64,000 bases of DNA. Origin: Terriglobales bacterium (GTDB taxonomy: Bacteria; Chloroflexota; Dormibacteria; Dormibacterales; Dormibacteraceae). Below are positions 1 through 64,000 of this stretch, piece by piece. Position 1 is the first letter of the stretch. Each line of letters begins with the position of its first letter. A program made the translations under genes and the position numbers. The notes under the pieces are model-generated. The model searched no databases, was not told the origin of the DNA, and saw only the letters and a list, made by a program, of their open reading frames with translations. The stretch spans positions 33,452-97,451 of the forward strand of contig DASQZW010000251.1 in assembly GCA_035638495.1 (NCBI GenBank), given 5' to 3'.

Positions 1-82
1 CGGACGGGGACGTCTGTGGCATTGATCGCGGAGTCGCTCGTTGCCATTACACCTCCTCTTGTAATGGTCATTCTAACCAGAA

Positions 83-332
83 CCCTCCGGACCCCGGGGG
101 CCTCCTCGCCCGCTAGGGGGAGGGATCTCTGTCTTAGCGACCCCCCCTCCGGGCCCTGGGGGGCCCTCCTCCCCCGCTGGGGGGGAGGGAGCTCTGTCTT
201 AGCGACCCCCCCTCCGGGCCCTGGGGCCCTCCTCCCCCGCTGGGGGGGAGGGAGCTCTGTCTCAGCGATCCCCCCTCCGGGCCCTGGGGGCCCTCCTCCC
301 CCGCTGGGGGGGAGGGAGCTCTGTCTCAGCGA
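83..332. repeat. Tandem array of four ~63-65 bp GC-rich hairpin units. Each unit = CCCCCCCTCCGG + GGGCCC-loop-GGGCCC hairpin + CCTCCCCC-GCT-GGGGGGGAGG hairpin + CTCTGTCTYAGCGA linker.
   Basis: Read directly. Units start at about 83 (degenerate), 140, 205 and 268. The same module occurs at 16368-16434, 16717-16783 and 26651-26713. The array ends 26 nt before the ATG at 358. Confidence 0.9.
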
Positions 333-357
333 CTGCGGCGGGTAGAGTGCAGCGGAC

Positions 358-1617
358 ATGCTGGATCTGCTGCTGCGAGATGCACGGGTGCTCGGAGCCG
401 AGGGCCTGCGCGACCTCGGCATACGCGAAGGCCGGCTGGTCGCGCCGGAGCCGGACGCGCGCGAAGTGCTCCACCTCGATGGTGCGCTCGTCACGCCGCC
501 GCTCGTGGAGCCGCACGTCCACCTCGATGCCGTGCTGACCGTCGGCGAACCGCGCCCCAACGTGTCCGGCTCGCTGTTCGAGGGCATCGCGATCTGGGCC
601 GAGCGGGTGAGGAGCCTGACCGTCGACGACGTGAAGGCGCGCGTCGGGCGCGTGCTGCGCTGGCAGCTCGCGTGCGGGGTCCAGCACGTGCGCAGCCACG
701 TCGACGTGTGCGACCCGGAGCTCCGGGCGCTGCGCGCCCTGGTCGAGCTGCGCGAGGAGATCGGCGGCCAGATGAACGTGCAGCTGGTGGCGTTCCCGCA
801 GCAGGGCATCCTCTCGTTCGAGGGCGGCGTCGATTTGATGCGGCGCGCGGTCGAGCTCGGCGCCGACGTGGTCGGCGGCATCCCGCACTTCGAGCTCACC
901 CGCGAGATGGGCGTCGAGTCCGTGAAGCTGGCCTTCGCGCTCGCGGCGGAGCACGGGCTGCGTGTCGACATCCACTGCGACGAGACGGACGACGACCACT
1001 CGCGGTTCGTCGAGGTGATGGCCGCCGAGACGATTCGATTGGGGATGGCGGGGCGGGTGACCGCCAGCCACACGACCGCGATGCATTCCTACAACAACGC
1101 GTACGCGTATCGCGTGATTCGGAACATCGCGCGGGCCGGGATGCACATGGTCACCAACCCGCTCGACAACTCGGTCCTGCAGGGCCGGTTCGACTCGTTC
1201 CCGGTGCGGCGCGGGCACACGCGCGTCAAGGACCTGATGGCAGCGGGGGTCAACGTCTGCATCGGCCACGACTCCGTGATGGATCCGTGGTACCCGCTCG
1301 GGCAGGGCGACCCGCTCCAGGCCGCCTTCGTGCTCGCCCACTACGGACACATGTCCGGCGCCGAGGAGCTGAAGCAGCTGGTCGAAATGATCACCGTGAA
1401 CCCGGCGCAGGCGCTCGGTCTGGAAGGCTACGGGCTGGCGGAGGGAGCGCCGGCGAGCCTGGTCGTGTTCGATGCGCCGAGCGAGATGGACGCGCTGCGC
1501 CTGCTGCCACGGCGCCGGCTGGTCCTGCGCGATGGCCGCGTGGTGGCCCGGACACGACCGGCCGAGACGACCGTTGTGTGGGACGGGCAGGAGGAGCTCG
1601 TCGACTTCCTGCGCTGA
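358..1617 (+). CDS. Cytosine deaminase-like metal-dependent amidohydrolase
   Basis: 419-aa ORF with an N-terminal HVHLD (HxH) metal motif, IHCDETDD and a later GHD. Layout is typical of CodA/AtzC-type deaminases. Confidence 0.8.
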   Translation: MLDLLLRDARVLGAEGLRDLGIREGRLVAPEPDAREVLHLDGALVTPPLVEPHVHLDAVLTVGEPRPNVSGSLFEGIAIWAERVRSLTVDDVKARVGRVLRWQLACGVQHVRSHVDVCDPELRALRALVELREEIGGQMNVQLVAFPQQGILSFEGGVDLMRRAVELGADVVGGIPHFELTREMGVESVKLAFALAAEHGLRVDIHCDETDDDHSRFVEVMAAETIRLGMAGRVTASHTTAMHSYNNAYAYRVIRNIARAGMHMVTNPLDNSVLQGRFDSFPVRRGHTRVKDLMAAGVNVCIGHDSVMDPWYPLGQGDPLQAAFVLAHYGHMSGAEELKQLVEMITVNPAQALGLEGYGLAEGAPASLVVFDAPSEMDALRLLPRRRLVLRDGRVVARTRPAETTVVWDGQEELVDFLR

Positions 1618-1678
1618 ACGTCGAACGCTCGCATCCGATCGAACCTGTTCAGCGAGCGAGTCCAGTACCTTTTGCGCC

Positions 1679-2722
<1,044 letters not shown>

Positions 2723-2725
2723 CGA

Positions 2726-3742
2726 ATGGGGCCCTGGGACATCGAGTGGTCGGGCCGGCTCGAGACGAGCTGGATCGACAGCCTGCAGCTGCGAGACAAC
2801 CCGCTCCACGATCCCTCACGGAGGCCGATCTGGACGTACCTGCCGCCGACCTACCACGACCGGGCCGACTGGCGCTACCCGACCATCTACGTCCTGCAGG
2901 GCTACACCGCGCAGATCGACATGTGGCGCAACCGGAACCCGTTCCGGCACACGTTTCCCGAGATGGTGGACGAGCTGTTCGCCTCCGGCCAGGCGCCGCA
3001 GTGCATCGTGGTCTTCGTCGATTGCTGGACCTCGCTCGGGGGGAGCCAGTTCCTCGACTCGCCGGCCACAGGCCGCTACCACTCGTACCTCTGCGACGAC
3101 GTCGTGCCCTGGGTCGACGCCCGCTATCGGACGTTGCCGGGGTCCGATCACCGCGGCATCATGGGCCACTCCAGCGGCGGCTACGGGGCCATGGTCACGT
3201 CGATGCTGCGCCCTGATCTGTTCGGCGGCTTCGCCAGCCTCGCCGGCGACGCGCTGTTCGAACACTGCTACCTGCCGACCTTCGCCGGCGCGGCGCGTGC
3301 GCTTCGCGACCGGTACCAGGGTTCCTACGAGCGGTTCTGGGCCGACCTGCGCGGGCGCCCGTTCGGCGAGAAGGACTTCACGCTGCTGGAGCCCTATGCC
3401 ATGGCCGCCTGCTACTCGGCCGACGAGGACGGCACCGTGCACCTGCCCTTCGACGTCGAGACCGGCCGGCTGAGGCCGCACGTCTGGGAGCGCTGGCTGG
3501 CCTGGGACCCGGTCCGCATGGCCTCCCGCCACGCCCGCGCACTCTCCTCGATGCGCGCGATCTACCTGGACGCGGGGAACCGCGACGAGAACCATCTCGA
3601 CCTCGGGGCTGCCGCGCTGTACCGCGAGCTCCAGCGGATCGGGGTGTCCGGCGTCCGCTTCGAGCTCTTCGACGGCGGCCACACCGGCAACCAGCACCGC
3701 TACCCGGTCCCGCTCCGCTTCCTGGCCGAGCGGCTGGACTGA
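2726..3742 (+). CDS. Putative esterase (enterochelin-esterase-like alpha/beta hydrolase)
   Basis: 338-aa ORF with GHSSGG nucleophile elbow. Begins 3 nt after the upstream stop. Confidence 0.7.
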   Translation: MGPWDIEWSGRLETSWIDSLQLRDNPLHDPSRRPIWTYLPPTYHDRADWRYPTIYVLQGYTAQIDMWRNRNPFRHTFPEMVDELFASGQAPQCIVVFVDCWTSLGGSQFLDSPATGRYHSYLCDDVVPWVDARYRTLPGSDHRGIMGHSSGGYGAMVTSMLRPDLFGGFASLAGDALFEHCYLPTFAGAARALRDRYQGSYERFWADLRGRPFGEKDFTLLEPYAMAACYSADEDGTVHLPFDVETGRLRPHVWERWLAWDPVRMASRHARALSSMRAIYLDAGNRDENHLDLGAAALYRELQRIGVSGVRFELFDGGHTGNQHRYPVPLRFLAERLD

Positions 3743-3744
3743 CC

Positions 3745-4350
3745 GTGTACGAGTCGCCCAACTACCCGTCGGACCCGGCGCAGGTCGAGGCGTTCGTCCG
3801 GGATCAGCGGCACGGCACGCTCGTCGCCACGCCGCCCGGCGGCTTCCCCAGCGTGAGCCTCCTGCCCTTCGTCAAGACAGGCGACGTGATCGAGCTGCAC
3901 TGTGTCCAGGCGGACCCCACGTTCGACGCGCTGCGCCGCAATCCTCGCGTGACGTTCCTGGTCTCCGACTACCTGACCTGGACGCCGCACGACTTCGTCG
4001 ACGAGCGCGACGCCGGTCGGGCGACGCTGCACTTCCGGGCCGTCGCGTACGAGTGCGAGGCGACCTGGTCGACCGAGCCGGACGACGTGGCCGCCGCGCT
4101 CTCGCGCCTGCTGGCCGCGTACGAACCGAATGCGTCGTACGAAGCCCTGCGGGACGGCGAGTTCTACGGCTTCCGGCTACGGCGGCTGGCGGCGCTGCGA
4201 CTCGAGGTGCGCGCAACCCGGGCCAAGTTCAAGGTTGGGCCGGCCGTGCCGGAGGCGCGCAAGCGCGAGGTGGCGCGCCGGATCCGGGCCAGGGGCAGGC
4301 CGGAGGACGGCAGGGCCGCCGACGTGATCGAGGCGTCGCTGGACGGTTAG
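3745..4350 (+). CDS. FMN-binding PaiB-family negative transcriptional regulator-like protein
   Basis: 201-aa ORF. N-terminus MYxxPxY...VxxFVRDxxxGTLV matches the PaiB pattern. GTG start 2 nt after the upstream stop. Confidence 0.65.
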   Translation: MYESPNYPSDPAQVEAFVRDQRHGTLVATPPGGFPSVSLLPFVKTGDVIELHCVQADPTFDALRRNPRVTFLVSDYLTWTPHDFVDERDAGRATLHFRAVAYECEATWSTEPDDVAAALSRLLAAYEPNASYEALRDGEFYGFRLRRLAALRLEVRATRAKFKVGPAVPEARKREVARRIRARGRPEDGRAADVIEASLDG

Positions 4351-4399
4351 CGGTTCCGGGCCGCGGCCGCCAGGAACACGACCGAGCGTGGCAGGGGGA

Positions 4400-4993
4400 C
4401 TACCCTCCGGCGGGGACCACCGTCCCGCTCTGCGGGAAGGCCGGCCCGAGCCGGATGCCGCCGGGCGTCGTGAGGCGGAGCTGGGTGACGACCTGGGCGC
4501 TGTGAGCGTCCACGAACACGAGCTGGCTCGAGGTGAACCCGCCGCGGCCGCCGACGCAGACCTGGTACCCGCCGAGGCCCTGCATGCATGAGGACCGCGT
4601 CTGCTGTGTCACGGCGACCCAGGCCAGCAGGTCGTGGCCGAGCGTGGACACCCGGCTGGAGTCGACCAGGGCGAGGACGCTCTCCACGACACGAGTGGTG
4701 CCGCTGCCCTGCCGGGCGGCGCCCTCGGCGGCGTTCCGGCTGATCGCGCAGCCGGCGGCCCCCGAGCTCAACCAGCCGTGGCTGACGACGGCGCCGGCCG
4801 CGCCGCAGTAGAGCGGCTCGGCGGGCGCGGAGAGCGTGATGCCGAGCCGGGAGAGCGTCGCCGCGGAGACGGTTCTCAGCTGGGGCGCCGGCTGCCTGTG
4901 TGGCGCGGCGACATGGTCGACCGCGAATCCGAAGCCTCCGGCGAGCAGCACGGTCGCCAGCGTGGCGACCGCGAAGGGGAGCCACCGACGCAT
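4400..4993 (-). CDS. Hypothetical membrane-anchored/secreted protein
   Basis: N-terminal hydrophobic helix (WLPFAVATLATVLLAGGFGF) followed by a Cys-containing soluble domain. Lies directly downstream of the TetR gene on the same strand. An alternative GTG start is at 5002. Confidence 0.55.
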   Translation of the reverse strand: MRRWLPFAVATLATVLLAGGFGFAVDHVAAPHRQPAPQLRTVSAATLSRLGITLSAPAEPLYCGAAGAVVSHGWLSSGAAGCAISRNAAEGAARQGSGTTRVVESVLALVDSSRVSTLGHDLLAWVAVTQQTRSSCMQGLGGYQVCVGGRGGFTSSQLVFVDAHSAQVVTQLRLTTPGGIRLGPAFPQSGTVVPAGG

Positions 4994-5011
4994 CTGCGCC
5001 ACGGCCCCATG

Positions 5012-5653
5012 CTAGCCGGTCTCGGGCGCGACGGGACCCGGCCAGGTTCCCGCCCGTGTCGCCAGGGCGGCAGGCGACCTGCGCGACCCGCCGACCGCGG
5101 TGTCCAGCACGGCCACGCACACGTCGATGACGGTCTCCTTGGCCACGTCCTCGGCATCCGCCCACTCCAGCGCCATGACCTCGACGAACCGCACCCAGCT
5201 TCGGACCGCCAGGCGCATGAGGTGGTCATCGTCCGATGCGCGCATCCCGGCGAGCAGGGACTCCCAGACCGCCCGCCGCGTGGCTTCCGTGACCTCCGTG
5301 ACCTCCGGGTCGCATCCGATCCCGCCGCGCACGAAGGCCTGAGTCTTGTCCCGGTTGGCCCGGACGTGGTCCAGGTAGACGGAGAGGCTGCGGCGCACCT
5401 GCTCGGCCGGGGGCAGCGACGGGTCGGGTTGGATCAGCCGGCGCAGCTGGAGCGCCGCGGCCCGGACGCAGGCGACGTAGAAGTCGCGCTTGCTCGGGAA
5501 GTAGTGGTAGAGCAGGCCCTTCGACATGCCCGCCATCTGGGCGATCTCGCCGATCGAGATCTCGTCGTACGGCTTGGATCCGAAGAGGCGAAGCCCGAGG
5601 TCGAGGAGCTGCTCCCGGCGTTCCCCGACCGTGAGCCTGGCTTGCCCTGCCAC
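5012..5653 (-). CDS. TetR/AcrR family transcriptional regulator
   Basis: HTH signature ISIGEIAQMAGMSKGLLYHYFPSKRDFY. GTG start at 5653 chosen inside the long spurious ORF 5012..6361. Confidence 0.85.
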   Translation of the reverse strand: MAGQARLTVGERREQLLDLGLRLFGSKPYDEISIGEIAQMAGMSKGLLYHYFPSKRDFYVACVRAAALQLRRLIQPDPSLPPAEQVRRSLSVYLDHVRANRDKTQAFVRGGIGCDPEVTEVTEATRRAVWESLLAGMRASDDDHLMRLAVRSWVRFVEVMALEWADAEDVAKETVIDVCVAVLDTAVGGSRRSPAALATRAGTWPGPVAPETG

Positions 5654-5697
5654 GCGGGAAGCGTAGCGTCCGGTCCTCGCCCGCTCAACGCGAACCG

Positions 5698-7226
5698 CTA
5701 CACGGGCGGGACGCCGTGCTTGCGGTCGGGCGGGGCTTGCCTCCGGGTCGCGTAGGCGTTGAACCGGGCCACCAGCTGGTCGCGCAGCCGGTCCGGGTCG
5801 ACGACGTCGTCGACCACCAGGTTGGAGGCCAGCTTGTACAGGTCGACATCCTGCCGGTACTCCTCCTCGAGATCGTGCCGGATGGTCTCGCGCTCGTTGG
5901 GCGCCAGCCCGGCAAGCCGGTTGTAGAACACCGCGTTCACCGCCGGCTCCGGGCCCATCACCGCGATCTGCGCGGATGGCAGCGCCAGCACGCAGTCGCT
6001 GTCGAACGCGGGCCCCGCCATCGCGTACAGGCCCGCTCCATACGCCTTGCGCACGATGACCGAGACCTTGGGCACCGTCGCCTCGGCCACCGCGGTGATC
6101 ATCTTGGCGCCGTGCCGGATGATGCCGCGGCGCTCCACCTGCGTTCCGATCATGAATCCGGGCACGTCGGCCAGGAACAGCAGCGGGATGTTGAACGCGT
6201 CGCAGAGCCAGATGAAGCGTGCAGCCTTGTCGGAGCTGTCGATGAACAGGACCCCGCCTTTCTGCATCGGCTGGTTGGCAAGGATGCCGACCGCGCGGCC
6301 GTCGAGACGCGCGAACCCGGTCAGCAGCTCCCTGGCGAACAGCTTCTTCACCTCCAGCCACGAGCCCTCGTCCACCAGCGCCTCGATCACCTTGCGCATG
6401 TCGTAGCCGCGCTGGGCCTCGACGGGGACCAGCTCAGCGATGGGCCGGCCGCCCGGGCGCGGCGGCCTGCCCTGGGCCGCCGCGGGCGCCTCCGTGTGGT
6501 TCTGCGGGAAGTACGCGAAGTAGGCACGCGCCGTCTCGATCGCCTCGCGATCGTCCGCGACCAGGAAGTCGCCGCAGCCGCTCTCCGAGCAGTGCATGCG
6601 CGCCCCGCCGAGCTCTTCCAGGCCGACCCGCTCGCCGACCACCACTTCGACCATGCGTGGCGATCCCAGGTACATGGACGCGTTGCCGTCGACCATGATG
6701 ACCACGTCGCAGAACGCCGGGATGTACGCGCCGCCGGCCGCGGACGGACCGAACAGCAGGCAGACCTGGGGCACGCGGCCGGAGAGCTGGACCTGGTTGA
6801 AGAAGATGCGCCCGGCGTGGCGGCGTCCGGGGAACATGTCGATCTGGTCGGTGATCCGGGCGCCGGCCGAGTCGACCAGATAGAAGAGCGGCACGCGGAG
6901 CCGGCCGGCCGTCTCCTGGATGCGCACGATCTTCTCGACGGTGCGCGCGCCCCACGAGCCGGCCTTGACCGTGGGATCGTTTGCCATGACCGCCACCTGG
7001 CGACCGCCGATCATGCCCAGTCCGGTGACCACCCCGTCGGCGGGCAGATCGTCGGTCAGCGCGTTGGCGAAGAGGCCGTCCTCAACGAGGGAGGCTTCGT
7101 CGAGCAGGAGGTCGAGGCGCTCCCGGACGGTCATCTTCCCCTGCTCGCGCAGCTTGGCAGGTAGCGGACGCCGCCGCGAAGGGCTCGATCGCGCAGCTCC
7201 CGGTAGCGCTCCATGCCGTTGCTCAT
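5698..7226 (-). pseudogene. Acyl-CoA carboxylase carboxyltransferase (beta) subunit with an apparent 1-nt deletion near 7158
   Basis: The conserved body (MTVRERLDLLLDE... to the end) lies in one frame. The expected N-terminus, MSNGMERYRELRDRALRGGVRYL, is in another frame. It starts at an ATG (7226) that overlaps the crotonase stop as ATGA. Span length 1529 is 1 short of a multiple of 3. Confidence 0.8.
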
Positions 7227-8020
7227 CTTCCCCTGAACTCCGGCTCGCGCTTCTCGAAGAACGCCGCGACGCCCTCCTTCGCATCCTCGCTGAGCGTGAC
7301 CAGCGTGAGCTGAGCCTGCAGGTACTCCAGCGCGGCCCTGAACTCCATGTCCTGCTGCCGGTAGAAGGAGTCCCGGCCCACGCGCAGGATAGCGGGCGAC
7401 TTCTTCGCCAGCCGCCCCGCGACATCCTCGACCAGCGCGTCCAGCTCGGCCAGGGTGGGGGCGACGCGGTTGACGAGCCCCACCTCGTGCAGGCGCCGGG
7501 CGCTCCAGCGGTCGCCGAGGAGCGCCATCTCGAGCAGCACCTTGCGGGGGAGGTTGCGGGCGAGCACGGCCTGGATCATCGCCGGCCAGACGCCGACGTT
7601 GATCTCGGGCGTGCCGAAGCTGGCGGACTCGACCGCCAGCAGGAGGTCGCACGCGCACGCGAGGCCGAACCCGCCCGCGAGGGCGTGGCCGTTGACGCGG
7701 CCGACGATCGGCTTTCCCAGGTCCTGCATCTGCAGGAAGAGGTCGACGAACCGGTGGCGGTCGTGGTGGCGCTGCAGTTCCGGCACCTCGGCGTCGAACG
7801 AGCCGAGGTCGGCGCCGGCGCAGAACGCGCGATCGCCGGCGCCCGTCAGCACGACCACCCGGACGTCGGGCTCCTCGCGACACCAGCCGAGGGCCGCGCC
7901 GAGGTCGCGCAGCATTCCGGACGACAGCGGGTTGCGCTGCTCGGCGCGGTTCAGGGTGACCGTGGCGACCCGGCCGGACCGATCGAGCAGCACGTTCTCC
8001 AGGCGTGGGGCATCGGGCAC
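7223..8020 (-). CDS. Enoyl-CoA hydratase/isomerase (crotonase) family protein
   Basis: Motifs NRAEQRNPL, VVVLTGAGDRAFCAGADL and GHALAGG. GTG start at 8020 gives a typical ~265 aa length. Confidence 0.85.
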   Translation of the reverse strand: MPDAPRLENVLLDRSGRVATVTLNRAEQRNPLSSGMLRDLGAALGWCREEPDVRVVVLTGAGDRAFCAGADLGSFDAEVPELQRHHDRHRFVDLFLQMQDLGKPIVGRVNGHALAGGFGLACACDLLLAVESASFGTPEINVGVWPAMIQAVLARNLPRKVLLEMALLGDRWSARRLHEVGLVNRVAPTLAELDALVEDVAGRLAKKSPAILRVGRDSFYRQQDMEFRAALEYLQAQLTLVTLSEDAKEGVAAFFEKREPEFRGR

Positions 8021-8100
8021 GGGAGTACATCGTAATTCGGCCCCGCGCTTCACCCGGCAGACGGCCCGCAGACGGGCCGGCTGGCCACAATTGCGCAAGG

Positions 8101-9189
8101 ATGCCCAAGCCCGCGCCCTCCCTGAACTGGCTGCTGGTCTTCGTGCCCATCTCCCTCGCGGCCGAGTTCGTCCTCCGCCAGCCCGTGGTGGTGTTCATCA
8201 CCGCGTGTCTGGCCATCGTCCCGCTCGCGGGCCTGATCGGGGCCGCCACTGAGCAGCTGGCCGACCGCGCGGGGCCCACCGTCGGCGGTCTGCTCAACGC
8301 CACGTTCGGCAACGTGACCGAGCTGATCATCGGCATCCTGCTCGTCTGGGCGAGCGAGTTCGAGGTGGTCAAGGCGTCCCTGATCGGCTCGATCCTCGGC
8401 AACCTGGTGCTGGTGCTCGGCGCCGCCTACCTGGCGGGGGGTCTTCGCCACCGCAGCGGCGGTCAGCGGTTCGATGCCAAGGCAGCCCGCGCCCACTCCA
8501 CGTCGCTGCTGCTGGCGGTGGCCGGGATGATCATGCCCGCGGTGTTCGTCCAGTTCTCCCAGGTCGAGACCAGCGCGCAGAAGGAGACGATCAGCCTGGT
8601 GGTGGCGGCCGTCCTGATCGTCCTGTACGTGGCCGCGCTCGTCTACTCCCTCCGCGGCAGCGGTTGGAACGGCGACCGCCCGGCCGGCCCGGCCAGGACC
8701 CGCCTGACCAGCGAGGACGCGAAGCCGAGGTGGTCGGCCAGGAAGGCGGTCCTCGTGCTGATGGCGACGGCCGTCGTCGTCGGCATCGAGTCGGAGCTCC
8801 TGGTCGGGTCGCTGGAGCCCACCCTGCAGGCGCTCCACCTGTCGAAGGTGTTCGTGGGCATGTTCGTGATCGCCTTCGTCGGCAACGTGGCGGAGCATGC
8901 CTCGGCCGTCGTCTTCGCCCTCCGCAACAAGATGGACATCGCCATCGAGATCGCGTTCAACTCGTCCACGCAGATCGCGCTCCTGGTGGCGCCCCTCCTC
9001 GTCTTCGTCAGCCTGCTGGCACCCCAACACATGGACTTCATCTTCATCTCGATCGAGCTTGCCGCGGTCACGCTCGCCACGTTGATCGTCTCGGTGATCG
9101 CGATGGACGGCCGCAGCAACTGGCTGGAGGGCGCGCAACTGCTCGGCGTGTACGTGATCCTGGCGGTGTCGACGCTGTTCGTCGCTTGA
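8101..9189 (+). CDS. Ca2+/H+ antiporter (CAX/ChaA family)
   Basis: Multi-TM protein with the two CAX alpha-repeat signatures GNVTELI and GNVAEH. ATG at 8101. Confidence 0.85.
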   Translation: MPKPAPSLNWLLVFVPISLAAEFVLRQPVVVFITACLAIVPLAGLIGAATEQLADRAGPTVGGLLNATFGNVTELIIGILLVWASEFEVVKASLIGSILGNLVLVLGAAYLAGGLRHRSGGQRFDAKAARAHSTSLLLAVAGMIMPAVFVQFSQVETSAQKETISLVVAAVLIVLYVAALVYSLRGSGWNGDRPAGPARTRLTSEDAKPRWSARKAVLVLMATAVVVGIESELLVGSLEPTLQALHLSKVFVGMFVIAFVGNVAEHASAVVFALRNKMDIAIEIAFNSSTQIALLVAPLLVFVSLLAPQHMDFIFISIELAAVTLATLIVSVIAMDGRSNWLEGAQLLGVYVILAVSTLFVA

Positions 9190-9884
9190 GCGAGCGGATC
9201 TCGGGCCGCCGGCTCCTGCTGACCCTGGGCCTGTGGGCGGGCCTGGTCGTCGTCGCGCTCGGCGCCACGATCCTGGCCGGCCGCCTGCTGTTCAGGTCAT
9301 GGGCGGTCGGCCACCGCGCGGACCTCGGCGCCATCCTCGTCGCCGAGGCCTACCTCGCCCTCCTCGGGGCGCTCCTGCTCGCCTTCGGCGGCCCGCCGGG
9401 GCTGCGCGACCGCCTGCGATTCCGGTTCACGTCGTTCGTCGACCTGTCAGTCGCGCTGATGCTCTGGTTCGCGGCGCTGGTCGTGGGCGGCTTCGTGACC
9501 GCCGCGCTGACGCCGCTGTTCGGCCGGCCGCAGAGCAACACCGTGGCGCTGCTCGGCCAGTCCTTCGACCCGCTGTTCGTGGCCCTGATCGTGCCCACCG
9601 TGTGCCTGCTGGCCCCGGTCTGCGAGGAGCTCCTCTTCCGCGGCGTGCTCTACGGATGGCTCGCGGGGCTTCTGCCGGTGTGGCTGGCGGTGATCGTCAC
9701 GGCGGCCGTCTTCGCGGGCGCACACCTGCTGCCGCTGCTCTTCCCGGTCCTGTTCGTGTTCGGCCTCGCTGCCACGTTCGTGCGCGCCCGGACCGACTCC
9801 ACGTTCAACTCCTTCGCCATGCACGCGACCCAGAACACGATCGCGGTCGTGGCCACCTACGCCCTCCTCTCGCAGGGCAGGTGA
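9186..9884 (+). CDS. CPBP family intramembrane glutamic endopeptidase (CAAX protease-like)
   Basis: EELLFRG, FAGAH and HATQN motifs in a polytopic membrane protein. TTG start overlaps the upstream stop (TTGA). Confidence 0.75.
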   Translation: MSERISGRRLLLTLGLWAGLVVVALGATILAGRLLFRSWAVGHRADLGAILVAEAYLALLGALLLAFGGPPGLRDRLRFRFTSFVDLSVALMLWFAALVVGGFVTAALTPLFGRPQSNTVALLGQSFDPLFVALIVPTVCLLAPVCEELLFRGVLYGWLAGLLPVWLAVIVTAAVFAGAHLLPLLFPVLFVFGLAATFVRARTDSTFNSFAMHATQNTIAVVATYALLSQGR

Positions 9885-9944
9885 GTGCGATTCGCACGTT
9901 GATGATAGCAATAATGTAATATTTCCCCCTGGGAATCGGAAAAG

Positions 9945-11453
9945 TTGTTTGCCGCAAGCGAGGGCTCCATCCGCCGGTACACGAGCCGCGTGCTCGCGCC
10001 CTGGTCGCCCATCGTCGCGAGCAACCGCGCGCCGTTCGAGCCCGGACCGCGCGGAACCCTCCGGCGGGGGTCCGGGGGCCTGGTCACCGCGCTCCTCACG
10101 GTCGCGGAGGCGACGTCAGCCGCGTGGGTGGCCTGCGCCCGGACGCCGGCCGAGCGGGAGCGCGCCAACGCCGGCACGGTGGCCACGGCGCCGGGAGGCG
10201 CCGGCACCCTCGAGGTCCACTACGCGAACCCCAGCGCTGACGAGTACCGCCGGTACTACTCCGTCATCGCCAACCCGCTCCTCTGGTTCCTCCACCACTA
10301 CCTGTGGGGCCTCGTGAACGAGCCGGTGATCGACGACGGGATCTGGACGGCGTGGGATCGCGGCTACGTGGCGGTCAACCGGCTGATGGCCGAGAAGGTG
10401 GTGGAGGTGGCCTCGCGGGGCCGGCGCCCGCCGCTGGTCATGACCCAGGACTACCAGCTGTACCTCCTGCCGCGCGACGTCCGGCGGATGCTGCCGCAGG
10501 CCACGCTCCAGCAGTTCATCCACATCCCGTGGCCGACTCCCACGTACTGGAAGGTGCTGCCGCACCGGATGCGCGACGCGATCCTGGAAGGGCTGCTCGC
10601 AAACGACGTGGTCGGTTTCCAGTCGACCATCGACGTCCGGAACTTCCTCATCAGCTGCGAGGAGTTACTGAACCTGCGGGTCGACCACCGCGAGCGGGCC
10701 GTGCTGTACGGCGGCCGGGTGGTGTGGGTGCGCCCCTATCCGATCTCGATCGACGTGCCGGCCCTGGAGCGCCTGGCCGCGTCGCCCGGCGTCGACGGTG
10801 AGCTGCGCGAGATCCGCACCAACCGGCCCCAGAAGCTCATCGTGCGGGTCGACCGCACCGACCCGGCCAAGAACATCGTGCGCGGGTTCCTCGCGTACGA
10901 GCTGCTCCTCCGCCGCCACCCCGAACTACACCGTGTAGTGCAGTTCTTCGCGTTCCTGCAGCCGTCACGGCAGGACATCGCGGCCTACCGCGACTACCTC
11001 GGGGCGATCACCCGGACGGCCGCCCGGATCAATGCCCGCTTCGGCCAGCGGGGCTGGACGCCGATCCGGCTCGAGCTGGCCGAGAACCTCCGGCGGGCCG
11101 TTGCCGCATACCGGGACTTCGACGTACTGCTCGTCAACCCGATCTACGACGGCATGAACCTCGTCGCGAAGGAGGCGATGATCGTCAACGAGCGCAACGG
11201 CGCGCTCGTGCTCTCCGAGAACGCCGGCGCCCACGAGGAGCTCGGCGAGTGGGCGATCTCGATCAACCCGTTCGACGTCGGCGCCACCGCCGAGGCCCTG
11301 CACGCGGCCCTGCACCTGCCGGAAGCCACGCGGCGCGCGAACGGCGAAGGGATCCGCCGGTGGGTGCGCGTCAACGACATCGGCCGCTGGCTCAGCCTGC
11401 AGATCCGGGATTTGCGCGATCTCGTCCCGCTGTCGGGCCACGTCGAGGATTGA
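9945..11453 (+). CDS. otsA: Trehalose-6-phosphate synthase (GT20)
   Basis: VASNRAPF N-terminal strand, plus QDYQLYLLP, GFQS, RVDRTDPAKNI and DGMNLVAKE motifs. The TTG start at 9945 is uncertain. Confidence 0.85.
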   Translation: MFAASEGSIRRYTSRVLAPWSPIVASNRAPFEPGPRGTLRRGSGGLVTALLTVAEATSAAWVACARTPAERERANAGTVATAPGGAGTLEVHYANPSADEYRRYYSVIANPLLWFLHHYLWGLVNEPVIDDGIWTAWDRGYVAVNRLMAEKVVEVASRGRRPPLVMTQDYQLYLLPRDVRRMLPQATLQQFIHIPWPTPTYWKVLPHRMRDAILEGLLANDVVGFQSTIDVRNFLISCEELLNLRVDHRERAVLYGGRVVWVRPYPISIDVPALERLAASPGVDGELREIRTNRPQKLIVRVDRTDPAKNIVRGFLAYELLLRRHPELHRVVQFFAFLQPSRQDIAAYRDYLGAITRTAARINARFGQRGWTPIRLELAENLRRAVAAYRDFDVLLVNPIYDGMNLVAKEAMIVNERNGALVLSENAGAHEELGEWAISINPFDVGATAEALHAALHLPEATRRANGEGIRRWVRVNDIGRWLSLQIRDLRDLVPLSGHVED

Positions 11454-11464
11454 CGAAGTGTTAG

Positions 11465-14119
11465 ATGACTGTCAGAGGCCCCGGCGGGCGTGACTATTTC
11501 CCCGGCGAGAACGTTGCCAGAGATGAGAAATATGTGCTCAATTATGACAGTGGCGCCTTCATGATTCGAGTTGACCAGCTGCGGGATTGGGTCGAGACGA
11601 GGGCGGAGCGCCTGCGGCCTCGTGCAGTGGCCCTTGTCGGCGGATTCCAAGCATTCCTCGCCACTGTCTGGGCCTGGCTCGCCGCCGCGTGGACGGCCGC
11701 GAGCCACCGCGTCCACCCTGTCGCGGCCGCCGCGGCGCCGCAGGCGCGGCGTGCCCGGGCGGTGCTGCCGCAGGCCGCCTCCGAAGCGTTCGACGGCGTC
11801 CTGCCCGCCGCGGCCCGGGCCGTGGGCGCCCTGCGCCACCAGGTCGAAGCGGGCCGCGACGCCCGCGGCACCCCTCGCGAGCTGCGCGATTCGCAGGGGC
11901 GCCGGCTCCGCGCCAGCGCGTACGCGCTCGGACCGGAGGGCATCAAGCACGGGAAGCGCCGCGTCCGCGGCGGGACACCGCACGTCGCCGGGTCGCTCCT
12001 GCCGGCGGCCGTCAAGATCGGGATCGTCGTGCTCGTCGCCGGCTTCGGCTTCCTGGCCTCGTCCAGCGTCTACATCAACTACGCCGCCGACCTGCCCGAC
12101 GCGCACCAGATCACGAGCAACCCGCTGCCCGAGGACACGATGATCTACGGGTCCGACGGCACGCTGCTGGCGGACGTGCACAAGCCCGATGACCCGCAGC
12201 ACTACTACGAGTCGCTGGACCAGATGGGGAAGTGGATGCCCGAGGCCTCGGTCGCGGTCGAGGACTCGGGGTTCTGGACCGAGCCCGGCATCGACGTGTT
12301 CGCCATGGGCCGGGCCGCCCTCATCGACTGGCGCCAGAAGCAGGCGGTGCAGGGCGCCTCGACCATCACCCAGCAGCTCGTCAAGGTTCGCCTGACGGGC
12401 AACGAGGTGTCCATCGACCGCAAGATCCGCGAGGCGGTCCTCGCGATCCAGGTCGAGCACACGTATACCAAGCGCCAGATCCTCGAGGAGTACCTGAACT
12501 CGATCGACTTCGGCAACCACGCCCGGGGCAGCCTGGCGGCGTCCCGCGTCTACTTCCACAAGGACACGAAGGACCTGGACCTCGCCCAGGCGTCGATGCT
12601 GGCCGGCATCCCGCAGAGCCCGTACAACAACGATCCGTTCACCTACTGGGACCACGCCAAGGCGCGCCAGCTCGAGGTGCTGAAGGCGATGGTCCGCACG
12701 CAGAAGATCACGCAGGAGCAGGCGGACGAGGCCTACGCCGAGGACCTGAGCCCGCCCGCGCACATGTTCAGCCCGACCACGCAGGTGCTCGGGGCGCCCG
12801 CGTTCGTCGACTGGGTCGCGGCGCAGATCGCCGGCAAGTACGGCACCGAGGCGCTGTACGGCGGCGGGCTCCGCGTGCAGACGACCATCAACATGCAGCT
12901 CGAGAGCGAGGCCCAGAAGGCGGTCAGTGACCAGGTCAACCGCTACGGCGCCTCACGCCACGAGACCCAGGGCGCGATGACCGCCATCGACCCGCGGACC
13001 GGCGCGGTGCTGGCGATGGTCGGCTCGGCCAACTCCGGCACGCAGTACAACTTCGCGTGGCGGAACCCGCGGAGCCCGGGCTCCTCGTTCAAGATCTACA
13101 CGTACACGGCCGCGATCGAGAGCGGGAAGTACACGATGGCGACCATGATCCCGGACACCCCGGTCACCATCACGTGCGGTCAGGGCTGTCCGAACTACTC
13201 CCCCAAGAACTACGACGGCGGCTCCCACGGCACGATGCAGCTCCAGCAGGCCATGGGCAACTCCTACAACGTGCCCGCGGTGAAGGTCGAGATGTCGATC
13301 GGCGTCGACCGGGTCGCGGACATGGCCAAGCGCATGGGCGCCCCTCCGTTCACGCCTCACTACGCGCCCGACGGGAGCGCCACGTACACGACCGACGACC
13401 CATCGTCGAGCTTCGGCCCATCCCTGACGCTCGGCGGCTACCCCGAGACGCCGCTCCAGATGGCGACGGGCGCCTCCGTGCTCGGGGCGCAGGGCCTGTA
13501 CCACCAGCCCTACGGCATCCAGTCCATCTCGGCCAGTGACGGTACGCCGATCTTCAAAGCAGACCCCAACAACGGCGCGCACCAGGTGCTGGACCCGAAG
13601 GTGGCCTACATCATGGAGCAGATCATGTCCAACGACGCCAACCGCGTCCGGGCGTTCGGGGCCAACTCGGACCTGACGCTTCCGGGCCGGCGCGTCGGCG
13701 CCAAGACGGGAACCGCGGAGGCCTTCAGCGACGGCTGGACGATCGGCTACACGCCGAGCCTGGCGTCAGCGTTCTGGTTCGGCAATCCGGACTACTCGCT
13801 GATGGCGGCCGGATGGGACGGCATCTATGCGGCCGCCCCGGCATGGCACCAGTTCATGATGTCCGCGCTGGACACGCTGAACGCGCCGCCCACCGAGTGG
13901 TTCTCGGAGCCGCCCGGCCTGGGCCACGCCGTCGTCGGCGGCGAGCCGGTCTGGCTCCTGCCGGGCACCAATGCAAACCAGCCGATGCCGCCGCTGCCGG
14001 CGAACGTGCACACTTCCTCCGGATCGCCGTGCCCGCAGCCCGGCCAGAACGGAAATCCGAACAACGGAAACAACCAGAACCCGAACAACCAGGCCTGCCC
14101 CGCGCGACCGACCGGCTGA
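11465..14119 (+). CDS. Class A penicillin-binding protein (glycosyltransferase GT51 + transpeptidase)
   Basis: EDSGFW, GASTITQQ and RKIRE (GT51). SPGSSFK (SxxK), SYN and KTGT (transpeptidase). One TM helix around residue 190. Start uncertain: ATG 11465 or the internal ATG in MIRVDQL. Confidence 0.9.
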   Translation: MTVRGPGGRDYFPGENVARDEKYVLNYDSGAFMIRVDQLRDWVETRAERLRPRAVALVGGFQAFLATVWAWLAAAWTAASHRVHPVAAAAAPQARRARAVLPQAASEAFDGVLPAAARAVGALRHQVEAGRDARGTPRELRDSQGRRLRASAYALGPEGIKHGKRRVRGGTPHVAGSLLPAAVKIGIVVLVAGFGFLASSSVYINYAADLPDAHQITSNPLPEDTMIYGSDGTLLADVHKPDDPQHYYESLDQMGKWMPEASVAVEDSGFWTEPGIDVFAMGRAALIDWRQKQAVQGASTITQQLVKVRLTGNEVSIDRKIREAVLAIQVEHTYTKRQILEEYLNSIDFGNHARGSLAASRVYFHKDTKDLDLAQASMLAGIPQSPYNNDPFTYWDHAKARQLEVLKAMVRTQKITQEQADEAYAEDLSPPAHMFSPTTQVLGAPAFVDWVAAQIAGKYGTEALYGGGLRVQTTINMQLESEAQKAVSDQVNRYGASRHETQGAMTAIDPRTGAVLAMVGSANSGTQYNFAWRNPRSPGSSFKIYTYTAAIESGKYTMATMIPDTPVTITCGQGCPNYSPKNYDGGSHGTMQLQQAMGNSYNVPAVKVEMSIGVDRVADMAKRMGAPPFTPHYAPDGSATYTTDDPSSSFGPSLTLGGYPETPLQMATGASVLGAQGLYHQPYGIQSISASDGTPIFKADPNNGAHQVLDPKVAYIMEQIMSNDANRVRAFGANSDLTLPGRRVGAKTGTAEAFSDGWTIGYTPSLASAFWFGNPDYSLMAAGWDGIYAAAPAWHQFMMSALDTLNAPPTEWFSEPPGLGHAVVGGEPVWLLPGTNANQPMPPLPANVHTSSGSPCPQPGQNGNPNNGNNQNPNNQACPARPTG

Positions 14120-14287
14120 CCCCGACCGAGCGAGTTCGACGGTGGCCCCGCGCTGGCCACGGCGTGGCCCGTGGTGAACTTGTGGAGACGTCGTTGGGGC
14201 CGAACGCGTAGGGACGAATGTACTCCACGCTATCGGCGTTCCTTAACAAAAAATGCTTGCCCGATTGAGGCTTCACCTGGCACCATC

Positions 14288-14303
14288 GACTACAAAAGTA
14301 GTC
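14288..14303. promoter_or_regulatory. Perfect palindrome GACTAC-AAAA-GTAGTC upstream of the MerR/HspR-like gene
   Basis: 6-bp arms with a 4-nt spacer, in the low-GC spacer 60 nt upstream of ATG 14365. Candidate operator. No experimental support. Confidence 0.35.
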
Positions 14304-14364
14304 TGTGCGCCTGTAACCCAAGGTTAGGCTGAGAGGCTGGCCAAAGGAGAGAGAAGACAGCCCC

Positions 14365-14736
14365 ATGAAGACGAAGCAACGCGAGCCGGTCTCAGAGGTG
14401 AAGCCTCCCGCGGCCGGCGACGGGACCAGCATCCACCTCGACAAGCCGATCTACACGCTCAGCGTCGCGTCCGAGATCCTCGAGACCCATCCGCGGACGC
14501 TAATGATGTACGAGCACCTCAACATGATCAAGCCGAAGCGCACGGTGACCAACCGGCGCCGGTACTCGCAGCGGGACCTCATGAAGCTGCAGGCGATCCA
14601 GACGCTCACCCGGAAGCACGGCGTGAACCTGGCGGGCGTCCGCTACATCCTCGCGCTCCTGAAGACGCTCCAGCTCAGCGGCCTCGAGCCGCCCGAGGGC
14701 CTGAAGGACCTCGACGTCACCCTTCTGGAGGTCTAG
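14365..14736 (+). CDS. MerR family regulator, HspR-like heat-shock repressor type
   Basis: The HTH region YTLSVASEILETHPRTLMMYEHLNMIKPKRT..NRRRYSQRDLMKLQAIQ resembles HspR. GGAGAGAG lies upstream of the ATG. Confidence 0.75.
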   Translation: MKTKQREPVSEVKPPAAGDGTSIHLDKPIYTLSVASEILETHPRTLMMYEHLNMIKPKRTVTNRRRYSQRDLMKLQAIQTLTRKHGVNLAGVRYILALLKTLQLSGLEPPEGLKDLDVTLLEV

Positions 14737-14772
14737 AGCCTCCGAGCTCGCCCGCGACGCTCGCCAAGAGGT

Positions 14773-14796
14773 GTCCGGTCCACCAGGGGACCGGAC
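14773..14796 (+). terminator. Stem-loop GTCCGGTCC-ACCAGG-GGACCGGAC downstream of the MerR gene
   Basis: 9-bp perfect stem, 37 nt after the stop. No U-tract, so terminator function is inferred only. Confidence 0.45.
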
Positions 14797-14946
14797 GCGG
14801 GGGGCCGCAGACGAAGACATTTCCATTCGCGGAGTCCCTGCGACGATGGTGACTTCGTATGGTTCTTTCATGGCCCTAGCCAAATTGTTGCCATTTTGTT
14901 AGCATGGCCGTCCCCGTTCAAATCCTCTCTCTCTGCGAGTCGAGCC

Positions 14947-15141
14947 ATGTCAAAGAGGCGGCGCAAGGCGGAGATCAAGGTCATGGCGCTTCCAAACGCC
15001 TTCCAGAGCGAGACCGCGGCGTGCCCGGTCTGCGGGAAGGACGCGCTGGCCTTTGGTCGCCGCGCGATGCAGATCGTGTTCCGGTGCCCGGGGTGCAAAG
15101 TGCTGTTCAAGCGCGCCCACAACCTGTCGTTCGACTTCTGA
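14947..15141 (+). CDS. Small zinc-ribbon protein (two CxxC pairs)
   Basis: 64 aa, with CPVCGK...CPGCK. Third-codon positions are strongly G/C, as in neighbouring genes. Confidence 0.6.
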   Translation: MSKRRRKAEIKVMALPNAFQSETAACPVCGKDALAFGRRAMQIVFRCPGCKVLFKRAHNLSFDF

Positions 15142-15172
15142 AGCCGGCCGTACCGCCGGCGCGGAGCGGCCT

Positions 15173-16270
15173 ATGAGGCGAGGGTTCAGGCGCGGCCTGG
15201 CGATGGGCGCCCTGTCCGGCCTCGTCGCCGTGATGGTGGCAGAAGCCATGCGACCGCGCGGGGGCAGCACGCTGCTGCTCGACTGGGACGAGGTCACCCG
15301 ACTGGCGACCGCCGGCCTGCGCGAGGAGCGCGTGCCTCCGGACCGGCTGACCGCCATCACGACCGCGTACAACGGCCTGGCGGCCGGCCTCAGGGCGCCG
15401 CTGCTGGAGACCGTGGGCGGCCTGCCGGCCGGTGCCCGGCTGCCGGACTTTCAGGCTCTCGACCGGGCCAGCTGGCTGGATCTGAACGTCGGCATCCTGC
15501 GTCGCGTCATGGAGCCGCTGGCGGCCGTGACGCGCGTGCCGGAGTCCTGGCTCGCCGTGGCGGGCCGAGCGGGCCTGAACCGGTACGTCGCGCTCATGCT
15601 CGTGTACCTGGGCCGGCGCGTGCTCGGCCAGTTCGACCCGCAGCTGCTCGGACGGGAGCCGGTCCACCCGGCCCTGTACCTCGTCGAGCCCAACGTGGCG
15701 GCCTGGGAGGACCAGGCGAAGCTGGACGGCACGGACCTCCGGCGCTGGCTGATCCTGCATGAGATGACGCACGCATGGCAGTTCGCCGGCCACCCCTGGC
15801 TGCGCGACCACCTGGACAGCCAGATCGACGCGCTGGTCGGCCTGGCCGTCCGCACCGCGACAGGAGGCGGACTGCAGCGCCTCCGTGCGGTCGCCGGCGC
15901 TCCGTCGCAGTGGGACCTGGTGCGGCACATGCAGGCGACGATGTCGCTGGTGGAGGGGCACGGCAACCTCGTGATGAGCCTGGTGGGGCAGCGGGCGCTG
16001 CCCTCGTTCGCGCGACTGGACGCGGCCTACCGCCGGCGCAGCGGCGAGCGGGGCCCGCTCGAACGGCTGCTCTGGCGCGTGACCGGACTGGAGATGAAGA
16101 TGGAGCAGTACCGGGTGGGCGAGCGGTTCGCGCGGGACGTGCACGACCACTACGGCATGGAGGTGCTGAACCGCGCGTGGGACGGCCCCGAGGCGCTGCC
16201 GCGACCCGATGAGCTGAGCGCGCCCGACCGCTGGTACCGCCGCGTCGTCCGCGCAGGCGCGCCGCGGTGA
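15173..16270 (+). CDS. Zinc-dependent metalloprotease, DUF2342 / F420-biosynthesis-associated hydrolase family
   Basis: LHEMTHAWQF (HExxH) in the characteristic context. ATG 15173 inside ORF 15053..16270. Confidence 0.75.
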   Translation: MRRGFRRGLAMGALSGLVAVMVAEAMRPRGGSTLLLDWDEVTRLATAGLREERVPPDRLTAITTAYNGLAAGLRAPLLETVGGLPAGARLPDFQALDRASWLDLNVGILRRVMEPLAAVTRVPESWLAVAGRAGLNRYVALMLVYLGRRVLGQFDPQLLGREPVHPALYLVEPNVAAWEDQAKLDGTDLRRWLILHEMTHAWQFAGHPWLRDHLDSQIDALVGLAVRTATGGGLQRLRAVAGAPSQWDLVRHMQATMSLVEGHGNLVMSLVGQRALPSFARLDAAYRRRSGERGPLERLLWRVTGLEMKMEQYRVGERFARDVHDHYGMEVLNRAWDGPEALPRPDELSAPDRWYRRVVRAGAPR

Positions 16271-16434
16271 GAACGATGTCCCTCTCCCCTTGCGGGAGAG
16301 GTGGGTCCGCCAGGACCCGGAGGGGGGTTTGCTGAGACGAGCCGGCGATTCGGTGCCGTCCGTTCCGAGCGACCCCCCCTCCGGCCCGTGACCGGGCCAC
16401 CTCCCCCGCGAGGGGGGAGGGATCGTGTCTACAC
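16269..16434 (+). repeat. 166-bp structured GC-rich element, copy R1 (module A + module B)
   Basis: Identical to 16618-16783 except for a few substitutions. Contains at least four hairpins. Starts within the stop codon of the upstream gene. Confidence 0.95.
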
Positions 16435-16617
16435 GACGCGGCCCGCGATCGAGCGAAGCCTCCGGGCCGCCAGTCCGGACCTGACCGGCGACCAGCTCCG
16501 CGACAGCGTCACGTACGGATACTTCTCCTCGTGGGTGCTCGTCGCGGTCGTTCTGGCGGTGCTCGCGGTCGGCGCCGTGCAGCTGCCCACGAACGCTCTC
16601 GCGCTTGCGAGCCCGGC
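16435..16617 (+). pseudogene. Decayed partial duplicate of the membrane-protein gene at 16784-17249
   Basis: Aligns to 16866-17115 (TRPAIERSLRAASPDLTGDQLRDSV...LPTNALALASP) with scattered substitutions. About 70 nt are missing internally and about 80 nt at the 5' end. Confidence 0.85.
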
Positions 16618-17249
16618 GAGAACGATGTCCCTCCCCCCTTGCGGGGGAGGTGGGTCCGCCAGGACCCGGAGGGGGGTTTGCTGAGACGAGCCGGCGATTC
16701 GGTGCCGTCCGTTCCAAGCGACCCCCCCTCCGGCCCGTGACCGGGCCACCTCCCCCGCGAGGGGGGAGGGATCGCGTCCACACCGCCTGGACGCTGCCGC
16801 TGCGCGGGGCCACCGCCGGCTACCTGCTGCTCGCCGCGCTCGTGGAGCTGGTCACGAACGCCCTCTACGAGACGCGACCCGCGATCGAGCGAAGCCTCCG
16901 GGCGGCCAGTCCGGACCTGACCGGCGACCAGCTCCGCGACAGCGTCACGTTCGGATACGTCTCGTCGTGGGTGCTCGTCGCGGCCGTGGTCGCGGGCGCC
17001 GCGGTGCTGTCGCTCGGCGCCTACCGCGGCTGGCGGTGGGCGTTCTGGGTCAGTCTGGCGGTGCTCGCCGTCGGCGCCGTGCAGCTCCCCACGAACGCTC
17101 TCGCGCTTGCGAGCCCGGCCACACAGATCCAGCCGCCGGCGGCGATCGCCGTCGAACTGGGCTTCTCCCTCCTGGCGCTCGGCCTGCTCGTCTGGTCAAT
17201 TCTGGCCGCTGCCCGATACGGCCCCTGGGCGATGCGACGGCCCGGTTAG
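16605..17249 (+). CDS. Small polytopic membrane protein; 5' end undefined
   Basis: Hydrophobic segments YLLLAALVELV, WVLVAAVVAGAAVL, AFWVSLAVLAVGAV and LGFSLLALGLLVW. The only in-frame starts are TTG 16605 and GTG 16650 (both inside repeat R2) or GTG 16842 (which would cut the first helix). Confidence 0.5.
   Translation: MRARRERCPSPLAGEVGPPGPGGGFAETSRRFGAVRSKRPPLRPVTGPPPPRGGRDRVHTAWTLPLRGATAGYLLLAALVELVTNALYETRPAIERSLRAASPDLTGDQLRDSVTFGYVSSWVLVAAVVAGAAVLSLGAYRGWRWAFWVSLAVLAVGAVQLPTNALALASPATQIQPPAAIAVELGFSLLALGLLVWSILAAARYGPWAMRRPG
16618..16783 (+). repeat. 166-bp structured GC-rich element, copy R2
   Basis: Offset of exactly 349 bp from R1. Carries a compensatory T:A to C:G change in the first hairpin relative to R1. 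Confidence 0.95.
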
Positions 17250-17698
17250 TCCCGGATCTCCTCCTCCGCAGTCTCGGCGGAGATGGGCAGGACCGCGACC
17301 GGCAGCTCCGAGATGTCGAAGTAGCGAACGGGCTTGCTCATACGCTTGGCGATGCCGACCTGCACCTTCACGCCCAGTGAGATGCGCCCGAACACCCAGA
17401 CCTCGTCACTGCGGGCCAGGAGGTTGTTCATCGCCTCCCGCACCACGGTCTTGGGCACTGTGTGGAGCAGGTAGTAGTCGAAGAGCATGAACGGACTGAC
17501 AGGCACCATCCCCGAGTCCAGGACGAACTTCTGGACGTGGTTGCGCCAGTAGAAGTTGCGATTGGACATCGCGACGTAGACCAGGCGCTTGGGGTGCCTG
17601 AGCGTCTGCTCGGCCTGGTCCAGGGCGCTCGGCTTGGTGGTGGGCCGGAAGATCCGCTCGAGGATGTCCTCGGCAAACCTGCCCGAAACGACTTCCAT
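17246..17698 (-). CDS. Hypothetical protein, possibly nucleoside 2-deoxyribosyltransferase-like fold
   Basis: 150-aa ORF with visibly lower GC than its neighbours. VYVAMS...DEVWVFG.ISLGVKVQVGIAKRMSKPV resembles the strand/helix pattern of that fold. Weak call. Confidence 0.5.
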   Translation of the reverse strand: MEVVSGRFAEDILERIFRPTTKPSALDQAEQTLRHPKRLVYVAMSNRNFYWRNHVQKFVLDSGMVPVSPFMLFDYYLLHTVPKTVVREAMNNLLARSDEVWVFGRISLGVKVQVGIAKRMSKPVRYFDISELPVAVLPISAETAEEEIRD

Positions 17699-17719
17699 TG
17701 GCGCTTATCCTATCCATCC

Positions 17720-18484
17720 GTGCCGAACTTCCAACTCACTGAGCGTGTGGCGATCGTCACGGGAGCCAGTCGGGGCCTCGGCAGTGCGATCGCCGAGGGT
17801 CTGGCGGAGCACGGCGCCAGGGTGGTCCTCAGCAGCCGCAAGCAGGACGACCTCGACCGCGAGGCGGCCCGGATCAACGAGCGTTTCCCCGGCTCGTCGG
17901 CTGCGATCGCGGCGCACGCGGGACGTCACGACGACCTCAGGCGCCTGGTCGACAGCACCGTGGAGCGGTTCGGCCGTGTCGACATCCTGGTCAACAACGC
18001 AGGCACCAACCCGTACTTCGGGCCGCTGATCGACGCGGACCCGGCGGTCTGGGACAAGACGTTCGAGGTCAACCTCCGCGGCTACTTCCTGCTCACACAG
18101 CTCGTCTATCGCGCGTCGATGGAGCAGAACGGCGGCGCCGTGCTGAACATTGCCAGCACCGGCGGCCTGCGGCCCAGCATCGGACTCGGCGTCTACGACG
18201 TGACGAAGGCGGGGGTGATCATGCTGACGCGCCAGCTCGCCCGCGAGCTGGGTGGGCGCGTACGGGTCAACTGCATCGCGCCCGGCCTCTTCAAGACCCG
18301 GTTCGCGGAGGCGCTGTGGAGCAACGAGGCGGTTCTCGACCGCGTGGTCCAGAGCAACCCGTTCGGACGCATCGGCAGCCCGGAGGAGATCGCGGGGGCC
18401 GCGGTATTCCTCGTCTCTGATGCCGCGAGCTACGTCAACGGCCAGGTGCTGGTCGTCGACGGCGGAGGCACGGGCGAGGGCTGA
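17720..18484 (+). CDS. SDR family oxidoreductase
   Basis: TGASRGLG cofactor motif, NNAG, and YDVTKAG (YxxxK). GTG start at 17720. Confidence 0.85.
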   Translation: MPNFQLTERVAIVTGASRGLGSAIAEGLAEHGARVVLSSRKQDDLDREAARINERFPGSSAAIAAHAGRHDDLRRLVDSTVERFGRVDILVNNAGTNPYFGPLIDADPAVWDKTFEVNLRGYFLLTQLVYRASMEQNGGAVLNIASTGGLRPSIGLGVYDVTKAGVIMLTRQLARELGGRVRVNCIAPGLFKTRFAEALWSNEAVLDRVVQSNPFGRIGSPEEIAGAAVFLVSDAASYVNGQVLVVDGGGTGEG

Positions 18485-18564
18485 GCCCGCGCGGCAGCGA
18501 GGCGGCCGCCGGGCGACCCGGCGACCGCCTGCGTCGGATGAGAGGAACCGACCGGGACTGGACC

Positions 18565-18813
18565 TCAGTAGACCGGCGCGATGTCCAGGATCGTCACGGA
18601 GCGCAGGCCGCCCGGGGCGCGCACCTTGACCTGGTCGCCGGCGGTGTGGCCGAGCAGCGCCACGGCGAGCGGCGACTCCGTGGAGATGCGCCTCGACGCG
18701 GCGTCGGCCTCCTCGCCGCCGACGATCGTGTACTCGTCCTCGCCGTCAGAGAAGAGCACGCGAACCCGCGAACCGACCCTGACAGTGTCGCCGTCACAGA
18801 CTGTCGATGTCAT
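18565..18813 (-). CDS. GreA/GreB C-terminal (FKBP-like) domain-only protein
   Basis: 82 aa: VRVGSRVRV...ISTESPLAVALLGHTAGDQVKVRAPGG. GAGGGTG lies upstream of ATG 18813. Confidence 0.65.
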   Translation of the reverse strand: MTSTVCDGDTVRVGSRVRVLFSDGEDEYTIVGGEEADAASRRISTESPLAVALLGHTAGDQVKVRAPGGLRSVTILDIAPVY

Positions 18814-18994
18814 TTCACCCTCTTCATCATGGGAGTGAGCTGTTGATATGTGAGACGTGTGGACAACGTATGACACCGCAAACCCGATGCACTGGGAAAG
18901 GGCCAGAGCGGGGCCGTTCAGGGCGCCCACAATCACTCGTCAGTCATTTGACAATCATGTTCGGTCGCCTTGCTGGATGTGGGGGTTCAACATT

Positions 18995-19434
18995 GTGAAG
19001 ATCCGACGTCTGGATGCCGAACGCGATCTGAGTGGCTATCTCGATGTGGTGCACCAGGTCGACCGCTTCACGCGCTCCGCCGAAGAGTGGCGGGAGCGGC
19101 AGCGACTGGCCGGACCGGGCGCATTCCGACGCTACCTGGTCGGCGAGGGGACGGTCGGATCGTCGCCGCGGCCGCGCTCCTCGACAGCCAGACGGCGCCG
19201 AAACGGTCATGGCGACGCGCTCTCCAACGACTTCACGGGCGTGTCGCCGGGGCATCGGGGAGGGGCGTCGCCCGCGCGCTGAAGGTGCTCGTGAGCGAGG
19301 AGCTGGTCGCCCGCGGCACCGGCTGGGTCGAGACCACCGACAACGCGCTGAACGCCCCGATGCTGGCCGTCAACCGCGCGCTCGGCTACCGTCCAGCGGA
19401 AGGTCAGCTCTACCCGCGGCGTGCGCTACGCTGA
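18995..19434 (+). pseudogene. GNAT family N-acetyltransferase disrupted by at least one frameshift
   Basis: The N-terminal part (VKIRRLDAERD...RRYLVGEG) is in one frame. DGRIVAAAALLD...RGVARALKVLV...AVNRALGYRP is in another. Switches sit at G-runs near 19147-19150 and possibly near 19200 and 19257-19265. Confidence 0.7.
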
Positions 19435-19485
19435 CCCCTGGACCTGGTGAGGGATGACGGGCGAGGGCCCGGAGGGAGGTCGTGG

Positions 19486-22400
19486 ATGACCGAAGGCGTT
19501 GATGCGAAGAGGGGCGGACTGCTGGACGACGTCCGCTGGAGGTTGGTCGGACCGTTCCGCGCGGGCAGGGTGGTGGCAGTCGCCGGCGACCCGGGCGAAC
19601 GGCGGACGTTCTACTTCGGTTCGACCGGTGGCGGGGTGTGGAAGACCCAGGACGGCGGACTCTCCTGGCGCAACCTGTCGGACGGGTTCTTCCGCCGCGC
19701 CTCGGTGGGCGCCCTGGCGGTCGCCGCGTCCGACCCGAACGTGCTGTACGCCGGGATGGGCGAGTGCTGCATCCGCTCGAACGTTTCCCACGGCGACGGC
19801 GTGTACCGCTCGACGGACGGCGGAGCCACGTGGACACACCGCGGGCTGGAGGCGACCCGGCACATCGGCCGCGTCCGCGTGCACCCGGCGGACCCGGACC
19901 TGGTCTACGCCGCGGCCCTCGGCCACGCGCACGGGCCCAACGACGAGCGTGGTGTCTACCGCTCGCGCGACGGTGGCGGGACGTGGGACCTGGTCCTGCA
20001 CCGCGGCCCCGACGCCGGCGCGGTCGACCTGGTCATGGACCCGCACAACCCCCGGGTCCTGTACGCCGGCTTCTGGGAGACGCGGCGCCTGCCCTGGCGG
20101 CTGGACAGCGGCGGTCCCGGCAGCGGCCTCTGGCGCACGACCGACGGCGGCGACACCTGGACGGACCTGTCGCGCCGGCCCGGGCTGCCCAAGGGGCGGC
20201 TGGGCAGGATCGGCGTGGCGGCGTCGCCGGCGCGGCGGGGCCGTCTGTGGGCGATCGTGGAGGCCGACGACGGCGCCGTCTTCCGGTCGGACGACGGGGG
20301 CGAGCACTGGGAGCGGCTCTCGGAGCAGCCGGAGCTGCGCCACCGGGCCTGGTACTACCAGCACATCTTCGCCGACCCGCTGGACCCGGAGACCGTCTGG
20401 GCGCTGGACATGGACGTGTGGAGATCCGTCGACGGCGGCCGCGTCTTCGCGAGCGTGCCCGTGCCTCACGGCGACGCGCACGACGTGTGGTTCGACCCGG
20501 CCGACCCGAGCCGGCTGATCCTGGGCAGCGACGGCGGCGCCAACGTCAGCTACGACGGCGGGGCCAACTGGTCTAGCTGCTTCAACCAGCCGACTGCCGA
20601 GCTGTACCACGTGACGACGGACAGCCGCGACCCGTACCGCGTCTACGCGGCCCAGCAGGACAACACCACGATCTCACTGCCCAGCCACTCGGAGCTCGGC
20701 GCGATCACGCAGGTCGATCTCTACGACGTGGGCGGGGGCGAGAGCGGGTACATCGCCGTGCGCCCGGACGACCCGGACGTCGTGTTCGCCGGCAACTACC
20801 TGGGCACGATCACCCGCTACGACCACCGCACGCGCTCGTCGCGGCCGATCAACGTGTGGCCCGAGTCGACGATCGGCGCCGGGGCGGTCGAGGCGCGGTA
20901 CCGCTTCAACTGGACGGCGCCGATCATGCTGTCGCCGCACGACCCGAACGTGCTCTACCAGGGCGGGAACCGCGTCTTCCGCTCCAGCGACGAGGGGCAG
21001 ACCTGGACGGCGATCAGCCCGGACCTGACGCGCGCGGACGCCGAGAAGCTCGCCAGCTCCGGCGGCGACCTCACGGCCGACAACACAGGCGCCGAGTACT
21101 ACTGCACCGTGTTCGCGCTGACGGAGTCGGTGCTGCAGCCGGGCCTCCTGTGGGCCGGGACCGACGACGGGCTCGTCCACGTCACCCGCGACGGCGGCGC
21201 GACGTGGACGAACGTGACTCCTCCCGACATGCCCGAGTGGGCGCTGATCAGCATCGTCGAGGCGTCGCCGCACGACCCCGGGACGGCGTACGTCGCCGCG
21301 GAGCGACACCGGCTTGACGACTTCCGACCGCTGCTGTGGCGCACTCGCGACCACGGCGCCACGTGGGAGCGGCTCGACGGCGGCCTGCCCGAGAACGAGT
21401 TTTGCCGTGTCATCCGGGAGGACACCCGGCGCCGCGATCTGCTCTACTGCGGCACCGAGACCGGCATCCACGTGTCGTTCGATGGCGGCGGGTCGTGGCG
21501 TTCGCTGCGCGGCACCCTGCCGGTCGTGCCGGTCCACGACCTGGTCGTCCAGGGCGACGACCTGGTGGCCGCCACCCACGGCCGCTCGATCTGGATCCTC
21601 GACGACCTCCCGGCCGTGCGCCAGCACCAGGCCGAGCACGAGGGCGCGGACGTCCATCTCTACGAACCGCGGCGAGCGGTCCAGCTCCCTTCGCGGATGG
21701 GCTTCGTCAACGCCCAGGGCGCGTCGCGCGCGTTCCGATACATCGGCGCGGTCGTGATCCCGGCCGACGCCCGGCCGCGTCCGGGCGAGGAGGGGCGGGA
21801 CACGGTGCTGGTCGACGCGGGCGAGAACCGGGCCAGCGGCGTCACGGTGCTGTACGTCCTGCGAGACCCCGGCGAGCACGAGGTCCGGCTGACGTTCCTG
21901 GACGCGGCCGGCGAGGAGATCCGCACGTGCAGCGCCGGACCGGGGGACGAGGGCGAGCAGAAGCCCGAACCCGGCAAGCCGCGCGAGCCCCGGCCGCGGC
22001 GGCGGCCCGGGCTCAACCGCTTCGTGTGGGACATGCGGCACGCGCCGCCTGCCCCGATCCGCATCGATCCGCCCAAGGACGAGGGTCAGGGCTGGGCGCA
22101 GGCGCAGGGCCCGGTCGTCCCGCCCGGCCGATACCAGGTCCGACTCCAGCTCGGAGACGAAAGCAGGACCGCGACCTTCGAGATCGCCAATGACCCGCGC
22201 AACCGGGCCACGCAGGAGGCTCTCGAGGCGCAGTACCGGCACGCGCTGGCGGTCTGGAGGCGGCTGTCCGACGTGAACGAGGCGGTCAACACCATCCGCG
22301 AGCTGAAGCGGCAGGCCGATCATTGGTCCGGCGTGAACGAGGAGATCGCCGCCGCGGCCAGGGAGGTCAAGGAGGCGCTGACGGAGGTCGAGGGCGACCT

Positions 22401-22713
22401 CGTCCAGGTCGACCCCAAGGGAAGCGGCCGGCTCAGCAATCCCGACCGGCTCGACGGCAAGCTCCGCGTGCTGCTCCAGCACGCGAGCTTCCCGGGCCCG
22501 CCGACCCAGGCGTCGGTCGAGCTCGCGGCCGAGCTCGGACGGCAGCTGGAGGGCGTGCTCGGCCGTCTGGACGCGATCCTGGAGGGTCGCGTCCAGGAGT
22601 TCAACGAGCTCGTCCGGCGGGCCGCGGCGCCCGCGCTCGCACCGCGGCCGGCCGCGACGCCGCCGCCGCCCGTCGCGGCGGCCGCCGACACGAACGATCC
22701 CGGTGGTTCCTGA
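19486..22713 (+). CDS. BNR/Asp-box repeat, sortilin/VPS10-like beta-propeller protein (commonly annotated as glycosyl hydrolase-like)
   Basis: About ten S/TxDGGxTW motifs (STDGGATW, SRDGGGTW, TTDGGDTW, SDDGGEHW, and so on). No signal peptide seen. GGAGGGAGG lies upstream of ATG 19486. Confidence 0.8.
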   Translation: MTEGVDAKRGGLLDDVRWRLVGPFRAGRVVAVAGDPGERRTFYFGSTGGGVWKTQDGGLSWRNLSDGFFRRASVGALAVAASDPNVLYAGMGECCIRSNVSHGDGVYRSTDGGATWTHRGLEATRHIGRVRVHPADPDLVYAAALGHAHGPNDERGVYRSRDGGGTWDLVLHRGPDAGAVDLVMDPHNPRVLYAGFWETRRLPWRLDSGGPGSGLWRTTDGGDTWTDLSRRPGLPKGRLGRIGVAASPARRGRLWAIVEADDGAVFRSDDGGEHWERLSEQPELRHRAWYYQHIFADPLDPETVWALDMDVWRSVDGGRVFASVPVPHGDAHDVWFDPADPSRLILGSDGGANVSYDGGANWSSCFNQPTAELYHVTTDSRDPYRVYAAQQDNTTISLPSHSELGAITQVDLYDVGGGESGYIAVRPDDPDVVFAGNYLGTITRYDHRTRSSRPINVWPESTIGAGAVEARYRFNWTAPIMLSPHDPNVLYQGGNRVFRSSDEGQTWTAISPDLTRADAEKLASSGGDLTADNTGAEYYCTVFALTESVLQPGLLWAGTDDGLVHVTRDGGATWTNVTPPDMPEWALISIVEASPHDPGTAYVAAERHRLDDFRPLLWRTRDHGATWERLDGGLPENEFCRVIREDTRRRDLLYCGTETGIHVSFDGGGSWRSLRGTLPVVPVHDLVVQGDDLVAATHGRSIWILDDLPAVRQHQAEHEGADVHLYEPRRAVQLPSRMGFVNAQGASRAFRYIGAVVIPADARPRPGEEGRDTVLVDAGENRASGVTVLYVLRDPGEHEVRLTFLDAAGEEIRTCSAGPGDEGEQKPEPGKPREPRPRRRPGLNRFVWDMRHAPPAPIRIDPPKDEGQGWAQAQGPVVPPGRYQVRLQLGDESRTATFEIANDPRNRATQEALEAQYRHALAVWRRLSDVNEAVNTIRELKRQADHWSGVNEEIAAAAREVKEALTEVEGDLVQVDPKGSGRLSNPDRLDGKLRVLLQHASFPGPPTQASVELAAELGRQLEGVLGRLDAILEGRVQEFNELVRRAAAPALAPRPAATPPPPVAAAADTNDPGGS

Positions 22714-22727
22714 GTGGGAGGTTTGGA

Positions 22728-22862
22728 ATGGGCCTGTTCGAAGAGCAGCCGTGGCTCCTCGTGCCGTTCGTCCTCGTCGTGGTCGTGGGATACGACATCG
22801 TGAAGTGGGGCGTACGTCGGCTGCTCGACCGCGGTGAGCGGTCGCGGGAGCGCGCGTCGTAG
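22728..22862 (+). CDS. 44-aa single-pass membrane microprotein
   Basis: GGGAGG lies 7 nt upstream of the ATG. Hydrophobic core WLLVPFVLVVVVGY followed by a basic tail. The stop abuts the ATG of the next gene. Confidence 0.5.
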   Translation: MGLFEEQPWLLVPFVLVVVVGYDIVKWGVRRLLDRGERSRERAS

Positions 22863-23807
22863 ATGCCGCTGGATCCACAGGCGGAGGCGATCCTCCGCCT
22901 GTTCAAGGACATGGGGTTCCGCGGCTTCGCGGCGCTGGGCGTGGAGCAGGCCCGAGCGCTCTTCGGTGAGGTGGAGCGCCCGCCGGGCGAGTCGGTCGCC
23001 GTGATCGAGGACCGCTCGGTGCCGGGACCGGACGGCGACATCCCGGTGCGCCTGTATCGCCCGGACGTCAGCCCCGCGCCGCCGCTGGTCCTGTACTTCC
23101 ACGGTGGCGGCTGGACCATCGGGAGCATCGAGGGCCACGACCCGGTGTGCCGTGCGCTGGCCAACCGCACGGGATCCGCGGTCCTGTCGGTCGAGTACCG
23201 GCTGGGTCCGGAGCACCGCTTCCCGGCCGCCATCGACGACGCGTGGGCGGCCACCACCTGGGCGGCGTCGCACGCCGCGGATCTGGGCGCCGACCCGGAG
23301 CGCCTGGCGGTGGCCGGCGACAGCGCGGGCGGCAACCTGGCCGCGGTGGTCGCGCTGCAGGCGCGCGACGCCGGCGGGCCCCGGATCGCGTTCCAGTACC
23401 TGATCTATCCGGCGACGGACATGCGCACCCTGGACTGGCCCTCGTACCGCGAGAACGGCGAGGGCTACTTCCTCGAGCTCCGCGACATGGAGTGGTTCTC
23501 GGGCCACTACCTGTCGTCGCAGGCCGACGCCCAGGACTGGCGCGTGTCGCCGGCCGGGGCTGCCAGTCACGCCGGCCTGCCGCCAGCACTGATCCAGACG
23601 GCCGAGTACGACCCGCTGCGCGACCAGGGCGAAGCGTACGGCGAGCTGCTGCGAGCCGCCGGCGTGCCGGTCCGCGTCACGAGATACCCGGGCATGATCC
23701 ACGGCTTCCTGAGCCTGGAGGGCATGAACGCGGCGCAGACGGCGCTGGACGAGGCGGGATCGGAGCTGCGCGCGGCGCTCGGCCTCGAGGAGGCGGCGCC
23801 CGCCTAG
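22863..23807 (+). CDS. Alpha/beta hydrolase, hormone-sensitive-lipase-type esterase
   Basis: HGGGW oxyanion motif, GDSAGG nucleophile, DPLRD and HGF. Confidence 0.85.
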   Translation: MPLDPQAEAILRLFKDMGFRGFAALGVEQARALFGEVERPPGESVAVIEDRSVPGPDGDIPVRLYRPDVSPAPPLVLYFHGGGWTIGSIEGHDPVCRALANRTGSAVLSVEYRLGPEHRFPAAIDDAWAATTWAASHAADLGADPERLAVAGDSAGGNLAAVVALQARDAGGPRIAFQYLIYPATDMRTLDWPSYRENGEGYFLELRDMEWFSGHYLSSQADAQDWRVSPAGAASHAGLPPALIQTAEYDPLRDQGEAYGELLRAAGVPVRVTRYPGMIHGFLSLEGMNAAQTALDEAGSELRAALGLEEAAPA

Positions 23808-23848
23808 ATTCGGAGCCGCCGGCCTCCTGTGCCACAACCCACCGACCT

Positions 23849-23874
23849 ACCCTCCCCCTCACGCGGGGGAGGGT
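23849..23874. repeat. Solo hairpin ACCCTCCCCC-TCACGC-GGGGGAGGGT of the repeat family
   Basis: 10-bp perfect stem between convergent genes (esterase end 23807, helicase end 24106). Followed by a GGGGGAAGGGATG remnant. Confidence 0.8.
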
Positions 23875-24105
23875 GGTTTGTGGGGGAAGGGATGTCAGTC
23901 GTCGCCGCCGCTGCGGCCGGCGCTCACGTGTGCCGCCGGTGATCCCGGCGCCCCGGCAAGCGCGCCCACGAGACCAGCCGTGGCCGCGCGAGCTGGCGGA
24001 GGACCGGCAGCAAAGGGGAACCCCTCCCGACTAGCGTCCCTCTCTCTCTTCGACGGCCACAGCCTAGCCGGGGGGTTCTCGAACGTCAAACGAGAACTAC
24101 GTCTG

Positions 24106-26520
24106 CTACGTGCGCTTGATGACGTCGCGTTCCATGGCCTGCACCGCGCTGCGGATCGCGCCATGGAGGGGGAGCCTGGCCTGACGCAGCGCGAACTCGA
24201 GCTGCCGCAGCATCGAGTACAGGCCCTTCATCGCCTTGATCGCGTCGCCGATGTCGACGTTGGCCGGCAGTGGGATCGTGTCCATCGCCTCACCCGAAGC
24301 CCAGCGGTGCGCGAAGTCGATGTAGTCGTACGACGGCGGGCGCAGGTTGGGTTCGTCCAGGTCCTGCTCCAGGTCTGCGAAGCGGAAGTACAGGGCGCGC
24401 AGGAGCCGCGCCGTCTGGCCCACCGCCGGCGTCGGGTAGCGGCGCACCTGCCGGGGACCGCGGTCCCGACCGCGGTCCTCCGTGGCCAGCATGGCCAGCG
24501 CCGCGCACAGGTCCGCCGGCCCCAGCCCGTCCAGCCAGCCGTTCCACACGGCCTCGGTGACCAGGAGCGTGTTCTCGCCGTAGACCCGAGCCGCCAGCAG
24601 GCCCTTGTCGGTGGGCTTGTCATCCGCGAGGAACCCGGTCTCGGACAGGATCCGGCAGAGCCGGCGCAGCTTGCGCTGGTACTCGTCTGCCTGCTCCCTG
24701 ATCGCGCGCTCGCCGTCACGCAGCTCGCGCTCGAGCGCCCGGCGCTCCCCGTATGCCGCGAGGTGTTCGGTGAACCGGGGGCACTGCACCACCGGGAGCT
24801 TGCGCTGCCGCGCCTGCACCTGCTTGCGCTCCTCCTCCAGCTGGTGGAGCTGCCGCCCAGCCGCTCCGTGGGGCCGGCCCTTGAACCCGCCCCTGCCGCG
24901 GCCGCGGCGCGGCACCGGCACCGCCTCGCGGCGCAGCCGGCGGATCTCGATCCGGATCGCGCGGAGGCGGTCCTCGATCCTGAAGTACTCGCTCACGTCC
25001 TCCGGGCGGCAGCGCGTGCAGTCCCACGTCGCGTCGAGGTCGTGGAGCCGCGCCCGGATGTTCTCGAGCCGGTCGACCGTGTGGTCCGCGGCCAGGCGTT
25101 TCTGGAACTGGCCGAACGACCGCTCCATCAGCTCGTCGGCCTGCTCGGGCGTGTAGAGGCGGAGCAGGTTGAGCGCCATGTTGTAGCTGGGCAGGAACCG
25201 CGACTCGACCACGAGTCCCTCGCCCATCGCGACCTCGTAGATCGTGCCGATCTCGACGTCCGCCTCCTTGAGGATGACGCCGTGGCCAATCGTGTCGATG
25301 CCGCGCCGGCCGGCCCTGCCCATGAGCTGCGTCAGCTCGCCGGTGGTCAGCGTCGCGAAGTTGACGCCGTCGAACTTGGTGAAGGATGACACCACGACGG
25401 CCCTGGCGGGCATGTTGATCCCGAGCGACAGTGTCTCGGTAGCGAACACTACCTTGAGCAGCCCGGCCTGGAAGAGCTCCTCCACCAGCTCCTTGTGGTA
25501 GGGGAGCAGGCCGGCGTGGTGCACCGCCAGGCCACGCCGGAGCATGTCGGCGTCGGCCATCTGCTGGAACAGCGCCGCCTCGTCCGGGTCCGTCAGCGAG
25601 CGCAGGCGCTCGGCGGCCAGCTGATCGATCATGCGCTTCTCGCGGCCCGTCGTCAGGTCGAACTCGTGGAAGGCGCAGCGCTGCAGCGCCTCCCGGCAGC
25701 CCCGCCGCGAGAAGATGAAATAGATCGCGGGAACCATGTCCAGCCGGCGCAGCTCGCCGATGACGCGCAGCATGTCGTTGGACGGCAGGTGGCGGAACCC
25801 ACGCACGCGGAAGCTGGCCTCCTCCTCTTCGGCCGCGCGGGACCACGTCTCCTGGTCGATGCCGCCGTCCGGCGCGAACAGCCTGTGGAAGCGATTGCGC
25901 ATGGCGAGCCAGAGTCGGAGCTCAGTCGGTCGCTCCTCGTGGAAGACGGTGGCGACCGGCCCGCGGTTCTCGGACATCCAGCGCGCCAGCTCCGCGTAGT
26001 TGCCGATGGTGGCGGACAGCCCCACGAGCTTGATGTGGCTGGGCGCCTGGATGATGACCTCCTCCCAGACCGAGCCGCGGGGGAAGTCGTCGATGTAGTG
26101 GACCTCGTCCAGCACGACGTACCCGACCGGGTCGAGGCGGGGCAGGTCCTCGTAGATGACGTTGCGCAGGATCTCGGTCGTCATGACCACGATCGGCGCC
26201 TCGTCGTTGATGGTGTTCTCGCCGGTCACCAGGCCGATGTGCTCCTCGCCGAACTCGCGCTGGAAGTCGCGGTACTTCTGGTTGCTCAGCGCCTTGAGCG
26301 GCGTGGTGTAGATGACCTTGGTGCCCTCGCGCCGCGCCCGGAAGTTGCAGTAGTCGGCCACCACCGTCTTGCCGCTGGAGGTGGGCGCGCTCACGAGGAC
26401 GCCCCGGTGGGTGTCCAGCTTTTCGATCGCCTCGACCTGGAACGCGTCCAGCGGCCAGGGCCGGGTCGCGCGGAACTCGTCCAGGGAGGTGCGGGTCTCG
26501 GTCTCGATGGGAGTGATGCT
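24106..26520 (-). CDS. Ski2/HelY-like DEAD/DEAH-box helicase; start codon unresolved
   Basis: APTSSGKT (Walker A), LDEVHYI (DEVH) and LSATIGN motifs. There is no ATG/GTG/TTG between 26520 and the conserved PLDAFQ motif. The nearest in-frame starts (TTG 26727, ATG 26745) read through the repeat element. Confidence 0.85.
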   Translation of the reverse strand, partial: SITPIETETRTSLDEFRATRPWPLDAFQVEAIEKLDTHRGVLVSAPTSSGKTVVADYCNFRARREGTKVIYTTPLKALSNQKYRDFQREFGEEHIGLVTGENTINDEAPIVVMTTEILRNVIYEDLPRLDPVGYVVLDEVHYIDDFPRGSVWEEVIIQAPSHIKLVGLSATIGNYAELARWMSENRGPVATVFHEERPTELRLWLAMRNRFHRLFAPDGGIDQETWSRAAEEEEASFRVRGFRHLPSNDMLRVIGELRRLDMVPAIYFIFSRRGCREALQRCAFHEFDLTTGREKRMIDQLAAERLRSLTDPDEAALFQQMADADMLRRGLAVHHAGLLPYHKELVEELFQAGLLKVVFATETLSLGINMPARAVVVSSFTKFDGVNFATLTTGELTQLMGRAGRRGIDTIGHGVILKEADVEIGTIYEVAMGEGLVVESRFLPSYNMALNLLRLYTPEQADELMERSFGQFQKRLAADHTVDRLENIRARLHDLDATWDCTRCRPEDVSEYFRIEDRLRAIRIEIRRLRREAVPVPRRGRGRGGFKGRPHGAAGRQLHQLEEERKQVQARQRKLPVVQCPRFTEHLAAYGERRALERELRDGERAIREQADEYQRKLRRLCRILSETGFLADDKPTDKGLLAARVYGENTLLVTEAVWNGWLDGLGPADLCAALAMLATEDRGRDRGPRQVRRYPTPAVGQTARLLRALYFRFADLEQDLDEPNLRPPSYDYIDFAHRWASGEAMDTIPLPANVDIGDAIKAMKGLYSMLRQLEFALRQARLPLHGAIRSAVQAMERDVIKRT

Positions 26521-26545
26521 ACAAGGGCGCGCGCACGGGCCTGAC

Positions 26546-26713
26546 AGGTCCCTCCCCCTTCGCGGGGGAGGTGGGTCCCCGAAGGGACCCGGAGGGGGGT
26601 CGCTCGGAGAACCGAATCGGTGCGCCGAGTAAGGAGCGGGGTCTTGTCTTGGCGACCCCCCCCACCGGCCGCTGGGGCGGCCACCTCCCCCGCGACGGGG
26701 GAGGGACTCTGTG
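26546..26713 (+). repeat. Full-length structured GC-rich element, copy R3 (diverged)
   Basis: Same hairpin order as R1/R2 with different loops and covarying stems (GGGTCCC-CGAA-GGGACCC; GGCCGC-TGGG-GCGGCC). Fills the divergent helicase / CoA-transferase spacer. Confidence 0.9.
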
Positions 26714-26746
26714 GGGCGGGTCCCCAAGCGTACGCTAACGGGCATC

Positions 26747-27946
26747 GTGGGCCAGGACGAGTCGAACCCCGCCCCCCAGCCGCTGGCCGGCATCAGGGTG
26801 CTCGACCTCACGCACGCGCTCGCCGGACCGTACTGCACGATGCTGCTCGGCGACCTCGGGGCGGACGTGATCAAGGTGGAGGCCCCGGGCGACGGCGATC
26901 ACGCGCGCCGCTGGGGCCCGCCATTCGTCAACGGCGAGTCGAGCTACTTCCTCTCGGTCAACCGGAACAAGCGCAGCGTGGCCCTGGACCTGAAGCACGA
27001 GGCGGGCCTCCAGGCGGCGGTGGACCTGGCGCTCGCCAGTGACGTCCTGGTCGAGAACTTCCGTCCCGGGACTGCCGCCCGGCTCGGGCTCGGCTGGGAC
27101 GCGCTTCACGAGCGCCGGCCGCAGCTCGTGTACGCCTCGATCAGTGGATTCGGGCAGGGCCGGCCTCAGCTGGCCGGATATGACCAGATCGCCCAGGGCA
27201 CGTCCGGCCTGATGAGCATCACCGGCGAGCCCAAGGGCCAGCCGGTCAAGAGCGGCGTCCCGGTCGGGGACATCGTGGCCGGCATGTTCGCCGCCCACGC
27301 GATCCTGGCCGCCCTCGTGGAGCGGGCGACGTCGGGTTCCGGCCGGTACATCGACGTCGCGCTGAACGACAGCCTCCTGGCCATCCTCACATACCAGGCC
27401 GGGCGCTACTTCGCCACGGGGGCGCCGCCCGGCCGGGACGGCAACCACCACCCGACCGTCGCGCCGTACGGCACGTTCGCGACCAGGGACGGTCACGTGA
27501 ACCTGGCGGTCGGCTCGGACGAGCAGTACCGGCGTTTTTGCGAGACGCTGCAGGCGCCGGAGCTCGCCGGCGACCCGCGCTTCGCGACAAACGCCGACCG
27601 GCAGACGGCTCGGGCCGAGCTCGTGATCGAGATCGAGCGCCGGTTGACGCGGCGCACCACGGGCGAGTGGCTCGCGCGGATGGAGGCGGCGGGCATCCCG
27701 GCCGGCCCCATCCTCGACCTGGCAACCGCGTTCTCCGACCCCGTCGCGGTCGGGCGGGACATGCACGTCGAGGTCGAGCACCCGGTGGCGGGGCGGATCG
27801 GCCAGGTCGGAGCGCCATGGAAGCTGGATGGCCGGTCGGCTCCGATCCGGACGCCGCCACCGCTGCTGGGCCAGCACACGGCGGAGGTGCTGACCGACGT
27901 GCTGGGCTACACAGCGGACCAAATCGGGGCCGTCCGGCCGGACTGA
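26747..27946 (+). CDS. Family III CoA-transferase (CaiB/BaiF type)
   Basis: PLAGIRVLDLTHALAGPYCTMLLGDLGADVIKVE N-terminus. Start at GTG 26747, with an alternative at GTG 26711. Confidence 0.85.
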   Translation: MGQDESNPAPQPLAGIRVLDLTHALAGPYCTMLLGDLGADVIKVEAPGDGDHARRWGPPFVNGESSYFLSVNRNKRSVALDLKHEAGLQAAVDLALASDVLVENFRPGTAARLGLGWDALHERRPQLVYASISGFGQGRPQLAGYDQIAQGTSGLMSITGEPKGQPVKSGVPVGDIVAGMFAAHAILAALVERATSGSGRYIDVALNDSLLAILTYQAGRYFATGAPPGRDGNHHPTVAPYGTFATRDGHVNLAVGSDEQYRRFCETLQAPELAGDPRFATNADRQTARAELVIEIERRLTRRTTGEWLARMEAAGIPAGPILDLATAFSDPVAVGRDMHVEVEHPVAGRIGQVGAPWKLDGRSAPIRTPPPLLGQHTAEVLTDVLGYTADQIGAVRPD

Positions 27947-28139
27947 CGCCGCGCGGCGCTTGACGCGCGCCCCTGCTGCATGCATGCTGCGCCGCGAGGG
28001 GCGGGAACGGCCGGGCCGTACCACGCCCGGGGTCGTCCCCCGGGTTGGTCCGCACTAACCAATAGATGACGTCGAGGTGGTTAGATTGAGTTGGCGGCTC
28101 ATGGCCGGAGAGGCCCGATGGCCCAACCAATTCCGGACT

Positions 28140-28168
28140 TTGACGTTCCGAGCCCCGAGATCCATAAT
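28140..28168 (+). promoter_or_regulatory. Sigma-70-like promoter TTGACG-N17-CATAAT for ABC operon 1
   Basis: Near-consensus hexamers, 60 nt upstream of GTG 28228. The paralogous operon has the same hexamers at 32299-32328. Confidence 0.55.
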
Positions 28169-28227
28169 CCGGCGATCTCCGGCCGCACGCCAGCCGGGAT
28201 GAGAGCGCGAATGGAGGGGAAGCGTAG

Positions 28228-29949
28228 GTGAGCAACAGCGACTCGGAAAGGCAGTTCGACCGGTTCCTGGCCGAATGGTCGCGCCGGGACTTCCTGCGCG
28301 GCATGGGAGGCGCGCTCGCCTTCTCGGCGTTCCTGGCCGGCGGCGTCGAGTTCCTCGAGGCCTGCGGCGGCAACTCGGCGCAGAGCAGTACGCAGAACGC
28401 GGTGAAGGGCGGTCACATCGTCGAGGGTGTGATCTCGGACATCGGCAACGTCAACCCCATCTTCATCAACGACACCGCCAGTTCCACGATCGGCTACCTG
28501 GCGTACGCCCGGCTGATCACGGTTGACGCGTACACCGCCAACCTGCTGCCCGAGATGGCGACCGCCGTCCCCAAGGTCGAGGCCGACCAGGTGACGTACA
28601 AGGTCACCCTCAAGGACGGCATCAAGTGGTCGGACGGCCAGCCGATCACGGCCGACGACGTGGTCTTCACGTTCCAGCTGATGTACGACCCGCAGTACAA
28701 GGCGGTCACGTCCCGCTTCCGGTCACAGCTGGAGGCGCACCTCGAGAGCGTCACGGCGCCGGACCAGAAGACCGTCATCTTCAAGACCAAGGGCCCGTAC
28801 GCCCCGTTCATCATCAGCTTCCTGGGGATCGGGATCCTGCCCAAGCACGTGTGGTCCACGCTCGCGCCTGCGGCGATCAACTCGAGCCCGATGAACCAGG
28901 TGCCGACCGTGGTCAGCGGAGCCATGATCCCCGTCAAGTGGGACAAGGGCACCCAGTACGAGATGAAGCGCAACGACCTGTTCTTCAAGGGCAAGACCCA
29001 TCTCGACAGCTACTTCTTCAAGGTCGTGGCCGACGCCGTCCAGGTCGCCAACCAGCTCAAGACCGGCGAGATCGACGTCGGTTCCCCCGACCTCGGGCAG
29101 TGGGACTCCCTCGCCAGCGTCCAGAACATCGACCGCCTCAGCTACGTGGCGCCATCGTTCGACTACTACATCCACAACCTCGACCCGGCGAAGACGCCGA
29201 AGGCGGCCATCTTCGGCGACGTGCAGGTGCGCCGTGCGCTGCTGACCGCGCTCGACCGGAAGGCGGTCGCGGCGAAGGTGTACTTCGGCCTGGCGGCCCC
29301 GGCGGACTCGTCGGTGAGCGGCGCGCAGTGGGTCCACACCACCCCCAAGACGCAGTACCCCTTCAGCATCTCGAAGGCCGAGCAGATGCTCGACGCGGCG
29401 GGCTGGGTCAAGGGCTCCGACGGCGTCCGGGCCAAGAACGGCGTGCGCATGGAGTGGGAGCTCCGGACCAACACGGGCAACAAGGTCCGCGAGACCCTGA
29501 TCACGGTGCTCGCCGACCAGTGGAAGCAGATCGGCGCCAACGTCACCACCAACCCGGTGCAGTTCCCGCAGCTGGTCACGCAGCTCAGCCAGACGCGCGA
29601 GTTCGAGATGATCCTGATCGGCATCTCGGAGGGCCTCGACCCCGACACGACGCAGCTCTGGAGCTCGAAGTCCATCGGCGGCGGGGCGCTGAACGGCGCC
29701 GGCTACAAGAACTCGAAGGTCGACGACCTGCTCGACCAGGCGGTCGTGACCCTCGACCGTGAGAAGCGCAAGGGCCTGTACCAGCAGCTCCAGGAGATCC
29801 TCATGGAGGACCTGCCCGCGCCGCTGGTCACCTACCCCAAATCGGTGTGGGGCATCAGCAAGCGCGTCAAGAACTGGGGCGTCGGCCCCTGGAACGGCGC
29901 CTCGCCGCGGCCCTGGTTCAACACGGTCTACGTCACGGACGGCAAGTAG
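28228..29949 (+). CDS. ABC transporter substrate-binding protein, family 5 (peptide/nickel, DppA/OppA-like), TAT-lipoprotein
   Basis: SRRDFLRGMGG twin-arginine motif followed by LEACGG lipobox. Family 5 SBP body. Confidence 0.85.
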   Translation: MSNSDSERQFDRFLAEWSRRDFLRGMGGALAFSAFLAGGVEFLEACGGNSAQSSTQNAVKGGHIVEGVISDIGNVNPIFINDTASSTIGYLAYARLITVDAYTANLLPEMATAVPKVEADQVTYKVTLKDGIKWSDGQPITADDVVFTFQLMYDPQYKAVTSRFRSQLEAHLESVTAPDQKTVIFKTKGPYAPFIISFLGIGILPKHVWSTLAPAAINSSPMNQVPTVVSGAMIPVKWDKGTQYEMKRNDLFFKGKTHLDSYFFKVVADAVQVANQLKTGEIDVGSPDLGQWDSLASVQNIDRLSYVAPSFDYYIHNLDPAKTPKAAIFGDVQVRRALLTALDRKAVAAKVYFGLAAPADSSVSGAQWVHTTPKTQYPFSISKAEQMLDAAGWVKGSDGVRAKNGVRMEWELRTNTGNKVRETLITVLADQWKQIGANVTTNPVQFPQLVTQLSQTREFEMILIGISEGLDPDTTQLWSSKSIGGGALNGAGYKNSKVDDLLDQAVVTLDREKRKGLYQQLQEILMEDLPAPLVTYPKSVWGISKRVKNWGVGPWNGASPRPWFNTVYVTDGK

Positions 29950-29966
29950 AGCCGGTCTCGAGCACA

Positions 29967-31004
29967 ATGCTCGCCAAGTTCGTCCTGCGGAGGGCGCTGG
30001 CCGCGATCCCGGTCGTGGTCGGCGTCACCGTGATCACGTTCGTCCTGATGCACAGCACGGCCGGGGCCTACGTCCCCGGCCTTTCCCTCAACCCCAACCT
30101 GACGGCGGCGCAGGTCTCGCTGCTGCGCTCGCAGCTCGGCCTCGACCAGCCGCTCTGGATCCAGTACCTGGACTGGACCGGGGTGGCCTGGCTGATGCAG
30201 CACGCAGGTCTGGGCGGGCTGCTGGTCGGCGCCCACGACATCACGCCGGGAATGCTGGAGGGCAGCTTCGGCCAGTCGATGGTGGACGGCACGGCGGTGA
30301 GCAGCCAGGTCTTCGACCGCCTGCCCAACACCATCCTGCTCACGGTCACGGCGATCCTGATCGGCATCGTGCTGTCCATTCCGCTGGGGGTCATCGCCGC
30401 GACGCGGCGCGGCACGCGCACCGACCACGTCCTGACGGGCGTGTCGGTGGCGGGCGTCGCCGTTCCGCAGTTCTGGCTGGGACTGCTCCTGATCCTGCTC
30501 TTCTCGGTGCAGCTCCACGCCTGGGGTCTGCCGTTCCTGCCCTCGGGCGGCGTGATGACGCCGTTCACGGGCGGTGACATGATCGACCGGCTCGCGCACC
30601 TGCTCATGCCGGCCACCGTCCTTTCGTTCGTGTACCTCGCCATCTGGTCCCGCTTCACGCGGTCGAGCATGGTCGAGGTCCTCTCCCAGGACTACGTCCG
30701 CACAGCGCGCGCGAAGGGCATGGGGGACCGGCGGGTGCGGTACGTCCACGCGCTGCGCAACGCGATCATCCCGCTGGTGACCCTGGTCGGGCTCGAGCTG
30801 CCCGGCCTGGTCAGCGGCGCCCTGGTGGTCGAGGTGGTGTTCAGCTGGCCGGGCATCGGGCTGCTCGCCTACCAGCGCGCGCTGGCCTACGACTACACGA
30901 TGGTGCTCGGCATCGTCACCTTCGCGTCGATCCTGGTCGTCGCGGGCAACCTCATCGCGGACCTGATGTACGCGGTCCTCGACCCGAGGATCCGGCTCGC
31001 ATGA
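29967..31004 (+). CDS. ABC transporter permease (DppB/OppB-like)
   Basis: N-terminus MLAKFVLRRALAAIPVV. YVRTARAKG motif in the EAA loop region. Confidence 0.85.
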   Translation: MLAKFVLRRALAAIPVVVGVTVITFVLMHSTAGAYVPGLSLNPNLTAAQVSLLRSQLGLDQPLWIQYLDWTGVAWLMQHAGLGGLLVGAHDITPGMLEGSFGQSMVDGTAVSSQVFDRLPNTILLTVTAILIGIVLSIPLGVIAATRRGTRTDHVLTGVSVAGVAVPQFWLGLLLILLFSVQLHAWGLPFLPSGGVMTPFTGGDMIDRLAHLLMPATVLSFVYLAIWSRFTRSSMVEVLSQDYVRTARAKGMGDRRVRYVHALRNAIIPLVTLVGLELPGLVSGALVVEVVFSWPGIGLLAYQRALAYDYTMVLGIVTFASILVVAGNLIADLMYAVLDPRIRLA

Positions 31005-31924
31005 TCGGCCAGGGAACCGTCGAGGAGCTCCAGCTCGCCGGCGCCGAATTGGCCGGAATGGTCGGGCGTCCCGCCCAGAGCTACTGGTCGGAGTCGGTCG
31101 AGCGCCTGCGCGCCAACCACATCGGGATGGCCGCCGGCTACCTGATCCTGTTCCTGGCGGTGGTCGCCGTCATGGCTCCCCTCGCCTCGCAGTTCGTCAC
31201 CCACTACGACCCGACGAAGCAGGACCTCTACAGCCAGTTCCTGGGGCCGGGCCGCCAGCACTGGCTCGGCGCGGACGAGACCGGGCGCGACACGTTCACC
31301 CGGCTCGTCTGGGGGGCACGCGTCTCGCTGGGCGTCGGCTTCCTGACGGTCGGCATGCAGATCGTGGTCGGCGGAGGGGTCGGTCTCCTCGCCGGCTTCT
31401 TCGGCGGCTGGATCGACAACCTGCTCATGCGCATCGTCGACATGGTGCTGGCCATCCCGGCCATCTTCCTCTTCATCCTGATGAGCATCCTGTTCACGCC
31501 GAACACCCTGACGCTCTCGATGATCATCGCCTCGGTGGGATGGGGCGGCGTGGCGAGGCTCGTGCGGGGCGAGACCCTGTCCGTGCGCGGCCGTGACTTC
31601 ATGCTGGCGACGCGCTCACTGGGGGCGTCCAACCTGCGGCTGATGCTGCGGCACCTCCTGCCGAACGTCCTGCCCGTGATGATCGTGGCCGCGAGCCTGG
31701 GCGTCGGGGCCATCATCCTGGCGGAGGCGGCGCTCGACTTCCTCGGGTTCGGCATCCACCCGCCCACGGCGAGTTGGGGAAACATGCTGTCGAACGCGCA
31801 GACCTACTTCGCCCACTCGATCTGGCTCGTCATCTTTCCCGGGATCATGATCTTCGTCACCGTCCTCGCCGCGAACCTGTTCGGCAACGCGGTGCGTGAC
31901 GCGTTCGACCCGAGGTTGCGGTGA
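31001..31924 (+). CDS. ABC transporter permease (DppC/OppC-like)
   Basis: ATGA overlap with the upstream gene. HWLGADETGRD motif. The C-terminal 40 codons are nearly identical to 36070-36193. Confidence 0.85.
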   Translation: MIGQGTVEELQLAGAELAGMVGRPAQSYWSESVERLRANHIGMAAGYLILFLAVVAVMAPLASQFVTHYDPTKQDLYSQFLGPGRQHWLGADETGRDTFTRLVWGARVSLGVGFLTVGMQIVVGGGVGLLAGFFGGWIDNLLMRIVDMVLAIPAIFLFILMSILFTPNTLTLSMIIASVGWGGVARLVRGETLSVRGRDFMLATRSLGASNLRLMLRHLLPNVLPVMIVAASLGVGAIILAEAALDFLGFGIHPPTASWGNMLSNAQTYFAHSIWLVIFPGIMIFVTVLAANLFGNAVRDAFDPRLR

Positions 31925-31950
31925 CCGTTCGCCGACATCCCCCACCCCGA

Positions 31951-31972
31951 CCCTCCCCCCGGCGGGGGAGGG
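31951..31972. repeat. Solo hairpin CCCTCCCCC-CGGC-GGGGGAGGG of the repeat family (terminator-like)
   Basis: 9-bp stem between convergent genes (31924 end, 31986 end). Confidence 0.8.
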
Positions 31973-31985
31973 CGGCGGGGCGGAC

Positions 31986-32276
31986 CTACATGCGGATCAG
32001 CTCCGTCGAGACATCGGCCACCCGGGCCTCGACCGCGGACCGCTCCACGAAGGACAGGATGTGTGCGAGCACCTCGTCGCAGTGCGCGCCCTCGGCGCTG
32101 ACGCAGGCGATGCCCAGGTGGGCCAGCTGCCAGCGGTCCCGCTCGCCGATTTCCGCTGCCGCGACCTGGAACTGCTGCCGGACGCGCCGGAGCAGGCCGC
32201 CGACCACCTGGCGCTTGGCCTTCAGGGAACCACTATTTGGGAGGTGAAGGGTTAGTCTGAGTATGCCGATGACCAT
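31986..32276 (-). CDS. DUF503 (YlxP-like) protein
   Basis: 96 aa: LRLTLHLPNSGSLKAKRQVVGGLLRRVRQQFQVAAAEIGERDRWQ matches the DUF503 pattern. Confidence 0.7.
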   Translation of the reverse strand: MVIGILRLTLHLPNSGSLKAKRQVVGGLLRRVRQQFQVAAAEIGERDRWQLAHLGIACVSAEGAHCDEVLAHILSFVERSAVEARVADVSTELIRM

Positions 32277-32298
32277 GATGGGGCCGTCCTGCGGGATT

Positions 32299-32328
32299 TT
32301 GACGAGCCGTCGAGACAGGTTCCATAAT
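32299..32328 (+). promoter_or_regulatory. Sigma-70-like promoter TTGACG-N18-CATAAT for ABC operon 2
   Basis: Same hexamers as 28140-28168, 69 nt upstream of ATG 32397. Confidence 0.55.
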
Positions 32329-32396
32329 GCCGGGGATTCCCGCCTGATCGTTGGGCGGACGTTGGTTGATCATGGGGGAGGGGACTGGAGGATCCA

Positions 32397-34139
32397 ATGG
32401 GGAGCAGCACGCCCGACGGTTTCGACAACTTTGAGAGGTTTCTGAAGGAGTGGTCCCGTAGGGACTTCCTTCGGGGGATGGGAGGCGCCGCGGCGTTCGC
32501 GGCCTTCACGGCCGGCGGTCTGGAGTTCCTGGAGGCCTGCGGGAACAGCGGCTCCTCGGCGAGCCCGACCACGCCGACCGGCAAGAAGGGCGGCCACCTG
32601 GTCGAGGGCAACTTCAGCGACATCTCGAAGTTGAACTCGGTCCTCTCGTCCGACACCGCCAGCGGCCAGGTCATCTCGATGCTGTTCGAGGGACTGCTGG
32701 TGAGCAAGCCGAACGGCGACCTGGTGCCGGGCCTGGCGTCGGCGATGCCGCAGGTCTCGTCCGACGGCACGACCTACACGTTCAAGCTCCGGTCCAACCT
32801 GAAGTGGTCGGACGGCCAGCCGCTGACGAGCGACGACGTCCTGTTCACGTTCAACATGATGTTCGCGCCCGACTACAAGGACGTGAACTCGCCGCGGCGC
32901 TCCGACCTCGAGCTCAACATGCAGAGCATCGCCGCGCCGGACCCGCAGACGATCGTCTTCAAGACGAAGACCGTCTGGGCGCCGTTCCTCGCCCTGCACG
33001 CGCAGCGCGAGATCATGCCCAAGCACGTGCTCGGCAGCCTGGCGCCGAAGGACATCAACACCGCCGACTTCAACAGTGGCCCGAGCGCCACGAACGGCGC
33101 GTTCAAGTTCGTCCGCTGGGACAAGGGCCAGCAGGTGGTGCTCGGCCGGAACGAGAACTACTGGCGCGGCCAGACCTTCCTCGACCAGTACGTCTACAAG
33201 GTGCTGCCCGACTCGGTGACGGTGGCCAACCAGCTCAAGACCGGCGAGCTCGACTTCGGGCCGGTGGACCCTTCTCTGTGGGACAGCCTGGCGACGGTCG
33301 ACACGATCAACCGGGTGGAGCCGTTCGGCGTGCCCACGTTCACCTTCTACGCCTACAACCTCGACCCGGCAAAGCCGGCGGGCAAGCTGTTCGCCGACAA
33401 GGCGGTGCGGCAGGCGCTCCTCCTCGCCCTGGACCGGAAGGCGATGGCGGACCGCGTCTACTTCGGTCAGGCCACGGTCGCCGACTCGGTCGAGCCGCCC
33501 ATCTCCTGGGCGCACAGCAACGCCAAGCCGCAGTTCGGCTTCGACAAGAGCAAGGCGGAGTCGATGCTCGACGCGGCCGGCTGGGCCAAGGGCGCGGACG
33601 GCATCCGCGCCAAGGGCGGCGTGCCGCTGAAGTTCGCGATGATCACCAACCAGGGCAACAAGCAGCGCGAGAGCCTGCTCCAGATCATGCAGCAGTCCTG
33701 GTCGGACATCGGCGTCTCCGCGACGCCCCAGCTCATCCAGTTCCCGCAGCTCGTCACCCAGATCACGAACCAGCGCACCTTCGACGTCTTCCTGGTCGGC
33801 TTCAACTTCACCCAGGACCCCGACGAGTCGCAGCTCTTCGCCAGCACGTCCAGCAACCCCGGCGGGTTCAACGGCTTCCTCTTCAAGAACCCGCAGGTCG
33901 ACCAGGTGCTGAGCCAGGCGGCCAGCACCCTGGACCAGGGCAAGCGCAAGCAGCTGTACGCGCAGTTCCAGGACCTGATGGCCGACCAGCAGCCGGCGCC
34001 GATCCTCGTGTTCAACAAGGGCCTCTGGGCCGTCAGCAAGCGCGTGCTGGGACTCACGAACAGCGTCTTCGGCCCGTTCAACCAGTACGGCTCGCGGTCC
34101 CTGTTCTTCAAGGACGTGTCGGTCAGCGACCAGAAGTGA
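32397..34139 (+). CDS. ABC transporter substrate-binding protein, family 5, TAT-lipoprotein (paralogue of 28228..29949)
   Basis: SRRDFLRGMGG + LEACGN. Alignable along its whole length with the first SBP. Confidence 0.85.
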   Translation: MGSSTPDGFDNFERFLKEWSRRDFLRGMGGAAAFAAFTAGGLEFLEACGNSGSSASPTTPTGKKGGHLVEGNFSDISKLNSVLSSDTASGQVISMLFEGLLVSKPNGDLVPGLASAMPQVSSDGTTYTFKLRSNLKWSDGQPLTSDDVLFTFNMMFAPDYKDVNSPRRSDLELNMQSIAAPDPQTIVFKTKTVWAPFLALHAQREIMPKHVLGSLAPKDINTADFNSGPSATNGAFKFVRWDKGQQVVLGRNENYWRGQTFLDQYVYKVLPDSVTVANQLKTGELDFGPVDPSLWDSLATVDTINRVEPFGVPTFTFYAYNLDPAKPAGKLFADKAVRQALLLALDRKAMADRVYFGQATVADSVEPPISWAHSNAKPQFGFDKSKAESMLDAAGWAKGADGIRAKGGVPLKFAMITNQGNKQRESLLQIMQQSWSDIGVSATPQLIQFPQLVTQITNQRTFDVFLVGFNFTQDPDESQLFASTSSNPGGFNGFLFKNPQVDQVLSQAASTLDQGKRKQLYAQFQDLMADQQPAPILVFNKGLWAVSKRVLGLTNSVFGPFNQYGSRSLFFKDVSVSDQK

Positions 34140-34153
34140 TCTGCAGTGACCGG

Positions 34154-34250
34154 ACCCTCCCCCGTGACCGGGGGAGGGTGATCTTCCTTCCGGTGGTGCC
34201 GGAGTGGGCGACCCCCACCCCCTCCCCCGTCCCCCGGGGCGGAGGTGGGG
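34154..34250. repeat. Repeat-family hairpin ACCCTCCCCCG-TGAC-CGGGGGAGGGT plus a degenerate second module, inside the SBP-permease spacer
   Basis: 11-bp perfect stem at 34154-34179. GGCGACCCCCACCCCCTCCCCC...GGAGGTGGGG remnant at 34207-34250. Confidence 0.8.
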
Positions 34251-34304
34251 AAGGCTCGCTCGCTTCGCGTCGCTCGATCGTTGCGGTTCTGTCGGTGGTG
34301 CACC

Positions 34305-35276
34305 GTGCTCGCTAAGTACGTGCTGAGGCGGCTGGCGGCTGCCATCCCGGTCGTGCTGGGCGTGACGATCCTGACCTTTCTCGTGATGCACGCGACGGCC
34401 GGCAACTACGTGCCGGGCCTCGATTACAACCCCAACCTCAAGGCCGCCGACATCGCGCGCATCCGGGCGAACCTGGGGCTGGACCGGCCGATCTGGGTCC
34501 AGTACCTGTCGTGGCTGGGCGGGATGCTGCACGGCGACTTCGGTCGCTCGCTCATCGACGGCAGCCCGGTCATGAGCCACATCCTCGAGCGCCTCCCCAA
34601 CACCCTGGAGCTGACGATCACCGCGATCCTGCTGGGGGTCCTGATCTCGATCCCGCTCGGGGTCACCGGCGCGCTGCGCCGGGGCGGCAAGGTCGACAAC
34701 TTCTTCACGGTGCTGTCGACCGCCGGCTTCGCGATCCCGCAGTTCTGGTTGGGCCTGATCCTCATCCTCTTCTTCTCCGTGCAGCTGCATGCCTGGGGCC
34801 TGCCGTGGATGCCGTCGAGCGGCGCCTTCAGCGCGTTCAACGGCGGCGACCCGCTCGACCGACTCCTACACCTGGTCATGCCGGCCGTCGTCCTGTCCTT
34901 CTTCTACCTGTCCGTGTGGTCACGCTTCGTCCGCTCGAGCATGGTCGAGGTGCTGTCCCTGGACTACGTGCGGACTGCTCGGGCCAAGGGCATGCCCGAG
35001 CGGCGGGTCGTATACCAGCACGCGCTGCGCAACGCGATCATCCCGCTGGTCACGCTGGTCGGCCTCGAGCTGCCCGCCCTGGTGAGCGGCGGCCTCGTCG
35101 TCGAGGTGGTCTTCGGCTGGCCCGGAATCGGCAGGCTGCTGTACGAACGGGCGCTCCAGCTCGACTACACGACGGTGATGGGCATCACCACGTTCGCCGC
35201 ACTGCTGGTCGTCATCGGCAACCTGCTTGCCGACGTGCTGTACGCGGTCCTGGACCCGCGAGTCCGCTACTCATGA
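34305..35276 (+). CDS. ABC transporter permease (DppB/OppB-like)
   Basis: VLAKYVLRRLAAAIPVV aligns with the paralogue's start MLAKFVLRR, so GTG 34305 is chosen over 34245. Confidence 0.85.
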   Translation: MLAKYVLRRLAAAIPVVLGVTILTFLVMHATAGNYVPGLDYNPNLKAADIARIRANLGLDRPIWVQYLSWLGGMLHGDFGRSLIDGSPVMSHILERLPNTLELTITAILLGVLISIPLGVTGALRRGGKVDNFFTVLSTAGFAIPQFWLGLILILFFSVQLHAWGLPWMPSSGAFSAFNGGDPLDRLLHLVMPAVVLSFFYLSVWSRFVRSSMVEVLSLDYVRTARAKGMPERRVVYQHALRNAIIPLVTLVGLELPALVSGGLVVEVVFGWPGIGRLLYERALQLDYTTVMGITTFAALLVVIGNLLADVLYAVLDPRVRYS

Positions 35277-36193
35277 TCGACGAGACGCTGACCAAGATCG
35301 ATGTCGCGCCCGAGCGCGTGGCTCCGCACCCGGAGCGACCGGCCAAGAGCTTCTGGCGCGAGTCGCTGGAGCGCCTGCGTGAGAACCGGCTCGGGATGGT
35401 CGCGGGCGGCCTGATCGCGCTGCTCGCCCTGATCGCCATCTGCGCGCCGCTGATCTCCGCCCTCATCACGCATTACGACCCCGCCCGGCAGGACCTCGAG
35501 AACAACTTCGCGATGCCCGGACGCCTCCACTGGCTGGGGTCCGACGAGCTGGGCCGGGACACGCTGACCAGGCTCGTCTGGGGCGCGCGGATCTCGCTCG
35601 GCGTCGGTTTTCTGACCGTCGGCATCCAGCTCACGTTCGGGGCCGCGATCGGACTGATCGCGGGCTACTACGGTCGGGTCGTGGACGACGTGTCGATGCG
35701 CGTGGTGGACGTCGTCCTCGCCTTCCCGCCCATCTTCCTGTTCATCGGCCTGTCGATCCTGTTCCGGCCCAGCACGCTGACGCTGTCGCTCATCATCGCG
35801 TTCGTCGGCTGGAGCGTGGTCGCACGCCTGGTGCGGGGCGAGGTGCTCTCGATCAAGAACCGCGACTTCATGATGGCGACCCGTTCGATCGGCGCCCGCG
35901 ACCTGCGCCTCATCGTCGCCCACCTGCTGCCCAACGCCATGCCGGTGATGATCGTGTCGGCCAGCCTCGCGCTCGGTCAGATCATCCTGATCGAGGCGGC
36001 GCTGGACTTCCTCGGCCTCGGCATCCAGCCGCCGACCGCGAGCTGGGGCAACATGCTCACGAACGCGCAGACGTATTTCGTGCATTCGGTGTGGCTGGTG
36101 ATCTTCCCGGGCATTACGATCTTCGTCACCGTGCTCGCCGCGAACCTGTTCGGCAACGCCGTCCGCGACGCGTTCGACCCCAGGCTGCGGTGA
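35273..36193 (+). CDS. ABC transporter permease (DppC/OppC-like)
   Basis: ATGA overlap with the upstream gene. HWLGSDELGRD motif. Confidence 0.85.
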   Translation: MIDETLTKIDVAPERVAPHPERPAKSFWRESLERLRENRLGMVAGGLIALLALIAICAPLISALITHYDPARQDLENNFAMPGRLHWLGSDELGRDTLTRLVWGARISLGVGFLTVGIQLTFGAAIGLIAGYYGRVVDDVSMRVVDVVLAFPPIFLFIGLSILFRPSTLTLSLIIAFVGWSVVARLVRGEVLSIKNRDFMMATRSIGARDLRLIVAHLLPNAMPVMIVSASLALGQIILIEAALDFLGLGIQPPTASWGNMLTNAQTYFVHSVWLVIFPGITIFVTVLAANLFGNAVRDAFDPRLR

Positions 36194-36282
36194 GTCTGCA
36201 AGTGGGGGCACATTCGCTCGGGCGGAGCCCGTTGCTGCGCCCTGTGCCCGGTGTCGCGAAGTGACGAAGAGGGGGGACTACG

Positions 36283-37291
36283 ATGCCTGAGCACCTGCTC
36301 GAGGTACGGGGACTGAAGACGCAGTTCCCGATGAAGGACGGCCTCGTGAAAGCCGTCGACGGCGTCGACTTCCACGTCGACCCGGGCGAGACGCTCGGGA
36401 TCGTCGGCGAGTCCGGGTCGGGCAAGTCGATGACGGTGCTCAGCCTGATGCGCCTCCTGCCTCGGCCGGGCCGCATCGTGGAGGGCAGGGTGCTGTACAA
36501 GGGCCGCGAACTCACGACCGCCTCGGAGCCCGAGATGCAGGAGATCCGCGGAGCCGAGATCGCGATGATCTTCCAGGACCCGATGACCTCGCTCAACCCC
36601 GTCTACCGGACGGGCTGGCAGGTGGGCGAGCCGCTGCGGCTGCACAAGGCGATGGACCTGGGGCGATCGCTGAAGGAGGCGATCGCGATGTTCCTGAAGG
36701 TGGGCATCCCGGAGCCGAACAACCGCATCCAGAGCTATCCGCACGAGTTCTCGGGCGGCATGCGGCAGCGCGCCATGATCGCCATGGGCCTGACCACGGC
36801 GCCCTCCGTGCTGATCGCCGACGAGCCGACCACGGCGCTGGACGTGACGATCCAGGCGCAGATCCTCGAACTGCTGAAGCAGGTCAACCGGGAATTCGGC
36901 ACCGCGACGATCCTGATCACGCACAACCTGGGCGTCGTGGCCGGGATGTGCGAGCGGGTGATGGTCATGTACGCGGGCCGGGTGGTCGAGGAGGGACCGA
37001 CTGAGGACGTCTTCGCGAGCCCCAAGCACCCGTACACCTGGTCGCTCCTGCAGTCGATCCCCCGGCTCGACGCCGAAGAGCACGAGGTGCTGCGCGCGAT
37101 CGAGGGGCTGCCGCCGGACCTGAGCAGCCTGCCCACCGGCTGTGCGTTCCACCCGCGGTGTCCCTTCCGCGTGGATCGCTGCGTGGAGCAGACGCCCGCG
37201 CTCGAGCAGGTGGGCTCGACGCAGCGCGCGGCGTGCTGGGTGACCCAGGGCGGCGGCGAGCTCGCGGCGGTGGCCTCGCGCAAGGAGGGAG

Positions 37292-37308
<17 letters not shown>
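36283..37308 (+). CDS. ABC transporter ATP-binding protein (DppD/OppD-like)
   Basis: GESGSGKS Walker A, FSGGMRQR signature and [11 protein letters not shown] Walker B. Confidence 0.9.
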
Positions 37309-38329
<1,021 letters not shown>

Positions 38330-38344
38330 GGAGCGTCGTCCCTG

Positions 38345-39718
38345 ATGAGCCTCGAACGTGCCCTGGACCTTGCGCGCGCCGGTCGCGGCGTCGCCGAAGC
38401 CGACTTCTTCGAGGAGCTGCGCATCCCGAGCGTCAGCACGCTCCCCTCACATCGTGACGACGTCCGCCGCAACTGCGAGTGGCTGGCGGACCGCTTCCGG
38501 TCGCTGGGCCTGGACGCGAGCATCACGGACGTGGTGGACGGCGGGCACCCGGTGCTGCGCGCGGACTGGCGCGGGGCTGGCGAGGCGCCCACGCTGACGC
38601 TCTACGGCCACTACGACGTCCAGCCGCCGGACCCCGTCGAGGAGTGGGTGTCGCCTCCGTTCGAGCCGACGGTGCGCGATGGGCTCGTGTACGCCCGTGG
38701 CTCGGCCGACAACAAGGGCAACCACATGGCGGCGCTGAAGGCGGCCGAGCACGCGCTGGCCGCCGGCGGTCCGCCGGTCAACTTGCGGTTCCTGCTGGAG
38801 GGTGAGGAGGAGATCACCGGCCCGTCGCTGCCGACGTACGTCCGGCAGCACGCCGCCGACCTGGCGACCGACTACGTGCTGGTGTGGGACGGTGGCTTCT
38901 CGCCCGACGGCCGTCCCGAGCTGGTGACGGGTCTCCGCGGGATCCTCTACGTCGAACTGGAGGCCGCGGGTCCGGCCATCGACCTGCACTCCGGCGGCTT
39001 CGGGGGCAACGCGCCCAACCCGCTCAACACGCTGGCGCGCATCCTCGGGGAGCTGAAGGACCGCGACGGGAGGATCACGATCCCGGGGTTCTACGACGGC
39101 GTCCGGCCGCCGGAGACCGGGGAGATGGCGGACTGGGACCGGAGCGCGGAGTTCGGCGAGACGCTTCGCGGCCTGATGCGGGCCAGCGTGCTGGAGGGCG
39201 AGTCCGAGTACAGCGCCGCCGAGCGGGCGTGGTCGCGGCCGACGCTCGACGTCAACGGCTTCGTCGGCGGGTTCACGGGCGAGGGCAAGAAGACCGTCAT
39301 CCCGGCGAGGGGCAGCGCCAAGGTCTCCATGCGGCTGGTGCCCGGACAGGACCCGATGCGGATCCTCGACGCGCTTCGCGAGTACGTGGACGAGCTGACG
39401 ACGCCCGGCGTCCGGGTCGAGGTGAAGCTGCTGGGCGCGGCCCCGCCGGTGCTGACGGGGGCGTCACACCCGGGCGCGGTGGCGCTCGCCTCGGCGTTCG
39501 AGGCGTCCTTCGGCTTGCCCGCCGCCCGGCTGCGAACGGGTGGGTCGATCCCGGTGGCCATCGACTTCCAGGAGGCGCTGGGCGCGCCGATGATGATCAG
39601 CGGCCTGTCGCAGCCGGGGTCGGGGGCGCACTCGCCGAACGAGAAGTTCAGCCTGGACCACTTCCACCGCGGCACCGAGGCGCTCATCCGCCTCATGTGG
39701 TCCCTGGGGCCGACCTAG
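38345..39718 (+). CDS. M20 family dipeptidase
   Basis: YGHYDVQPPDP, GSADNKG and LLEGEEE motifs. Confidence 0.85.
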   Translation: MSLERALDLARAGRGVAEADFFEELRIPSVSTLPSHRDDVRRNCEWLADRFRSLGLDASITDVVDGGHPVLRADWRGAGEAPTLTLYGHYDVQPPDPVEEWVSPPFEPTVRDGLVYARGSADNKGNHMAALKAAEHALAAGGPPVNLRFLLEGEEEITGPSLPTYVRQHAADLATDYVLVWDGGFSPDGRPELVTGLRGILYVELEAAGPAIDLHSGGFGGNAPNPLNTLARILGELKDRDGRITIPGFYDGVRPPETGEMADWDRSAEFGETLRGLMRASVLEGESEYSAAERAWSRPTLDVNGFVGGFTGEGKKTVIPARGSAKVSMRLVPGQDPMRILDALREYVDELTTPGVRVEVKLLGAAPPVLTGASHPGAVALASAFEASFGLPAARLRTGGSIPVAIDFQEALGAPMMISGLSQPGSGAHSPNEKFSLDHFHRGTEALIRLMWSLGPT

Positions 39719-39748
39719 GTCGATCTCTCGCACCTGGTGGCGCGCTGG

Positions 39749-40163
39749 TCACCCCGCCAGAAGCCGGCGGTCGACCCCGACTGCCGCGTACGTCGCGGCC
39801 GCCCGGCGATCGCGTGAGACCAGCGTCAGGCCGGCTCGACTGGCGACCGTTGCGATGAAGGCGTCGAACACCGCGCCACCGACGATGCCGAGCTCGGGCG
39901 CCTGCTCGACCAGCGCCCAGTATTCGTCGGGCGGCAGGCTCACCAGCGCGCCCGGAAGAGACTCAGGGAGCGTTTCCGCGACCGTGCGGGGGCGGCGAGC
40001 GCCGATACGGTCGAACTCGCGTCAGCACATGGTAGGCCTCGAGCGCGACATGCGCAATCAGCCGCAGCTCGCCGGCCTCCTCGATGACTGCGGCCGCCTG
40101 CTCGTGCGGTTCGTGACTCGTGTCGAGCGCCGGGATGACGACGCTGCCGTCGGGCGTCAGCAT
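39749..40163 (-). pseudogene. vapC: PIN-domain VapC-like toxin with a frameshift at a G5/C5 run (39988-39992)
   Basis: The N-terminal half (IPALDTS...IAHVALEAYHVLTR) and the C-terminal half (LPPDEYWALV...GGAVFDAFIATVASRAGLTLVSRDRRA) are in different frames. Span 415 nt = 3n+1. Confidence 0.7.
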
Positions 40164-40331
40164 CAGTCGCTCCGGCGAGCGTCCGGGTCACGTGAACGAT
40201 CGATGGCATCGCGGACCTCGGTGTCGGTCAGCTGTGGGACGGATCCGTCCGACCTTGTCGATCCGCGCCTTCATGACGCGCTCACGTACCACTGCCACAT
40301 GCCATGGATGAGTGGCAGTCCAATGTGCCAT
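40163..40331 (-). pseudogene. Ribbon-helix-helix (CopG/VapB-like) antitoxin remnant with a frameshift
   Basis: HVAVVRERVMKARIDKVGRI lies in one frame. SVPQLTDTEVRDAIDRSRD lies in another and ends in a TGA overlapping the toxin ATG (TGATG). Span 169 nt = 3n+1. Confidence 0.5.
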
Positions 40332-40341
40332 TCCTGAGCGA

Positions 40342-40725
40342 TCAGCCGAGCACGGCCTCGGCCTCGATCTCGACCTTCCAGCGCGGGTCGAGCAGGCCCG
40401 CCACCACCACCATGGTGCTCGCCGGACGCACCGCGCCGAAGACGCGGCCGTGTTCGGCTCCGACCGCGCCGGCGTCCGCGCGATCGGTCAGGTACATCCG
40501 CGTCCTGACCACGTGCTCTGGCCGGGCGCCGGCCTCCGCCAGCGCGGCCACGATGATCTCCAGGCAGCGGGCGGCCTGCACCCCCACGTCGGGGTCGCAC
40601 GAACCGTCCGGCCAGACCGGGGCGGTGCCCGCTACCACCACACGGTCGCCTGCGCGCACCGCGCGGCTGAAGCCGATCCGCGGCTCGAACGGCGAGCCCG
40701 ACGCCACCAATTTGCGTTCGACCAT
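40342..40725 (-). CDS. RidA/YjgF/UK114 family protein
   Basis: 127 aa: GFSRAVRAGDRVVVAGT...VRTRMYLTD...PASTMVVVAGL...VEIEAEAVL. Confidence 0.8.
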   Translation of the reverse strand: MVERKLVASGSPFEPRIGFSRAVRAGDRVVVAGTAPVWPDGSCDPDVGVQAARCLEIIVAALAEAGARPEHVVRTRMYLTDRADAGAVGAEHGRVFGAVRPASTMVVVAGLLDPRWKVEIEAEAVLG

Positions 40726-40737
40726 GGTGAGTACCCT

Positions 40738-42120
40738 ATGCGGATGCTCGACCAGGTGCTCGAACGCGCTCGAGGGCGGCGCGCCGAGGCGGAGGCCGCC
40801 CTATTCGAACTGATCTCGATCCCCAGCGTGTCCGCGCTTCCCGATCATCGCGACGACTGCCGGAGGGCGGCCGAGTGGGTGGCCTCCCGGCTGCGCGCGG
40901 CCGGGATGGAGGCGCGACTGGTCGACGTCCGCGAGGGCGGGCACCCGGTCGTCGTGGCGGAATGGCTCGGCCGGCCCGGGGCGCCCACCCTGACCATCTA
41001 CGGCCACTACGACGTCCAGCCGCCGGACCCGCTCGACGAGTGGCGCACGCCGCCCTTCGAGCCCACCGTCAGGGAGGGCTTCGTCTACGGCCGGGGCGCC
41101 GACGACAACAAGGCGCAGCACCTGGCCGGGATCCTGGCGATCGACCACTGGTTCGCGAGCGGCGGCCCGCCCGTGAACCTCCGCTTCCTGGTCGAGGGCG
41201 AGGAGGAGATCGGCGGCCGCAGCCTGCCCGACTACGTGCGGGCCAACGCGACCGACCTCGCTGCCGACTACCTGATCGTGGCGGACGGCAGCTTCGTCGC
41301 GCCCGGGCAGCCGGTCCTGGTCACGGGCCTGCGGGGGCTGCTCTACACCGAGATCGAGGTGGTCGGGCCGGCCGTCGACCTCCACTCGGGCATCTTCGGC
41401 GGCGTGGCGCCCAACCCGTTCAACTCGCTGGCCCACGTGCTGGCCGGCCTCAAGGACCGCGACGGGAAGGTCCGGATCCCGGGCTTCTACGACGACGTCG
41501 AGCGGCCCACCGCGGAAGAGCTGCGCGACTGGGAGAGCCTGCCCATTACGGCCGACGAGCAGCGGCAGGCGATGGGCGTGACGGAGCTGGCGGGCGAGCC
41601 GGGCTACTCGCTGCTGGAGCGGAAGTGGACAAGGCCGACCCTCGACGTCCACGGCGTGATCGGCGGGTTCACCAGCGCCGGCGCCAAGACGGTGATCCCG
41701 GCGCGCGCGACCGCGAAGGTGTCGATGCGCCTGGTGCCCAGGCAGGATCCGGCGAGGGTGCTGGCCGGCCTGCGCGAGGCGGTCGCCGCGCTCGCCACAC
41801 CGGGCACCCGCGCGGCCGTGCGCGAGATCAGCTCGTCCGCCGCCGTCCTCATGGACACCGACCACCCCGGCGTCCGCGCCCTGCGGCGGGCGTTCGCCGC
41901 GTCGTTCGGCGCCGAGCCTGTGCTCATGCGGGAGGGCGGCTCCGTGCCCGTCACGGTCGAGTTCCAGTCCGCGCTCGACGCGAAGCTGCTCGTCACGGGC
42001 TTCGGGCTCCCCGACGACGGCCTGCACTCGCCCAACGAGCGCATGAGCCTGGACCAGTACCATCGATCCGTCGAGACGATGATCCACCTGCTGCATGAGC
42101 TCGCTGTCGCAGAGCGCTGA
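40738..42120 (+). CDS. M20 family dipeptidase (paralogue of 38345..39718)
   Basis: YGHYDVQPPDP, GADDNKA and LVEGEEE. Alignable along its whole length with the first copy. The ATG lies only 12 nt from the divergent RidA start. Confidence 0.85.
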   Translation: MRMLDQVLERARGRRAEAEAALFELISIPSVSALPDHRDDCRRAAEWVASRLRAAGMEARLVDVREGGHPVVVAEWLGRPGAPTLTIYGHYDVQPPDPLDEWRTPPFEPTVREGFVYGRGADDNKAQHLAGILAIDHWFASGGPPVNLRFLVEGEEEIGGRSLPDYVRANATDLAADYLIVADGSFVAPGQPVLVTGLRGLLYTEIEVVGPAVDLHSGIFGGVAPNPFNSLAHVLAGLKDRDGKVRIPGFYDDVERPTAEELRDWESLPITADEQRQAMGVTELAGEPGYSLLERKWTRPTLDVHGVIGGFTSAGAKTVIPARATAKVSMRLVPRQDPARVLAGLREAVAALATPGTRAAVREISSSAAVLMDTDHPGVRALRRAFAASFGAEPVLMREGGSVPVTVEFQSALDAKLLVTGFGLPDDGLHSPNERMSLDQYHRSVETMIHLLHELAVAER

Positions 42121-42634
42121 GCTCGAGCAGCTCGGCCGGGACATCGTCGCGGCCTCGTGGCTCGAGGGCGACTTCGTCCTGAGTTCGGGCCGCCGCTCGC
42201 GCTACTACGTGGACAAGTACCTGTTCGAGACCCAGCCCGGCATCCTGCGCCGGGTCGGGCGTCATCTCGGCCACCTGGTGCCGGCGGGGACCGGCCGGCT
42301 GGCGGCGCCCGAGCTGGGCGCGGTGCTCCTGGGCGCTGCGGTCTCGATGGAGCTGGACCTGCCGCTCGTCCTCGTCCGGAAGGAGGCCAAGCAGTACGGC
42401 ACCGGGCGGGCGATCGAGGGCGTGCTCGAGGCGGGAGACCGGGTGACGGTCATCGAGGACGTGATCACGACCGGCGGCGAGGCGATTCGTGCGATCGAGA
42501 AGGTCCGAGCGGCCGGCGCGACCGTGGTCGGATTGGTCGCCGTGCTGGATCGAGAGGAGGGCGGAGCGGAGCAGCTGCACCGGGCCGGCGTGCCGTTCAC
42601 GCCGCTGTTCAGGAAGTCCGATCTCCAGGTTTGA
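42095..42634 (+). CDS. pyrE: Orotate phosphoribosyltransferase
   Basis: GDFVLSSGRRSRYYVD plus the PRPP motif VTVIEDVITTGGE. Overlaps the upstream gene by 26 nt. Confidence 0.85.
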   Translation: MSSLSQSAELEQLGRDIVAASWLEGDFVLSSGRRSRYYVDKYLFETQPGILRRVGRHLGHLVPAGTGRLAAPELGAVLLGAAVSMELDLPLVLVRKEAKQYGTGRAIEGVLEAGDRVTVIEDVITTGGEAIRAIEKVRAAGATVVGLVAVLDREEGGAEQLHRAGVPFTPLFRKSDLQV

Positions 42635-44000
42635 TCTCGTCCTGCGGGGCGGGACCGTCTGCATGCCGGACGGCCTCCGCGAGGCGGACGTCGGCGTCTC
42701 GGCCGGCCTCGTCGAAGCCGTAGGGCCGGGTGCCGGGCCGGCGGCGGACGAGGTCGACGCGCGCGGGCTGCTCGTGCTGCCGGGCGGCGTCGACGCCCAC
42801 GTCCACAGCCGGGACCCCGGCTTCCCCGAGAAGGAGGACTTCGCGTCCCTGACGGCGGCGGCCGCCGCGGGCGGCATCACGACCGTCGTGGACATGCCGA
42901 ACACGGTCCCCGCCGTCGAGAGCGCCGCCGTGTTCGAGCACAAGGCGGAGCTGGCGTCATCGCGGGCGATCGTGGACTTCGCTCTCTGGGGCCTGATGGG
43001 CGCCGCCGCCCGCAGCGAGGACGTGGACGGGCTCATCGACGCCGGCGCGGTCGGCCTCAAGGCCTTCCTGGGCTACGCGATGCGCCGGTCCAACCGGCAG
43101 ATCGTGTACCTGCCCGGCGCGGATGACCCGGACCTGGAGCCGCCGCCCGACTACGGGACGGTGGCCAGGCTGGCGCCCGACCTGGCCCGCCGCGGCGCGC
43201 CGCTTTCCGCGCACTGCGAGGACCCCGGCGTCCTGCGCGCGTTCCACCGCCCGCTGGAGCGGTATCGGGACCTGCTCGCCTCGCGGCCGGCGCTGGCCGA
43301 GGCGGTCGCCATCGCCGCGCTGGGCGTGATCTCGCAGCGGACCGGCCTCGAGGTGCACGTCGTCCACCTGTCCAGCGCGCTCGGCCTGGCGGCCGCGCGC
43401 GACGCCGGCCGGGCCGGCGCCCGGATCGTGCTCGAGACCTGCCCCCAGTACCTCTGGCTCACGGACGAGGTCGCGGAGCGACTCGGCCCCGTCGCGAAGA
43501 TGTACCCGGCCATCCGGACGGCGGCCGACCGGGCGGCGCTGCGCGAGGCGCTGCGGGCCGGCGCCATCCAGCGGGTGGCGACCGACCACGCCCCGCACGC
43601 GGACGCCGAGAAGCTGGGCCAATCGCTGGAGGAGTCGCCGCCCGGCAGCCCCGGCGTGGAGACGCTGTACGTGAGCTGCCTGGAGCTCGCCCGCCGCCAG
43701 GGCGACGTGGCCGCCGCCGCCCGGTGGGTCGCCGAAGCGCCGGCGAGGACGCTGCGGCTGCACCCGCGCAAGGGGGCCATCCAGGCGGGCGCGGACGCGG
43801 ACCTGGTGCTCGTCGACCCCAACGCGGAGACCATCGTCAGCGCGGCCGCGATGCACTCGCGCCAGCGCCACGGCGCGCTGGAGGGGCAGCGGTTCGGCTT
43901 CGCGGTCCGCGCGGTCTACTCGCGCGGGGAGCTGGTCGCCCGCGACGGCGAGCCCGTCGCGCGTCCGGGGCGCGGGCGCCTGGTGCGGCCGGCGCGGTAG
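42621..44000 (+). CDS. Dihydroorotase/allantoinase-like cyclic amidohydrolase; start codon unresolved
   Basis: FDLVLRGG, PGGVDAHVH and ATDHAPH motifs. No ATG/GTG/TTG precedes FDLVLRGG in frame, apart from ATG 42489 far inside pyrE. The codon where a start is expected is AGG (42627-42629). Confidence 0.8.
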   Translation: MSRFDLVLRGGTVCMPDGLREADVGVSAGLVEAVGPGAGPAADEVDARGLLVLPGGVDAHVHSRDPGFPEKEDFASLTAAAAAGGITTVVDMPNTVPAVESAAVFEHKAELASSRAIVDFALWGLMGAAARSEDVDGLIDAGAVGLKAFLGYAMRRSNRQIVYLPGADDPDLEPPPDYGTVARLAPDLARRGAPLSAHCEDPGVLRAFHRPLERYRDLLASRPALAEAVAIAALGVISQRTGLEVHVVHLSSALGLAAARDAGRAGARIVLETCPQYLWLTDEVAERLGPVAKMYPAIRTAADRAALREALRAGAIQRVATDHAPHADAEKLGQSLEESPPGSPGVETLYVSCLELARRQGDVAAAARWVAEAPARTLRLHPRKGAIQAGADADLVLVDPNAETIVSAAAMHSRQRHGALEGQRFGFAVRAVYSRGELVARDGEPVARPGRGRLVRPAR

Positions 44001-44232
44001 GCGGTGGCGGGGGCCTCTTCCCCGGCTTGAGACGCATGGCTCTGCTGCTGCGTCTGGGTGTGCGAGGCCGGCGAAGGGGGCCAGCGGGCTCGCACCGGCT
44101 CGCTTTTAGGTGGTAACTGTACCTCTATAGAACGGAAAGTGGACCAAATGTAGGCCAATCGCCCTATCAAAGTCCTTCGAAAGCGCGATTTGCATACATT
44201 TGGTTCAGTTGAGGGCCAGGTGAAACCCAGAA

Positions 44233-44260
44233 GGGGGACGGTGTTGGCCCACCGGTCCCC
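44233..44260 (-). terminator. Bulged stem-loop followed (on the minus strand) by TTCTGGGTTTCA, downstream of the MBL hydrolase gene
   Basis: GGGGACGGTG / CACC(G)GTCCCC arms, about 85 nt after the stop at 44344. Confidence 0.45.
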
Positions 44261-44343
44261 TTCGCCCGCTCGTCCGCGCGGACACGTCCCTTTCACGATC
44301 GGTCGTCCCCCCCCGCCGCCGGAGTCCCGGGCGCCCGCCGAGG

Positions 44344-44925
44344 TCAGCGCCCGACCGGCTGGAACACCGGGTTCGAGCGAAGTTCGTTGGAGAGGTTGGT
44401 CACCGGCCCGTGGCCCGGGTAGATCGCCGTGCTGACCGGTAGGCGGGCGATCTTCGTGTGGATCGACACGAGCTGGAGGCGCACGTCCGTGTGCGGCCGC
44501 TCCTTGCCGATGCCCCCGGCCAGCAGCGTGTCACCCGTGAACAGGTGGTTCCCGACCAGGAAGCTCAGGCTGCCGGGCGAGTGGCCGGGCGTGTGGATCA
44601 CGCGCAGCGTGAACTGGCCGAACCCGAGCTCCTCCTCGTCGACCAGGTACCGATCGGCCGAGCGGAGGAACGCCTTGGCGTCCGCCATGTGCATCGCGCT
44701 CGTTGCGCCGGTCGCGTCCTTCACGGCGTCCTTGCCCGCCAGGTGGCCGGGATGGCCGTGCGTCGCCAGCACCCAGCGCACGCGCAGCCCGGTGAGCTGG
44801 TCGAGCAGCTTCTCGGCCGGCAGCACCGGGTCGATGACCACCGCCTCGTGCGTGGCCGCGCACGAGACCACGTAGGCGTTGACGTCGTTGTCGCCCTTGA
44901 CCTTGACGATCCCCAGCTTCGCCAC
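44344..44925 (-). CDS. MBL-fold metallo-hydrolase (glyoxalase II-like)
   Basis: THGHPGH in place of the canonical HxHxDH, plus HTPGHSPGS and GDTLL. GTG start with AATAAT 6 nt upstream and no SD, so possibly leaderless. Confidence 0.8.
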   Translation of the reverse strand: MAKLGIVKVKGDNDVNAYVVSCAATHEAVVIDPVLPAEKLLDQLTGLRVRWVLATHGHPGHLAGKDAVKDATGATSAMHMADAKAFLRSADRYLVDEEELGFGQFTLRVIHTPGHSPGSLSFLVGNHLFTGDTLLAGGIGKERPHTDVRLQLVSIHTKIARLPVSTAIYPGHGPVTNLSNELRSNPVFQPVGR

Positions 44926-44942
44926 GGGAGCATTATTGAACG

Positions 44943-45044
44943 ATGCAGGTGGCCGCCGTCGCGTTCGCGATCGTCCTCACGCTGGTCTGCGTGTGGTGGA
45001 CGTTCGGCTACGTGTGGCGGCGCTCGCGTGCCCGGCGCCGCTGA
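44943..45044 (+). CDS. Candidate 33-aa hydrophobic peptide with an Arg-rich tail
   Basis: Too short for the ORF track. MQVAAVAFAIVLTLVCVWWTFGYVWRRSRARRR. 32 of 33 codons end in G/C, like genuine genes here. Sits antisense in the spacer between two minus-strand genes. Confidence 0.35.
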   Translation: MQVAAVAFAIVLTLVCVWWTFGYVWRRSRARRR

Positions 45045-45054
45045 CCCCTGCCTG

Positions 45055-45708
45055 CTACCAGCCGTTCCAGTGCGTGATGCTCTCCAGCGGCAGGCGCGCG
45101 GCCGGCGCGAAGTCCTCGCCCTTGTAGTAGGCGATCGGGGTCAGCCCCGCCTGGGTGTACTCGCCGTAGGGGATGCGCAGGATCTCGGCGACCTCGCGCT
45201 CGTACACGAGGTGGAGCGTCGTGTACGCGGTGCCCAGGCCACGCGCGCGGGCGGCCAGCAGGAAGCTCCAGAAGGCGGGCACGATCGAGCCCCACAGTCC
45301 GGCATGAGCCACGGACGGCGCTCCCTCGGGCACGCGGCCGCGGATGCAGGGGATCAGCAGCCACGGCGCCTCGTGCATGCGCTGCCGCAGGTAGTGGGCG
45401 GAGCTGACCACGCGCGGCTGGTGCTCCCGCCGGACGTCGCCCACGGCGTACTGCGGGCGGGGCAGGGCGCTGTACGCGTCCCAGGACCGCCCGTAGTGAT
45501 CGGCGATCGCACGCTTCCGTTCCGCGTCGTCGACGAACACGAACTGCCACTCCTGGCGGTTGGACCCCGTCGGCGCCTGGACCGCCACGTGCAGGCACTC
45601 GAGCAGCAGTTCGCGCGGGACCGGACGGTCGAAGTCCAGCCGCTTGCGCACGGCGCGGGTCGTGGTGAGCACGTCGTCGGCCGTCAGCACGAGGGGATCC
45701 GCGCTCAT
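45055..45708 (-). CDS. Nitroreductase family protein
   Basis: 217 aa: TTRAVRKRLDFDRPVPRELL...AVQAPTGSNRQEWQFVFV. Confidence 0.8.
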   Translation of the reverse strand: MSADPLVLTADDVLTTTRAVRKRLDFDRPVPRELLLECLHVAVQAPTGSNRQEWQFVFVDDAERKRAIADHYGRSWDAYSALPRPQYAVGDVRREHQPRVVSSAHYLRQRMHEAPWLLIPCIRGRVPEGAPSVAHAGLWGSIVPAFWSFLLAARARGLGTAYTTLHLVYEREVAEILRIPYGEYTQAGLTPIAYYKGEDFAPAARLPLESITHWNGW

Positions 45709-45995
45709 TGACGCTCCTTCTGCAGGCGGTCGCGCAGGGCGTCGTACCGCTCGAACTTCTCCAGCGGCAGGGGCCGCTTGGCCCGCTCCGGGTACTTCGC
45801 GGCGTGGATCGCCTCCAGCAGGAGGTCGATGTCCTCCGCGGTGAGGCCGACGCGGCGCTGGTTGCCGTGCTCGACCACCTCGGTGATCGCATCGGTGACC
45901 TCGACGGTCGGCTCGTCCTCGACCACGCGGGGACGCGCCGTCGGCCGGAAGAGCTCCTCCGAGCCGGCGAGTGTGACGCGTTTGAACTTGCTCAT
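45705..45995 (-). CDS. Hypothetical 96-aa acidic protein encoded immediately downstream of ParA
   Basis: GAGG lies 9 nt upstream of the ATG. The gene begins 10 nt after the ParA stop and overlaps the next gene as ATGA. No family recognised. Confidence 0.6.
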   Translation of the reverse strand: MSKFKRVTLAGSEELFRPTARPRVVEDEPTVEVTDAITEVVEHGNQRRVGLTAEDIDLLLEAIHAAKYPERAKRPLPLEKFERYDALRDRLQKERQ

Positions 45996-46005
45996 GCCGG
46001 AGACC

Positions 46006-46779
46006 TCACGCGTGATTGCTGCTCAGCACCGCCTCCGCGAGGCGACGGTACGCCTGCGCCCCCGCCGAGCCGCTGGCGTACTGGAGGATGGACACCGCCG
46101 CGAGGGGTGACTCCGCGAACCGGATCGAGTCGTTGACGGCGAAGTCGTAGACCAGGTCGCCGAAGTGCTGGCGCACCAGCTCCAGGACCTCCTGCGAGTG
46201 GAGCGTGCGAGCCTTGAAGATCGTGGGCAGGATTCCCGCCACGTGCAGCTTCGGGTTCAACTTGACGCGGACCCGCTCCACGCTGCGCTGGAGCTGTTGC
46301 ATGCCCTTCAGGCCGAAGTACTCGCACTGGAGAGGAATGATCACCTGGTCGGACGCCACGAAGGCGTTGATGGTGATCAGGCTGAGCGCCGGCGGGCAGT
46401 CGATGATCACGAAGTCGTACTGCCGGGTGATGGGCCGGAGCTTCTCCTTGAGGATCGTCTCCCGCCCGATCTCGTTGATCAGCTGGGTCTCGGCCCCGGA
46501 CAGCTCGATGTTGGACGGCATGTAGTGGACGCCGATGAGCGGGTTTTCGCGGACGATCTCGGCCGCCGCCACGTCCGGATGGACGAGGAGGTTGTAGACC
46601 GTCGGCTCCAGCTCGTCGGGCAGCTTGACGCCCATGTTGATGGTCAGGTGCGCCTGCGGGTCGAGGTCGACGAGGAGAACGCGCTGCTCGCGCTCGGCCA
46701 GGGCCGCGCCGAGATTGACGGCTGTGGTGGTCTTCCCCACTCCGCCCTTCTGATTGGCGATCGCTATCGTATTCGCCAC
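46006..46779 (-). CDS. ParA/Soj family partition ATPase
   Basis: IANQKGGVGKTTTAVNLG deviant Walker A, plus LLVDLDPQ and IIDCPP. Confidence 0.9.
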   Translation of the reverse strand: MANTIAIANQKGGVGKTTTAVNLGAALAEREQRVLLVDLDPQAHLTINMGVKLPDELEPTVYNLLVHPDVAAAEIVRENPLIGVHYMPSNIELSGAETQLINEIGRETILKEKLRPITRQYDFVIIDCPPALSLITINAFVASDQVIIPLQCEYFGLKGMQQLQRSVERVRVKLNPKLHVAGILPTIFKARTLHSQEVLELVRQHFGDLVYDFAVNDSIRFAESPLAAVSILQYASGSAGAQAYRRLAEAVLSSNHA

Positions 46780-46869
46780 GCGAATGGCCCCGAGTCTAAC
46801 CGATGGGCGAGACGACTACCATGCTGTGGTTGCCGGCCGCCCGGCCGGCCGGAGAGGGAATCGAGGCTG

Positions 46870-47550
46870 GTGATCATTGACGTCCTGATCGTACTGGTGG
46901 TGGTCGGCGCGGCATGGGTCGGGTTCCAGCGCGGACTGGTGCAGCCGCTCCTTGCTGAGCTGTTCGCGCTCGTCACCGTCCTCGTGATCCTGCACAACCG
47001 TTCGGCCTTCGCGGCGACCACCGACGCCCTCTTCCACACGGGCGCGGTCCTGGCCGTGATCGTCGGGCTGATCCTCGCCGGTCTGACGGGCTACCTGGGC
47101 GCCAGGCTGGGCGGTTCCATCCACCGGATGCCCGTCGTCCGCGGCGTCGACGGCTTCCTGGGGGTGTGGGTGCAGGCGCTGATCGGGATCGCGATCTGCT
47201 ACCTGCTGATCTCGGGCATCATCGTCTCGGACCGCGCGTTCACCGCCTTGACCGCGCCAACGGTCAACGCGGCGCAGCTGCGGACGCTGGAGAACCAGCT
47301 CTCGTCGAACCTGTTCACCTCGACGGTCCTCGACGGTCCCGACGTGCAGACGTTCAACGCGCGCGCGTCGAGGCCGGGCGGCGTTCAGCTCAGCGACGTG
47401 CCGGGCCTCGGGCCGCTCCAGAGCATCTCGCGCGACATCCTGGAGCCGCAGCTGGCCGGCTCGCACCTCGCGCCGTTCGTGATGTCCGTGGGCCACCGGA
47501 TCCCCGGTCTGGGCCCGTTCGGATCCAGGGATCTCCCGAGGCGCCGGTGA
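46870..47550 (+). CDS. CvpA family membrane protein
   Basis: N-terminus IIDVLIVLVVVGAAWVGFQRGLV and four TM segments. GTG start after GGAGAGGGA. Confidence 0.65.
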   Translation: MIIDVLIVLVVVGAAWVGFQRGLVQPLLAELFALVTVLVILHNRSAFAATTDALFHTGAVLAVIVGLILAGLTGYLGARLGGSIHRMPVVRGVDGFLGVWVQALIGIAICYLLISGIIVSDRAFTALTAPTVNAAQLRTLENQLSSNLFTSTVLDGPDVQTFNARASRPGGVQLSDVPGLGPLQSISRDILEPQLAGSHLAPFVMSVGHRIPGLGPFGSRDLPRRR

Positions 47551-48899
47551 CCACCCTCGTAGTCGCCGCGGAACGGCCCAGGCGGCTGCGGCAGATCGAC
47601 TTCGTCGTCCTGGCCCTCTACTGGGTCGCCATCGGCTATCTCTGGCAGAGCCTGGGCACCCTGATCCTGCCCAGGATCGTGCAGGACCTGGTCGGCTCCG
47701 CGCACAAGGGCACCGCCCTCAGCGTCCTGGAGGGGATCGGGACGGTGATGGCCGTCGTCTGGCAGCCGATGATGGGCGCGGTCTCGGACCGGACCCATAG
47801 TCGCTTCGGTCGCCGCCGGCCGTTCATCTTCGGCGGGACGGTGGGCGACGTGATCTTCCTCGCCGGCCTCGCCCTGTCCGGCAGCTACTGGCTGCTCGTG
47901 GTCTTCTACTTCCTGCTGCAGACCGCGTCGAACACGGCGCAGGGGCCCTACCAGGGGCTTCAGCCGGACGTCGTGCCCGAGGCGCAGCGCGGCACCGCGT
48001 CGGGGTACTACGGGCTGGCCAACCTGTTCGGCACGCTGGCGGGGACGCTCGTGGTGGGGATCATCCTCTCGGTCTCCGGCGTGCCCGCGGCCTTCGCGAG
48101 CATCGCGCTGCTGCTGCTGGCGACGATGCTGCTCACCGTCTTGCTGGTGCCCGACCGCGTTCCGCCGAGCCAGGACGCCTACCACTCGGCGGGCGATGTG
48201 GTCCGCTCGACGTTCACGACGCCGCTCAAGTACCCGGCCTTCATGTGGCTGATGGGCTCGCGCCTGCTGATCCTGATGGGCGTGGTCGGCATCCAGAGCT
48301 TCGCGTTCTTCTACTTCAGCGACGCGTTCTTCCACGGCAACGTGAACGCGGCGAACAACGCGACGACGGCGGTCGTCGGCCTGGTGGTCGGGCTCGCCAT
48401 CCTGGTCACCTGGCCGGCGGCCCGCCTGTCCGATCGGGTCGGCCGCCGCCCGCTGATCGTCGCGGGCGGCCTGCTCGCCTCCGCGGGGACGCTGATCCTG
48501 TTCTTCGGCGGCTTCCAGTGGATTCCCGGCGCGCTGCTGGCGCCGATCGCGGCGGCCATCGGGCTGCCGGAGATCGTGGCCCAGACGCTGGTCGGCGGCA
48601 TGCTGATCGGATCCGGACTCGGCGCCTTCCTGTCGGTGGACTGGGCGTTCATCACGGACGTGATCCCGCTCGACCAGGCCGGGCTGTTCTTCGGCTTCTC
48701 CAACATCGCCACCGCCGGCTCTGGCGTGATCGCGCGCTTCGCCGCGGGCTTCCTGCTCGACCACTTCAACGCCGGCCCGCACCTGCTCCAGCTTCCCGGC
48801 GGGTACCCGGTCATCTTCGGCGTCTTCGTGGTATGGCTGCTGCTCGGGACGCTGCTGATCCTGAAAGTGCCCGAGCGGCGGCACGCGGCCGCCGGATGA
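47547..48899 (+). CDS. MFS transporter
   Basis: 12-TM profile with the loop motif GAVSDRTHSRFGRRRP. GTGA overlap with the upstream gene. Confidence 0.8.
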   Translation: MTTLVVAAERPRRLRQIDFVVLALYWVAIGYLWQSLGTLILPRIVQDLVGSAHKGTALSVLEGIGTVMAVVWQPMMGAVSDRTHSRFGRRRPFIFGGTVGDVIFLAGLALSGSYWLLVVFYFLLQTASNTAQGPYQGLQPDVVPEAQRGTASGYYGLANLFGTLAGTLVVGIILSVSGVPAAFASIALLLLATMLLTVLLVPDRVPPSQDAYHSAGDVVRSTFTTPLKYPAFMWLMGSRLLILMGVVGIQSFAFFYFSDAFFHGNVNAANNATTAVVGLVVGLAILVTWPAARLSDRVGRRPLIVAGGLLASAGTLILFFGGFQWIPGALLAPIAAAIGLPEIVAQTLVGGMLIGSGLGAFLSVDWAFITDVIPLDQAGLFFGFSNIATAGSGVIARFAAGFLLDHFNAGPHLLQLPGGYPVIFGVFVVWLLLGTLLILKVPERRHAAAG

Positions 48900-49804
48900 T
48901 CGACGTCACGGGCCTCCCGGTGTGGGGAGGCCTTCCGGAGGCCGAGCCGGAGGAGGCATCGATCGTGGTCGCCGGCATTCCCTACGACCGCTCGGCGGTC
49001 TACCGGGGCGGCGCGGCCGAGGCGCCGGCCGCGATCCGCCGGCTCAGCGCCGTGATGCCGCCGCTGGACGAGCGCGGCCGCCACCTCGACGGCCTCACCC
49101 TGCACGACCTGGGCGACCTCGACCTGGGCGCGTCCGTCGAGCATGGCTGGCGTGCCGTCGCGGACAGGCTGGCCGCCGTCCCGACCCGCGCGTTCCTCAC
49201 GGTCCTGGGCGGCGACCACTGCTCGGCAATCCCCGTGCTGGTGGCTCAGACGCGCCGGCACGCCGGCCTCGCCGTGCTCTGGGTGGACGCCCATCCCGAC
49301 CTCTGCGACATCTCCCGGGGCGGTCGGTGGACCGTCGGGTGCGCGCTCCGGCGCGCGGTCGAGCTGGGCGGTCTCGACCCGGGATCGATCGTCCTCGCCG
49401 GGTGCCGCGACTTCGACGCCGAGGAGGTCGCGTACGTGCGCTCCCGGGGCATCCTTCTGGTGACGGCCGCGGAGCTGGCGGCCGAGCCGGCCGCTGCGGT
49501 CTCCCGCGTGACCCGCGCGCTGCAGGGCCGGCGGCTCCACGTCTCGTTCGACATCGACGTGCTCGACCCGGCGTTCGCGCCCGGCACCGAGGTGCCGGCC
49601 GCCGGTGGGCTCAGCACGCGCGAGGCGCTCCGCCTGCTCGAGACGGCGACGCGTCTCAGCCGTCCGGTCGGGCTCGACGTGTGCGAGGTTTCGCCGCCGC
49701 TCGACCAGGCGGGCGTGACCAGCCTCGCCGCGCTCAAGGTCGTCTTCGAGACCTGGAGCCGGCTGCCGCGCGAGGGGCGGGGGAGCCAGCGTGGAGACCG
49801 CTGA
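48896..49804 (+). CDS. Arginase/agmatinase/formiminoglutamase family ureohydrolase
   Basis: Mn-ligand motifs LGGDHC, VDAHPDL and SFDIDVLDP. ATGA overlap with the MFS gene. Confidence 0.85.
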   Translation: MIDVTGLPVWGGLPEAEPEEASIVVAGIPYDRSAVYRGGAAEAPAAIRRLSAVMPPLDERGRHLDGLTLHDLGDLDLGASVEHGWRAVADRLAAVPTRAFLTVLGGDHCSAIPVLVAQTRRHAGLAVLWVDAHPDLCDISRGGRWTVGCALRRAVELGGLDPGSIVLAGCRDFDAEEVAYVRSRGILLVTAAELAAEPAAAVSRVTRALQGRRLHVSFDIDVLDPAFAPGTEVPAAGGLSTREALRLLETATRLSRPVGLDVCEVSPPLDQAGVTSLAALKVVFETWSRLPREGRGSQRGDR

Positions 49805-50933
49805 CGCGGTCGTCGCCGGCGGCGGCGTGGTCGGCTGCTCCCTCGCATACCAGCTCGCTCGGCGGGGGCTGGACGTGGTGCTGCTCGAACGCGAGGAGCT
49901 GGGGTCGCAGTCGACCGCTCGATGCGCGGGTGGCGTCCGGCAGCAGTTCTCGAGCGAGACGAACGTGCGGCTCCAGCGGCTGGCGGTTCAGCAGCTCCTC
50001 GACTTCCACGAGGAGACCGGCGGCCACGCCGACTTCCACCAGATCGGCTACCTGTTCCTGCTGACGCGGCCGGAGCACGAGATGGACTTCCGGAAGCTGC
50101 TGTGCACGTGGCACGGCATCGGCCTGACCGAGGCGCGCTGGGTCGACGCCGCCGAGGCGCGCGAGCTGGTGCCGGTGCTGGCCGTCGACGATGTGCTGGG
50201 CGGGACGTTCTGCCCCAGCGACGGGCTGGCCAGCCCGGCCGATGTCACGGCGGGCTACGCGGCCGCCGCCAGGCGCCACGGGGCCCGGCTGCGGGAGCAC
50301 GTCGCCGTGACGGGCATCGACGTGGCGGAGGGACGCGTGCGGATGGTCCGGACGGCAACGGGGGACATCGCCACGCCGATCGTGTTCGACTGCGCGGGCG
50401 CCTGGTCATCCGAGGTCGGCCGGATGGCGGGTGTGGACGTCCCGGTCCGGCCGTTCCGACGCCACGTGCTCGTGACGGACGCCTTCCCAGAGGTGCCGCG
50501 CACCACGCCGATGACCGTCGACTTCGCCACGTCGCTCTACTTCCACCCGGAGGGCGACGGCGTCCTGATCGGGATGAGCGATCGCCAGGAGGCGTCGACC
50601 TACCGGATCGACGTCAACTGGGACTTCCTGGAGCGGATCGTCGAGGCCGCCGCCCGCCGCGCGCCGGCCCTGGAGCGCGCGGGGATCCACACGGCCTGGG
50701 CGGGGCTGTACGAGAGCACGCCGGACCACCAGGCGATCCTCGGGCCGGTCGCGGACGTCGAGGGCTTCTGGTGCGCGTGCGGCTTCTCGGGACACGGGTT
50801 CATGCAGGCGCCGGCGGTGGGCCTGGTGCTCGCGCAGCTCCTGCTGGACGGCCGCTCGGACGTCGACGTCAGCCGGTTCGGGCACGACCGGTTCGCGCGC
50901 GGCGAGCTGGTCGCCGAGCGGAACGTGATCTGA
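49791..50933 (+). CDS. FAD-dependent oxidoreductase (DAO family, sarcosine-oxidase-beta/glycine-oxidase-like)
   Basis: VVAGGGVVGCSLAYQLARRG dinucleotide fold and the GFSGHGF motif. 14-nt overlap with the upstream gene. Confidence 0.85.
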   Translation: METADAVVAGGGVVGCSLAYQLARRGLDVVLLEREELGSQSTARCAGGVRQQFSSETNVRLQRLAVQQLLDFHEETGGHADFHQIGYLFLLTRPEHEMDFRKLLCTWHGIGLTEARWVDAAEARELVPVLAVDDVLGGTFCPSDGLASPADVTAGYAAAARRHGARLREHVAVTGIDVAEGRVRMVRTATGDIATPIVFDCAGAWSSEVGRMAGVDVPVRPFRRHVLVTDAFPEVPRTTPMTVDFATSLYFHPEGDGVLIGMSDRQEASTYRIDVNWDFLERIVEAAARRAPALERAGIHTAWAGLYESTPDHQAILGPVADVEGFWCACGFSGHGFMQAPAVGLVLAQLLLDGRSDVDVSRFGHDRFARGELVAERNVI

Positions 50934-51533
50934 GTGGCGCGCTCGGCGGTCGGGTTCGCCGTTCTCATCGTGCTCTGCGCCTGCGGCGGTGGCGGGCCGG
51001 CATCGGCCGCGCATCCCAGCGCCACGCCGACGTCCCTGGTCACCACGCTCCCGCCCGGCGCGGCCCCCTCCGGGCCGTCGGCGGCGGGGCCGGACCGCTG
51101 CCACACGGGCGGGCTGTCCCTGGCCACGCTGAGCACGCCGAACGGCGGAGCCGGGAACTTCGTTCAGGAGTTCGGCCTGACCAACCGCACCGGAGTCGCG
51201 TGCTGGGTTTACGGCTACGTCGGCATGGCGCTCCTCGACGCCGGCGGGAACCTGCTCCCGACCCGGGTCGTCCGCGACACCGGCAGCCGGTTCGCCTTCG
51301 CGCACGTCGGCCAGTACACCGTGCAGCCGGGTGCGACGGCGCCGTTCTGGGTGCACTGGGAGGACGTGCCCGTCGGCTCGCAGTCGGCCTGCACGACGTC
51401 CGCCGGGCTCACCCTCACGCCGCCGGACGAGACGACGCAGCTGCGCCTGAACGGGGTCCGGATCACGGCGTGCAACGGCGGGGAGCTGGACGTGTCGCCC
51501 GTCACGGCGCCGGGCACGATCGGGCCTGGCTGA
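50934..51533 (+). CDS. DUF4232 domain lipoprotein
   Basis: LCACGG lipobox. C..GGL...GAGN...LTNRTGVAC.VYGYVGMALLD pattern. The start abuts the upstream stop. Confidence 0.7.
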   Translation: MARSAVGFAVLIVLCACGGGGPASAAHPSATPTSLVTTLPPGAAPSGPSAAGPDRCHTGGLSLATLSTPNGGAGNFVQEFGLTNRTGVACWVYGYVGMALLDAGGNLLPTRVVRDTGSRFAFAHVGQYTVQPGATAPFWVHWEDVPVGSQSACTTSAGLTLTPPDETTQLRLNGVRITACNGGELDVSPVTAPGTIGPG

Positions 51534-51542
51534 AGCCCGCAG

Positions 51543-51782
51543 CTAACGAGAGCTGCCCGCTCCGCCGGCCAGCATCAGCCCGAAGATTCCGATCCCGGCC
51601 AGGATCAGCAGGCCCGCGCAGCCGATCTGGAAGATGGTGTAGACGACGCCGCCGGTGGCGGTGTAGGTGGCGGCGGTCAGGGCGCGCTCGCGCTGGCGCC
51701 TCAGCGCGCCGAACACCCAGGCGACGCCCACCAGGACGGTGAGACCGCCCAGGACCAGCCCTCCGAGCAGATGCAGGTTCAT
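51543..51782 (-). CDS. Small two-TM membrane protein
   Basis: 79 aa: two hydrophobic helices separated by RRQRER. Strong G/C at third-codon positions. Confidence 0.55.
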   Translation of the reverse strand: MNLHLLGGLVLGGLTVLVGVAWVFGALRRQRERALTAATYTATGGVVYTIFQIGCAGLLILAGIGIFGLMLAGGAGSSR

Positions 51783-51819
51783 GCGTGCGCCTCAGTATCG
51801 TCGTTTAACCTTGGCGACC

Positions 51820-52374
51820 GTGGCGGGCCGCATCCGCTCCTTCGTCGCCCTGGCCCTGCCGGAGCAGAACCTGGCGGCGCTCGAAGGTCACCTGGCCGAC
51901 TGCGCGCGGGAGGCGCCGGGGTACCGGTGGGTCGAGCCGGACTCGATCCACCTGACGCTGCGCTTCCTGGGGAACCTGGAGCCAGCGGCCCTCGAGCGCG
52001 TGCGCGCGGAGCTCTCGTCGGTCGGCGGCGCGCCGTTCGACCTGGCGCTCGACGGCCGGGGGACGTTCGGTCCGCGCACGACGCCACGCGTGGTGTGGAT
52101 CGGCGTCAGCGCGGGCCTGGAGACGTGCGCCGCGCTCGCCGGGCGGATCGAGGCCGCGTGCCAGCAGGCGGGGCTGGAGCCGGAGCCGCGCCAGTTCCGG
52201 GCCCACGTGACGCTCGCGCGCGCTCGTGCCGAGGGCGAGCGGCTGCCGGCGCTGCCGGATCCGCCGCGGCTGGTGCCCTGGACCGTCGAGGACTTCGCGC
52301 TGTACGAGAGCCGGCTGCGCCAGCAGCCGCGGTACGTGGTCCTGGAGCGCTATGCGCTTTCGAGACAACCGTAG
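51820..52374 (+). CDS. thpR: RNA 2',3'-cyclic phosphodiesterase (2H family, LigT/ThpR)
   Basis: Two HxT motifs, HLTLRF and HVTLAR. Start at GTG 51820 or TTG 51811. Confidence 0.8.
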   Translation: MAGRIRSFVALALPEQNLAALEGHLADCAREAPGYRWVEPDSIHLTLRFLGNLEPAALERVRAELSSVGGAPFDLALDGRGTFGPRTTPRVVWIGVSAGLETCAALAGRIEAACQQAGLEPEPRQFRAHVTLARARAEGERLPALPDPPRLVPWTVEDFALYESRLRQQPRYVVLERYALSRQP

Positions 52375-52386
52375 CAAATCTGCTAC
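52371..52386. promoter_or_regulatory. Palindrome GTAGCA-AATC-TGCTAC 10 nt upstream of the antitoxin ATG (candidate TA operator)
   Basis: Perfect 6-bp arms overlapping the thpR stop. TACGAT (52383-52388) lies 7 nt before the ATG and there is no SD, so a leaderless transcript is possible. Confidence 0.45.
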
Positions 52387-52395
52387 GATTGCGGC

Positions 52396-52641
52396 ATGAC
52401 CACGATCGCCCAGCGGGAGCTCCGGAACCGCGTGTCCGACGTACTGCGACGAGCGGAACGGGGCGAGCAGTTCCTGATCACCGTCGATGGCAGGCCGGTC
52501 GCGGAACTGGGGCCACATCGGCCCAGGCGCTGGGTCGGGCGTGACCGGCTGCTCAGGTTGATGTCCGAACCGGTGGTGCCGACACTGCTGGACGACGTGA
52601 GGCGCCTGGAGGGCGGACTCAGCGACCCATTCGATCGATGA
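52396..52641 (+). CDS. Phd/YefM family antitoxin
   Basis: MTTIAQRELRNRVSDVLRRAERGEQFLITVDGRPVAEL. Confidence 0.8.
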   Translation: MTTIAQRELRNRVSDVLRRAERGEQFLITVDGRPVAELGPHRPRRWVGRDRLLRLMSEPVVPTLLDDVRRLEGGLSDPFDR

Positions 52642-53033
52642 GGGCCATCCTCGACACCTCCGTCCTGATCAGCGACGACCCGGCACTGGTTCCTGAGGAA
52701 GCGTCCATCAGCGTGGTTTCGCTGGCGGAGCTGCACGTCGGCCTGCTGCTCGCCCGCGATCCAGCCGAGCGAGCGCGACGCCTCCGCCGGCTGGGGTTCG
52801 TCGAGGCCGAATTCGACCCGATTCCCATCGATGCCGAGATCGCGCGCGAATGGGGCGCACTCGCGAGCCTCAGCGCGGCGCGGGGAATCCAGTCTCGCCG
52901 CCGGGCGATGGACCTGCTCATCGCCGCAACCGCCAGGGCGCTCGATCTCCCACTCATCACGCTCGACCACGACCTGGAGCCCCTGGCCGACGTCGTGGAC
53001 GTTCGATGGACTGGCGGTTCAGCCGGAAAGTGA
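52638..53033 (+). CDS. vapC: PIN-domain VapC toxin (intact)
   Basis: ILDTSVL, SLAELHVG, DLLIAATA and ITLDHD acidic-residue motifs. ATGA overlap with the antitoxin gene. Confidence 0.85.
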   Translation: MRAILDTSVLISDDPALVPEEASISVVSLAELHVGLLLARDPAERARRLRRLGFVEAEFDPIPIDAEIAREWGALASLSAARGIQSRRRAMDLLIAATARALDLPLITLDHDLEPLADVVDVRWTGGSAGK

Positions 53034-53426
53034 GGTCAGGCTCGCCTCGCCGCACTCGCGGTCCTGCTCGGGCAGGCCGCCGCTGACGCCGACCGCACCG
53101 AGGATCGCCCCCGAGCGGCGAATCAGCACCGAGCCAGCGCCCGGGATCAGCGGCATGCGCACCATCCGATCGACCTGCGAGAAGAAGGCGGGACGCCCCT
53201 CGTGGAGAAGGTGCAGCGCGTCGCCGTCGCGGTGCCAGACCGCGGCGCCAACCGCCTTCGACTCCGCGATCTGCGCCGACAGCGGCGGCGCGCCGTCCAT
53301 GCGGGCAAGGGCCTGGAGGTGGCCGCCCTCGTCGACCACCGCAACCGTGACGCGGATCCCGAGCTGGTTGGCGTGCTCCTGCGCGCCGGCGACAACGGTC
53401 TGGGCCTCTTCGAGCGTCAATGGCAT
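53019..53426 (-). CDS. GlcG/HbpS-like (DUF336) haem-binding protein
   Basis: ILGAVGVSGGLPEQDRECGEA signature. 15-nt convergent overlap with vapC. Confidence 0.8.
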   Translation of the reverse strand: MPLTLEEAQTVVAGAQEHANQLGIRVTVAVVDEGGHLQALARMDGAPPLSAQIAESKAVGAAVWHRDGDALHLLHEGRPAFFSQVDRMVRMPLIPGAGSVLIRRSGAILGAVGVSGGLPEQDRECGEASLTSLSG

Positions 53427-53444
53427 GGCAGTACCCTAGCCGCT

Positions 53445-54209
53445 ATGCAGTTGGGAGGCGCCGTCGCGATCGTCACGGGAGGGGGCACCGGCATCGGCCG
53501 GGCGGTGGGCGAGTGCCTGGCTCGCGCGGGTGCCAGAGCGGTCGTCGTCAACTACTCGCGATCCGTGGAGGAGGCCCGGTCCACCGCGGCGGCCCTCTCG
53601 GAACTTGGGTGCGAGGGTGTGCCGTACCAGGCCTCCGTCGCGGACGAGGACGCCGTGAAGGCCATGGTCGGAGACACCGTCGAACGCTTCGGCCGGCTGG
53701 ACGTGCTGGTCAACAACGCCGGGACGACGCGGTTCATCCCGCACGCCGACCTGAACGCGCTGACGCGCGAAGTCTGGGACGAGGTGCTGTCCGTCAACCT
53801 CCTGGGCACGTTCTACTGCTGCCGCGCCGCCGCCCCCGCCTTGAAGGAGGCGCGCGGTGCCATCGTCAACATCGCCTCCATCGCCGGCGTCCGCGCCAGC
53901 GGCTCGTCGATCGTGTACGGCGTCTCGAAGGCGGCCGTGCTCCAGCTCACGCGCAACCTCGCGGTCGCTCTGGCCCCGGAGGTGCGGGTCAATGCGGTCG
54001 CGCCCGGGCTGGTCTCCACCCGCTGGTTCCGCAACCCGTTCGGCGAGGAAGCGGCCGCCGCGCAGGAGGAGCGGATCGCGTCCGGCACGCCGATGGGCCA
54101 GGTCTCCAGTGCCGACCACGTGGCTCAGGCGGTCATGGGCTTTCTGGGTGCCGACCTGGTGAGCGGCGAATCGGTCGTCGTCGACGGCGGCCGTCACGTG
54201 GTCTACTGA
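53445..54209 (+). CDS. SDR family oxidoreductase
   Basis: TGGGTGIG, NNAG and YGVSKAA (YxxxK). Confidence 0.85.
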   Translation: MQLGGAVAIVTGGGTGIGRAVGECLARAGARAVVVNYSRSVEEARSTAAALSELGCEGVPYQASVADEDAVKAMVGDTVERFGRLDVLVNNAGTTRFIPHADLNALTREVWDEVLSVNLLGTFYCCRAAAPALKEARGAIVNIASIAGVRASGSSIVYGVSKAAVLQLTRNLAVALAPEVRVNAVAPGLVSTRWFRNPFGEEAAAAQEERIASGTPMGQVSSADHVAQAVMGFLGADLVSGESVVVDGGRHVVY

Positions 54210-54868
54210 CCGACGAACCGGACGTTCGGGCTCGGTAGGACGACCTCGAACAGCTCCGGCGCGGGCCACGAGGCCGGCGTGGGGCCGCCGACACGCTTCC
54301 AGCGCTCGGTGAGCACGAGGACCCGCGGCAGCGCCGCCAACAGGCGGGAGGTGCCGCGACGGTTCACGAAGCCGCCGTCCGCGAAGACGGCGTCGCAGCC
54401 CACGACCGCCACGGCGGCCGAGGGCCGGCCCACCGCGCGGGCGGCGACGCCCGTCGCGGCCAGCTCGGCGAGCAGCAGGTGGCCCTCGTCGCGGTCATCC
54501 TCGACGACCACCTCGACCAGCGGCGGCCGCGTGAGCACCAGGGCCCGTGCCACGAGCGAGCTGTTGCTGATTGTGGCGACCCGCTCCGCGCCGCGCAGCA
54601 GGTCCGCTGCGGCGCCCGCCACGAGCCGGCGCTCGGAATCGGCGCGGCGCAGCACCGCCTGCACGTCTCCGACCTCGAGCGCCTCGCGGGCCGCCGCGGC
54701 CAGCGCCGGCATCTCCGGACGTATGCGCTCGATGCCGGCGACCAGGCCCGGCCAATCCGCCCGAGGGCGGCTGGCGAGCACGCCGAGCGCCCGCCTGGCC
54801 AGCCAGCCGGCGCCGTGGACGCGGTCCTCCGCGATCGCGCGCAGCCGGGAATCCGGTGCGTAACACAT
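54203..54868 (-). CDS. eIF-2B alpha/beta/delta-like (IF-2B) family protein, short form
   Basis: ATISNSSLV and VVGCDAVFADGGFVNRRGTSRLLA match the IF-2B/MtnA-type Rossmann core. No SD at the proposed ATG. Confidence 0.6.
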   Translation of the reverse strand: MCYAPDSRLRAIAEDRVHGAGWLARRALGVLASRPRADWPGLVAGIERIRPEMPALAAAAREALEVGDVQAVLRRADSERRLVAGAAADLLRGAERVATISNSSLVARALVLTRPPLVEVVVEDDRDEGHLLLAELAATGVAARAVGRPSAAVAVVGCDAVFADGGFVNRRGTSRLLAALPRVLVLTERWKRVGGPTPASWPAPELFEVVLPSPNVRFVGQ

Positions 54869-55087
54869 GCGCGACGACCGACGTTACTATTTCCTGGAAC
54901 GAGAGGGACTCGGGGTTCCTGCCGGCTATCTTCCGTAGCGCGCTATCGAACGTGCTTTCGGACTTGCTAGCTCACTCCGCCAGAATCTAAGCTGGTCAAG
55001 GGACCCCGAGGGAAGCATTGCGAAGGAGTCTGGCGCCAGGTGGCGAGACTGGTTCCGGTTCCGGAGCGTGATCCGTCGGGGTCCGTA

Positions 55088-55126
55088 GTTTTCCCCGGTT
55101 TTCCCCTGTTTCCACCGTATTTCCAC
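55088..55126. repeat. Four helically phased T-tract repeats (GTTTTCCCC / GGTTTTCCCC / TGTTTCCACC / GTATTTCCAC)
   Basis: T-tracts begin at 55089, 55099, 55109 and 55120 (period 10-11 bp) in a low-GC spacer. Confidence 0.8.
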
Positions 55127-55184
55127 AGGCCTGTTCGTCAGCTACATTTGGTTGCCTGGCGGCGAACCTCCGTTCGGTAGCCGC

Positions 55185-55838
55185 CTAGAAGCGGCGGCCG
55201 CGGACCCGGTCGATCGAGAACTTCGCTGTCTCGGCGATGAGCATGACAGCCATCACGCCGGCCTCCAGCGGGTCGCTGACGACCAGGTCGGCCGCCTCCA
55301 CGAGTGAGCCGGCCATGCTGGTGCAGACCACGATGATGCCCGCCTCCTGGATCTCGCGCGCGGCGGCCGTGATGTCGCCGCCCATCAGCGCCCCGGCCAG
55401 CACCAGGACGCGCGCGCGGTGCAGGCGCGCCACCGCGCGGACCGCGGTTGCCAGGCGCTCCTCGCCGACGAGCGGGATCGTGTCGACCGAGATCCGTTCG
55501 CCGCGGATGTTGTGACGGTCCGCCTCCGAGATCGCGCCCTGCGCGACCATGCCGACCTGCGCACCGCCGCCGATCACGATCACGCGCTTGCCGAAGACCT
55601 GCTGGAAGGACGGCACGCGCAGCACCTCGCTGACGACGTCCAGCTCGGCGATCTCGGCGACGAGGGCGTCGGCGTCCGCCATCCCCTCCATCTCCAGCTG
55701 CGTCTCCGCGACGGCGCTGGTCGCGATGTACGTGATGTTGGCGCGGTGCCGGTAGATCACCTCAGCCACGCGGTAGAGGGCGCCCGGTTCGTCGCGCGTG
55801 GTGACGAGGAGTGCGAGCTGCTCGCTCACGAATCGCAC
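55185..55838 (-). CDS. ACT-domain protein with a C-terminal Rossmann-like domain (function unknown)
   Basis: N-terminal LLVTTRDEPGALYRVAEVIYRHRANITYI is ACT-like. The C-terminal part has RVIVIGGGAQVG. An alternative GTG start is at 55829. Confidence 0.6.
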   Translation of the reverse strand: MRFVSEQLALLVTTRDEPGALYRVAEVIYRHRANITYIATSAVAETQLEMEGMADADALVAEIAELDVVSEVLRVPSFQQVFGKRVIVIGGGAQVGMVAQGAISEADRHNIRGERISVDTIPLVGEERLATAVRAVARLHRARVLVLAGALMGGDITAAAREIQEAGIIVVCTSMAGSLVEAADLVVSDPLEAGVMAVMLIAETAKFSIDRVRGRRF

Positions 55839-55855
55839 ATCCGCCGGGATGTGCG
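55834..55855. promoter_or_regulatory. Palindrome CGCACATCC-GCCG-GGATGTGCG overlapping the ACT gene start codon
   Basis: 9-bp perfect arms. Sister site 41 bp away at 55876-55895. Confidence 0.5.
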
Positions 55856-55875
55856 GTTCTCAGGCCTCGTGCGCC

Positions 55876-55895
55876 GCACATCCGTCCGGATGTGC
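55876..55895. promoter_or_regulatory. Palindrome GCACATCC-GTCC-GGATGTGC just downstream of marR
   Basis: 8-bp perfect arms, 11 nt from the MarR stop codon. Confidence 0.5.
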
Positions 55896-55905
55896 ATTTC
55901 CGGCA

Positions 55906-56373
55906 TCAAGAGGTGGGCTCGCGCGTGCGCTCTTCCAGCCGCAGCAGCACCTCGCGCAGGGCCAGCCGCTCGTCGGACGTCAGCCCGCGCACCGCGGGGC
56001 TGTCGTCCACCAGGCGCGCCTCCAGGCGGCGCCGGAGCGCCGCGCCGGCCGCGGTCAGGAGCACGCCCCGGACCCGGCGGTCGTCGGCGCCCTGGCGGCT
56101 GACCAGCCCCCGCGCCTCCAGCCGGCCGACGGCCACCGTGACGTTGGACGGGTTCGCGTTCAGCACCGCGGAGAGCTCGCGCATCGAGAGGCAGCAGTCC
56201 GGCTCCAGGTTCAGCAGCGCCTTCGCCTCCGGCTGCGACAGGTCGAACTCCGCGACCCGCGCCTGGTGGTGCGCCCACATCCGGCTCACGAGGCCGGTCG
56301 CCAGCGCGACGACCTCGCGCGTGAGTTCGTCGGGTGCCTGGGCCGTGGGAGCTCGCGCGTCCTGCCTCTGCAC
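55906..56373 (-). CDS. MarR family transcriptional regulator
   Basis: Winged-helix region LSMRELSAVLNANPSNVTVAVGRLEARGLVSRQGADDRRV. GTG start 21 nt after the E2 stop. Confidence 0.85.
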   Translation of the reverse strand: MQRQDARAPTAQAPDELTREVVALATGLVSRMWAHHQARVAEFDLSQPEAKALLNLEPDCCLSMRELSAVLNANPSNVTVAVGRLEARGLVSRQGADDRRVRGVLLTAAGAALRRRLEARLVDDSPAVRGLTSDERLALREVLLRLEERTREPTS

Positions 56374-56394
56374 GTTGGTCAGCAGCTTACCTTT

Positions 56395-57672
56395 TCAGTA
56401 GACGGGCGTCTCGCCCGAAACGGACTCGAGCCAGCGCCGGCAGCTGGTCAGGAACCGCGCCGCCTCCAGGCCGTCCAGCACCCGGTGATCGAAGCTGAAG
56501 CACAGGTACATCATCGGCTTGATCCCGATCATGCCGTTGACGGCCACCGGCCGATCGACGATGGCCTCCATCGTCAGGATGCCGGCCTGCCCCGGGTTGA
56601 TGACCGAGTAGCTGAAGAGCGTGCCGAACGTGCCGGAATTGTTGACGGTGAACGTCCCGCCCTGGAGCTCGTCCGCCCGCAGCTTGCGGTTCCGCGCACG
56701 CGTCGCGACGTCGTTCACCGCGCGCGCGATGCCGGCCAGCGAGAGGCCGTCGGCGCCCCGGATGACCGGCACCAGCAGCGTGTCCTCGAAGCCGACCGAG
56801 ATGCCGAGGTCGATGCGGCGGTGAACGATGATCTCGGTCTCGTTGAACGTCGCATTCACCTCGGGGTGCTCCCGCAGGGACGCGACCGCGGCCGCGATGA
56901 CGTAGGGCAGGTAGGTCAGCGAGAAGCCCTCCCGCTGCTGGAAGGACCCCTTGTTCGCGTTCCGGCTGGCGACCACCCCGCTCATGTCCACTTCCTGGGT
57001 CTGCCAGGCGTGGGGAATGGTTGTCTTGGAGCGCGTCATGTTCTCGCCGATGAGGCGGCGCACCCGGGTGAGCGGCACCACCTCGTCGCCCTGGGTCGGC
57101 GCGGCAGACGGCGCCGGTGCCTCACGCGGAGCCGGCGGCGGCGGGGCCTTCGCCGCGCGCGCCTCCACGAACTGACGCACGTCGCGTTTCGTCACCCGAC
57201 CGCCGAGACCGGTGCCGGCGACCTCCGCGAGGTCGACTCCCTGCTCCTCCGCGAGCAGCGTGACGCCCGGCGAGTAGCGGTGCTCCCCGCCTTCGTCACG
57301 CTGGGGCGCGGCCGCGGCCGCCCGCGCCGGCTCGGGTTCCGGCTCGCTCGCCGGCGGCCGCGGGGCGGCAGGCTCGACCGGCGTCGCCTCGTCGGCTCGC
57401 AGCTCGACCCGCGCCGGGACCTCGCCGTCACCCTCCACCTCGACCACCGCGATCTCGCTCCCGGCCTCGACGGTGTCCCCCTCCTGCGCCAGGATCTCCT
57501 TCAGCACCCCGGTCACGGGTGCCGGCACCTCGGCGTTCACCTTGTCGGTGTCGACCTCCAGCATCGGCTCGAACTCGACCACCTGGTCGCCGGGCTTGAC
57601 CAGCCAGCGGGAGATCGTGCCCTCGTGGACGGACTCCCCGAGCTGCGGCATCGTGACGCGCGTCGTGGCCAT
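56395..57672 (-). CDS. Dihydrolipoamide acyltransferase E2 (branched-chain 2-oxoacid dehydrogenase type)
   Basis: Lipoyl domain (EVDTDKVNAEVPAP), an Ala/Pro linker, a peripheral-subunit-binding domain and the catalytic DHRVLDG. Confidence 0.9.
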   Translation of the reverse strand: MATTRVTMPQLGESVHEGTISRWLVKPGDQVVEFEPMLEVDTDKVNAEVPAPVTGVLKEILAQEGDTVEAGSEIAVVEVEGDGEVPARVELRADEATPVEPAAPRPPASEPEPEPARAAAAAPQRDEGGEHRYSPGVTLLAEEQGVDLAEVAGTGLGGRVTKRDVRQFVEARAAKAPPPPAPREAPAPSAAPTQGDEVVPLTRVRRLIGENMTRSKTTIPHAWQTQEVDMSGVVASRNANKGSFQQREGFSLTYLPYVIAAAVASLREHPEVNATFNETEIIVHRRIDLGISVGFEDTLLVPVIRGADGLSLAGIARAVNDVATRARNRKLRADELQGGTFTVNNSGTFGTLFSYSVINPGQAGILTMEAIVDRPVAVNGMIGIKPMMYLCFSFDHRVLDGLEAARFLTSCRRWLESVSGETPVY

Positions 57673-59741
57673 CAGAACTCAGCCAGTTCGCGCAGTTGGG
57701 CAGTGACTTTTTCGGGGTTCGGCATGAAGAAGTCCTCCATCGGCTGCGCGTACGGCATCGCGGGCACGTCCAGCCCGCCGAGCCGCTTCACAGGCGCGTC
57801 GAGCCAGCGCCAGGCCCCGTCCGCGATGAGCGCCGCGACCTCCGAGCCGACCGAGACGCTGAAGTTGTCCTCGTAGAGAACCAGGCATTTCCCGGTCTTG
57901 CGGGCCGACGTCAGGATCGCGTCACGATCGAGCGGGTACACCGTGCGCAGGTCGACGACCTCGACGCTCCAGCCCTCGCGCTCCAGGTTGCCGGCCGCCT
58001 CCAGCGCGTAGTGCACCATGAGCCCGTAGCAGAAGACCGACAGGTCGTCGCCCTGCCGTGCAACCCGTGCCTGCTGCAGCGGAATCAGGTAGTCGCCCTT
58101 CGGGACGGGCTCCTTGAACATCCGGTACAGGCGCTTGTGCTCGAAGAAGAGCACCGGGTCGGGATCGCGCATCGCGGCGATCAGCAGTCCCTTGGCCTCG
58201 TACGGCGTCGAAGGGACCACGATCTTGAGTCCCGGCGTGGCGAACCGCGCCTCGATCGACTGCGAGTGGTACAGCGCGCCGTGCGAGTGACCGCCCATCG
58301 GCGCACGGATCACCAGCGGCGCGCCCCAATCGCCGTTCGTCCGGTACCGGAATTTGGCGATCTCGTTCGTGATCTGGTTGAAGGCCATGTGCGCGAAGTC
58401 GGTGAACTGCATCTCGGCCACCGGGCGCTTGCCGGCGAGCGACAGGCCCAGCGCGATGCCGGCGATGGACGACTCCGCGATGGGCGTGTCGATCACCCGC
58501 TCCGCGCCGAACCGGGCGTACAGCCCGTCGGTGACGAGGAAGACGCCGCCCTTCGGGCCGACGTCCTCGCCGAGCACGATGACGCGCTCGTTGCGCTCCA
58601 TCTCCTGCGCCAGCGCGTCGCGCACGGCCTGGACCATGTTCATGTCCTCGGTCTCGGCCGGGGAACCGGGAACGAAAGCCGCGGGGAGGTCGACGGAGTA
58701 CACGTTCGTCAGCGCGTCCTCCGGCCTGGCATCGGCGGCGTCGAGCCCCTGGCGGGTCGCCCGCGTGACCTCGTCCTTGACCTGCTCGTCGTACTCGTCG
58801 GCGGTCTTCTCGTCGAGGAGGCCCTCTTCGAGCAGGCGCGTCCGGAAGCGCGCGAGGCCGTCGTTGGCCGCCAGCTGGTCGAGCTCCTCCTGGCTGCGGT
58901 AGCGGCGCTGGTCGTCCTCGGACGAGTGCGCACCCAGCCGGTCGACCAGGCACTCGATCAGCGTCGGCCCGTCGCCCGCGCGCGCCCGCGCGACCGCCTG
59001 CTTGCCCACGTGATAGCACGTCACCGGGTCGCGGCCGTCGACCGTCACGCCGGGGAAGCCATAGCCGGCCGACCGCTGCGCGGCGTGCTCGATCGCGTAC
59101 TGCTTGTCGAACGGGACCGAGATCGCGAACCCGTTGTTCTGGCAGACGAAGACCATTGGCAGCCGGTAGATCGCCGCGAAGTTGAACGCCTCGTGTGCGT
59201 CGCCCTCCGAGCCCGCCCCTTCGCCGTAGCAGGTCATGACGACCTTGTCGGTGCGGTCCATCTTCAGCGCGTACGCGACGCCGGCGGCGTGCACCATTTG
59301 CGTCGAGAGGGGCGAGCCGCCCGACACGATGTTCAGGCGCGTGTCGGAGAAGTGGCCGGGCGTCTGCTTGCCGCCCGAGGCCGGGTCATCCGGCTTCGCC
59401 AGCACCGAGAGCATCAGGTCGAGCGGCGTCAGGCCCATGCGGAAGCACAGGACGATGTCGCGGTAGTACGGGGCGATCCAGTCGTACTTGGGTCGGAGCG
59501 GCCAGCTCACGCCGACCTGCGCCGCCTCGTGGCCGGCAACCGAGATGATGAACGGCGCGCGGCCCTGCCGGTTCAGCACCTGGCAGCGGTAGTCGATCTG
59601 CCGGCCCAGCAGCATGAGGTGGAACCACTCCAGGAGCGTCTGCTCGTCGAGGTCCGTATCACGCCAGTCGACCGGCTCCTGGAACCGCCAGTCGGGATGG
59701 AACGCCTTCCGTTTCGCGACCTGTGCTTTCGTCTCTGCCAT
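57672..59741 (-). CDS. 2-oxoacid dehydrogenase E1 component, fused alpha and beta subunits
   Basis: The N-terminal half carries the TPP motif GEGAGSEGD...VCQNNGFAIS. The C-terminal half starts MNMVQAVRDAL...GEDVG..GGVF and continues IDTPIAESSIAG (beta subunit). Confidence 0.9.
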   Translation of the reverse strand: MAETKAQVAKRKAFHPDWRFQEPVDWRDTDLDEQTLLEWFHLMLLGRQIDYRCQVLNRQGRAPFIISVAGHEAAQVGVSWPLRPKYDWIAPYYRDIVLCFRMGLTPLDLMLSVLAKPDDPASGGKQTPGHFSDTRLNIVSGGSPLSTQMVHAAGVAYALKMDRTDKVVMTCYGEGAGSEGDAHEAFNFAAIYRLPMVFVCQNNGFAISVPFDKQYAIEHAAQRSAGYGFPGVTVDGRDPVTCYHVGKQAVARARAGDGPTLIECLVDRLGAHSSEDDQRRYRSQEELDQLAANDGLARFRTRLLEEGLLDEKTADEYDEQVKDEVTRATRQGLDAADARPEDALTNVYSVDLPAAFVPGSPAETEDMNMVQAVRDALAQEMERNERVIVLGEDVGPKGGVFLVTDGLYARFGAERVIDTPIAESSIAGIALGLSLAGKRPVAEMQFTDFAHMAFNQITNEIAKFRYRTNGDWGAPLVIRAPMGGHSHGALYHSQSIEARFATPGLKIVVPSTPYEAKGLLIAAMRDPDPVLFFEHKRLYRMFKEPVPKGDYLIPLQQARVARQGDDLSVFCYGLMVHYALEAAGNLEREGWSVEVVDLRTVYPLDRDAILTSARKTGKCLVLYEDNFSVSVGSEVAALIADGAWRWLDAPVKRLGGLDVPAMPYAQPMEDFFMPNPEKVTAQLRELAEF

Positions 59742-59748
59742 CGGTCTT

Positions 59749-61125
59749 CTAGATGTTGAGCGCCACGCCGTCGACTGCGAGGGAGGCTTCGCCGATCGCC
59801 TCGCTGAGGGTCGGATGCGGATGGATGTTGCGGCCGATCTCCCAGGGATCGCCCCGGAACAGCTGCGCCAGCGCCGGCTCGGCGATCAGCTCGGTGGCCT
59901 GGACGCCGATCACGTGGGCGCCCAGCAGCTGACCGGTCTTCGCGTCCGCGACGATCTTGGCGAAGCCGGCGGTCTCGCCGTGGATGATCGCGCGCGCGTT
60001 GGCCACGAACGGGAACCTCCCGACGCGGACCTCGCGGCCCCGCTCCCGCGCCTGGGCCTCGGTCAGCCCCACCGACGCGATCTCCGGCGTGGAGTAGGTG
60101 CAGCGCGTCACGAGCTCCTGCTCCATCGGCGTGACGCGCCGGCCGGCGACGTCCTCCGCGGCCACGATGCCCTCGTGGGCAGCGGCGTGGGCGAGCTGGT
60201 AGCCGCCGACCACGTCGCCGATCGCCCACACGCCGGGCGCCGAGGTCCGCATCCACTCGTCGACCTTCACGACGCCGCGCTCGTCGACCTCTACGCCCGC
60301 TTGCTCCAGGCCGATGTCCCGGCTGTTCGGGCCGCGGCCCACCGCGACCAGCAGCTGCTCCGTACGGACCTCGCCGTCCGCCAGCCGGACGGCGACCTCG
60401 CCTTCTTCGACGCGGGCCCCCTCGACGCGGGCCCCGACGCGGCAGTCGATGCCGGAGCGCTTGAACGCCTGAAGCAGCACACGCGAGACCTCCTCGTCCT
60501 CGAGGGGCACGAGCCGGTCCAGCGCCTCGATGAGCGTCACGGCCGCGCCCATCTGCCGGTAGAACGTCGCGAACTCGACGCCGACGGCGCCGGCGCCGAT
60601 GATCGCGACCGAGGCGGGCAGGCGCCGCGCCTTCGTGGCGTGGTCGGAGTTGACGATGCGCTCGCCGTCGAAGTCGAGGCCGGGCAGCGATCGAGGCGAG
60701 GAGCCCGTCGCGACGATGATCGCGGCCGCCTGGATCGCACGATCGTCGACGCGGATGCGTCCCTCGCCCTCGAGCCGCCCGCATCCGTACACGACCTCGA
60801 TCTTGTTCTTGCGCATCAGGCCCTGCACGCCCTTCCAGAGCTGGTCCACCACCGCGTCGCGGCGCACGGCGATGCGCTCGTAGTCGAAGGCGACGTCGCC
60901 TGCCTCGATGCCGTACTCCTGGCGGCGGGCGTGCAGCTTGTTGAACAGGCCCGACGTCTCGAGGAGCGCCTTGGTCGGGATGCAGCCGATGTGCAGGCAC
61001 GTGCCGCCCAGCTTGGCGACCTCCACGATGACCGTGCGCTTGCCCAGCTGAGCCGCGCGGATCGCCGCGGTGTAGCCGCCGGTGCCGCTGCCCAGCACGG
61101 CCACGTCGAATTCGTTGTCGGGCAC
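59749..61125 (-). CDS. lpd: Dihydrolipoyl dehydrogenase E3
   Basis: GSGTGGY, GGTCLHIGCIPTK redox disulfide and HPHPTLSE. GTG start 61125 inside the long ORF 59749..61716. Confidence 0.9.
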   Translation of the reverse strand: MPDNEFDVAVLGSGTGGYTAAIRAAQLGKRTVIVEVAKLGGTCLHIGCIPTKALLETSGLFNKLHARRQEYGIEAGDVAFDYERIAVRRDAVVDQLWKGVQGLMRKNKIEVVYGCGRLEGEGRIRVDDRAIQAAAIIVATGSSPRSLPGLDFDGERIVNSDHATKARRLPASVAIIGAGAVGVEFATFYRQMGAAVTLIEALDRLVPLEDEEVSRVLLQAFKRSGIDCRVGARVEGARVEEGEVAVRLADGEVRTEQLLVAVGRGPNSRDIGLEQAGVEVDERGVVKVDEWMRTSAPGVWAIGDVVGGYQLAHAAAHEGIVAAEDVAGRRVTPMEQELVTRCTYSTPEIASVGLTEAQARERGREVRVGRFPFVANARAIIHGETAGFAKIVADAKTGQLLGAHVIGVQATELIAEPALAQLFRGDPWEIGRNIHPHPTLSEAIGEASLAVDGVALNI

Positions 61126-61153
61126 GAAGCTCAGTGTAGGGTGGCTCGCTCGC

Positions 61154-61186
61154 CGGAAACCGGCGGGCGGCCCCCGCCGGTTTCCG
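61154..61186 (-). terminator. 14-bp perfect stem-loop CGGAAACCGGCGGG-CGGCC-CCCGCCGGTTTCCG after citrate synthase
   Basis: Begins 11 nt after the stop at 61197. No U-tract. Confidence 0.55.
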
Positions 61187-61196
61187 ACGGCGACCG

Positions 61197-62315
61197 CTAG
61201 GTCGTCAGGACGGCCGCTCGCTTCTCCGGGTCGGGCCCGACCCACTCCGACGCGGGCCGGATGATCCGGCCGTCCTTGGACGTGTACTCGAGCACGTGGG
61301 CGGTCCAGCCCGCCATCCTCGAGGCGGCGAAAACGCTCGCGAAAAACTCCGTGGGGAAGCCAGCCGCCGCCAGCACGCCCGCCGAGTAGTAGTCGACGTT
61401 CGTCGCATTGGGCCGCTCGGGGTGGCGCGCCACGAGCTCCCGCAGCGCTACCTCCTCGACCCTGAACGCCACGTCGTAGAACTCGCGGTTGGCCTCGCGG
61501 CACAGGTCGCGCAGGATCTTGGCGCGGGGATCGTACGTGCGGTAGACGCGGTGCCCGAAGCCCATCAGCCGCTCCTTGCGGTCGAGGGCGTCCATGACGA
61601 ACCGCTCGGCGTGGTCGGGGCCGCCGACCCGCTCGATCATGTTCATCGCGGCCGTCGCGGCGCCCCCGTGGGAGGGGCCCTTCAGCGCGCCGACCGCGCC
61701 GACGACCGATGACCACATGTCGCTGCCGGTCGAGCAGATCACGCGTGCGGTGAACGTCGACGCGTTGAGGCCGTGGTCGGCCAGCAGAACGAGATACGAC
61801 TGCAGGTAGCGCACGCGATCGGGGTCCGGGTCCCGGCCGTCGAGCATGTAGAGGAAGTTCGCCGCGTGGCCGAGGTCGGTGCGCGGCTCGACCGGCTGCT
61901 GACCACGCTGGTGCCGGTAGTACGCGGCGATCGCTGTCGGCGTCACCGCGGTGGCGGCGATCGCGTCGTCGAGGCTCGGCTTGGGGCAGCCGGGAGCCGC
62001 CCCCTGTGCCGACAGCAGCGTGCGCAGGGCGTCCATTGGATCCACGTCCGCCGGCAGCCCTCCCAGCGCGGCGCGCGCGGCGCCGTTCAGCGCGCGCCGG
62101 GCCGTGAGTTTGCCGTTGAAGTCGCGAAGCTGTGCGTCGTCGGCCAGCTCGCCGTTCCAGAGGAGGTAGGCGATATCCTCGAAGGAGCGACCTGCGACCT
62201 CCTGGATCAGATAGCCGCCACGGTAGATGAGCCGACCATTCTGCCCGTCTACCTCACTGATCTCGGTCTGGGCGGCGACGACGCCTTCGAGTCCAGGACT
62301 GTACGGCACGGTCAT
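61197..62315 (-). CDS. Citrate synthase (short, dimeric type; could be 2-methylcitrate synthase)
   Basis: GHRVYRTYDPRA and LADHGLNAST motifs. 372 aa. Confidence 0.9.
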   Translation of the reverse strand: MTVPYSPGLEGVVAAQTEISEVDGQNGRLIYRGGYLIQEVAGRSFEDIAYLLWNGELADDAQLRDFNGKLTARRALNGAARAALGGLPADVDPMDALRTLLSAQGAAPGCPKPSLDDAIAATAVTPTAIAAYYRHQRGQQPVEPRTDLGHAANFLYMLDGRDPDPDRVRYLQSYLVLLADHGLNASTFTARVICSTGSDMWSSVVGAVGALKGPSHGGAATAAMNMIERVGGPDHAERFVMDALDRKERLMGFGHRVYRTYDPRAKILRDLCREANREFYDVAFRVEEVALRELVARHPERPNATNVDYYSAGVLAAAGFPTEFFASVFAASRMAGWTAHVLEYTSKDGRIIRPASEWVGPDPEKRAAVLTT

Positions 62316-62394
62316 CAGTACTCAAGTGTACGCTCCACCGAAAGTCGCCAGGAACGTGCGTCGGCGAGGATCCGGCGGCCTCCTGACCGCGCGC

Positions 62395-63306
62395 CTAGTG
62401 GTCGTGGCCGGCGTGCTCGTGCGCCTCGATCCCGGGGTCCATGTGGATGTCGACCGTGGCCCCCGGCACCGCGTGCGCCACCTCGTGCTCGACGTGCTGG
62501 GCGATCGCGTGCGCGTCTTTCAGTGAGATGCTCGCGTCGAGGTCCACGTGCATGACCGCGACCAGTTCGCGGCCGACCCAGCGGGCGCGGACGTGGTGGA
62601 CGCCCAGCACCCCGTCCGTGTGACCGGCCGCCGCGGTGAGCTCGTCGATGAGCTGCGGGTCGACCGCGTCCATCATCCGGAGGACGAGCTTGCGCAGCGT
62701 GCCGCCCAGGATGTACAGGATCGCGCCCGTGATGACGAGGCCGGCGATCGGGTCCGCCAGCGGGAGGCCGAGCCCCGCCAGCCCGATGCCGGCGAACGCG
62801 CCCGCGGAGACGAGCGCGTCGGCGCGCGAGTGGATGCCGTCCGCCTCCAGCGCGGTCGACCCGACCCCGCGGCCCACCCGCACCTTGTACTCCGACACGG
62901 ACAGGTTGGCGACGATGCCGAGCGCCGCCGCGAACAGGCTGAACGCGATGTCGTGGTACTGCTCCGGCTGGAACAGCTTGCGGACGGACTCGAACCCGGC
63001 GATGGCGGCGGTCACCACGATGACGACGACGATCACCAGCGTGGCGATGTCCTCGATGCGGCCGTAGCCGGACGGGAAGCGGCGGGTGGCCGGCCGGCGG
63101 GCCAGGGCGAACGCGAACAGCAGGACGAACGTGGTGAGAACGTCGCCCGAGTTGTGGAGGCCGTCGGCCATGACGCTCGCCGAGCCGCTGAACACCGCCG
63201 CCACGATCTCGACGACGGCGGCGACCCCGAGGACGATCGCGCTCACGATCACCGCTCGCACCGCGTCACGGTCGTGGTAGACGCCGTGGGAGTGCCCGCC
63301 GCTCAC
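62395..63306 (-). CDS. Cation diffusion facilitator (CDF) family metal efflux transporter
   Basis: Six TM segments with SVMADGLHNSGD and HSRADA motifs. His-rich ends (GGHSHG; HEHAGHDH). GTG start 63306. Confidence 0.85.
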   Translation of the reverse strand: MSGGHSHGVYHDRDAVRAVIVSAIVLGVAAVVEIVAAVFSGSASVMADGLHNSGDVLTTFVLLFAFALARRPATRRFPSGYGRIEDIATLVIVVVIVVTAAIAGFESVRKLFQPEQYHDIAFSLFAAALGIVANLSVSEYKVRVGRGVGSTALEADGIHSRADALVSAGAFAGIGLAGLGLPLADPIAGLVITGAILYILGGTLRKLVLRMMDAVDPQLIDELTAAAGHTDGVLGVHHVRARWVGRELVAVMHVDLDASISLKDAHAIAQHVEHEVAHAVPGATVDIHMDPGIEAHEHAGHDH

Positions 63307-63316
63307 GCGAGGAAGC

Positions 63317-64000
63317 CTAGAACGGCCGCGCCACCCCGCCGGCAACTGCAAGCAGTTCGTCGGCCTCGATGCGGCCGGCTGTGGCCCCGGACCGGACCTT
63401 CGCCTCCAGTGCTCGCCGCACGGTCTCGGCCACGTCCGCGCCGCTGAAGCCCTTCGAGGCATCCAGCAGCGCGTCCCACTGCTCTGCGTCGAGCTCCGCG
63501 AAGAGCGGCCGCGCGGCCTTGCGCTCGGCCCGCCGCATGTGGACGCGGAAGATGGCGCGGCGGTCCTCACGGACGGGCAGCGGCACCTCCACCAGGCGGT
63601 CGAACCTGCCGGGCCGCAGCAGGGCCTCGTCCACCGCCTCGGGCCGGTTGGTGGCGGCGAGCACGATCACGCCCTCGACCTCGCGAAGGCCGTCCATGTT
63701 CTCGAGGAACGTGCTGACGATCCGGTGGGTGGCCTCGTGGGCCAGTTCCCGGTTCCGCGCCAGCGCGTCGATCTCGTCGAAGAACATCACGGTCGGCGCC
63801 TCGGCACGGGCCCGGTCGAACGCCGACTGCATCCGCTTCTCGGCCTCGCCGTACCACTTGGACACCACGTCGGACGCGCGCACGTGCAGGAATCGCGCTC
63901 CCGCCTCGTGCGCGAGCGCCCGGGCCAGCAGCGTCTTGCCGGTGCCGGGGGGACCGTACAGGAGGACGCCTCGCGGCGGGCGCGCGCCCCAGGCGCGGAA
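63317..64000 (-). CDS. AAA+ ATPase (classical AAA, CDC48/FtsH-like module), 5' end beyond the window
   Basis: GPPGTGKT Walker A, MFFDEIDA Walker B and ATNRPEAVDEALLRPGRFD second region of homology. The reading frame is open to position 64000. Confidence 0.85.
   Translation of the reverse strand, partial: FRAWGARPPRGVLLYGPPGTGKTLLARALAHEAGARFLHVRASDVVSKWYGEAEKRMQSAFDRARAEAPTVMFFDEIDALARNRELAHEATHRIVSTFLENMDGLREVEGVIVLAATNRPEAVDEALLRPGRFDRLVEVPLPVREDRRAIFRVHMRRAERKAARPLFAELDAEQWDALLDASKGFSGADVAETVRRALEAKVRSGATAGRIEADELLAVAGGVARPF

Follow-up and report, generated by a model that had tools for sequence, protein, structure and literature searches.

In E. coli, REPs are hairpins that stop 3' exonucleases or transcription, and the hallmark of REP/BIME elements is a conserved GTAG or CGTC tetranucleotide at one palindrome end, with a cognate gene for a REP-associated tyrosine transposase (RAYT; Y1/HUH) that is usually repeat-flanked. 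PIT elements reportedly go back to Hoyne et al. 2000. The BoxC, PIT and TM_ECO elements of E. coli are one and the same (Holder et al. 2015, PMC4666352). TM_ECO, of sequence CCCTCTCCC-TGT-GGGAGAGGG-CCG-GGGTGAGGG, is intergenic, lies on both strands (with five inverted pairs in MG1655), is linked to local instability and forms a triplex in vitro by NMR and CD, with a Tm of 70-82 C (PMC4666352). DMS footprinting in vivo revealed no triplex protection; the duplex prevails once the complementary strand is there, and no effect as a promoter, as a terminator or on replication was observed (PMC4666352). Published triplex searches have admitted loops of 1-6 or 0-10 nt only (PMC4666352). CIR repeats, known from Caulobacter and Brucella (Chen and Shapiro 2003), are summarised in PMC2229807 as elements of about 110 nt whose two arms are joined by a linker, which have a terminal loop containing a GANTC site, and which are conserved among alphaproteobacteria.

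The window analysed here, i.e. the whole stretch of 64,000 nucleotides, carries in its first 34 kb nine perfect and four degenerate copies of one 45-48-nt module (Table 1), with none in shuffled windows; 50 shuffles yielded no perfect class II module, and the repeat family proposed in the preliminary description is real. The motif CCTCCCC-N3-12-GGGGAGG occurs 11 times in the window against 0.01 expected, and the two-part pattern GGGGGAGG-N10-25-CCGGAGGGGGG seven times against none. All seven loci of that description are present, and its order of parts (hairpin 1, hairpin 2, G-tract, core, C-tract, hairpin 3, hairpin 4) holds, as do the compensatory change in hairpin 1 (CCTCTCCC/GGGAGAGG in R1 against CCTCCCCC/GGGGGAGG in R2) and the three versions of hairpin 3 (GGCCCG, GGCCGC and GGGCCC), each paired with its own complement. 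The difference noted in hairpin 2 of R3 is also seen, but it extends the stem by one pair rather than swapping one, and the locus placed at 31951-31972 is part of a complete short minus-strand module. Because the stems covary, structure and not sequence is conserved, which upholds the earlier argument for selection on structure.

Table 1. Members of the repeat family in the window (three inverted doublets of 166-170 nt, a tandem array of four units, a lone short module, a doublet in decay and a hairpin standing bare) and adjoining features
Feature	Position	Strand	Details
Cytosine/purine permease gene	start about 46	-	flanks the array; start divergent from that of the amidohydrolase gene
Tandem array	83-333	-	four head-to-tail modules; class II (G-rich) strand: minus
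First array unit	83-128		degenerate
Array module	143-188		perfect
Array module	208-251		perfect
Array module	271-315		perfect
Amidohydrolase gene	start 358	+	flanks the array
R1	16270-16434		full-length inverted doublet
R1 left module	16281-16326	+	hairpin 1 CCTCTCCC/GGGAGAGG; one mismatched triad
R1 core	16327-16374		contains CGATTCGGTGC at 16346-16356
R1 right module	16375-16420	-
S'	16435-16613	+	copy, about 90% identical, of the 5' part of the membrane-protein gene that lies downstream
R2	16614-16785		full-length inverted doublet
R2 left module	16630-16675	+
R2 core motif	16695-16705		CGATTCGGTGC
R2 right module	16724-16769	-
Bare hairpin 1	23850-23873		CCCTCCCCC-TCACGC-GGGGGAGGG, then TGGTTTGTGG; between convergent genes
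R3	26546-26713		full-length inverted doublet, diverged core
R3 left module	26551-26598	+
R3 core motif	26613-26623		CGAATCGGTGC
R3 right module	26659-26704	-	third arm GGTGGGGG, giving a potential T.A-T triad
Single short-loop BoxC-like module	31940-31972	-	CCCTCCCC-CGCCGG-GGGGAGGG-TCG-GGGTGGGG; between convergent genes
Decayed doublet	34155-34250		without core; hairpin 1 at 34155-34178, then a CCGG-TGGTG-CCGG hairpin, GGAGTGGG, CGACCCCCACC and a degenerate hairpin 4

The array comprises four copies with a period of 63-65 and 92% matches. R1 and R2, taken as 16265-16434 and 16614-16783, are 96% identical, and repeat analysis returns R1, R2 and R3 each as one long imperfect inverted repeat; under Watson-Crick folding only, single strands of R2 and R3 reach -65.8 kcal/mol (z = -7.8 against shuffles) and -69.3 kcal/mol (z = -7.9), respectively. 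Both strands of the bare hairpin were checked, with no convincing third arm. R1 and R2 are situated downstream of the stop of a Zincin_2 gene and upstream of a gene for a small membrane protein, R3 lies between divergent gene starts, and the decayed doublet between a solute-binding-protein gene (ending at 34139) and a permease gene. The purely intergenic context given previously is essentially right, but R1 at its left end reaches into the TGA (16268-16270) that stops the Zincin_2 gene, R3 at its right end extends over the GTG (26711) annotated as the start of a CoA-transferase gene, and an open reading frame passes through R2. The duplicate S' sits between R1 and R2; its source is the segment 16864-17117 of the membrane-protein gene (with a 66-nt gap), and the S'/R2 junction coincides exactly with the left end of R2.

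Read 5' to 3' on its G-rich strand, the module opens with a hairpin of pyrimidine arm CCTCCCCC, a 4-6-nt loop and purine arm GGGGGAGG, and continues with one T, a GC mini-hairpin of 6-7 bp and a second purine arm, GGAGGGGG, that mirrors GGGGGAGG. In the 166-170-nt elements, two inverted modules surround a core of 45-55 nt, while in the array they stand head-to-tail. [quoted passage not shown] The layout of the arms is that of a class II triplex of this kind, as in E. coli BoxC/PIT/TM_ECO, and the fold is a potential one. The mismatched triad in the left module of R1 counts against a triplex.

By virtue of the mirror third arm, the elements belong, judged by their sequence, to the described BoxC/PIT/TM_ECO class, of which they are a new, hairpin-bridged version; the statement that they match no named family holds for this variant, but not for the class (PMC4666352). 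The one-strand order of pyrimidine arm, loop, purine arm, turn and second purine arm (class II) is shared with BoxC and is found in the window modules with a triad-capable third arm. Common to both are also G/C-rich arms of 8-9 nt, intergenic sites without strand preference, frequent closely spaced inverted pairs, an abundance that differs sharply between close relatives and a tie to local rearrangement. At the level of sequence, hairpin 1 of the window (CCCTCCCCC/GGGGGAGGG) fits the BoxC arms CCCTCNCCC/GGGNGAGGG, and that of R1 is the E. coli stem CCCTCTCCC/GGGAGAGG, whereas the complete BoxC pattern CCCTCNCCC-N3-6-GGGNGAGGG-N3-GGGNGAGGG is broken by a third arm of GGAGGGGGG or GGTGGGGG. Where BoxC turns for the second time in 3 nt (TTA or CCG), the window elements use a covarying GC hairpin of 13-19 nt; the second loop measures 15-19 nt in eight of the nine window modules, and only the module at 31940-31972 has one of 3 nt, with the arm GGGTGGGG. 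Further differences lie in the third arm (GGAGGGGG here, GGGTGAGGG in BoxC), in the doublets with their 45-55-nt core and its conserved CGAWTCGGTGC, in the occurrence of tandem arrays and in the hosts, a high-GC soil lineage and many other phyla. In our reading, the hairpin-bridged variant lay beyond the reach of the published triplex searches, whose loops were limited to at most 6-10 nt. As in H-DNA, the purine sequence is mirror-symmetric and the base triads are of the same kinds, but the elements have three loop-separated arms on one strand, and their fold would need single-stranded DNA rather than a supercoiled duplex tract. As far as CIR repeats are known by description, a likeness exists in the GATTC or GAATC that the cores of R1, R2 and R3 carry at the predicted central loop, whereas the Caulobacter doublets examined (L003, L107) are without GANTC.

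The same architecture was surveyed in 116 loci (0.84 Mb, at least nine phyla), fetched by a pattern fixing one version of both purine arms. These contain 148 class II modules against 0-1 in shuffles, and the same rule recovers the E. coli TM_ECO sequences, which served as a positive control. In tests on other modules of those loci, which are not fully independent of the fetching pattern, a mirror-consistent arm stood downstream in 78 of 258 asymmetric hairpin views that the pattern did not fix, as against 21 for a direct copy downstream, a mean of 12.9 for random permutations and 5 for a mirror arm upstream. The purine arms come in about 20 sequence variants, each with its own mirror third arm (GGGAGAGG with GGAGAGGG; GGGGGAAG with GAAGGGGG or GATGGGGG; GGAGAAGG with GGATGAGG; GAGGGGGG with GGGGGGAG; GGGAAGGG with GGGATGGG), and in 15 doublets with differing modules every third arm matches its own hairpin. 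Opposite duplex A-T pairs, the third arm carries A 77 times, T 42 times, and C and G twice each (A or T in 119 of 123). A T in this position is tolerated only by the purine motif, and since it would break a pyrimidine-motif triplex on the complementary strand, it is on the G-rich strand that selection acts. The bridging hairpin keeps its pairing through 62 distinct versions (mean longest perfect stem 5.1 bp, against 3.2 bp in shuffles with a maximum of 3.5 in 500), and the third arm abuts it directly, with no spacer. GNA triloops close it in 55 of 94 modules, with G-N-N-A loops in the window's lineage; loops of these kinds are known as extra-stable DNA mini-hairpin loops (PMC3201870, PMC13037366).

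The elements are best read, with a probability of roughly 70%, as REP/BIME-like non-coding repeats whose 45-48-nt unit is selected to fold as single-stranded DNA. The first two arms would form a Watson-Crick hairpin, and the mini-hairpin would reverse the chain, so that the mirror arm could occupy the major groove, running antiparallel to the purine arm, with triads of G.G-C plus A.A-T or T.A-T. Such a fold may arise when replication, repair or transcription briefly leaves the G-rich strand unpaired, and might serve as the substrate of some copying or mobilising process, or of polymerase template switching, local rearrangement being its probable main consequence. Ordinary hairpins would also form in transcripts, whichever way the element is oriented, and as a secondary effect may protect mRNAs or define their ends at sites where this is of use. 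More tentatively, the hairpin-bridged modules are possibly a tertiary-structure motif of single-stranded DNA, kept across phyla by selection for triplex folding in vivo and read by conserved putative machinery, candidates for which are a mobilising enzyme specific for the structure and a factor of replication or repair. If true, such machinery would explain the same architecture from Dormiibacterota to Caulobacter, Deinococcota, Chloroflexota and SAR324, and the motif would be a natural DNA triplex backed by evolutionary three-way covariation, of which we know of no earlier example.

Between strains, the sites undergo copy-number change, duplication and deletion. The array has three units in L127 and four in L128 and the window, the flanking protein being identical. 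The R1-S'-R2 duplication has its junction at an element end and deletion variants among relatives: L120 and L123 have just one element, partial or decayed, and show no duplication, while in L126 neither the elements nor the membrane-protein gene occur. The relatives L132, L137 and L188, although syntenic, lack R3, at sites too diverged to define an empty site. Insertion sites differ among relatives, and the nine modules of the 64-kb window compare with four in 264 kb of the relatives' contigs.

An RNA-level function could account for part of these observations, and by crude gene calls the modules are indeed mostly downstream of genes, in 27 convergent, 19 co-directional and one divergent spacer. 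Many begin 2-20 nt past a stop codon, the copy at 34155 follows the binding-protein gene of an ABC operon, a module is conserved between capsid and connector genes in Caulobacter-like phage or gene-transfer-agent (GTA)-like clusters, and two of three terminator-like sites in 16-35 kb are lone hairpins. That the elements act mainly as RNA, their GC hairpins in 3' untranslated or intra-operon regions blocking 3' exonucleases or transcription and so tuning the relative expression of neighbours, is nevertheless unlikely: it leaves unexplained the mirror third arm and the presence of A or T, but not C or G, opposite A-T pairs. Co-directional spacers hold both orientations (11 against 8), two of the six loci in the window lie in divergent promoter regions, RNA is reported not to form triplexes of the purine motif, and E. 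coli PIT elements are devoid of terminator activity (PMC4666352). The structured-ncRNA interpretation of the preliminary description is disfavoured by both orientations, T opposite A-T pairs and DNA mini-hairpin-type loops, and its suggested Rfam search gave no match at the families' gathering scores in the window or in 17 loci from diverse taxa; a secondary RNA effect of the elements is conceivable. If these were true REP/REPIN elements, copied by a RAYT whose gene lies elsewhere in the genome, selection on a single-stranded fold would be in keeping with the action of RAYTs on folded single-stranded DNA, and the REP/BIME-like arrangement recognised earlier is borne out by the occurrence, outside genes, of single units, of REPIN-like inverted doublets with a spacer and of BIME-like arrays. 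Short GC-rich palindromic units, mostly at gene 3' ends, lineage-specific in copy number and thought to act as folded single-stranded DNA, are common to both, but the third arm obeying triplex rules is additional, the window module ends (GATGTCCCTCC, ACAGGTCCCTCC, GGGAGGGATCG) display no GTAG/CGTC tag, and one architecture spans at least nine phyla where REPs are normally species-specific. A tblastn search with E. coli RayT against the window and L001-L208 returned only a spurious antisense match in L081, a weak test since a RAYT gene need not adjoin any copy, and the explanation as a whole is decidedly doubtful.

Classical MITEs (Correia/NEMIS, ERIC, RUP), which stem from an insertion sequence whose transposase moves them via their terminal inverted repeats, resemble the 166-170-nt elements in being 100-200 nt long, almost wholly self-complementary, multi-copy, intergenic and at times overlapping gene ends; the inverted repeats here span almost the whole element, and R3 is missing from the same spacer in relatives. 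This origin is highly improbable, given that the supposed terminal repeats also occur alone and in tandem, which makes the arms autonomous units, and that cores vary between copies. No target-site duplication is visible at R1, R2, R3 or L070, plasmid and phage collections gave no match, and neither a mobilising enzyme nor a clean empty site was found in the window and loci, where an unsystematic check noticed no transposase or insertion sequence; the earlier remark that no transposase is nearby stands for the ten flanking genes annotated. G-quadruplexes from the long G-runs are scarcely credible as the selected structure: TM_ECO could in principle form one, but its NMR showed a triplex and no quadruplex (Holder et al., PMC4666352), each module has only two long G-runs and always a fully complementary C-arm, and the A and T positions are mirror-constrained, which a quadruplex does not require. 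This idea and that of SD/anti-SD pairing, both raised previously, leave the mirror rule unexplained and are not needed.

Modules standing just after stop codons, and after capsid and binding-protein genes, count against a triplex, as an RNA-level role would also fit there. Among the surveyed doublets, the third arms face inward in 32 and hairpin 1 in 22, with 11 tandem neighbours, and the copies nearest to those of the window are found in Candidatus Dormiibacterota MAGs.

On the G-rich strand, the arms of the window elements all follow one plan: CCTCCCCC, a loop, GGGGGAGG, a single T, a perfect GC hairpin and GGAGGGGG. This last segment mirrors the purine arm of hairpin 1, so that a single strand carries a pyrimidine arm, the purine arm that forms Watson-Crick pairs with it and a further purine arm that mirrors the first in antiparallel orientation. 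Such a layout is that of a class II (pyrimidine, purine, purine) purine-motif intrastrand triplex built of G.G-C and A.A-T triads. A scan for this module (an 8-bp perfect pyrimidine/purine hairpin, a 1-30-nt connector and a third arm fitting the triad rule) found nine perfect copies in the window, while 50 shuffles gave none.

Elements, modules and associated features in the window
Feature	Positions	Strand	Remarks
R1	16265-16434		Full-length copy, imperfect inverted repeat
R2	16614-16783		Full-length copy, imperfect inverted repeat; 96% identity with R1
R3	26546-26713		Full-length copy, imperfect inverted repeat
Tandem array	83-333		Four 63-65-nt units, 92% matches
Further CCCTCCCCC-loop-GGGGGAGGG hairpins	at 23850, 31951, 34155		
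Perfect modules	16630-16675; 26551-26598	plus	Rule-based scan
Perfect modules	143-188; 208-251; 271-315; 16375-16420; 16724-16769; 26659-26704; 31940-31972	minus	Rule-based scan
R1 left arm	16281-16326		One mismatched triad, because the stem is E. coli-type CCTCTCCC/GGGAGAGG and GGAGGGGG is kept
Short-turn module	31940-31972		Second turn just 3 nt, GGGGAGGG-TCG-GGGTGGGG
Decayed doublet	34155-34250		Core absent
Bare hairpin	23850		
Cores of R1, R2, R3	16346-16356; 16695-16705; 26613-26623		Common CGATTCGGTGC or CGAATCGGTGC, otherwise diverged
R1/R2 locus	16270-17249		Order R1, S', R2, 80 nt, S (membrane-protein gene)
S'	16435-16613		~90% copy of the 5' part of S

The preliminary description, made from the sequence alone, had reported a family of hairpin repeats with compensatory stem changes. 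The repeats are real and the listed changes are present, but the mirror third arm had been missed, and the structure exceeds what was described. In this window of ~70% G+C, a chance or low-complexity origin is ruled out by shuffles, the hairpin pattern being found 11 times (0.01 by shuffles) and the two-part pattern seven times (0 by shuffles); single-strand folding of R2 and R3 gave z = -7.8 and -7.9 against shuffles. The inverted repeats R1, R2 and R3 have arms of 56-83 nt, and each unit of the array is equivalent to their right arm. Between 36 and 64 kb, neither pattern counts nor the rule-based scan found anything resembling the modules. For the array, a CRISPR reading was rejected as the entire 63-65-nt unit repeats, and a protein-coding reading as the unit length is no fixed multiple of three. 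In the Rfam search proposed in the preliminary description, neither the window nor any of 17 diverse loci matched a family at the gathering score.

The distribution of the module extends far beyond the window. A scan for GGGGGAGG-N10-25-CCGGAGGGGGG, a shorter form of GGGGGAGG-N10-25-CCGGAGGGGGGG, across 185,579 species-representative genomes yielded at least 116 loci (numbered, together with other comparison contigs, with the prefix L), and most matches have the pyrimidine arm and loop, which lie outside the search pattern. Among the matches listed, near-full-length relatives of R1/R2 occur only in Candidatus Dormiibacterota MAGs (L070, L103, L046, L081, L098), while the single arm is widespread in Caulobacter, Devosia, Bradyrhizobium, Sphingomonas and many other alphaproteobacteria, and is also found in Thermaceae, Deinococcota, SAR324, Planctomycetota, Acidimicrobiia, Chloroflexota, Gemmatimonadota and ‘Deltaproteobacteria’. 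One window protein was found identical on tropical-soil metagenome contigs. A blastn search with R2 against plasmid and phage collections gave no match, although the low-complexity filter may hide short ones, and a full-text literature search with literal arm sequences returned irrelevant matches only.

Several lineages carry forms of their own. Caulobacter doublets of ~130 nt (L003 1226-1354, L107 1280-1410, L017, L084) combine two unlike modules, of the GGGGGAGG and the GGGAGAGG type, joined by a conserved linker starting ACGTTTTCAGCTTCCG, and their outer end usually lies 2-12 nt past a stop codon. A Chloroflexus MAG (L095; 820-960, 5560-5700, 5940-6490) has dense tandem short-loop modules, 10 of them perfect, in 6.5 kb, and in a SAR324 MAG (L025, L037, L079) hairpin 1 is lengthened by CAC/GTG.

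The mirror relationship was assessed on 258 asymmetric hairpin views from the same loci, in which the modules were not fixed by the search pattern. A mirror-consistent arm lies downstream in 78 views, whereas a direct copy was found downstream in 21, a mirror arm upstream in five, and random permutations of the arms gave 12.9 matches on average. About 20 purine-arm variants are each accompanied by their own mirror arm, for example GGGAGAGG with GGAGAGGG (Caulobacter), GGGGGAAG with GAAGGGGG or GATGGGGG (alphaproteobacterial loci L087, L033), GGAGAAGG with GGATGAGG (L048), AGAGAGGG with GGGTGAGA (L084), GGAGAGGG with GGGTGAGG (L062, L074) and, within one SAR324 genome, both GGAGGGGGG with GGGGGGAGG and GGAGAAGGG with GGGATGAGG. 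When the third arm was aligned by its G positions alone, the base facing duplex A-T pairs was A in 77 cases, T in 42, C in two and G in two. Exactly A and T are permitted at this position by the purine motif, while T would place an A on the complementary strand and break a pyrimidine-motif triplex; the constrained strand is therefore the G-rich one. Purine-motif triplexes are stated not to form in RNA (Holder et al., PMC4666352). Long-range pairing of the G-tract in one arm with the C-tract in the other does not suffice as a constraint, since in 15 inverted doublets with two differing modules every third arm matches its own hairpin. Comparative evidence thus argues for conservation of the triplex fold as such, on the G-rich DNA strand: across many variants the third arm follows the hairpin and keeps to the triad rule of the purine motif, T for A included.

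The bridging hairpin, which is outside ascertainment by the search pattern, occurs in 62 distinct sequences, usually fills the connector exactly and begins after a single T in 44 of these versions; its longest perfect stem averages 5.1 bp, against 3.2 bp in shuffles. A C-G closed GNA triloop is present in 55 of 94 modules, and G-N-N-A loops (GCCA, GTCA) are found in the lineage of the window; both are classic loops of extra-stable DNA mini-hairpins (PMC3201870, PMC13037366).

This layout equals that of the BoxC repeats of E. coli, rediscovered as PIT elements (Hoyne et al.) and studied as TM_ECO (Holder et al., PMC4666352), a typical copy of which reads CCCTCTCCC-TGT-GGGAGAGGG-CCG-GGGTGAGGG. 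Like the window elements, TM_ECO copies are intergenic, lie on both strands, form inverted pairs (5 of 23 sites in MG1655), differ greatly in number among close relatives and occupy unusually variable regions (PMC4666352). In vitro, TM_ECO folds into a triplex (18 imino signals, Tm 70-82 C); in vivo it was not protected from DMS, and it acted as neither promoter nor terminator (PMC4666352). The motif is described in the literature as a very stable triplex as single-stranded DNA, at which polymerases stalled in vitro. The window elements differ from TM_ECO in their second turn, which is a 13-19-nt hairpin, in the sequence of the third arm, in the 45-55-nt core of the doublets with its common CGATTCGGTGC or CGAATCGGTGC and in the occurrence of arrays. 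This core motif, absent from the core of L070, has a GANTC site at what is predicted to be the central loop and recalls the CIR repeats of Caulobacter.

The elements therefore share the architecture by which BoxC/PIT/TM_ECO is defined and depart from the TM_ECO sequence pattern. With respect to REP/RAYT repeats, the GTAG/CGTC tag is lacking, and a tblastn search of the window and loci L001-L208 with E. coli RayT (a REP-associated tyrosine transposase) gave a single weak match, rejected as a RAYT since it lies antisense within an opposite-strand 390-aa ORF that looks like a real gene. A target duplication, which would be expected of a MITE, was not found at R1, R2, R3 or L070; three syntenic spacers without R3, obtained through relatives of the CoA-transferase gene, were too diverged for boundaries to be drawn. 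The window elements thus belong to a known, poorly understood class, so that the earlier statement that no named family was recognisable holds only in that the bridged variant appears new. In published searches, loops were limited to 1-6 nt (ITxF) or 0-10 nt (Hoyne) (PMC4666352), which puts the bridged class beyond their reach. Bridged modules are the majority in our sample (124, against 33 with short loops), in a ratio biased by a search pattern that favoured them. The hairpin-bridged class appears to be much the larger one, and its architecture, cross-phylum breadth and three-way covariation seem to be without earlier description.

The elements are unstable at the strain level. Next to an identical amidohydrolase, the array has three units in L127 (2290-2470) and four in L128 (2225-2475) and the window; loops differ slightly among units. 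Perfect modules number nine in the 64-kb window, against four in 264 kb of relatives' contigs. L132, L137 and L188 have no R3 in the corresponding spacer, while in L130 (2457-2497) and L131 (2765-2880), with 84% CoA-transferase identity, a module or short-loop doublet directly follows the CoA-transferase stop, where the window has none. In the window, the rearrangement hot spot at R1/R2 reads as a tandem duplication, with the S'/R2 junction coinciding exactly with the left end of the element. In relatives at ~88% identity, a single element separates the Zincin_2 stop from the membrane-protein gene, reduced to a truncated right arm in L120 and internally deleted in L123, and a 96%-identical strain (L126) has neither that gene nor elements. 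Template switching at a stalled structure would yield the R1-S'-R2 arrangement, separate insertion being the alternative. The element may also give the membrane-protein gene its start codon and N-terminus. The reading frame (16605-17249) continues through the whole of R2, with candidate starts within it at ATG 16623 and GTG 16737, and in L120 an ATG right after the Zincin_2 stop is read in frame through H3 and H4, the third and fourth hairpins. The ORF in the correct frame (16782-17249) had no Pfam match.

Gene context at the fetched loci, from crude ORF calls with which a second, noisy window-based method disagreed, places 27 modules in convergent spacers, 19 in co-directional spacers (11 in one orientation, eight in the other) and one in a divergent spacer. 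Many modules, like R1, start 2-20 nt past a stop codon. The spacer between capsid and head-tail connector genes holds a conserved module in structural clusters that are Caulobacter-like phage or gene-transfer-agent (GTA)-like, and in the window an ABC operon carries a copy after its binding-protein gene. These placements, and lone hairpins that score as terminator-like, fit REP-like effects on mRNA 3' ends, which are plausible as a secondary role and not as the source of the triplex constraint. The clusters lie on related, viral-classed 6-9-kb contigs (L210-L215, L218; e.g. L212 4100-4236), each with a bridged module at the same major capsid/head-tail connector position and with the G-rich strand as sense. 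The ABC operon is the second of two paralogous peptide-type transporter operons (28228-31924 and 32397-36200; ~4.2-4.3 kb apart, 71-79% nucleotide identity, repeat families D1-D5, D8, D12, D14), and only this one has the element between its binding-protein and permease genes.

For the predicted triplex, we infer a mechanism in which the G-rich strand would fold while transiently single-stranded and the folded strand would serve as the substrate for copying of the element, by a structure-specific enzyme or by template switching, with rearrangements as a by-product. BoxC/PIT/TM repeats have been known for ~30 years and, to our knowledge, no function has been assigned to them, nor has the triplex ever been demonstrated in cells. 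The presence of the bridged class in genetically tractable Caulobacter and at conserved sites (capsid/connector) makes deletion, probing and mobilome experiments feasible. For annotation, bridged modules account for the recurrent GC-rich intergenic ‘mosaic hairpins’ of soil MAGs and can be flagged as hot spots of duplication, deletion and assembly breaks.

At the R3 locus, the public gene call on L001 gives the helicase gene (24106-26394; DEAD, DSHCT and MTR4-like stalk domains) a length of 762 aa, and the longer ORFs 24106-26544 and 24106-26874, which enter R3, are probably untranslated. The right end of R3 (26695-26713) overlaps the start codon annotated for the CoA-transferase gene (GTG, 26711). 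In H4, the 3' arm GGGGGAGGG has a Shine-Dalgarno-like position 5-6 nt upstream of this GTG, yet is paired inside the hairpin.

Follow-up and report, generated by a model that had tools for sequence, protein, structure and literature searches.

How does a conserved membrane-protein gene come to stand behind two copies of a palindromic repeat and a broken copy of itself, with no canonical start codon between the repeat and its first transmembrane helix? This arrangement lies at 16.2–17.3 kb of the window (the whole stretch of 64,000 nucleotides that was analysed), which belongs to an uncultured Candidatus Dormibacterota bacterium of about 70% G+C, the phylum having been named via a scan of genome contigs. 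The membrane-protein gene follows a Zincin_2 gene, and the two form a translationally coupled pair in this lineage, with overlapping stop and start codons (GTGA). The convergent DUF7768 gene downstream, where conserved gene order ends, also neighbours the pair in five relatives (L003, L006, L007, L008, L009). The membrane protein has four predicted transmembrane helices and 29 homologues, with a conserved part starting at 16782 (T-A-W-T-L-P-L-R), and Pfam and NCBIfam returned only sub-threshold noise for it (MFS_1, BioY, HGxxPAAW); one relative touches DUF3040. Judging by a dN/dS of 0.16–0.24 against its relatives, the gene is evidently under purifying selection. The features of the locus and of the repeat family in the window are collected in the table.

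Features of the duplicated locus and of its repeat family, in window coordinates.
Feature	Position	Strand	Details
Upstream gene, Zincin_2 / DUF2342 metallopeptidase-like protein, F420-biosynthesis-associated subfamily	15053–16270	+	Pfam PF10103, E=1.9e-59; TIGR03883, E=5.8e-77
Zincin_2 stop codon TGA	16268–16270	+	
GTGA overlap of Zincin_2 stop (TGA 16268–16270) and ancestral membrane-gene start (GTG 16267–16269)	16267–16270	+	Relatives and window sequence
Remnant of the ancestral frame, 22 codons	16267–16335	+	From GTG 16267 to TGA in the inverted left unit of R1; translation VRTMSLSPCGRGGSARTRRGVC, then stop
Copy 1 of the tandem duplication, 349 nt	16269–16617	+	Segment comparison with copy 2
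Element copy R1, palindromic doublet	16279–16422	.	Inverted unit 16279–16338 (minus strand), spacer 16339–16361, direct unit 16362–16422
98-codon ORF across the fragment	16388–16684	+	From the counterpart of the gene's GTG in R1 to the element-borne TGA 16682–16684 in R2
Decayed gene fragment	16423–16617	+	12 nt of the gene's 5' end (R-V-Y-T), then gene 16871–~16987 and ~17054–17119
Copy 2 of the tandem duplication, 502 nt, intact, running on into the remaining gene	16618–17119	+	Segment comparison
Element copy R2	16628–16771	.	Inverted unit 16628–16687, spacer 16688–16710, direct unit 16711–16771
Surviving membrane-protein gene, 170 aa	16737–17249	+	From GTG 16737; P0001 is the called product
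Convergent downstream gene DUF7768, limit of conserved gene order	17246–17698	-	Pfam PF24963
R3, third, diverged doublet of the R1/R2 family	26549–26706	.	Alignment to R1/R2
Head-to-tail array of four units of the R1/R2 family	72–317	+	Period 63–65 nt

A structure of this kind might simply stem from metagenome assembly, with a repeat joined wrongly or expanded. A metagenome-derived contig of a repeat-rich genome, as the source evidently is, would favour such an origin, as would a contig from another sample (L032) that breaks within the gene at 17037, beside the duplicated stretch. Against it, two separately assembled JGI soil samples (contigs L001 and L002) are identical to the window over 16073–17389, i.e. 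across the whole structure. Short Logan contigs, taken from four runs that belong to four studies, cover the joints from zincin to R1, R1 to fragment, fragment to R2 and R2 to gene without differences and carry bases specific to R1 or to R2, and no joint that skips the 349 nt was seen among them. Divergence of about 4% between the copies, together with two deletions, is moreover nothing that an assembler would make up. Since every junction is reproduced in independent soil-metagenome contigs and in four public runs, an assembly artefact is for practical purposes refuted and we give it next to no weight; the original prediction of two element copies stands as far as their presence is concerned.

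Their spacing was also predicted correctly: 16265–16434 and 16614–16783 are 96% identical at a distance of 349 nt, and for a 28-nt core the window has exactly two occurrences (0 expected). Beyond the repeat, two blocks of the fragment align with the gene, 16428–16569 to 16864–17005 (offset 436) and 16546–16617 to 17048–17119 (offset 502), and the 349-bp unit 16269–16617 corresponds to the 502 bp of 16618–17119 minus two in-frame deletions, one of 87 nt after 16434 and one of 66 nt near 16546–16551. Both gaps had been noticed earlier, at about 80 and about 70 nt; the 5' one (16784–16870) measures 87 nt and the internal one 66 nt, both divisible by three, and homology to the gene runs to 17119 instead of ending at about 17115. 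Copy 1 thus opens with a local leader of 10 nt, which is followed by the element (144 nt), by 12 nt from the gene's 5' end and by the gene fragment. Mismatches are spread over the element part (5/166, 3.0%) and the two parts of the fragment (5/111, 4.5%, and 4/72, 5.6%). The two segments are head-to-tail neighbours with common unique flanks and similar divergence throughout.

The same figures bear on whether two independent insertions of a mobile element might have come to flank a gene fragment that was an older paralogue, without any single duplication event. The family is mobile or at least multi-copy, and REP-like elements prefer sites just past stop codons (R3 lies 4 nt after one), but R1 and R2 have non-family flanks in common on both sides (10 and 12 nt), element and fragment are equally diverged, both copies keep one reading-frame register (the offset of 349 being 3n+1 throughout), and a second copy of the membrane gene was found in no relative. 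We regard independent insertions as very improbable. Because the element and gene parts are equally diverged, by about 4%, and the unique flanks of the element were copied too, the original proposal is borne out: a single tandem duplication took in the repeat and the 5' two-thirds of the gene, and the upstream copy then decayed.

Where the proposal fails is in placing one endpoint of the duplication exactly at the boundary of a 166-bp element. The first 10 nt (GAGAACGATG) and the last 12 nt (TCGCGTCCACAC) of those 166 bp are local gene sequence and not repeat family, which leaves an element of 144 nt. Family homology with the third copy in the window runs from (G)TCCCTCC to GGGAGGGA, and in contigs from the soil runs the loose ends of other genomic copies of the element cluster at 16623–16627 and 16771–16773. 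At the site of the element end a relative with one hairpin keeps GGTGAGTACGAGTA, and other relatives have CGCGTTCC(C/G)ACC, coding R-V-P-T. The 3' tail of R1 (TGTCTACAC) resembles the linker between array units (CTCTGTCTTAGC) and was considered as family sequence, a membership ruled out by the loose-end positions, the R3 alignment and the orthologous R-V-P-T codons. The duplicated unit starts 10 nt upstream of the element, its left end (16269) lying within GTGA 16267–16270. Given that both ends of the 166 bp are local sequence and the family boundaries lie further in, the junction falls inside the stop/start overlap, where the only microhomology is an imperfect CGG(T/C) of 3–4 nt; to judge from this layout, the element ends take no part in it.

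Each unit of the repeat family (about 60 nt) consists of GTCTyAGCGA, a C7TCC box, a small variable stem-loop and a main stem-loop CCTCCCCC-GCGAG-GGGGGAGG. Two inverted units and a spacer make up the doublet, a 144-nt palindrome with two stem-loops per unit, and in R1 the doublet folds as DNA at -63.5 kcal/mol (z = -6.6). R2 differs from R1 at 3 of 144 positions, and 16634C/16646G in R2 versus 16285T/16297A in R1 is a compensatory pair in the left main hairpin. The main hairpin has nine matches in the window (0.04 expected) and the C-box seven (0.54 expected); complete units number at least ten, at three loci in the 64 kb, in addition to a partial unit at 72–125. R3 sits between two co-directional ORFs and begins just past the upstream stop codon. 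Among 13 units, 94% of cells are paired and six pairs are changed on both sides, a level that none of 500 shuffles reaches. Word depth in four soil runs is 50–690 over the element versus 3–15 over its flanks (roughly 5- to 100-fold), with many different loose ends at unit borders. The family is a high-copy one that resembles REP sequences, and its doublet is built like a REPIN. A CRISPR-like reading of the array at 72–317 was rejected because its units abut without unique spacers.

According to the published definitions of REPs and REPINs (PMC3337134, PMC3116915), we find here both a short imperfect palindrome in many copies per genome and, in R1, R2 and R3, inverted units around homologous spacers. 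Like the REPs and REPINs of Pseudomonas and enterobacteria, the repeats are short, G+C-rich, multi-copy stem-loops, mostly located between co-directional genes just past stop codons; a single long hairpin can form from two inverted units with their spacer, there are singlets and tandem clusters besides the doublets, and compensatory changes keep the stems paired. The units differ in their size (about 60 nt, with two stem-loops and a C7TCC box, versus 20–40 nt in REPs) and in their ends: REP palindromes bear at one end a GTAG (or CGTC) tetranucleotide that is conserved (PMC3733652), and the units here begin with GTCTyAGCGA and end with GGGAGGGA, without GTAG. CGTC adjoins some units (R1L and R1R of R1, and L008) and is absent beside others (the array units and R3).

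A further reading is that the element itself drove the event. A hairpin transposase (RAYT or IS200/IS605-type, single-strand 'peel and paste') might have taken a false end within the gene and re-inserted the element, together with the gene's 5' part, beside the original; the REPIN-like doublet would suit such a route, REPINs being thought to be moved by RAYTs (PMC3337134, PMC3116915), and the locus is structurally unstable in relatives. The duplicated unit, however, starts 10 nt before the family sequence does, and no hairpin lies at its other end. The unit ends bear no GTAG tag, with CGTC near some units only (definition in PMC3733652), and in the surroundings of the locus no transposase gene, such as a RAYT (Y1/HUH), was seen. 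Transposase action is therefore improbable, and the earlier claim that ties the element to a rearrangement holds in a general sense only, given the at least seven structural states found at this spot in close relatives, and not in the sense of a junction at an element end.

MITEs would show terminal inverted repeats and a target-site duplication; inverted arms are present here, and the flanks (GAACGATG / TCGTGTCT at R1, CTGACAGG / CTCTGTGG at R3) extend the palindrome and are not direct repeats. No hairpin has the trailing T run that an intrinsic terminator (G+C-rich hairpin plus T run) would carry, scans for promoter and terminator consensus sequences gave no match, and neither did an Rfam scan of 14–19 kb with permissive filters. 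The MIRUs attributed to Supply et al. 1997 are reportedly repeats of 50–100 nt between operon genes, with tandem arrays and small ORFs overlapping stop and start codons; the array at 72–317 and the 22-codon ORF starting in GTGA are reminiscent of them, but MIRUs are not known as palindromic doublets, and in the window the overlap with the downstream start has been lost. To our knowledge, REPINs have not been described from Dormibacterota, nor did our literature search show any, and the REP/REPIN-like family of this phylum is previously undescribed.

We consider it probable, with good confidence, that a repeat settled in the N-terminal tail of the membrane protein, that its doublet form blocked the reading frame, and that a 502-bp tandem duplication followed by upstream decay produced the present layout. 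As the anatomy of the copies suggests, a segment that begins with the third base of the ancestral start codon and reaches about codon 113 of the conserved part would have been duplicated in tandem by illegitimate recombination at the imperfect CGG(T/C) microhomology, and the upstream copy would later have dropped its 87 and 66 nt at short imperfect repeats and acquired a few substitutions, to end as a presumably non-functional remnant. The palindrome would probably have had only an indirect role, as a hairpin former promoting replication slippage or template switching nearby. As to the order of events, the doublet may have come first and decayed in relatives, or a single unit may have come first and been joined by a second one in the window's lineage; the deletions would have followed the duplication. 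In all this there is no essential difference from microhomology-mediated tandem duplication with pseudogenisation, which likewise gives head-to-tail copies with 3–4 nt of imperfect homology, later deletions at short repeats, and one constrained and one decaying copy; special here is only the strong palindrome within the duplicated unit. On the whole this is a rearrangement of a common kind, next to a repeat family that is undescribed yet holds no surprise. It changes general biology little, as small tandem duplications by hairpin-forming repeats are to be expected, in this case leaving a dead fragment behind.

Comparison with relatives shows what the repeat did to the gene pair. In five of them (L003, L006, L007, L026 and the P0004 contig, JGI 3300047160) the genes overlap by 4 nt at GTGA, and the ORF stays open, in frame, through shorter repeat remnants. 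In the clade of close relatives (at least 75% amino-acid identity), a family copy or remnant lies just past GTGA, in the poorly conserved N-terminal tail. Elsewhere the frame is blocked and a GTG in a small hairpin is called as start (L008), an ATG stands 5 nt past the stop (L009/L025), or the junction has no element (L027). Stop codon and conserved motif are 56–182 nt apart in about 25 loci and 511 nt apart only in the window; the closest relative (P0003, 88% identity, ENA ERZ27276473) has a 299-nt gap. The scan of genome contigs yielded only distant Dormibacterota relatives (at most 47% identity), without the repeat family and without a pre-duplication state, and none of the 15 loci from the scan of metagenome contigs has a doublet without duplication. 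The states that the junction takes (no element, single hairpin, unit, doublet, duplicated doublet) form a series that shows both in-frame tolerance in an N-terminal tail and the severing of a gene from its coupled start. The in-frame state recalls the Rickettsia palindromic elements (RPE), which are discussed together with intragenic REPs in PMC3733652: in the relatives, too, a palindromic repeat would lie within a coding region and supply in-frame residues in an apparently tolerant part of the protein. In sequence the repeats are unrelated to RPE, and the in-frame state is confined to one locus and to the relatives, with the ORF open through the remnant in five of them and closed in L008 and in the window, where the element breaks the frame.

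Comparison with these relatives places the ancestral start at GTG 16267, upstream of R1. The extra inverted left unit of the element brings a TGA into the ancestral frame together with a shift of +1, and the start codon is missing because this inverted half severs the gene from GTG 16267. It had been noted that no canonical start lies between the element and the first transmembrane helix, and indeed no in-frame ATG, GTG or TTG occurs from 16784 until GTG 16842, which is already within that helix. Further upstream the in-frame candidates are TTG 16605 (13 nt before R2), GTG 16650 and GTG 16737. With the TGA and the frameshift from the inverted half-unit, the likeliest start is GTG 16737 inside R2, in the small stem-loop of the right unit, where translation most likely now begins; the product is predicted to start with M/V-TGPPPPRGGRDR. 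There is no Shine-Dalgarno-like purine run ahead of this GTG, and a search for RNA runs covering the membrane gene found none. Placing the ancestral start in the GTGA overlap corrects the missing-start annotation problem of this gene.

Might the upstream copy have been kept for a use? Its 98-codon ORF could serve as a leader that opens the R2 palindrome, with ribosomes delivered 53 nt upstream of the gene's GTG and coupling to Zincin_2 partly restored, or it could encode a one-helix mini-protein. Both deletions are in frame, the ORF has the same geometry of element-borne GTG start and TGA stop as the short ORF after Zincin_2, five of the seven differences away from the junction of the 66-nt deletion fall at third codon positions, and the duplication is fixed in all near-identical contigs. 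The in-frame deletions combined with the preserved start/stop geometry (about 1 in 9 by chance) could hint at residual translation. Against a use stand a dN/dS of 0.46 between gene and fragment, based on tiny counts, and derived changes in the fragment that amount to two non-synonymous and two synonymous substitutions besides the two deletions, with TM1 and half of TM2–TM3 gone. A search for the fragment as a separate protein family gave full-length family members only, no gene is called between the zincin and membrane genes in L001 or L002, leaving the 98-codon ORF uncalled, and no relative needs such a leader. The fragment is thus no independent conserved small gene, which was one of the findings expected to overturn the original prediction, and a useful upstream copy is unlikely. 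The specific version in which a REPIN-like element supplies a GTG start from the loop of its small stem-loop and a TGA stop from its inverted unit, and so rewires the Zincin_2/membrane coupling, with the duplicate kept as a translated, R2-unfolding leader, has likewise only a slim chance of being right; were it true, the tandem duplication would have compensated for the rewired translational coupling.

Modest value lies in the repeat family, in the series of junction states and in the corrected start. A REP/REPIN-like family is now defined in an uncultured soil phylum, with its unit structure and stem covariation, which aids annotation. As a side observation, gene callers at present translate repeats of this family as N-terminal extensions rich in proline, glycine and arginine.

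The window contains a real and fixed tandem duplication of small size, with a pseudogene fragment as its upstream copy; it adjoins and includes a REPIN-like palindromic doublet (two inverted units and a spacer) of an undescribed Dormibacterota repeat family. Comparison of the window with itself gave 96% identity between 16265–16434 and 16614–16783, with a start-to-start spacing of 349 nt, and a 28-nt core of the repeat occurred exactly twice in the 64 kb, whereas 100 shuffles gave none. Between the two repeat copies (R1 and R2) lies sequence that aligns with the downstream ORF as two blocks. Base by base, copy 1, the upstream half of the duplication, equals copy 2, the downstream half, minus 87 nt (16784–16870) and minus 66 nt (~16988–17053). 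The original prediction of two copies of a 166-bp element around a gene fragment was thus right, small numerical corrections aside. Its tandem-duplication model is also supported, since the mismatches across three blocks (5/166, 5/111 and 4/72) show the 166-bp part and the gene fragment to be equally diverged.

Coordinates of the duplication, repeat loci and flanking ORFs in the window, and the repeat at the same junction in loci of relatives (L numbers)
Feature	Position	Size	Description
Upstream ORF	15053–16270		Zincin_2/DUF2342 protein
Downstream ORF			small four-helix membrane protein; no Pfam family; 29 homologues
Copy 1	16269–16617	349 nt	upstream half, decayed
Copy 2	16618–17119	502 nt	downstream half, intact
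Block 1	16428–16569		matches 16864–17005; offset 436
Block 2	16546–16617		matches 17048–17119; offset 502
Unit array	72–317	four units, 58–65 nt	head-to-tail, without unique spacers; repeat hits 95–349
R3	26549–26706		diverged doublet; first base 4 nt past upstream stop codon
L003			one main hairpin only
L009/L025			small and main hairpin; new ATG 5 nt past stop
L007, L026			one in-frame unit
L006		219 aa	one in-frame unit and extra insert
L008			one unit; ATGA frame blocked by TGA; called start is GTG in small hairpin
L027 (62% identity)			no repeat at all

This structure does not stem from misassembly. Two JGI soil metagenome samples each have a contig encoding the membrane-gene product (P0001), and both contigs are collinear with the window without gaps and differ from it only outside 16073–17389. 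Logan contigs from four public soil runs (four studies) reproduce the same arrangement, covering 16118–16327, 16298–16395, 16396–16498, 16469–16617, 16588–16670, 16647–16747 and 16745–16934 with zero differences, bases that distinguish R1 from R2 included, and no joint skipping 349 nt was reported among them. Another JGI contig (L032, Ga0126371_10027511), 100% identical to the window, starts within the membrane gene at 17037, adjoining the stretch common to gene and fragment; the duplication has evidently broken some short-read assemblies, as at this start.

The two deletions in copy 1 sit at short imperfect repeats (TC.AC and GG.C..T) and took out TM1 and the TM2–TM3 junction. When changes were polarised with six outgroups, those derived in the fragment were two non-synonymous (F to Y, V to F) and two synonymous, and those of the full gene synonymous only. 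No gene caller called the fragment as a gene, and 5.8 billion proteins held no separate homologue of it, which speaks against an independent conserved small gene. Together with the deletions and the amino acid changes, this marks the fragment as a decaying remnant, bearing out the predicted decay of the first copy. There is a small chance, judging from the reading frame, that translation of a 98-codon ORF in copy 1 (16388–16684) persists: the two deletions, being multiples of three, are in frame, and the ORF has the same element-borne TGA as its end, 53 nt before the GTG of the gene, that the short ORF has in R1. The membrane gene itself is not decaying, because its dN/dS against five relatives (0.16–0.24) is not above the values among the relatives themselves.

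Each 166-bp stretch is an imperfect palindrome in its own right by inverted-repeat comparison, and folds as single-stranded DNA at −63.5 kcal/mol (shuffles, −41.6 ± 3.3). The main hairpin CCTCCCCCGCNNGGGGGGAGGGA has nine matches in the window against 0.04 expected and the box GCGACCCCCCCTCCGG seven against 0.54, family matches being confined to the unit array, R1/R2 and a third doublet, R3. An ORF starting at ATG 358 lies directly downstream of the array, and R3 is flanked by two co-directional ORFs (25495–26544 and 26711–27946). The family unit (~60 nt) consists of GTCTyAGCGA, C7TCC, a small stem-loop, which varies in sequence and keeps its pairing, and the main stem-loop. Across 13 units, 94% of cells held standard pairs and 6 of 14 pairs had changed on both sides, values that none of 500 shuffles reached and that lay far above all slid controls; R1 and R2 themselves differ by a compensatory pair (16285T/16297A vs 16634C/16646G). 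Word depth in the four soil runs was 50–690 in the element against 3–15 in its flanks, with many unrelated loose ends at 16367–16377, 16422–16423, 16623–16627, 16722–16726 and 16771–16773. The family is therefore high-copy in this and related genomes, its borders being unit borders, and together with the R3 alignment these data place the element proper at 16279–16422 and 16628–16771 (144 nt). By these borders, the 166 bp begin with 10 nt (GAGAACGATG) and end with 12 nt (TCGCGTCCACAC) of local sequence, co-duplicated. The element had no Rfam match, and no terminator-like T run was found at it. Since R1/R2 and R3 have homologous doublet spacers, parts of which can still be recognised in L006, L007 and L026, sequence comparison suggests that the full doublet was present early and then trimmed differently in each lineage. 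A lone minus-strand hairpin at ~31935–31990 (GCCCTCCCCCGCCGGGGGGAGGGTC) resembles the main stem-loop without C-box and small hairpin; it may be a unit that has eroded, or an unrelated hairpin rich in G+C. Just ahead of the array, 40–80 is unusually A+T-rich for a 70% G+C genome and holds a perfect 8-bp inverted repeat (CCATTACA ... TGTAATGG).

In L003 (same gene order as the window over 6.5 kb), L006, L007, L026 and the contig of the homologue P0004, the membrane gene starts at a GTG overlapping the Zincin_2 stop (GTGA), and the window has a matching GGTGA at 16266–16270. From GTG 16267 the frame is open for 22 codons and then meets a stop in the inverted left unit, and the membrane-gene frame is shifted by +1 relative to it; this explains the lack of a start codon between element and first helix, which had been noticed correctly. 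The most likely candidate start is the one chosen by the gene caller, GTG 16737 in the small stem-loop of R2's right unit, whose equivalent is called in L008 and L040; a purine-rich ribosome-binding site is absent ahead of it, and a search for RNA data on the gene returned none. Repeat remnants appear in the protein alignment as P/G/R-rich N-terminal extensions (e.g. SERPPHRAVDGPPHPREGRD), and the in-frame ones of the relatives would act in the manner of intragenic REPs, Rickettsia palindromic elements among them (PMC3733652). L040 (Logan contig, SRR23411702, 1–200), a relative at 84% identity, has the conserved P-T-S-W-T-L-P-L-R motif deleted and sequence other than Zincin_2 upstream of its partial unit; it is either a further rearranged junction state or a chimeric contig with its joint at the repeat.

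The duplicated unit runs from 16269, where the ancestral GTG has its third base and the Zincin_2 TGA its second, to 17119. Ahead of the junction, all that the two parental sequences have in common is CGG(T/C); past it, matches are scattered. Because neither end falls at a family boundary or hairpin, the event looks like an ordinary illegitimate (microhomology-level) tandem duplication and not element-end-specific recombination. The proposed endpoint at the exact element boundary thus fails, and with it that part of the tie between element and rearrangement. A looser link is plausible: close relatives show at least seven structural states of the Zincin_2/membrane-gene junction. As general background, replication slippage and template switching are known effects of long palindromes. 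The duplication itself is an ordinary event. Neither the repeat family nor the natural series of states at this junction is surprising, but both can aid annotation and serve as an example.

REPINs, two inverted REPs with a spacer, are high-copy elements that lie shortly past stop codons (PMC3337134, PMC3116915). The window doublet matches this architecture, but each of its units is longer, with two hairpins, and the GTAG/CGTC tag by which the large REP superfamilies are defined (PMC3733652) is either missing or inconsistent here. A classical MITE was rejected, target-site duplications being absent at the flanks of the window copies. The head-to-tail array at 72–317, similar to MIRU/VNTR in period and setting, and the short ORF beginning in the window's GTGA are reminiscent of MIRUs. 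A full-text literature search turned up no account of repeats of this kind in Dormibacterota.

The order Zincin_2 then membrane gene is kept in ~25 fetched loci. The first conserved codon (T of P-T-S/A-W-T) lies 56–182 nt past the Zincin_2 stop throughout, the sole exceptions being the window and the two contigs near-identical to it, at 511 nt. Genome-collection relatives were all Candidatus Dormibacterota MAGs (≤47% identity), with loci lacking the repeat. Distant homologues of the membrane protein, P0021–P0029, have a conserved N-terminal module of ~36 residues (…VGEISADGQFRWDGAEWAPLARGH…, alignment columns 30–90), lost in close relatives, where repeat remnants sit in its place. An internal repeat (16841–16865 vs 17078–17102; LV(E/Q)L(V/P)TNAL at the ends of helices 1 and 3) suggests a putative ancient two-helix duplication inside the gene. 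Elsewhere, long diverged direct repeats (28.8–31.9 vs 33.0–36.2 kb and 36.3–37.1 vs 37.4–38.1 kb; 70–79% identity, spacing ~4.2–4.3 kb and ~1.07 kb) have the appearance of paralogous transporter operons and paired ATPase genes, and a Walker-A-like GESGSGKS motif lies in the repeat.
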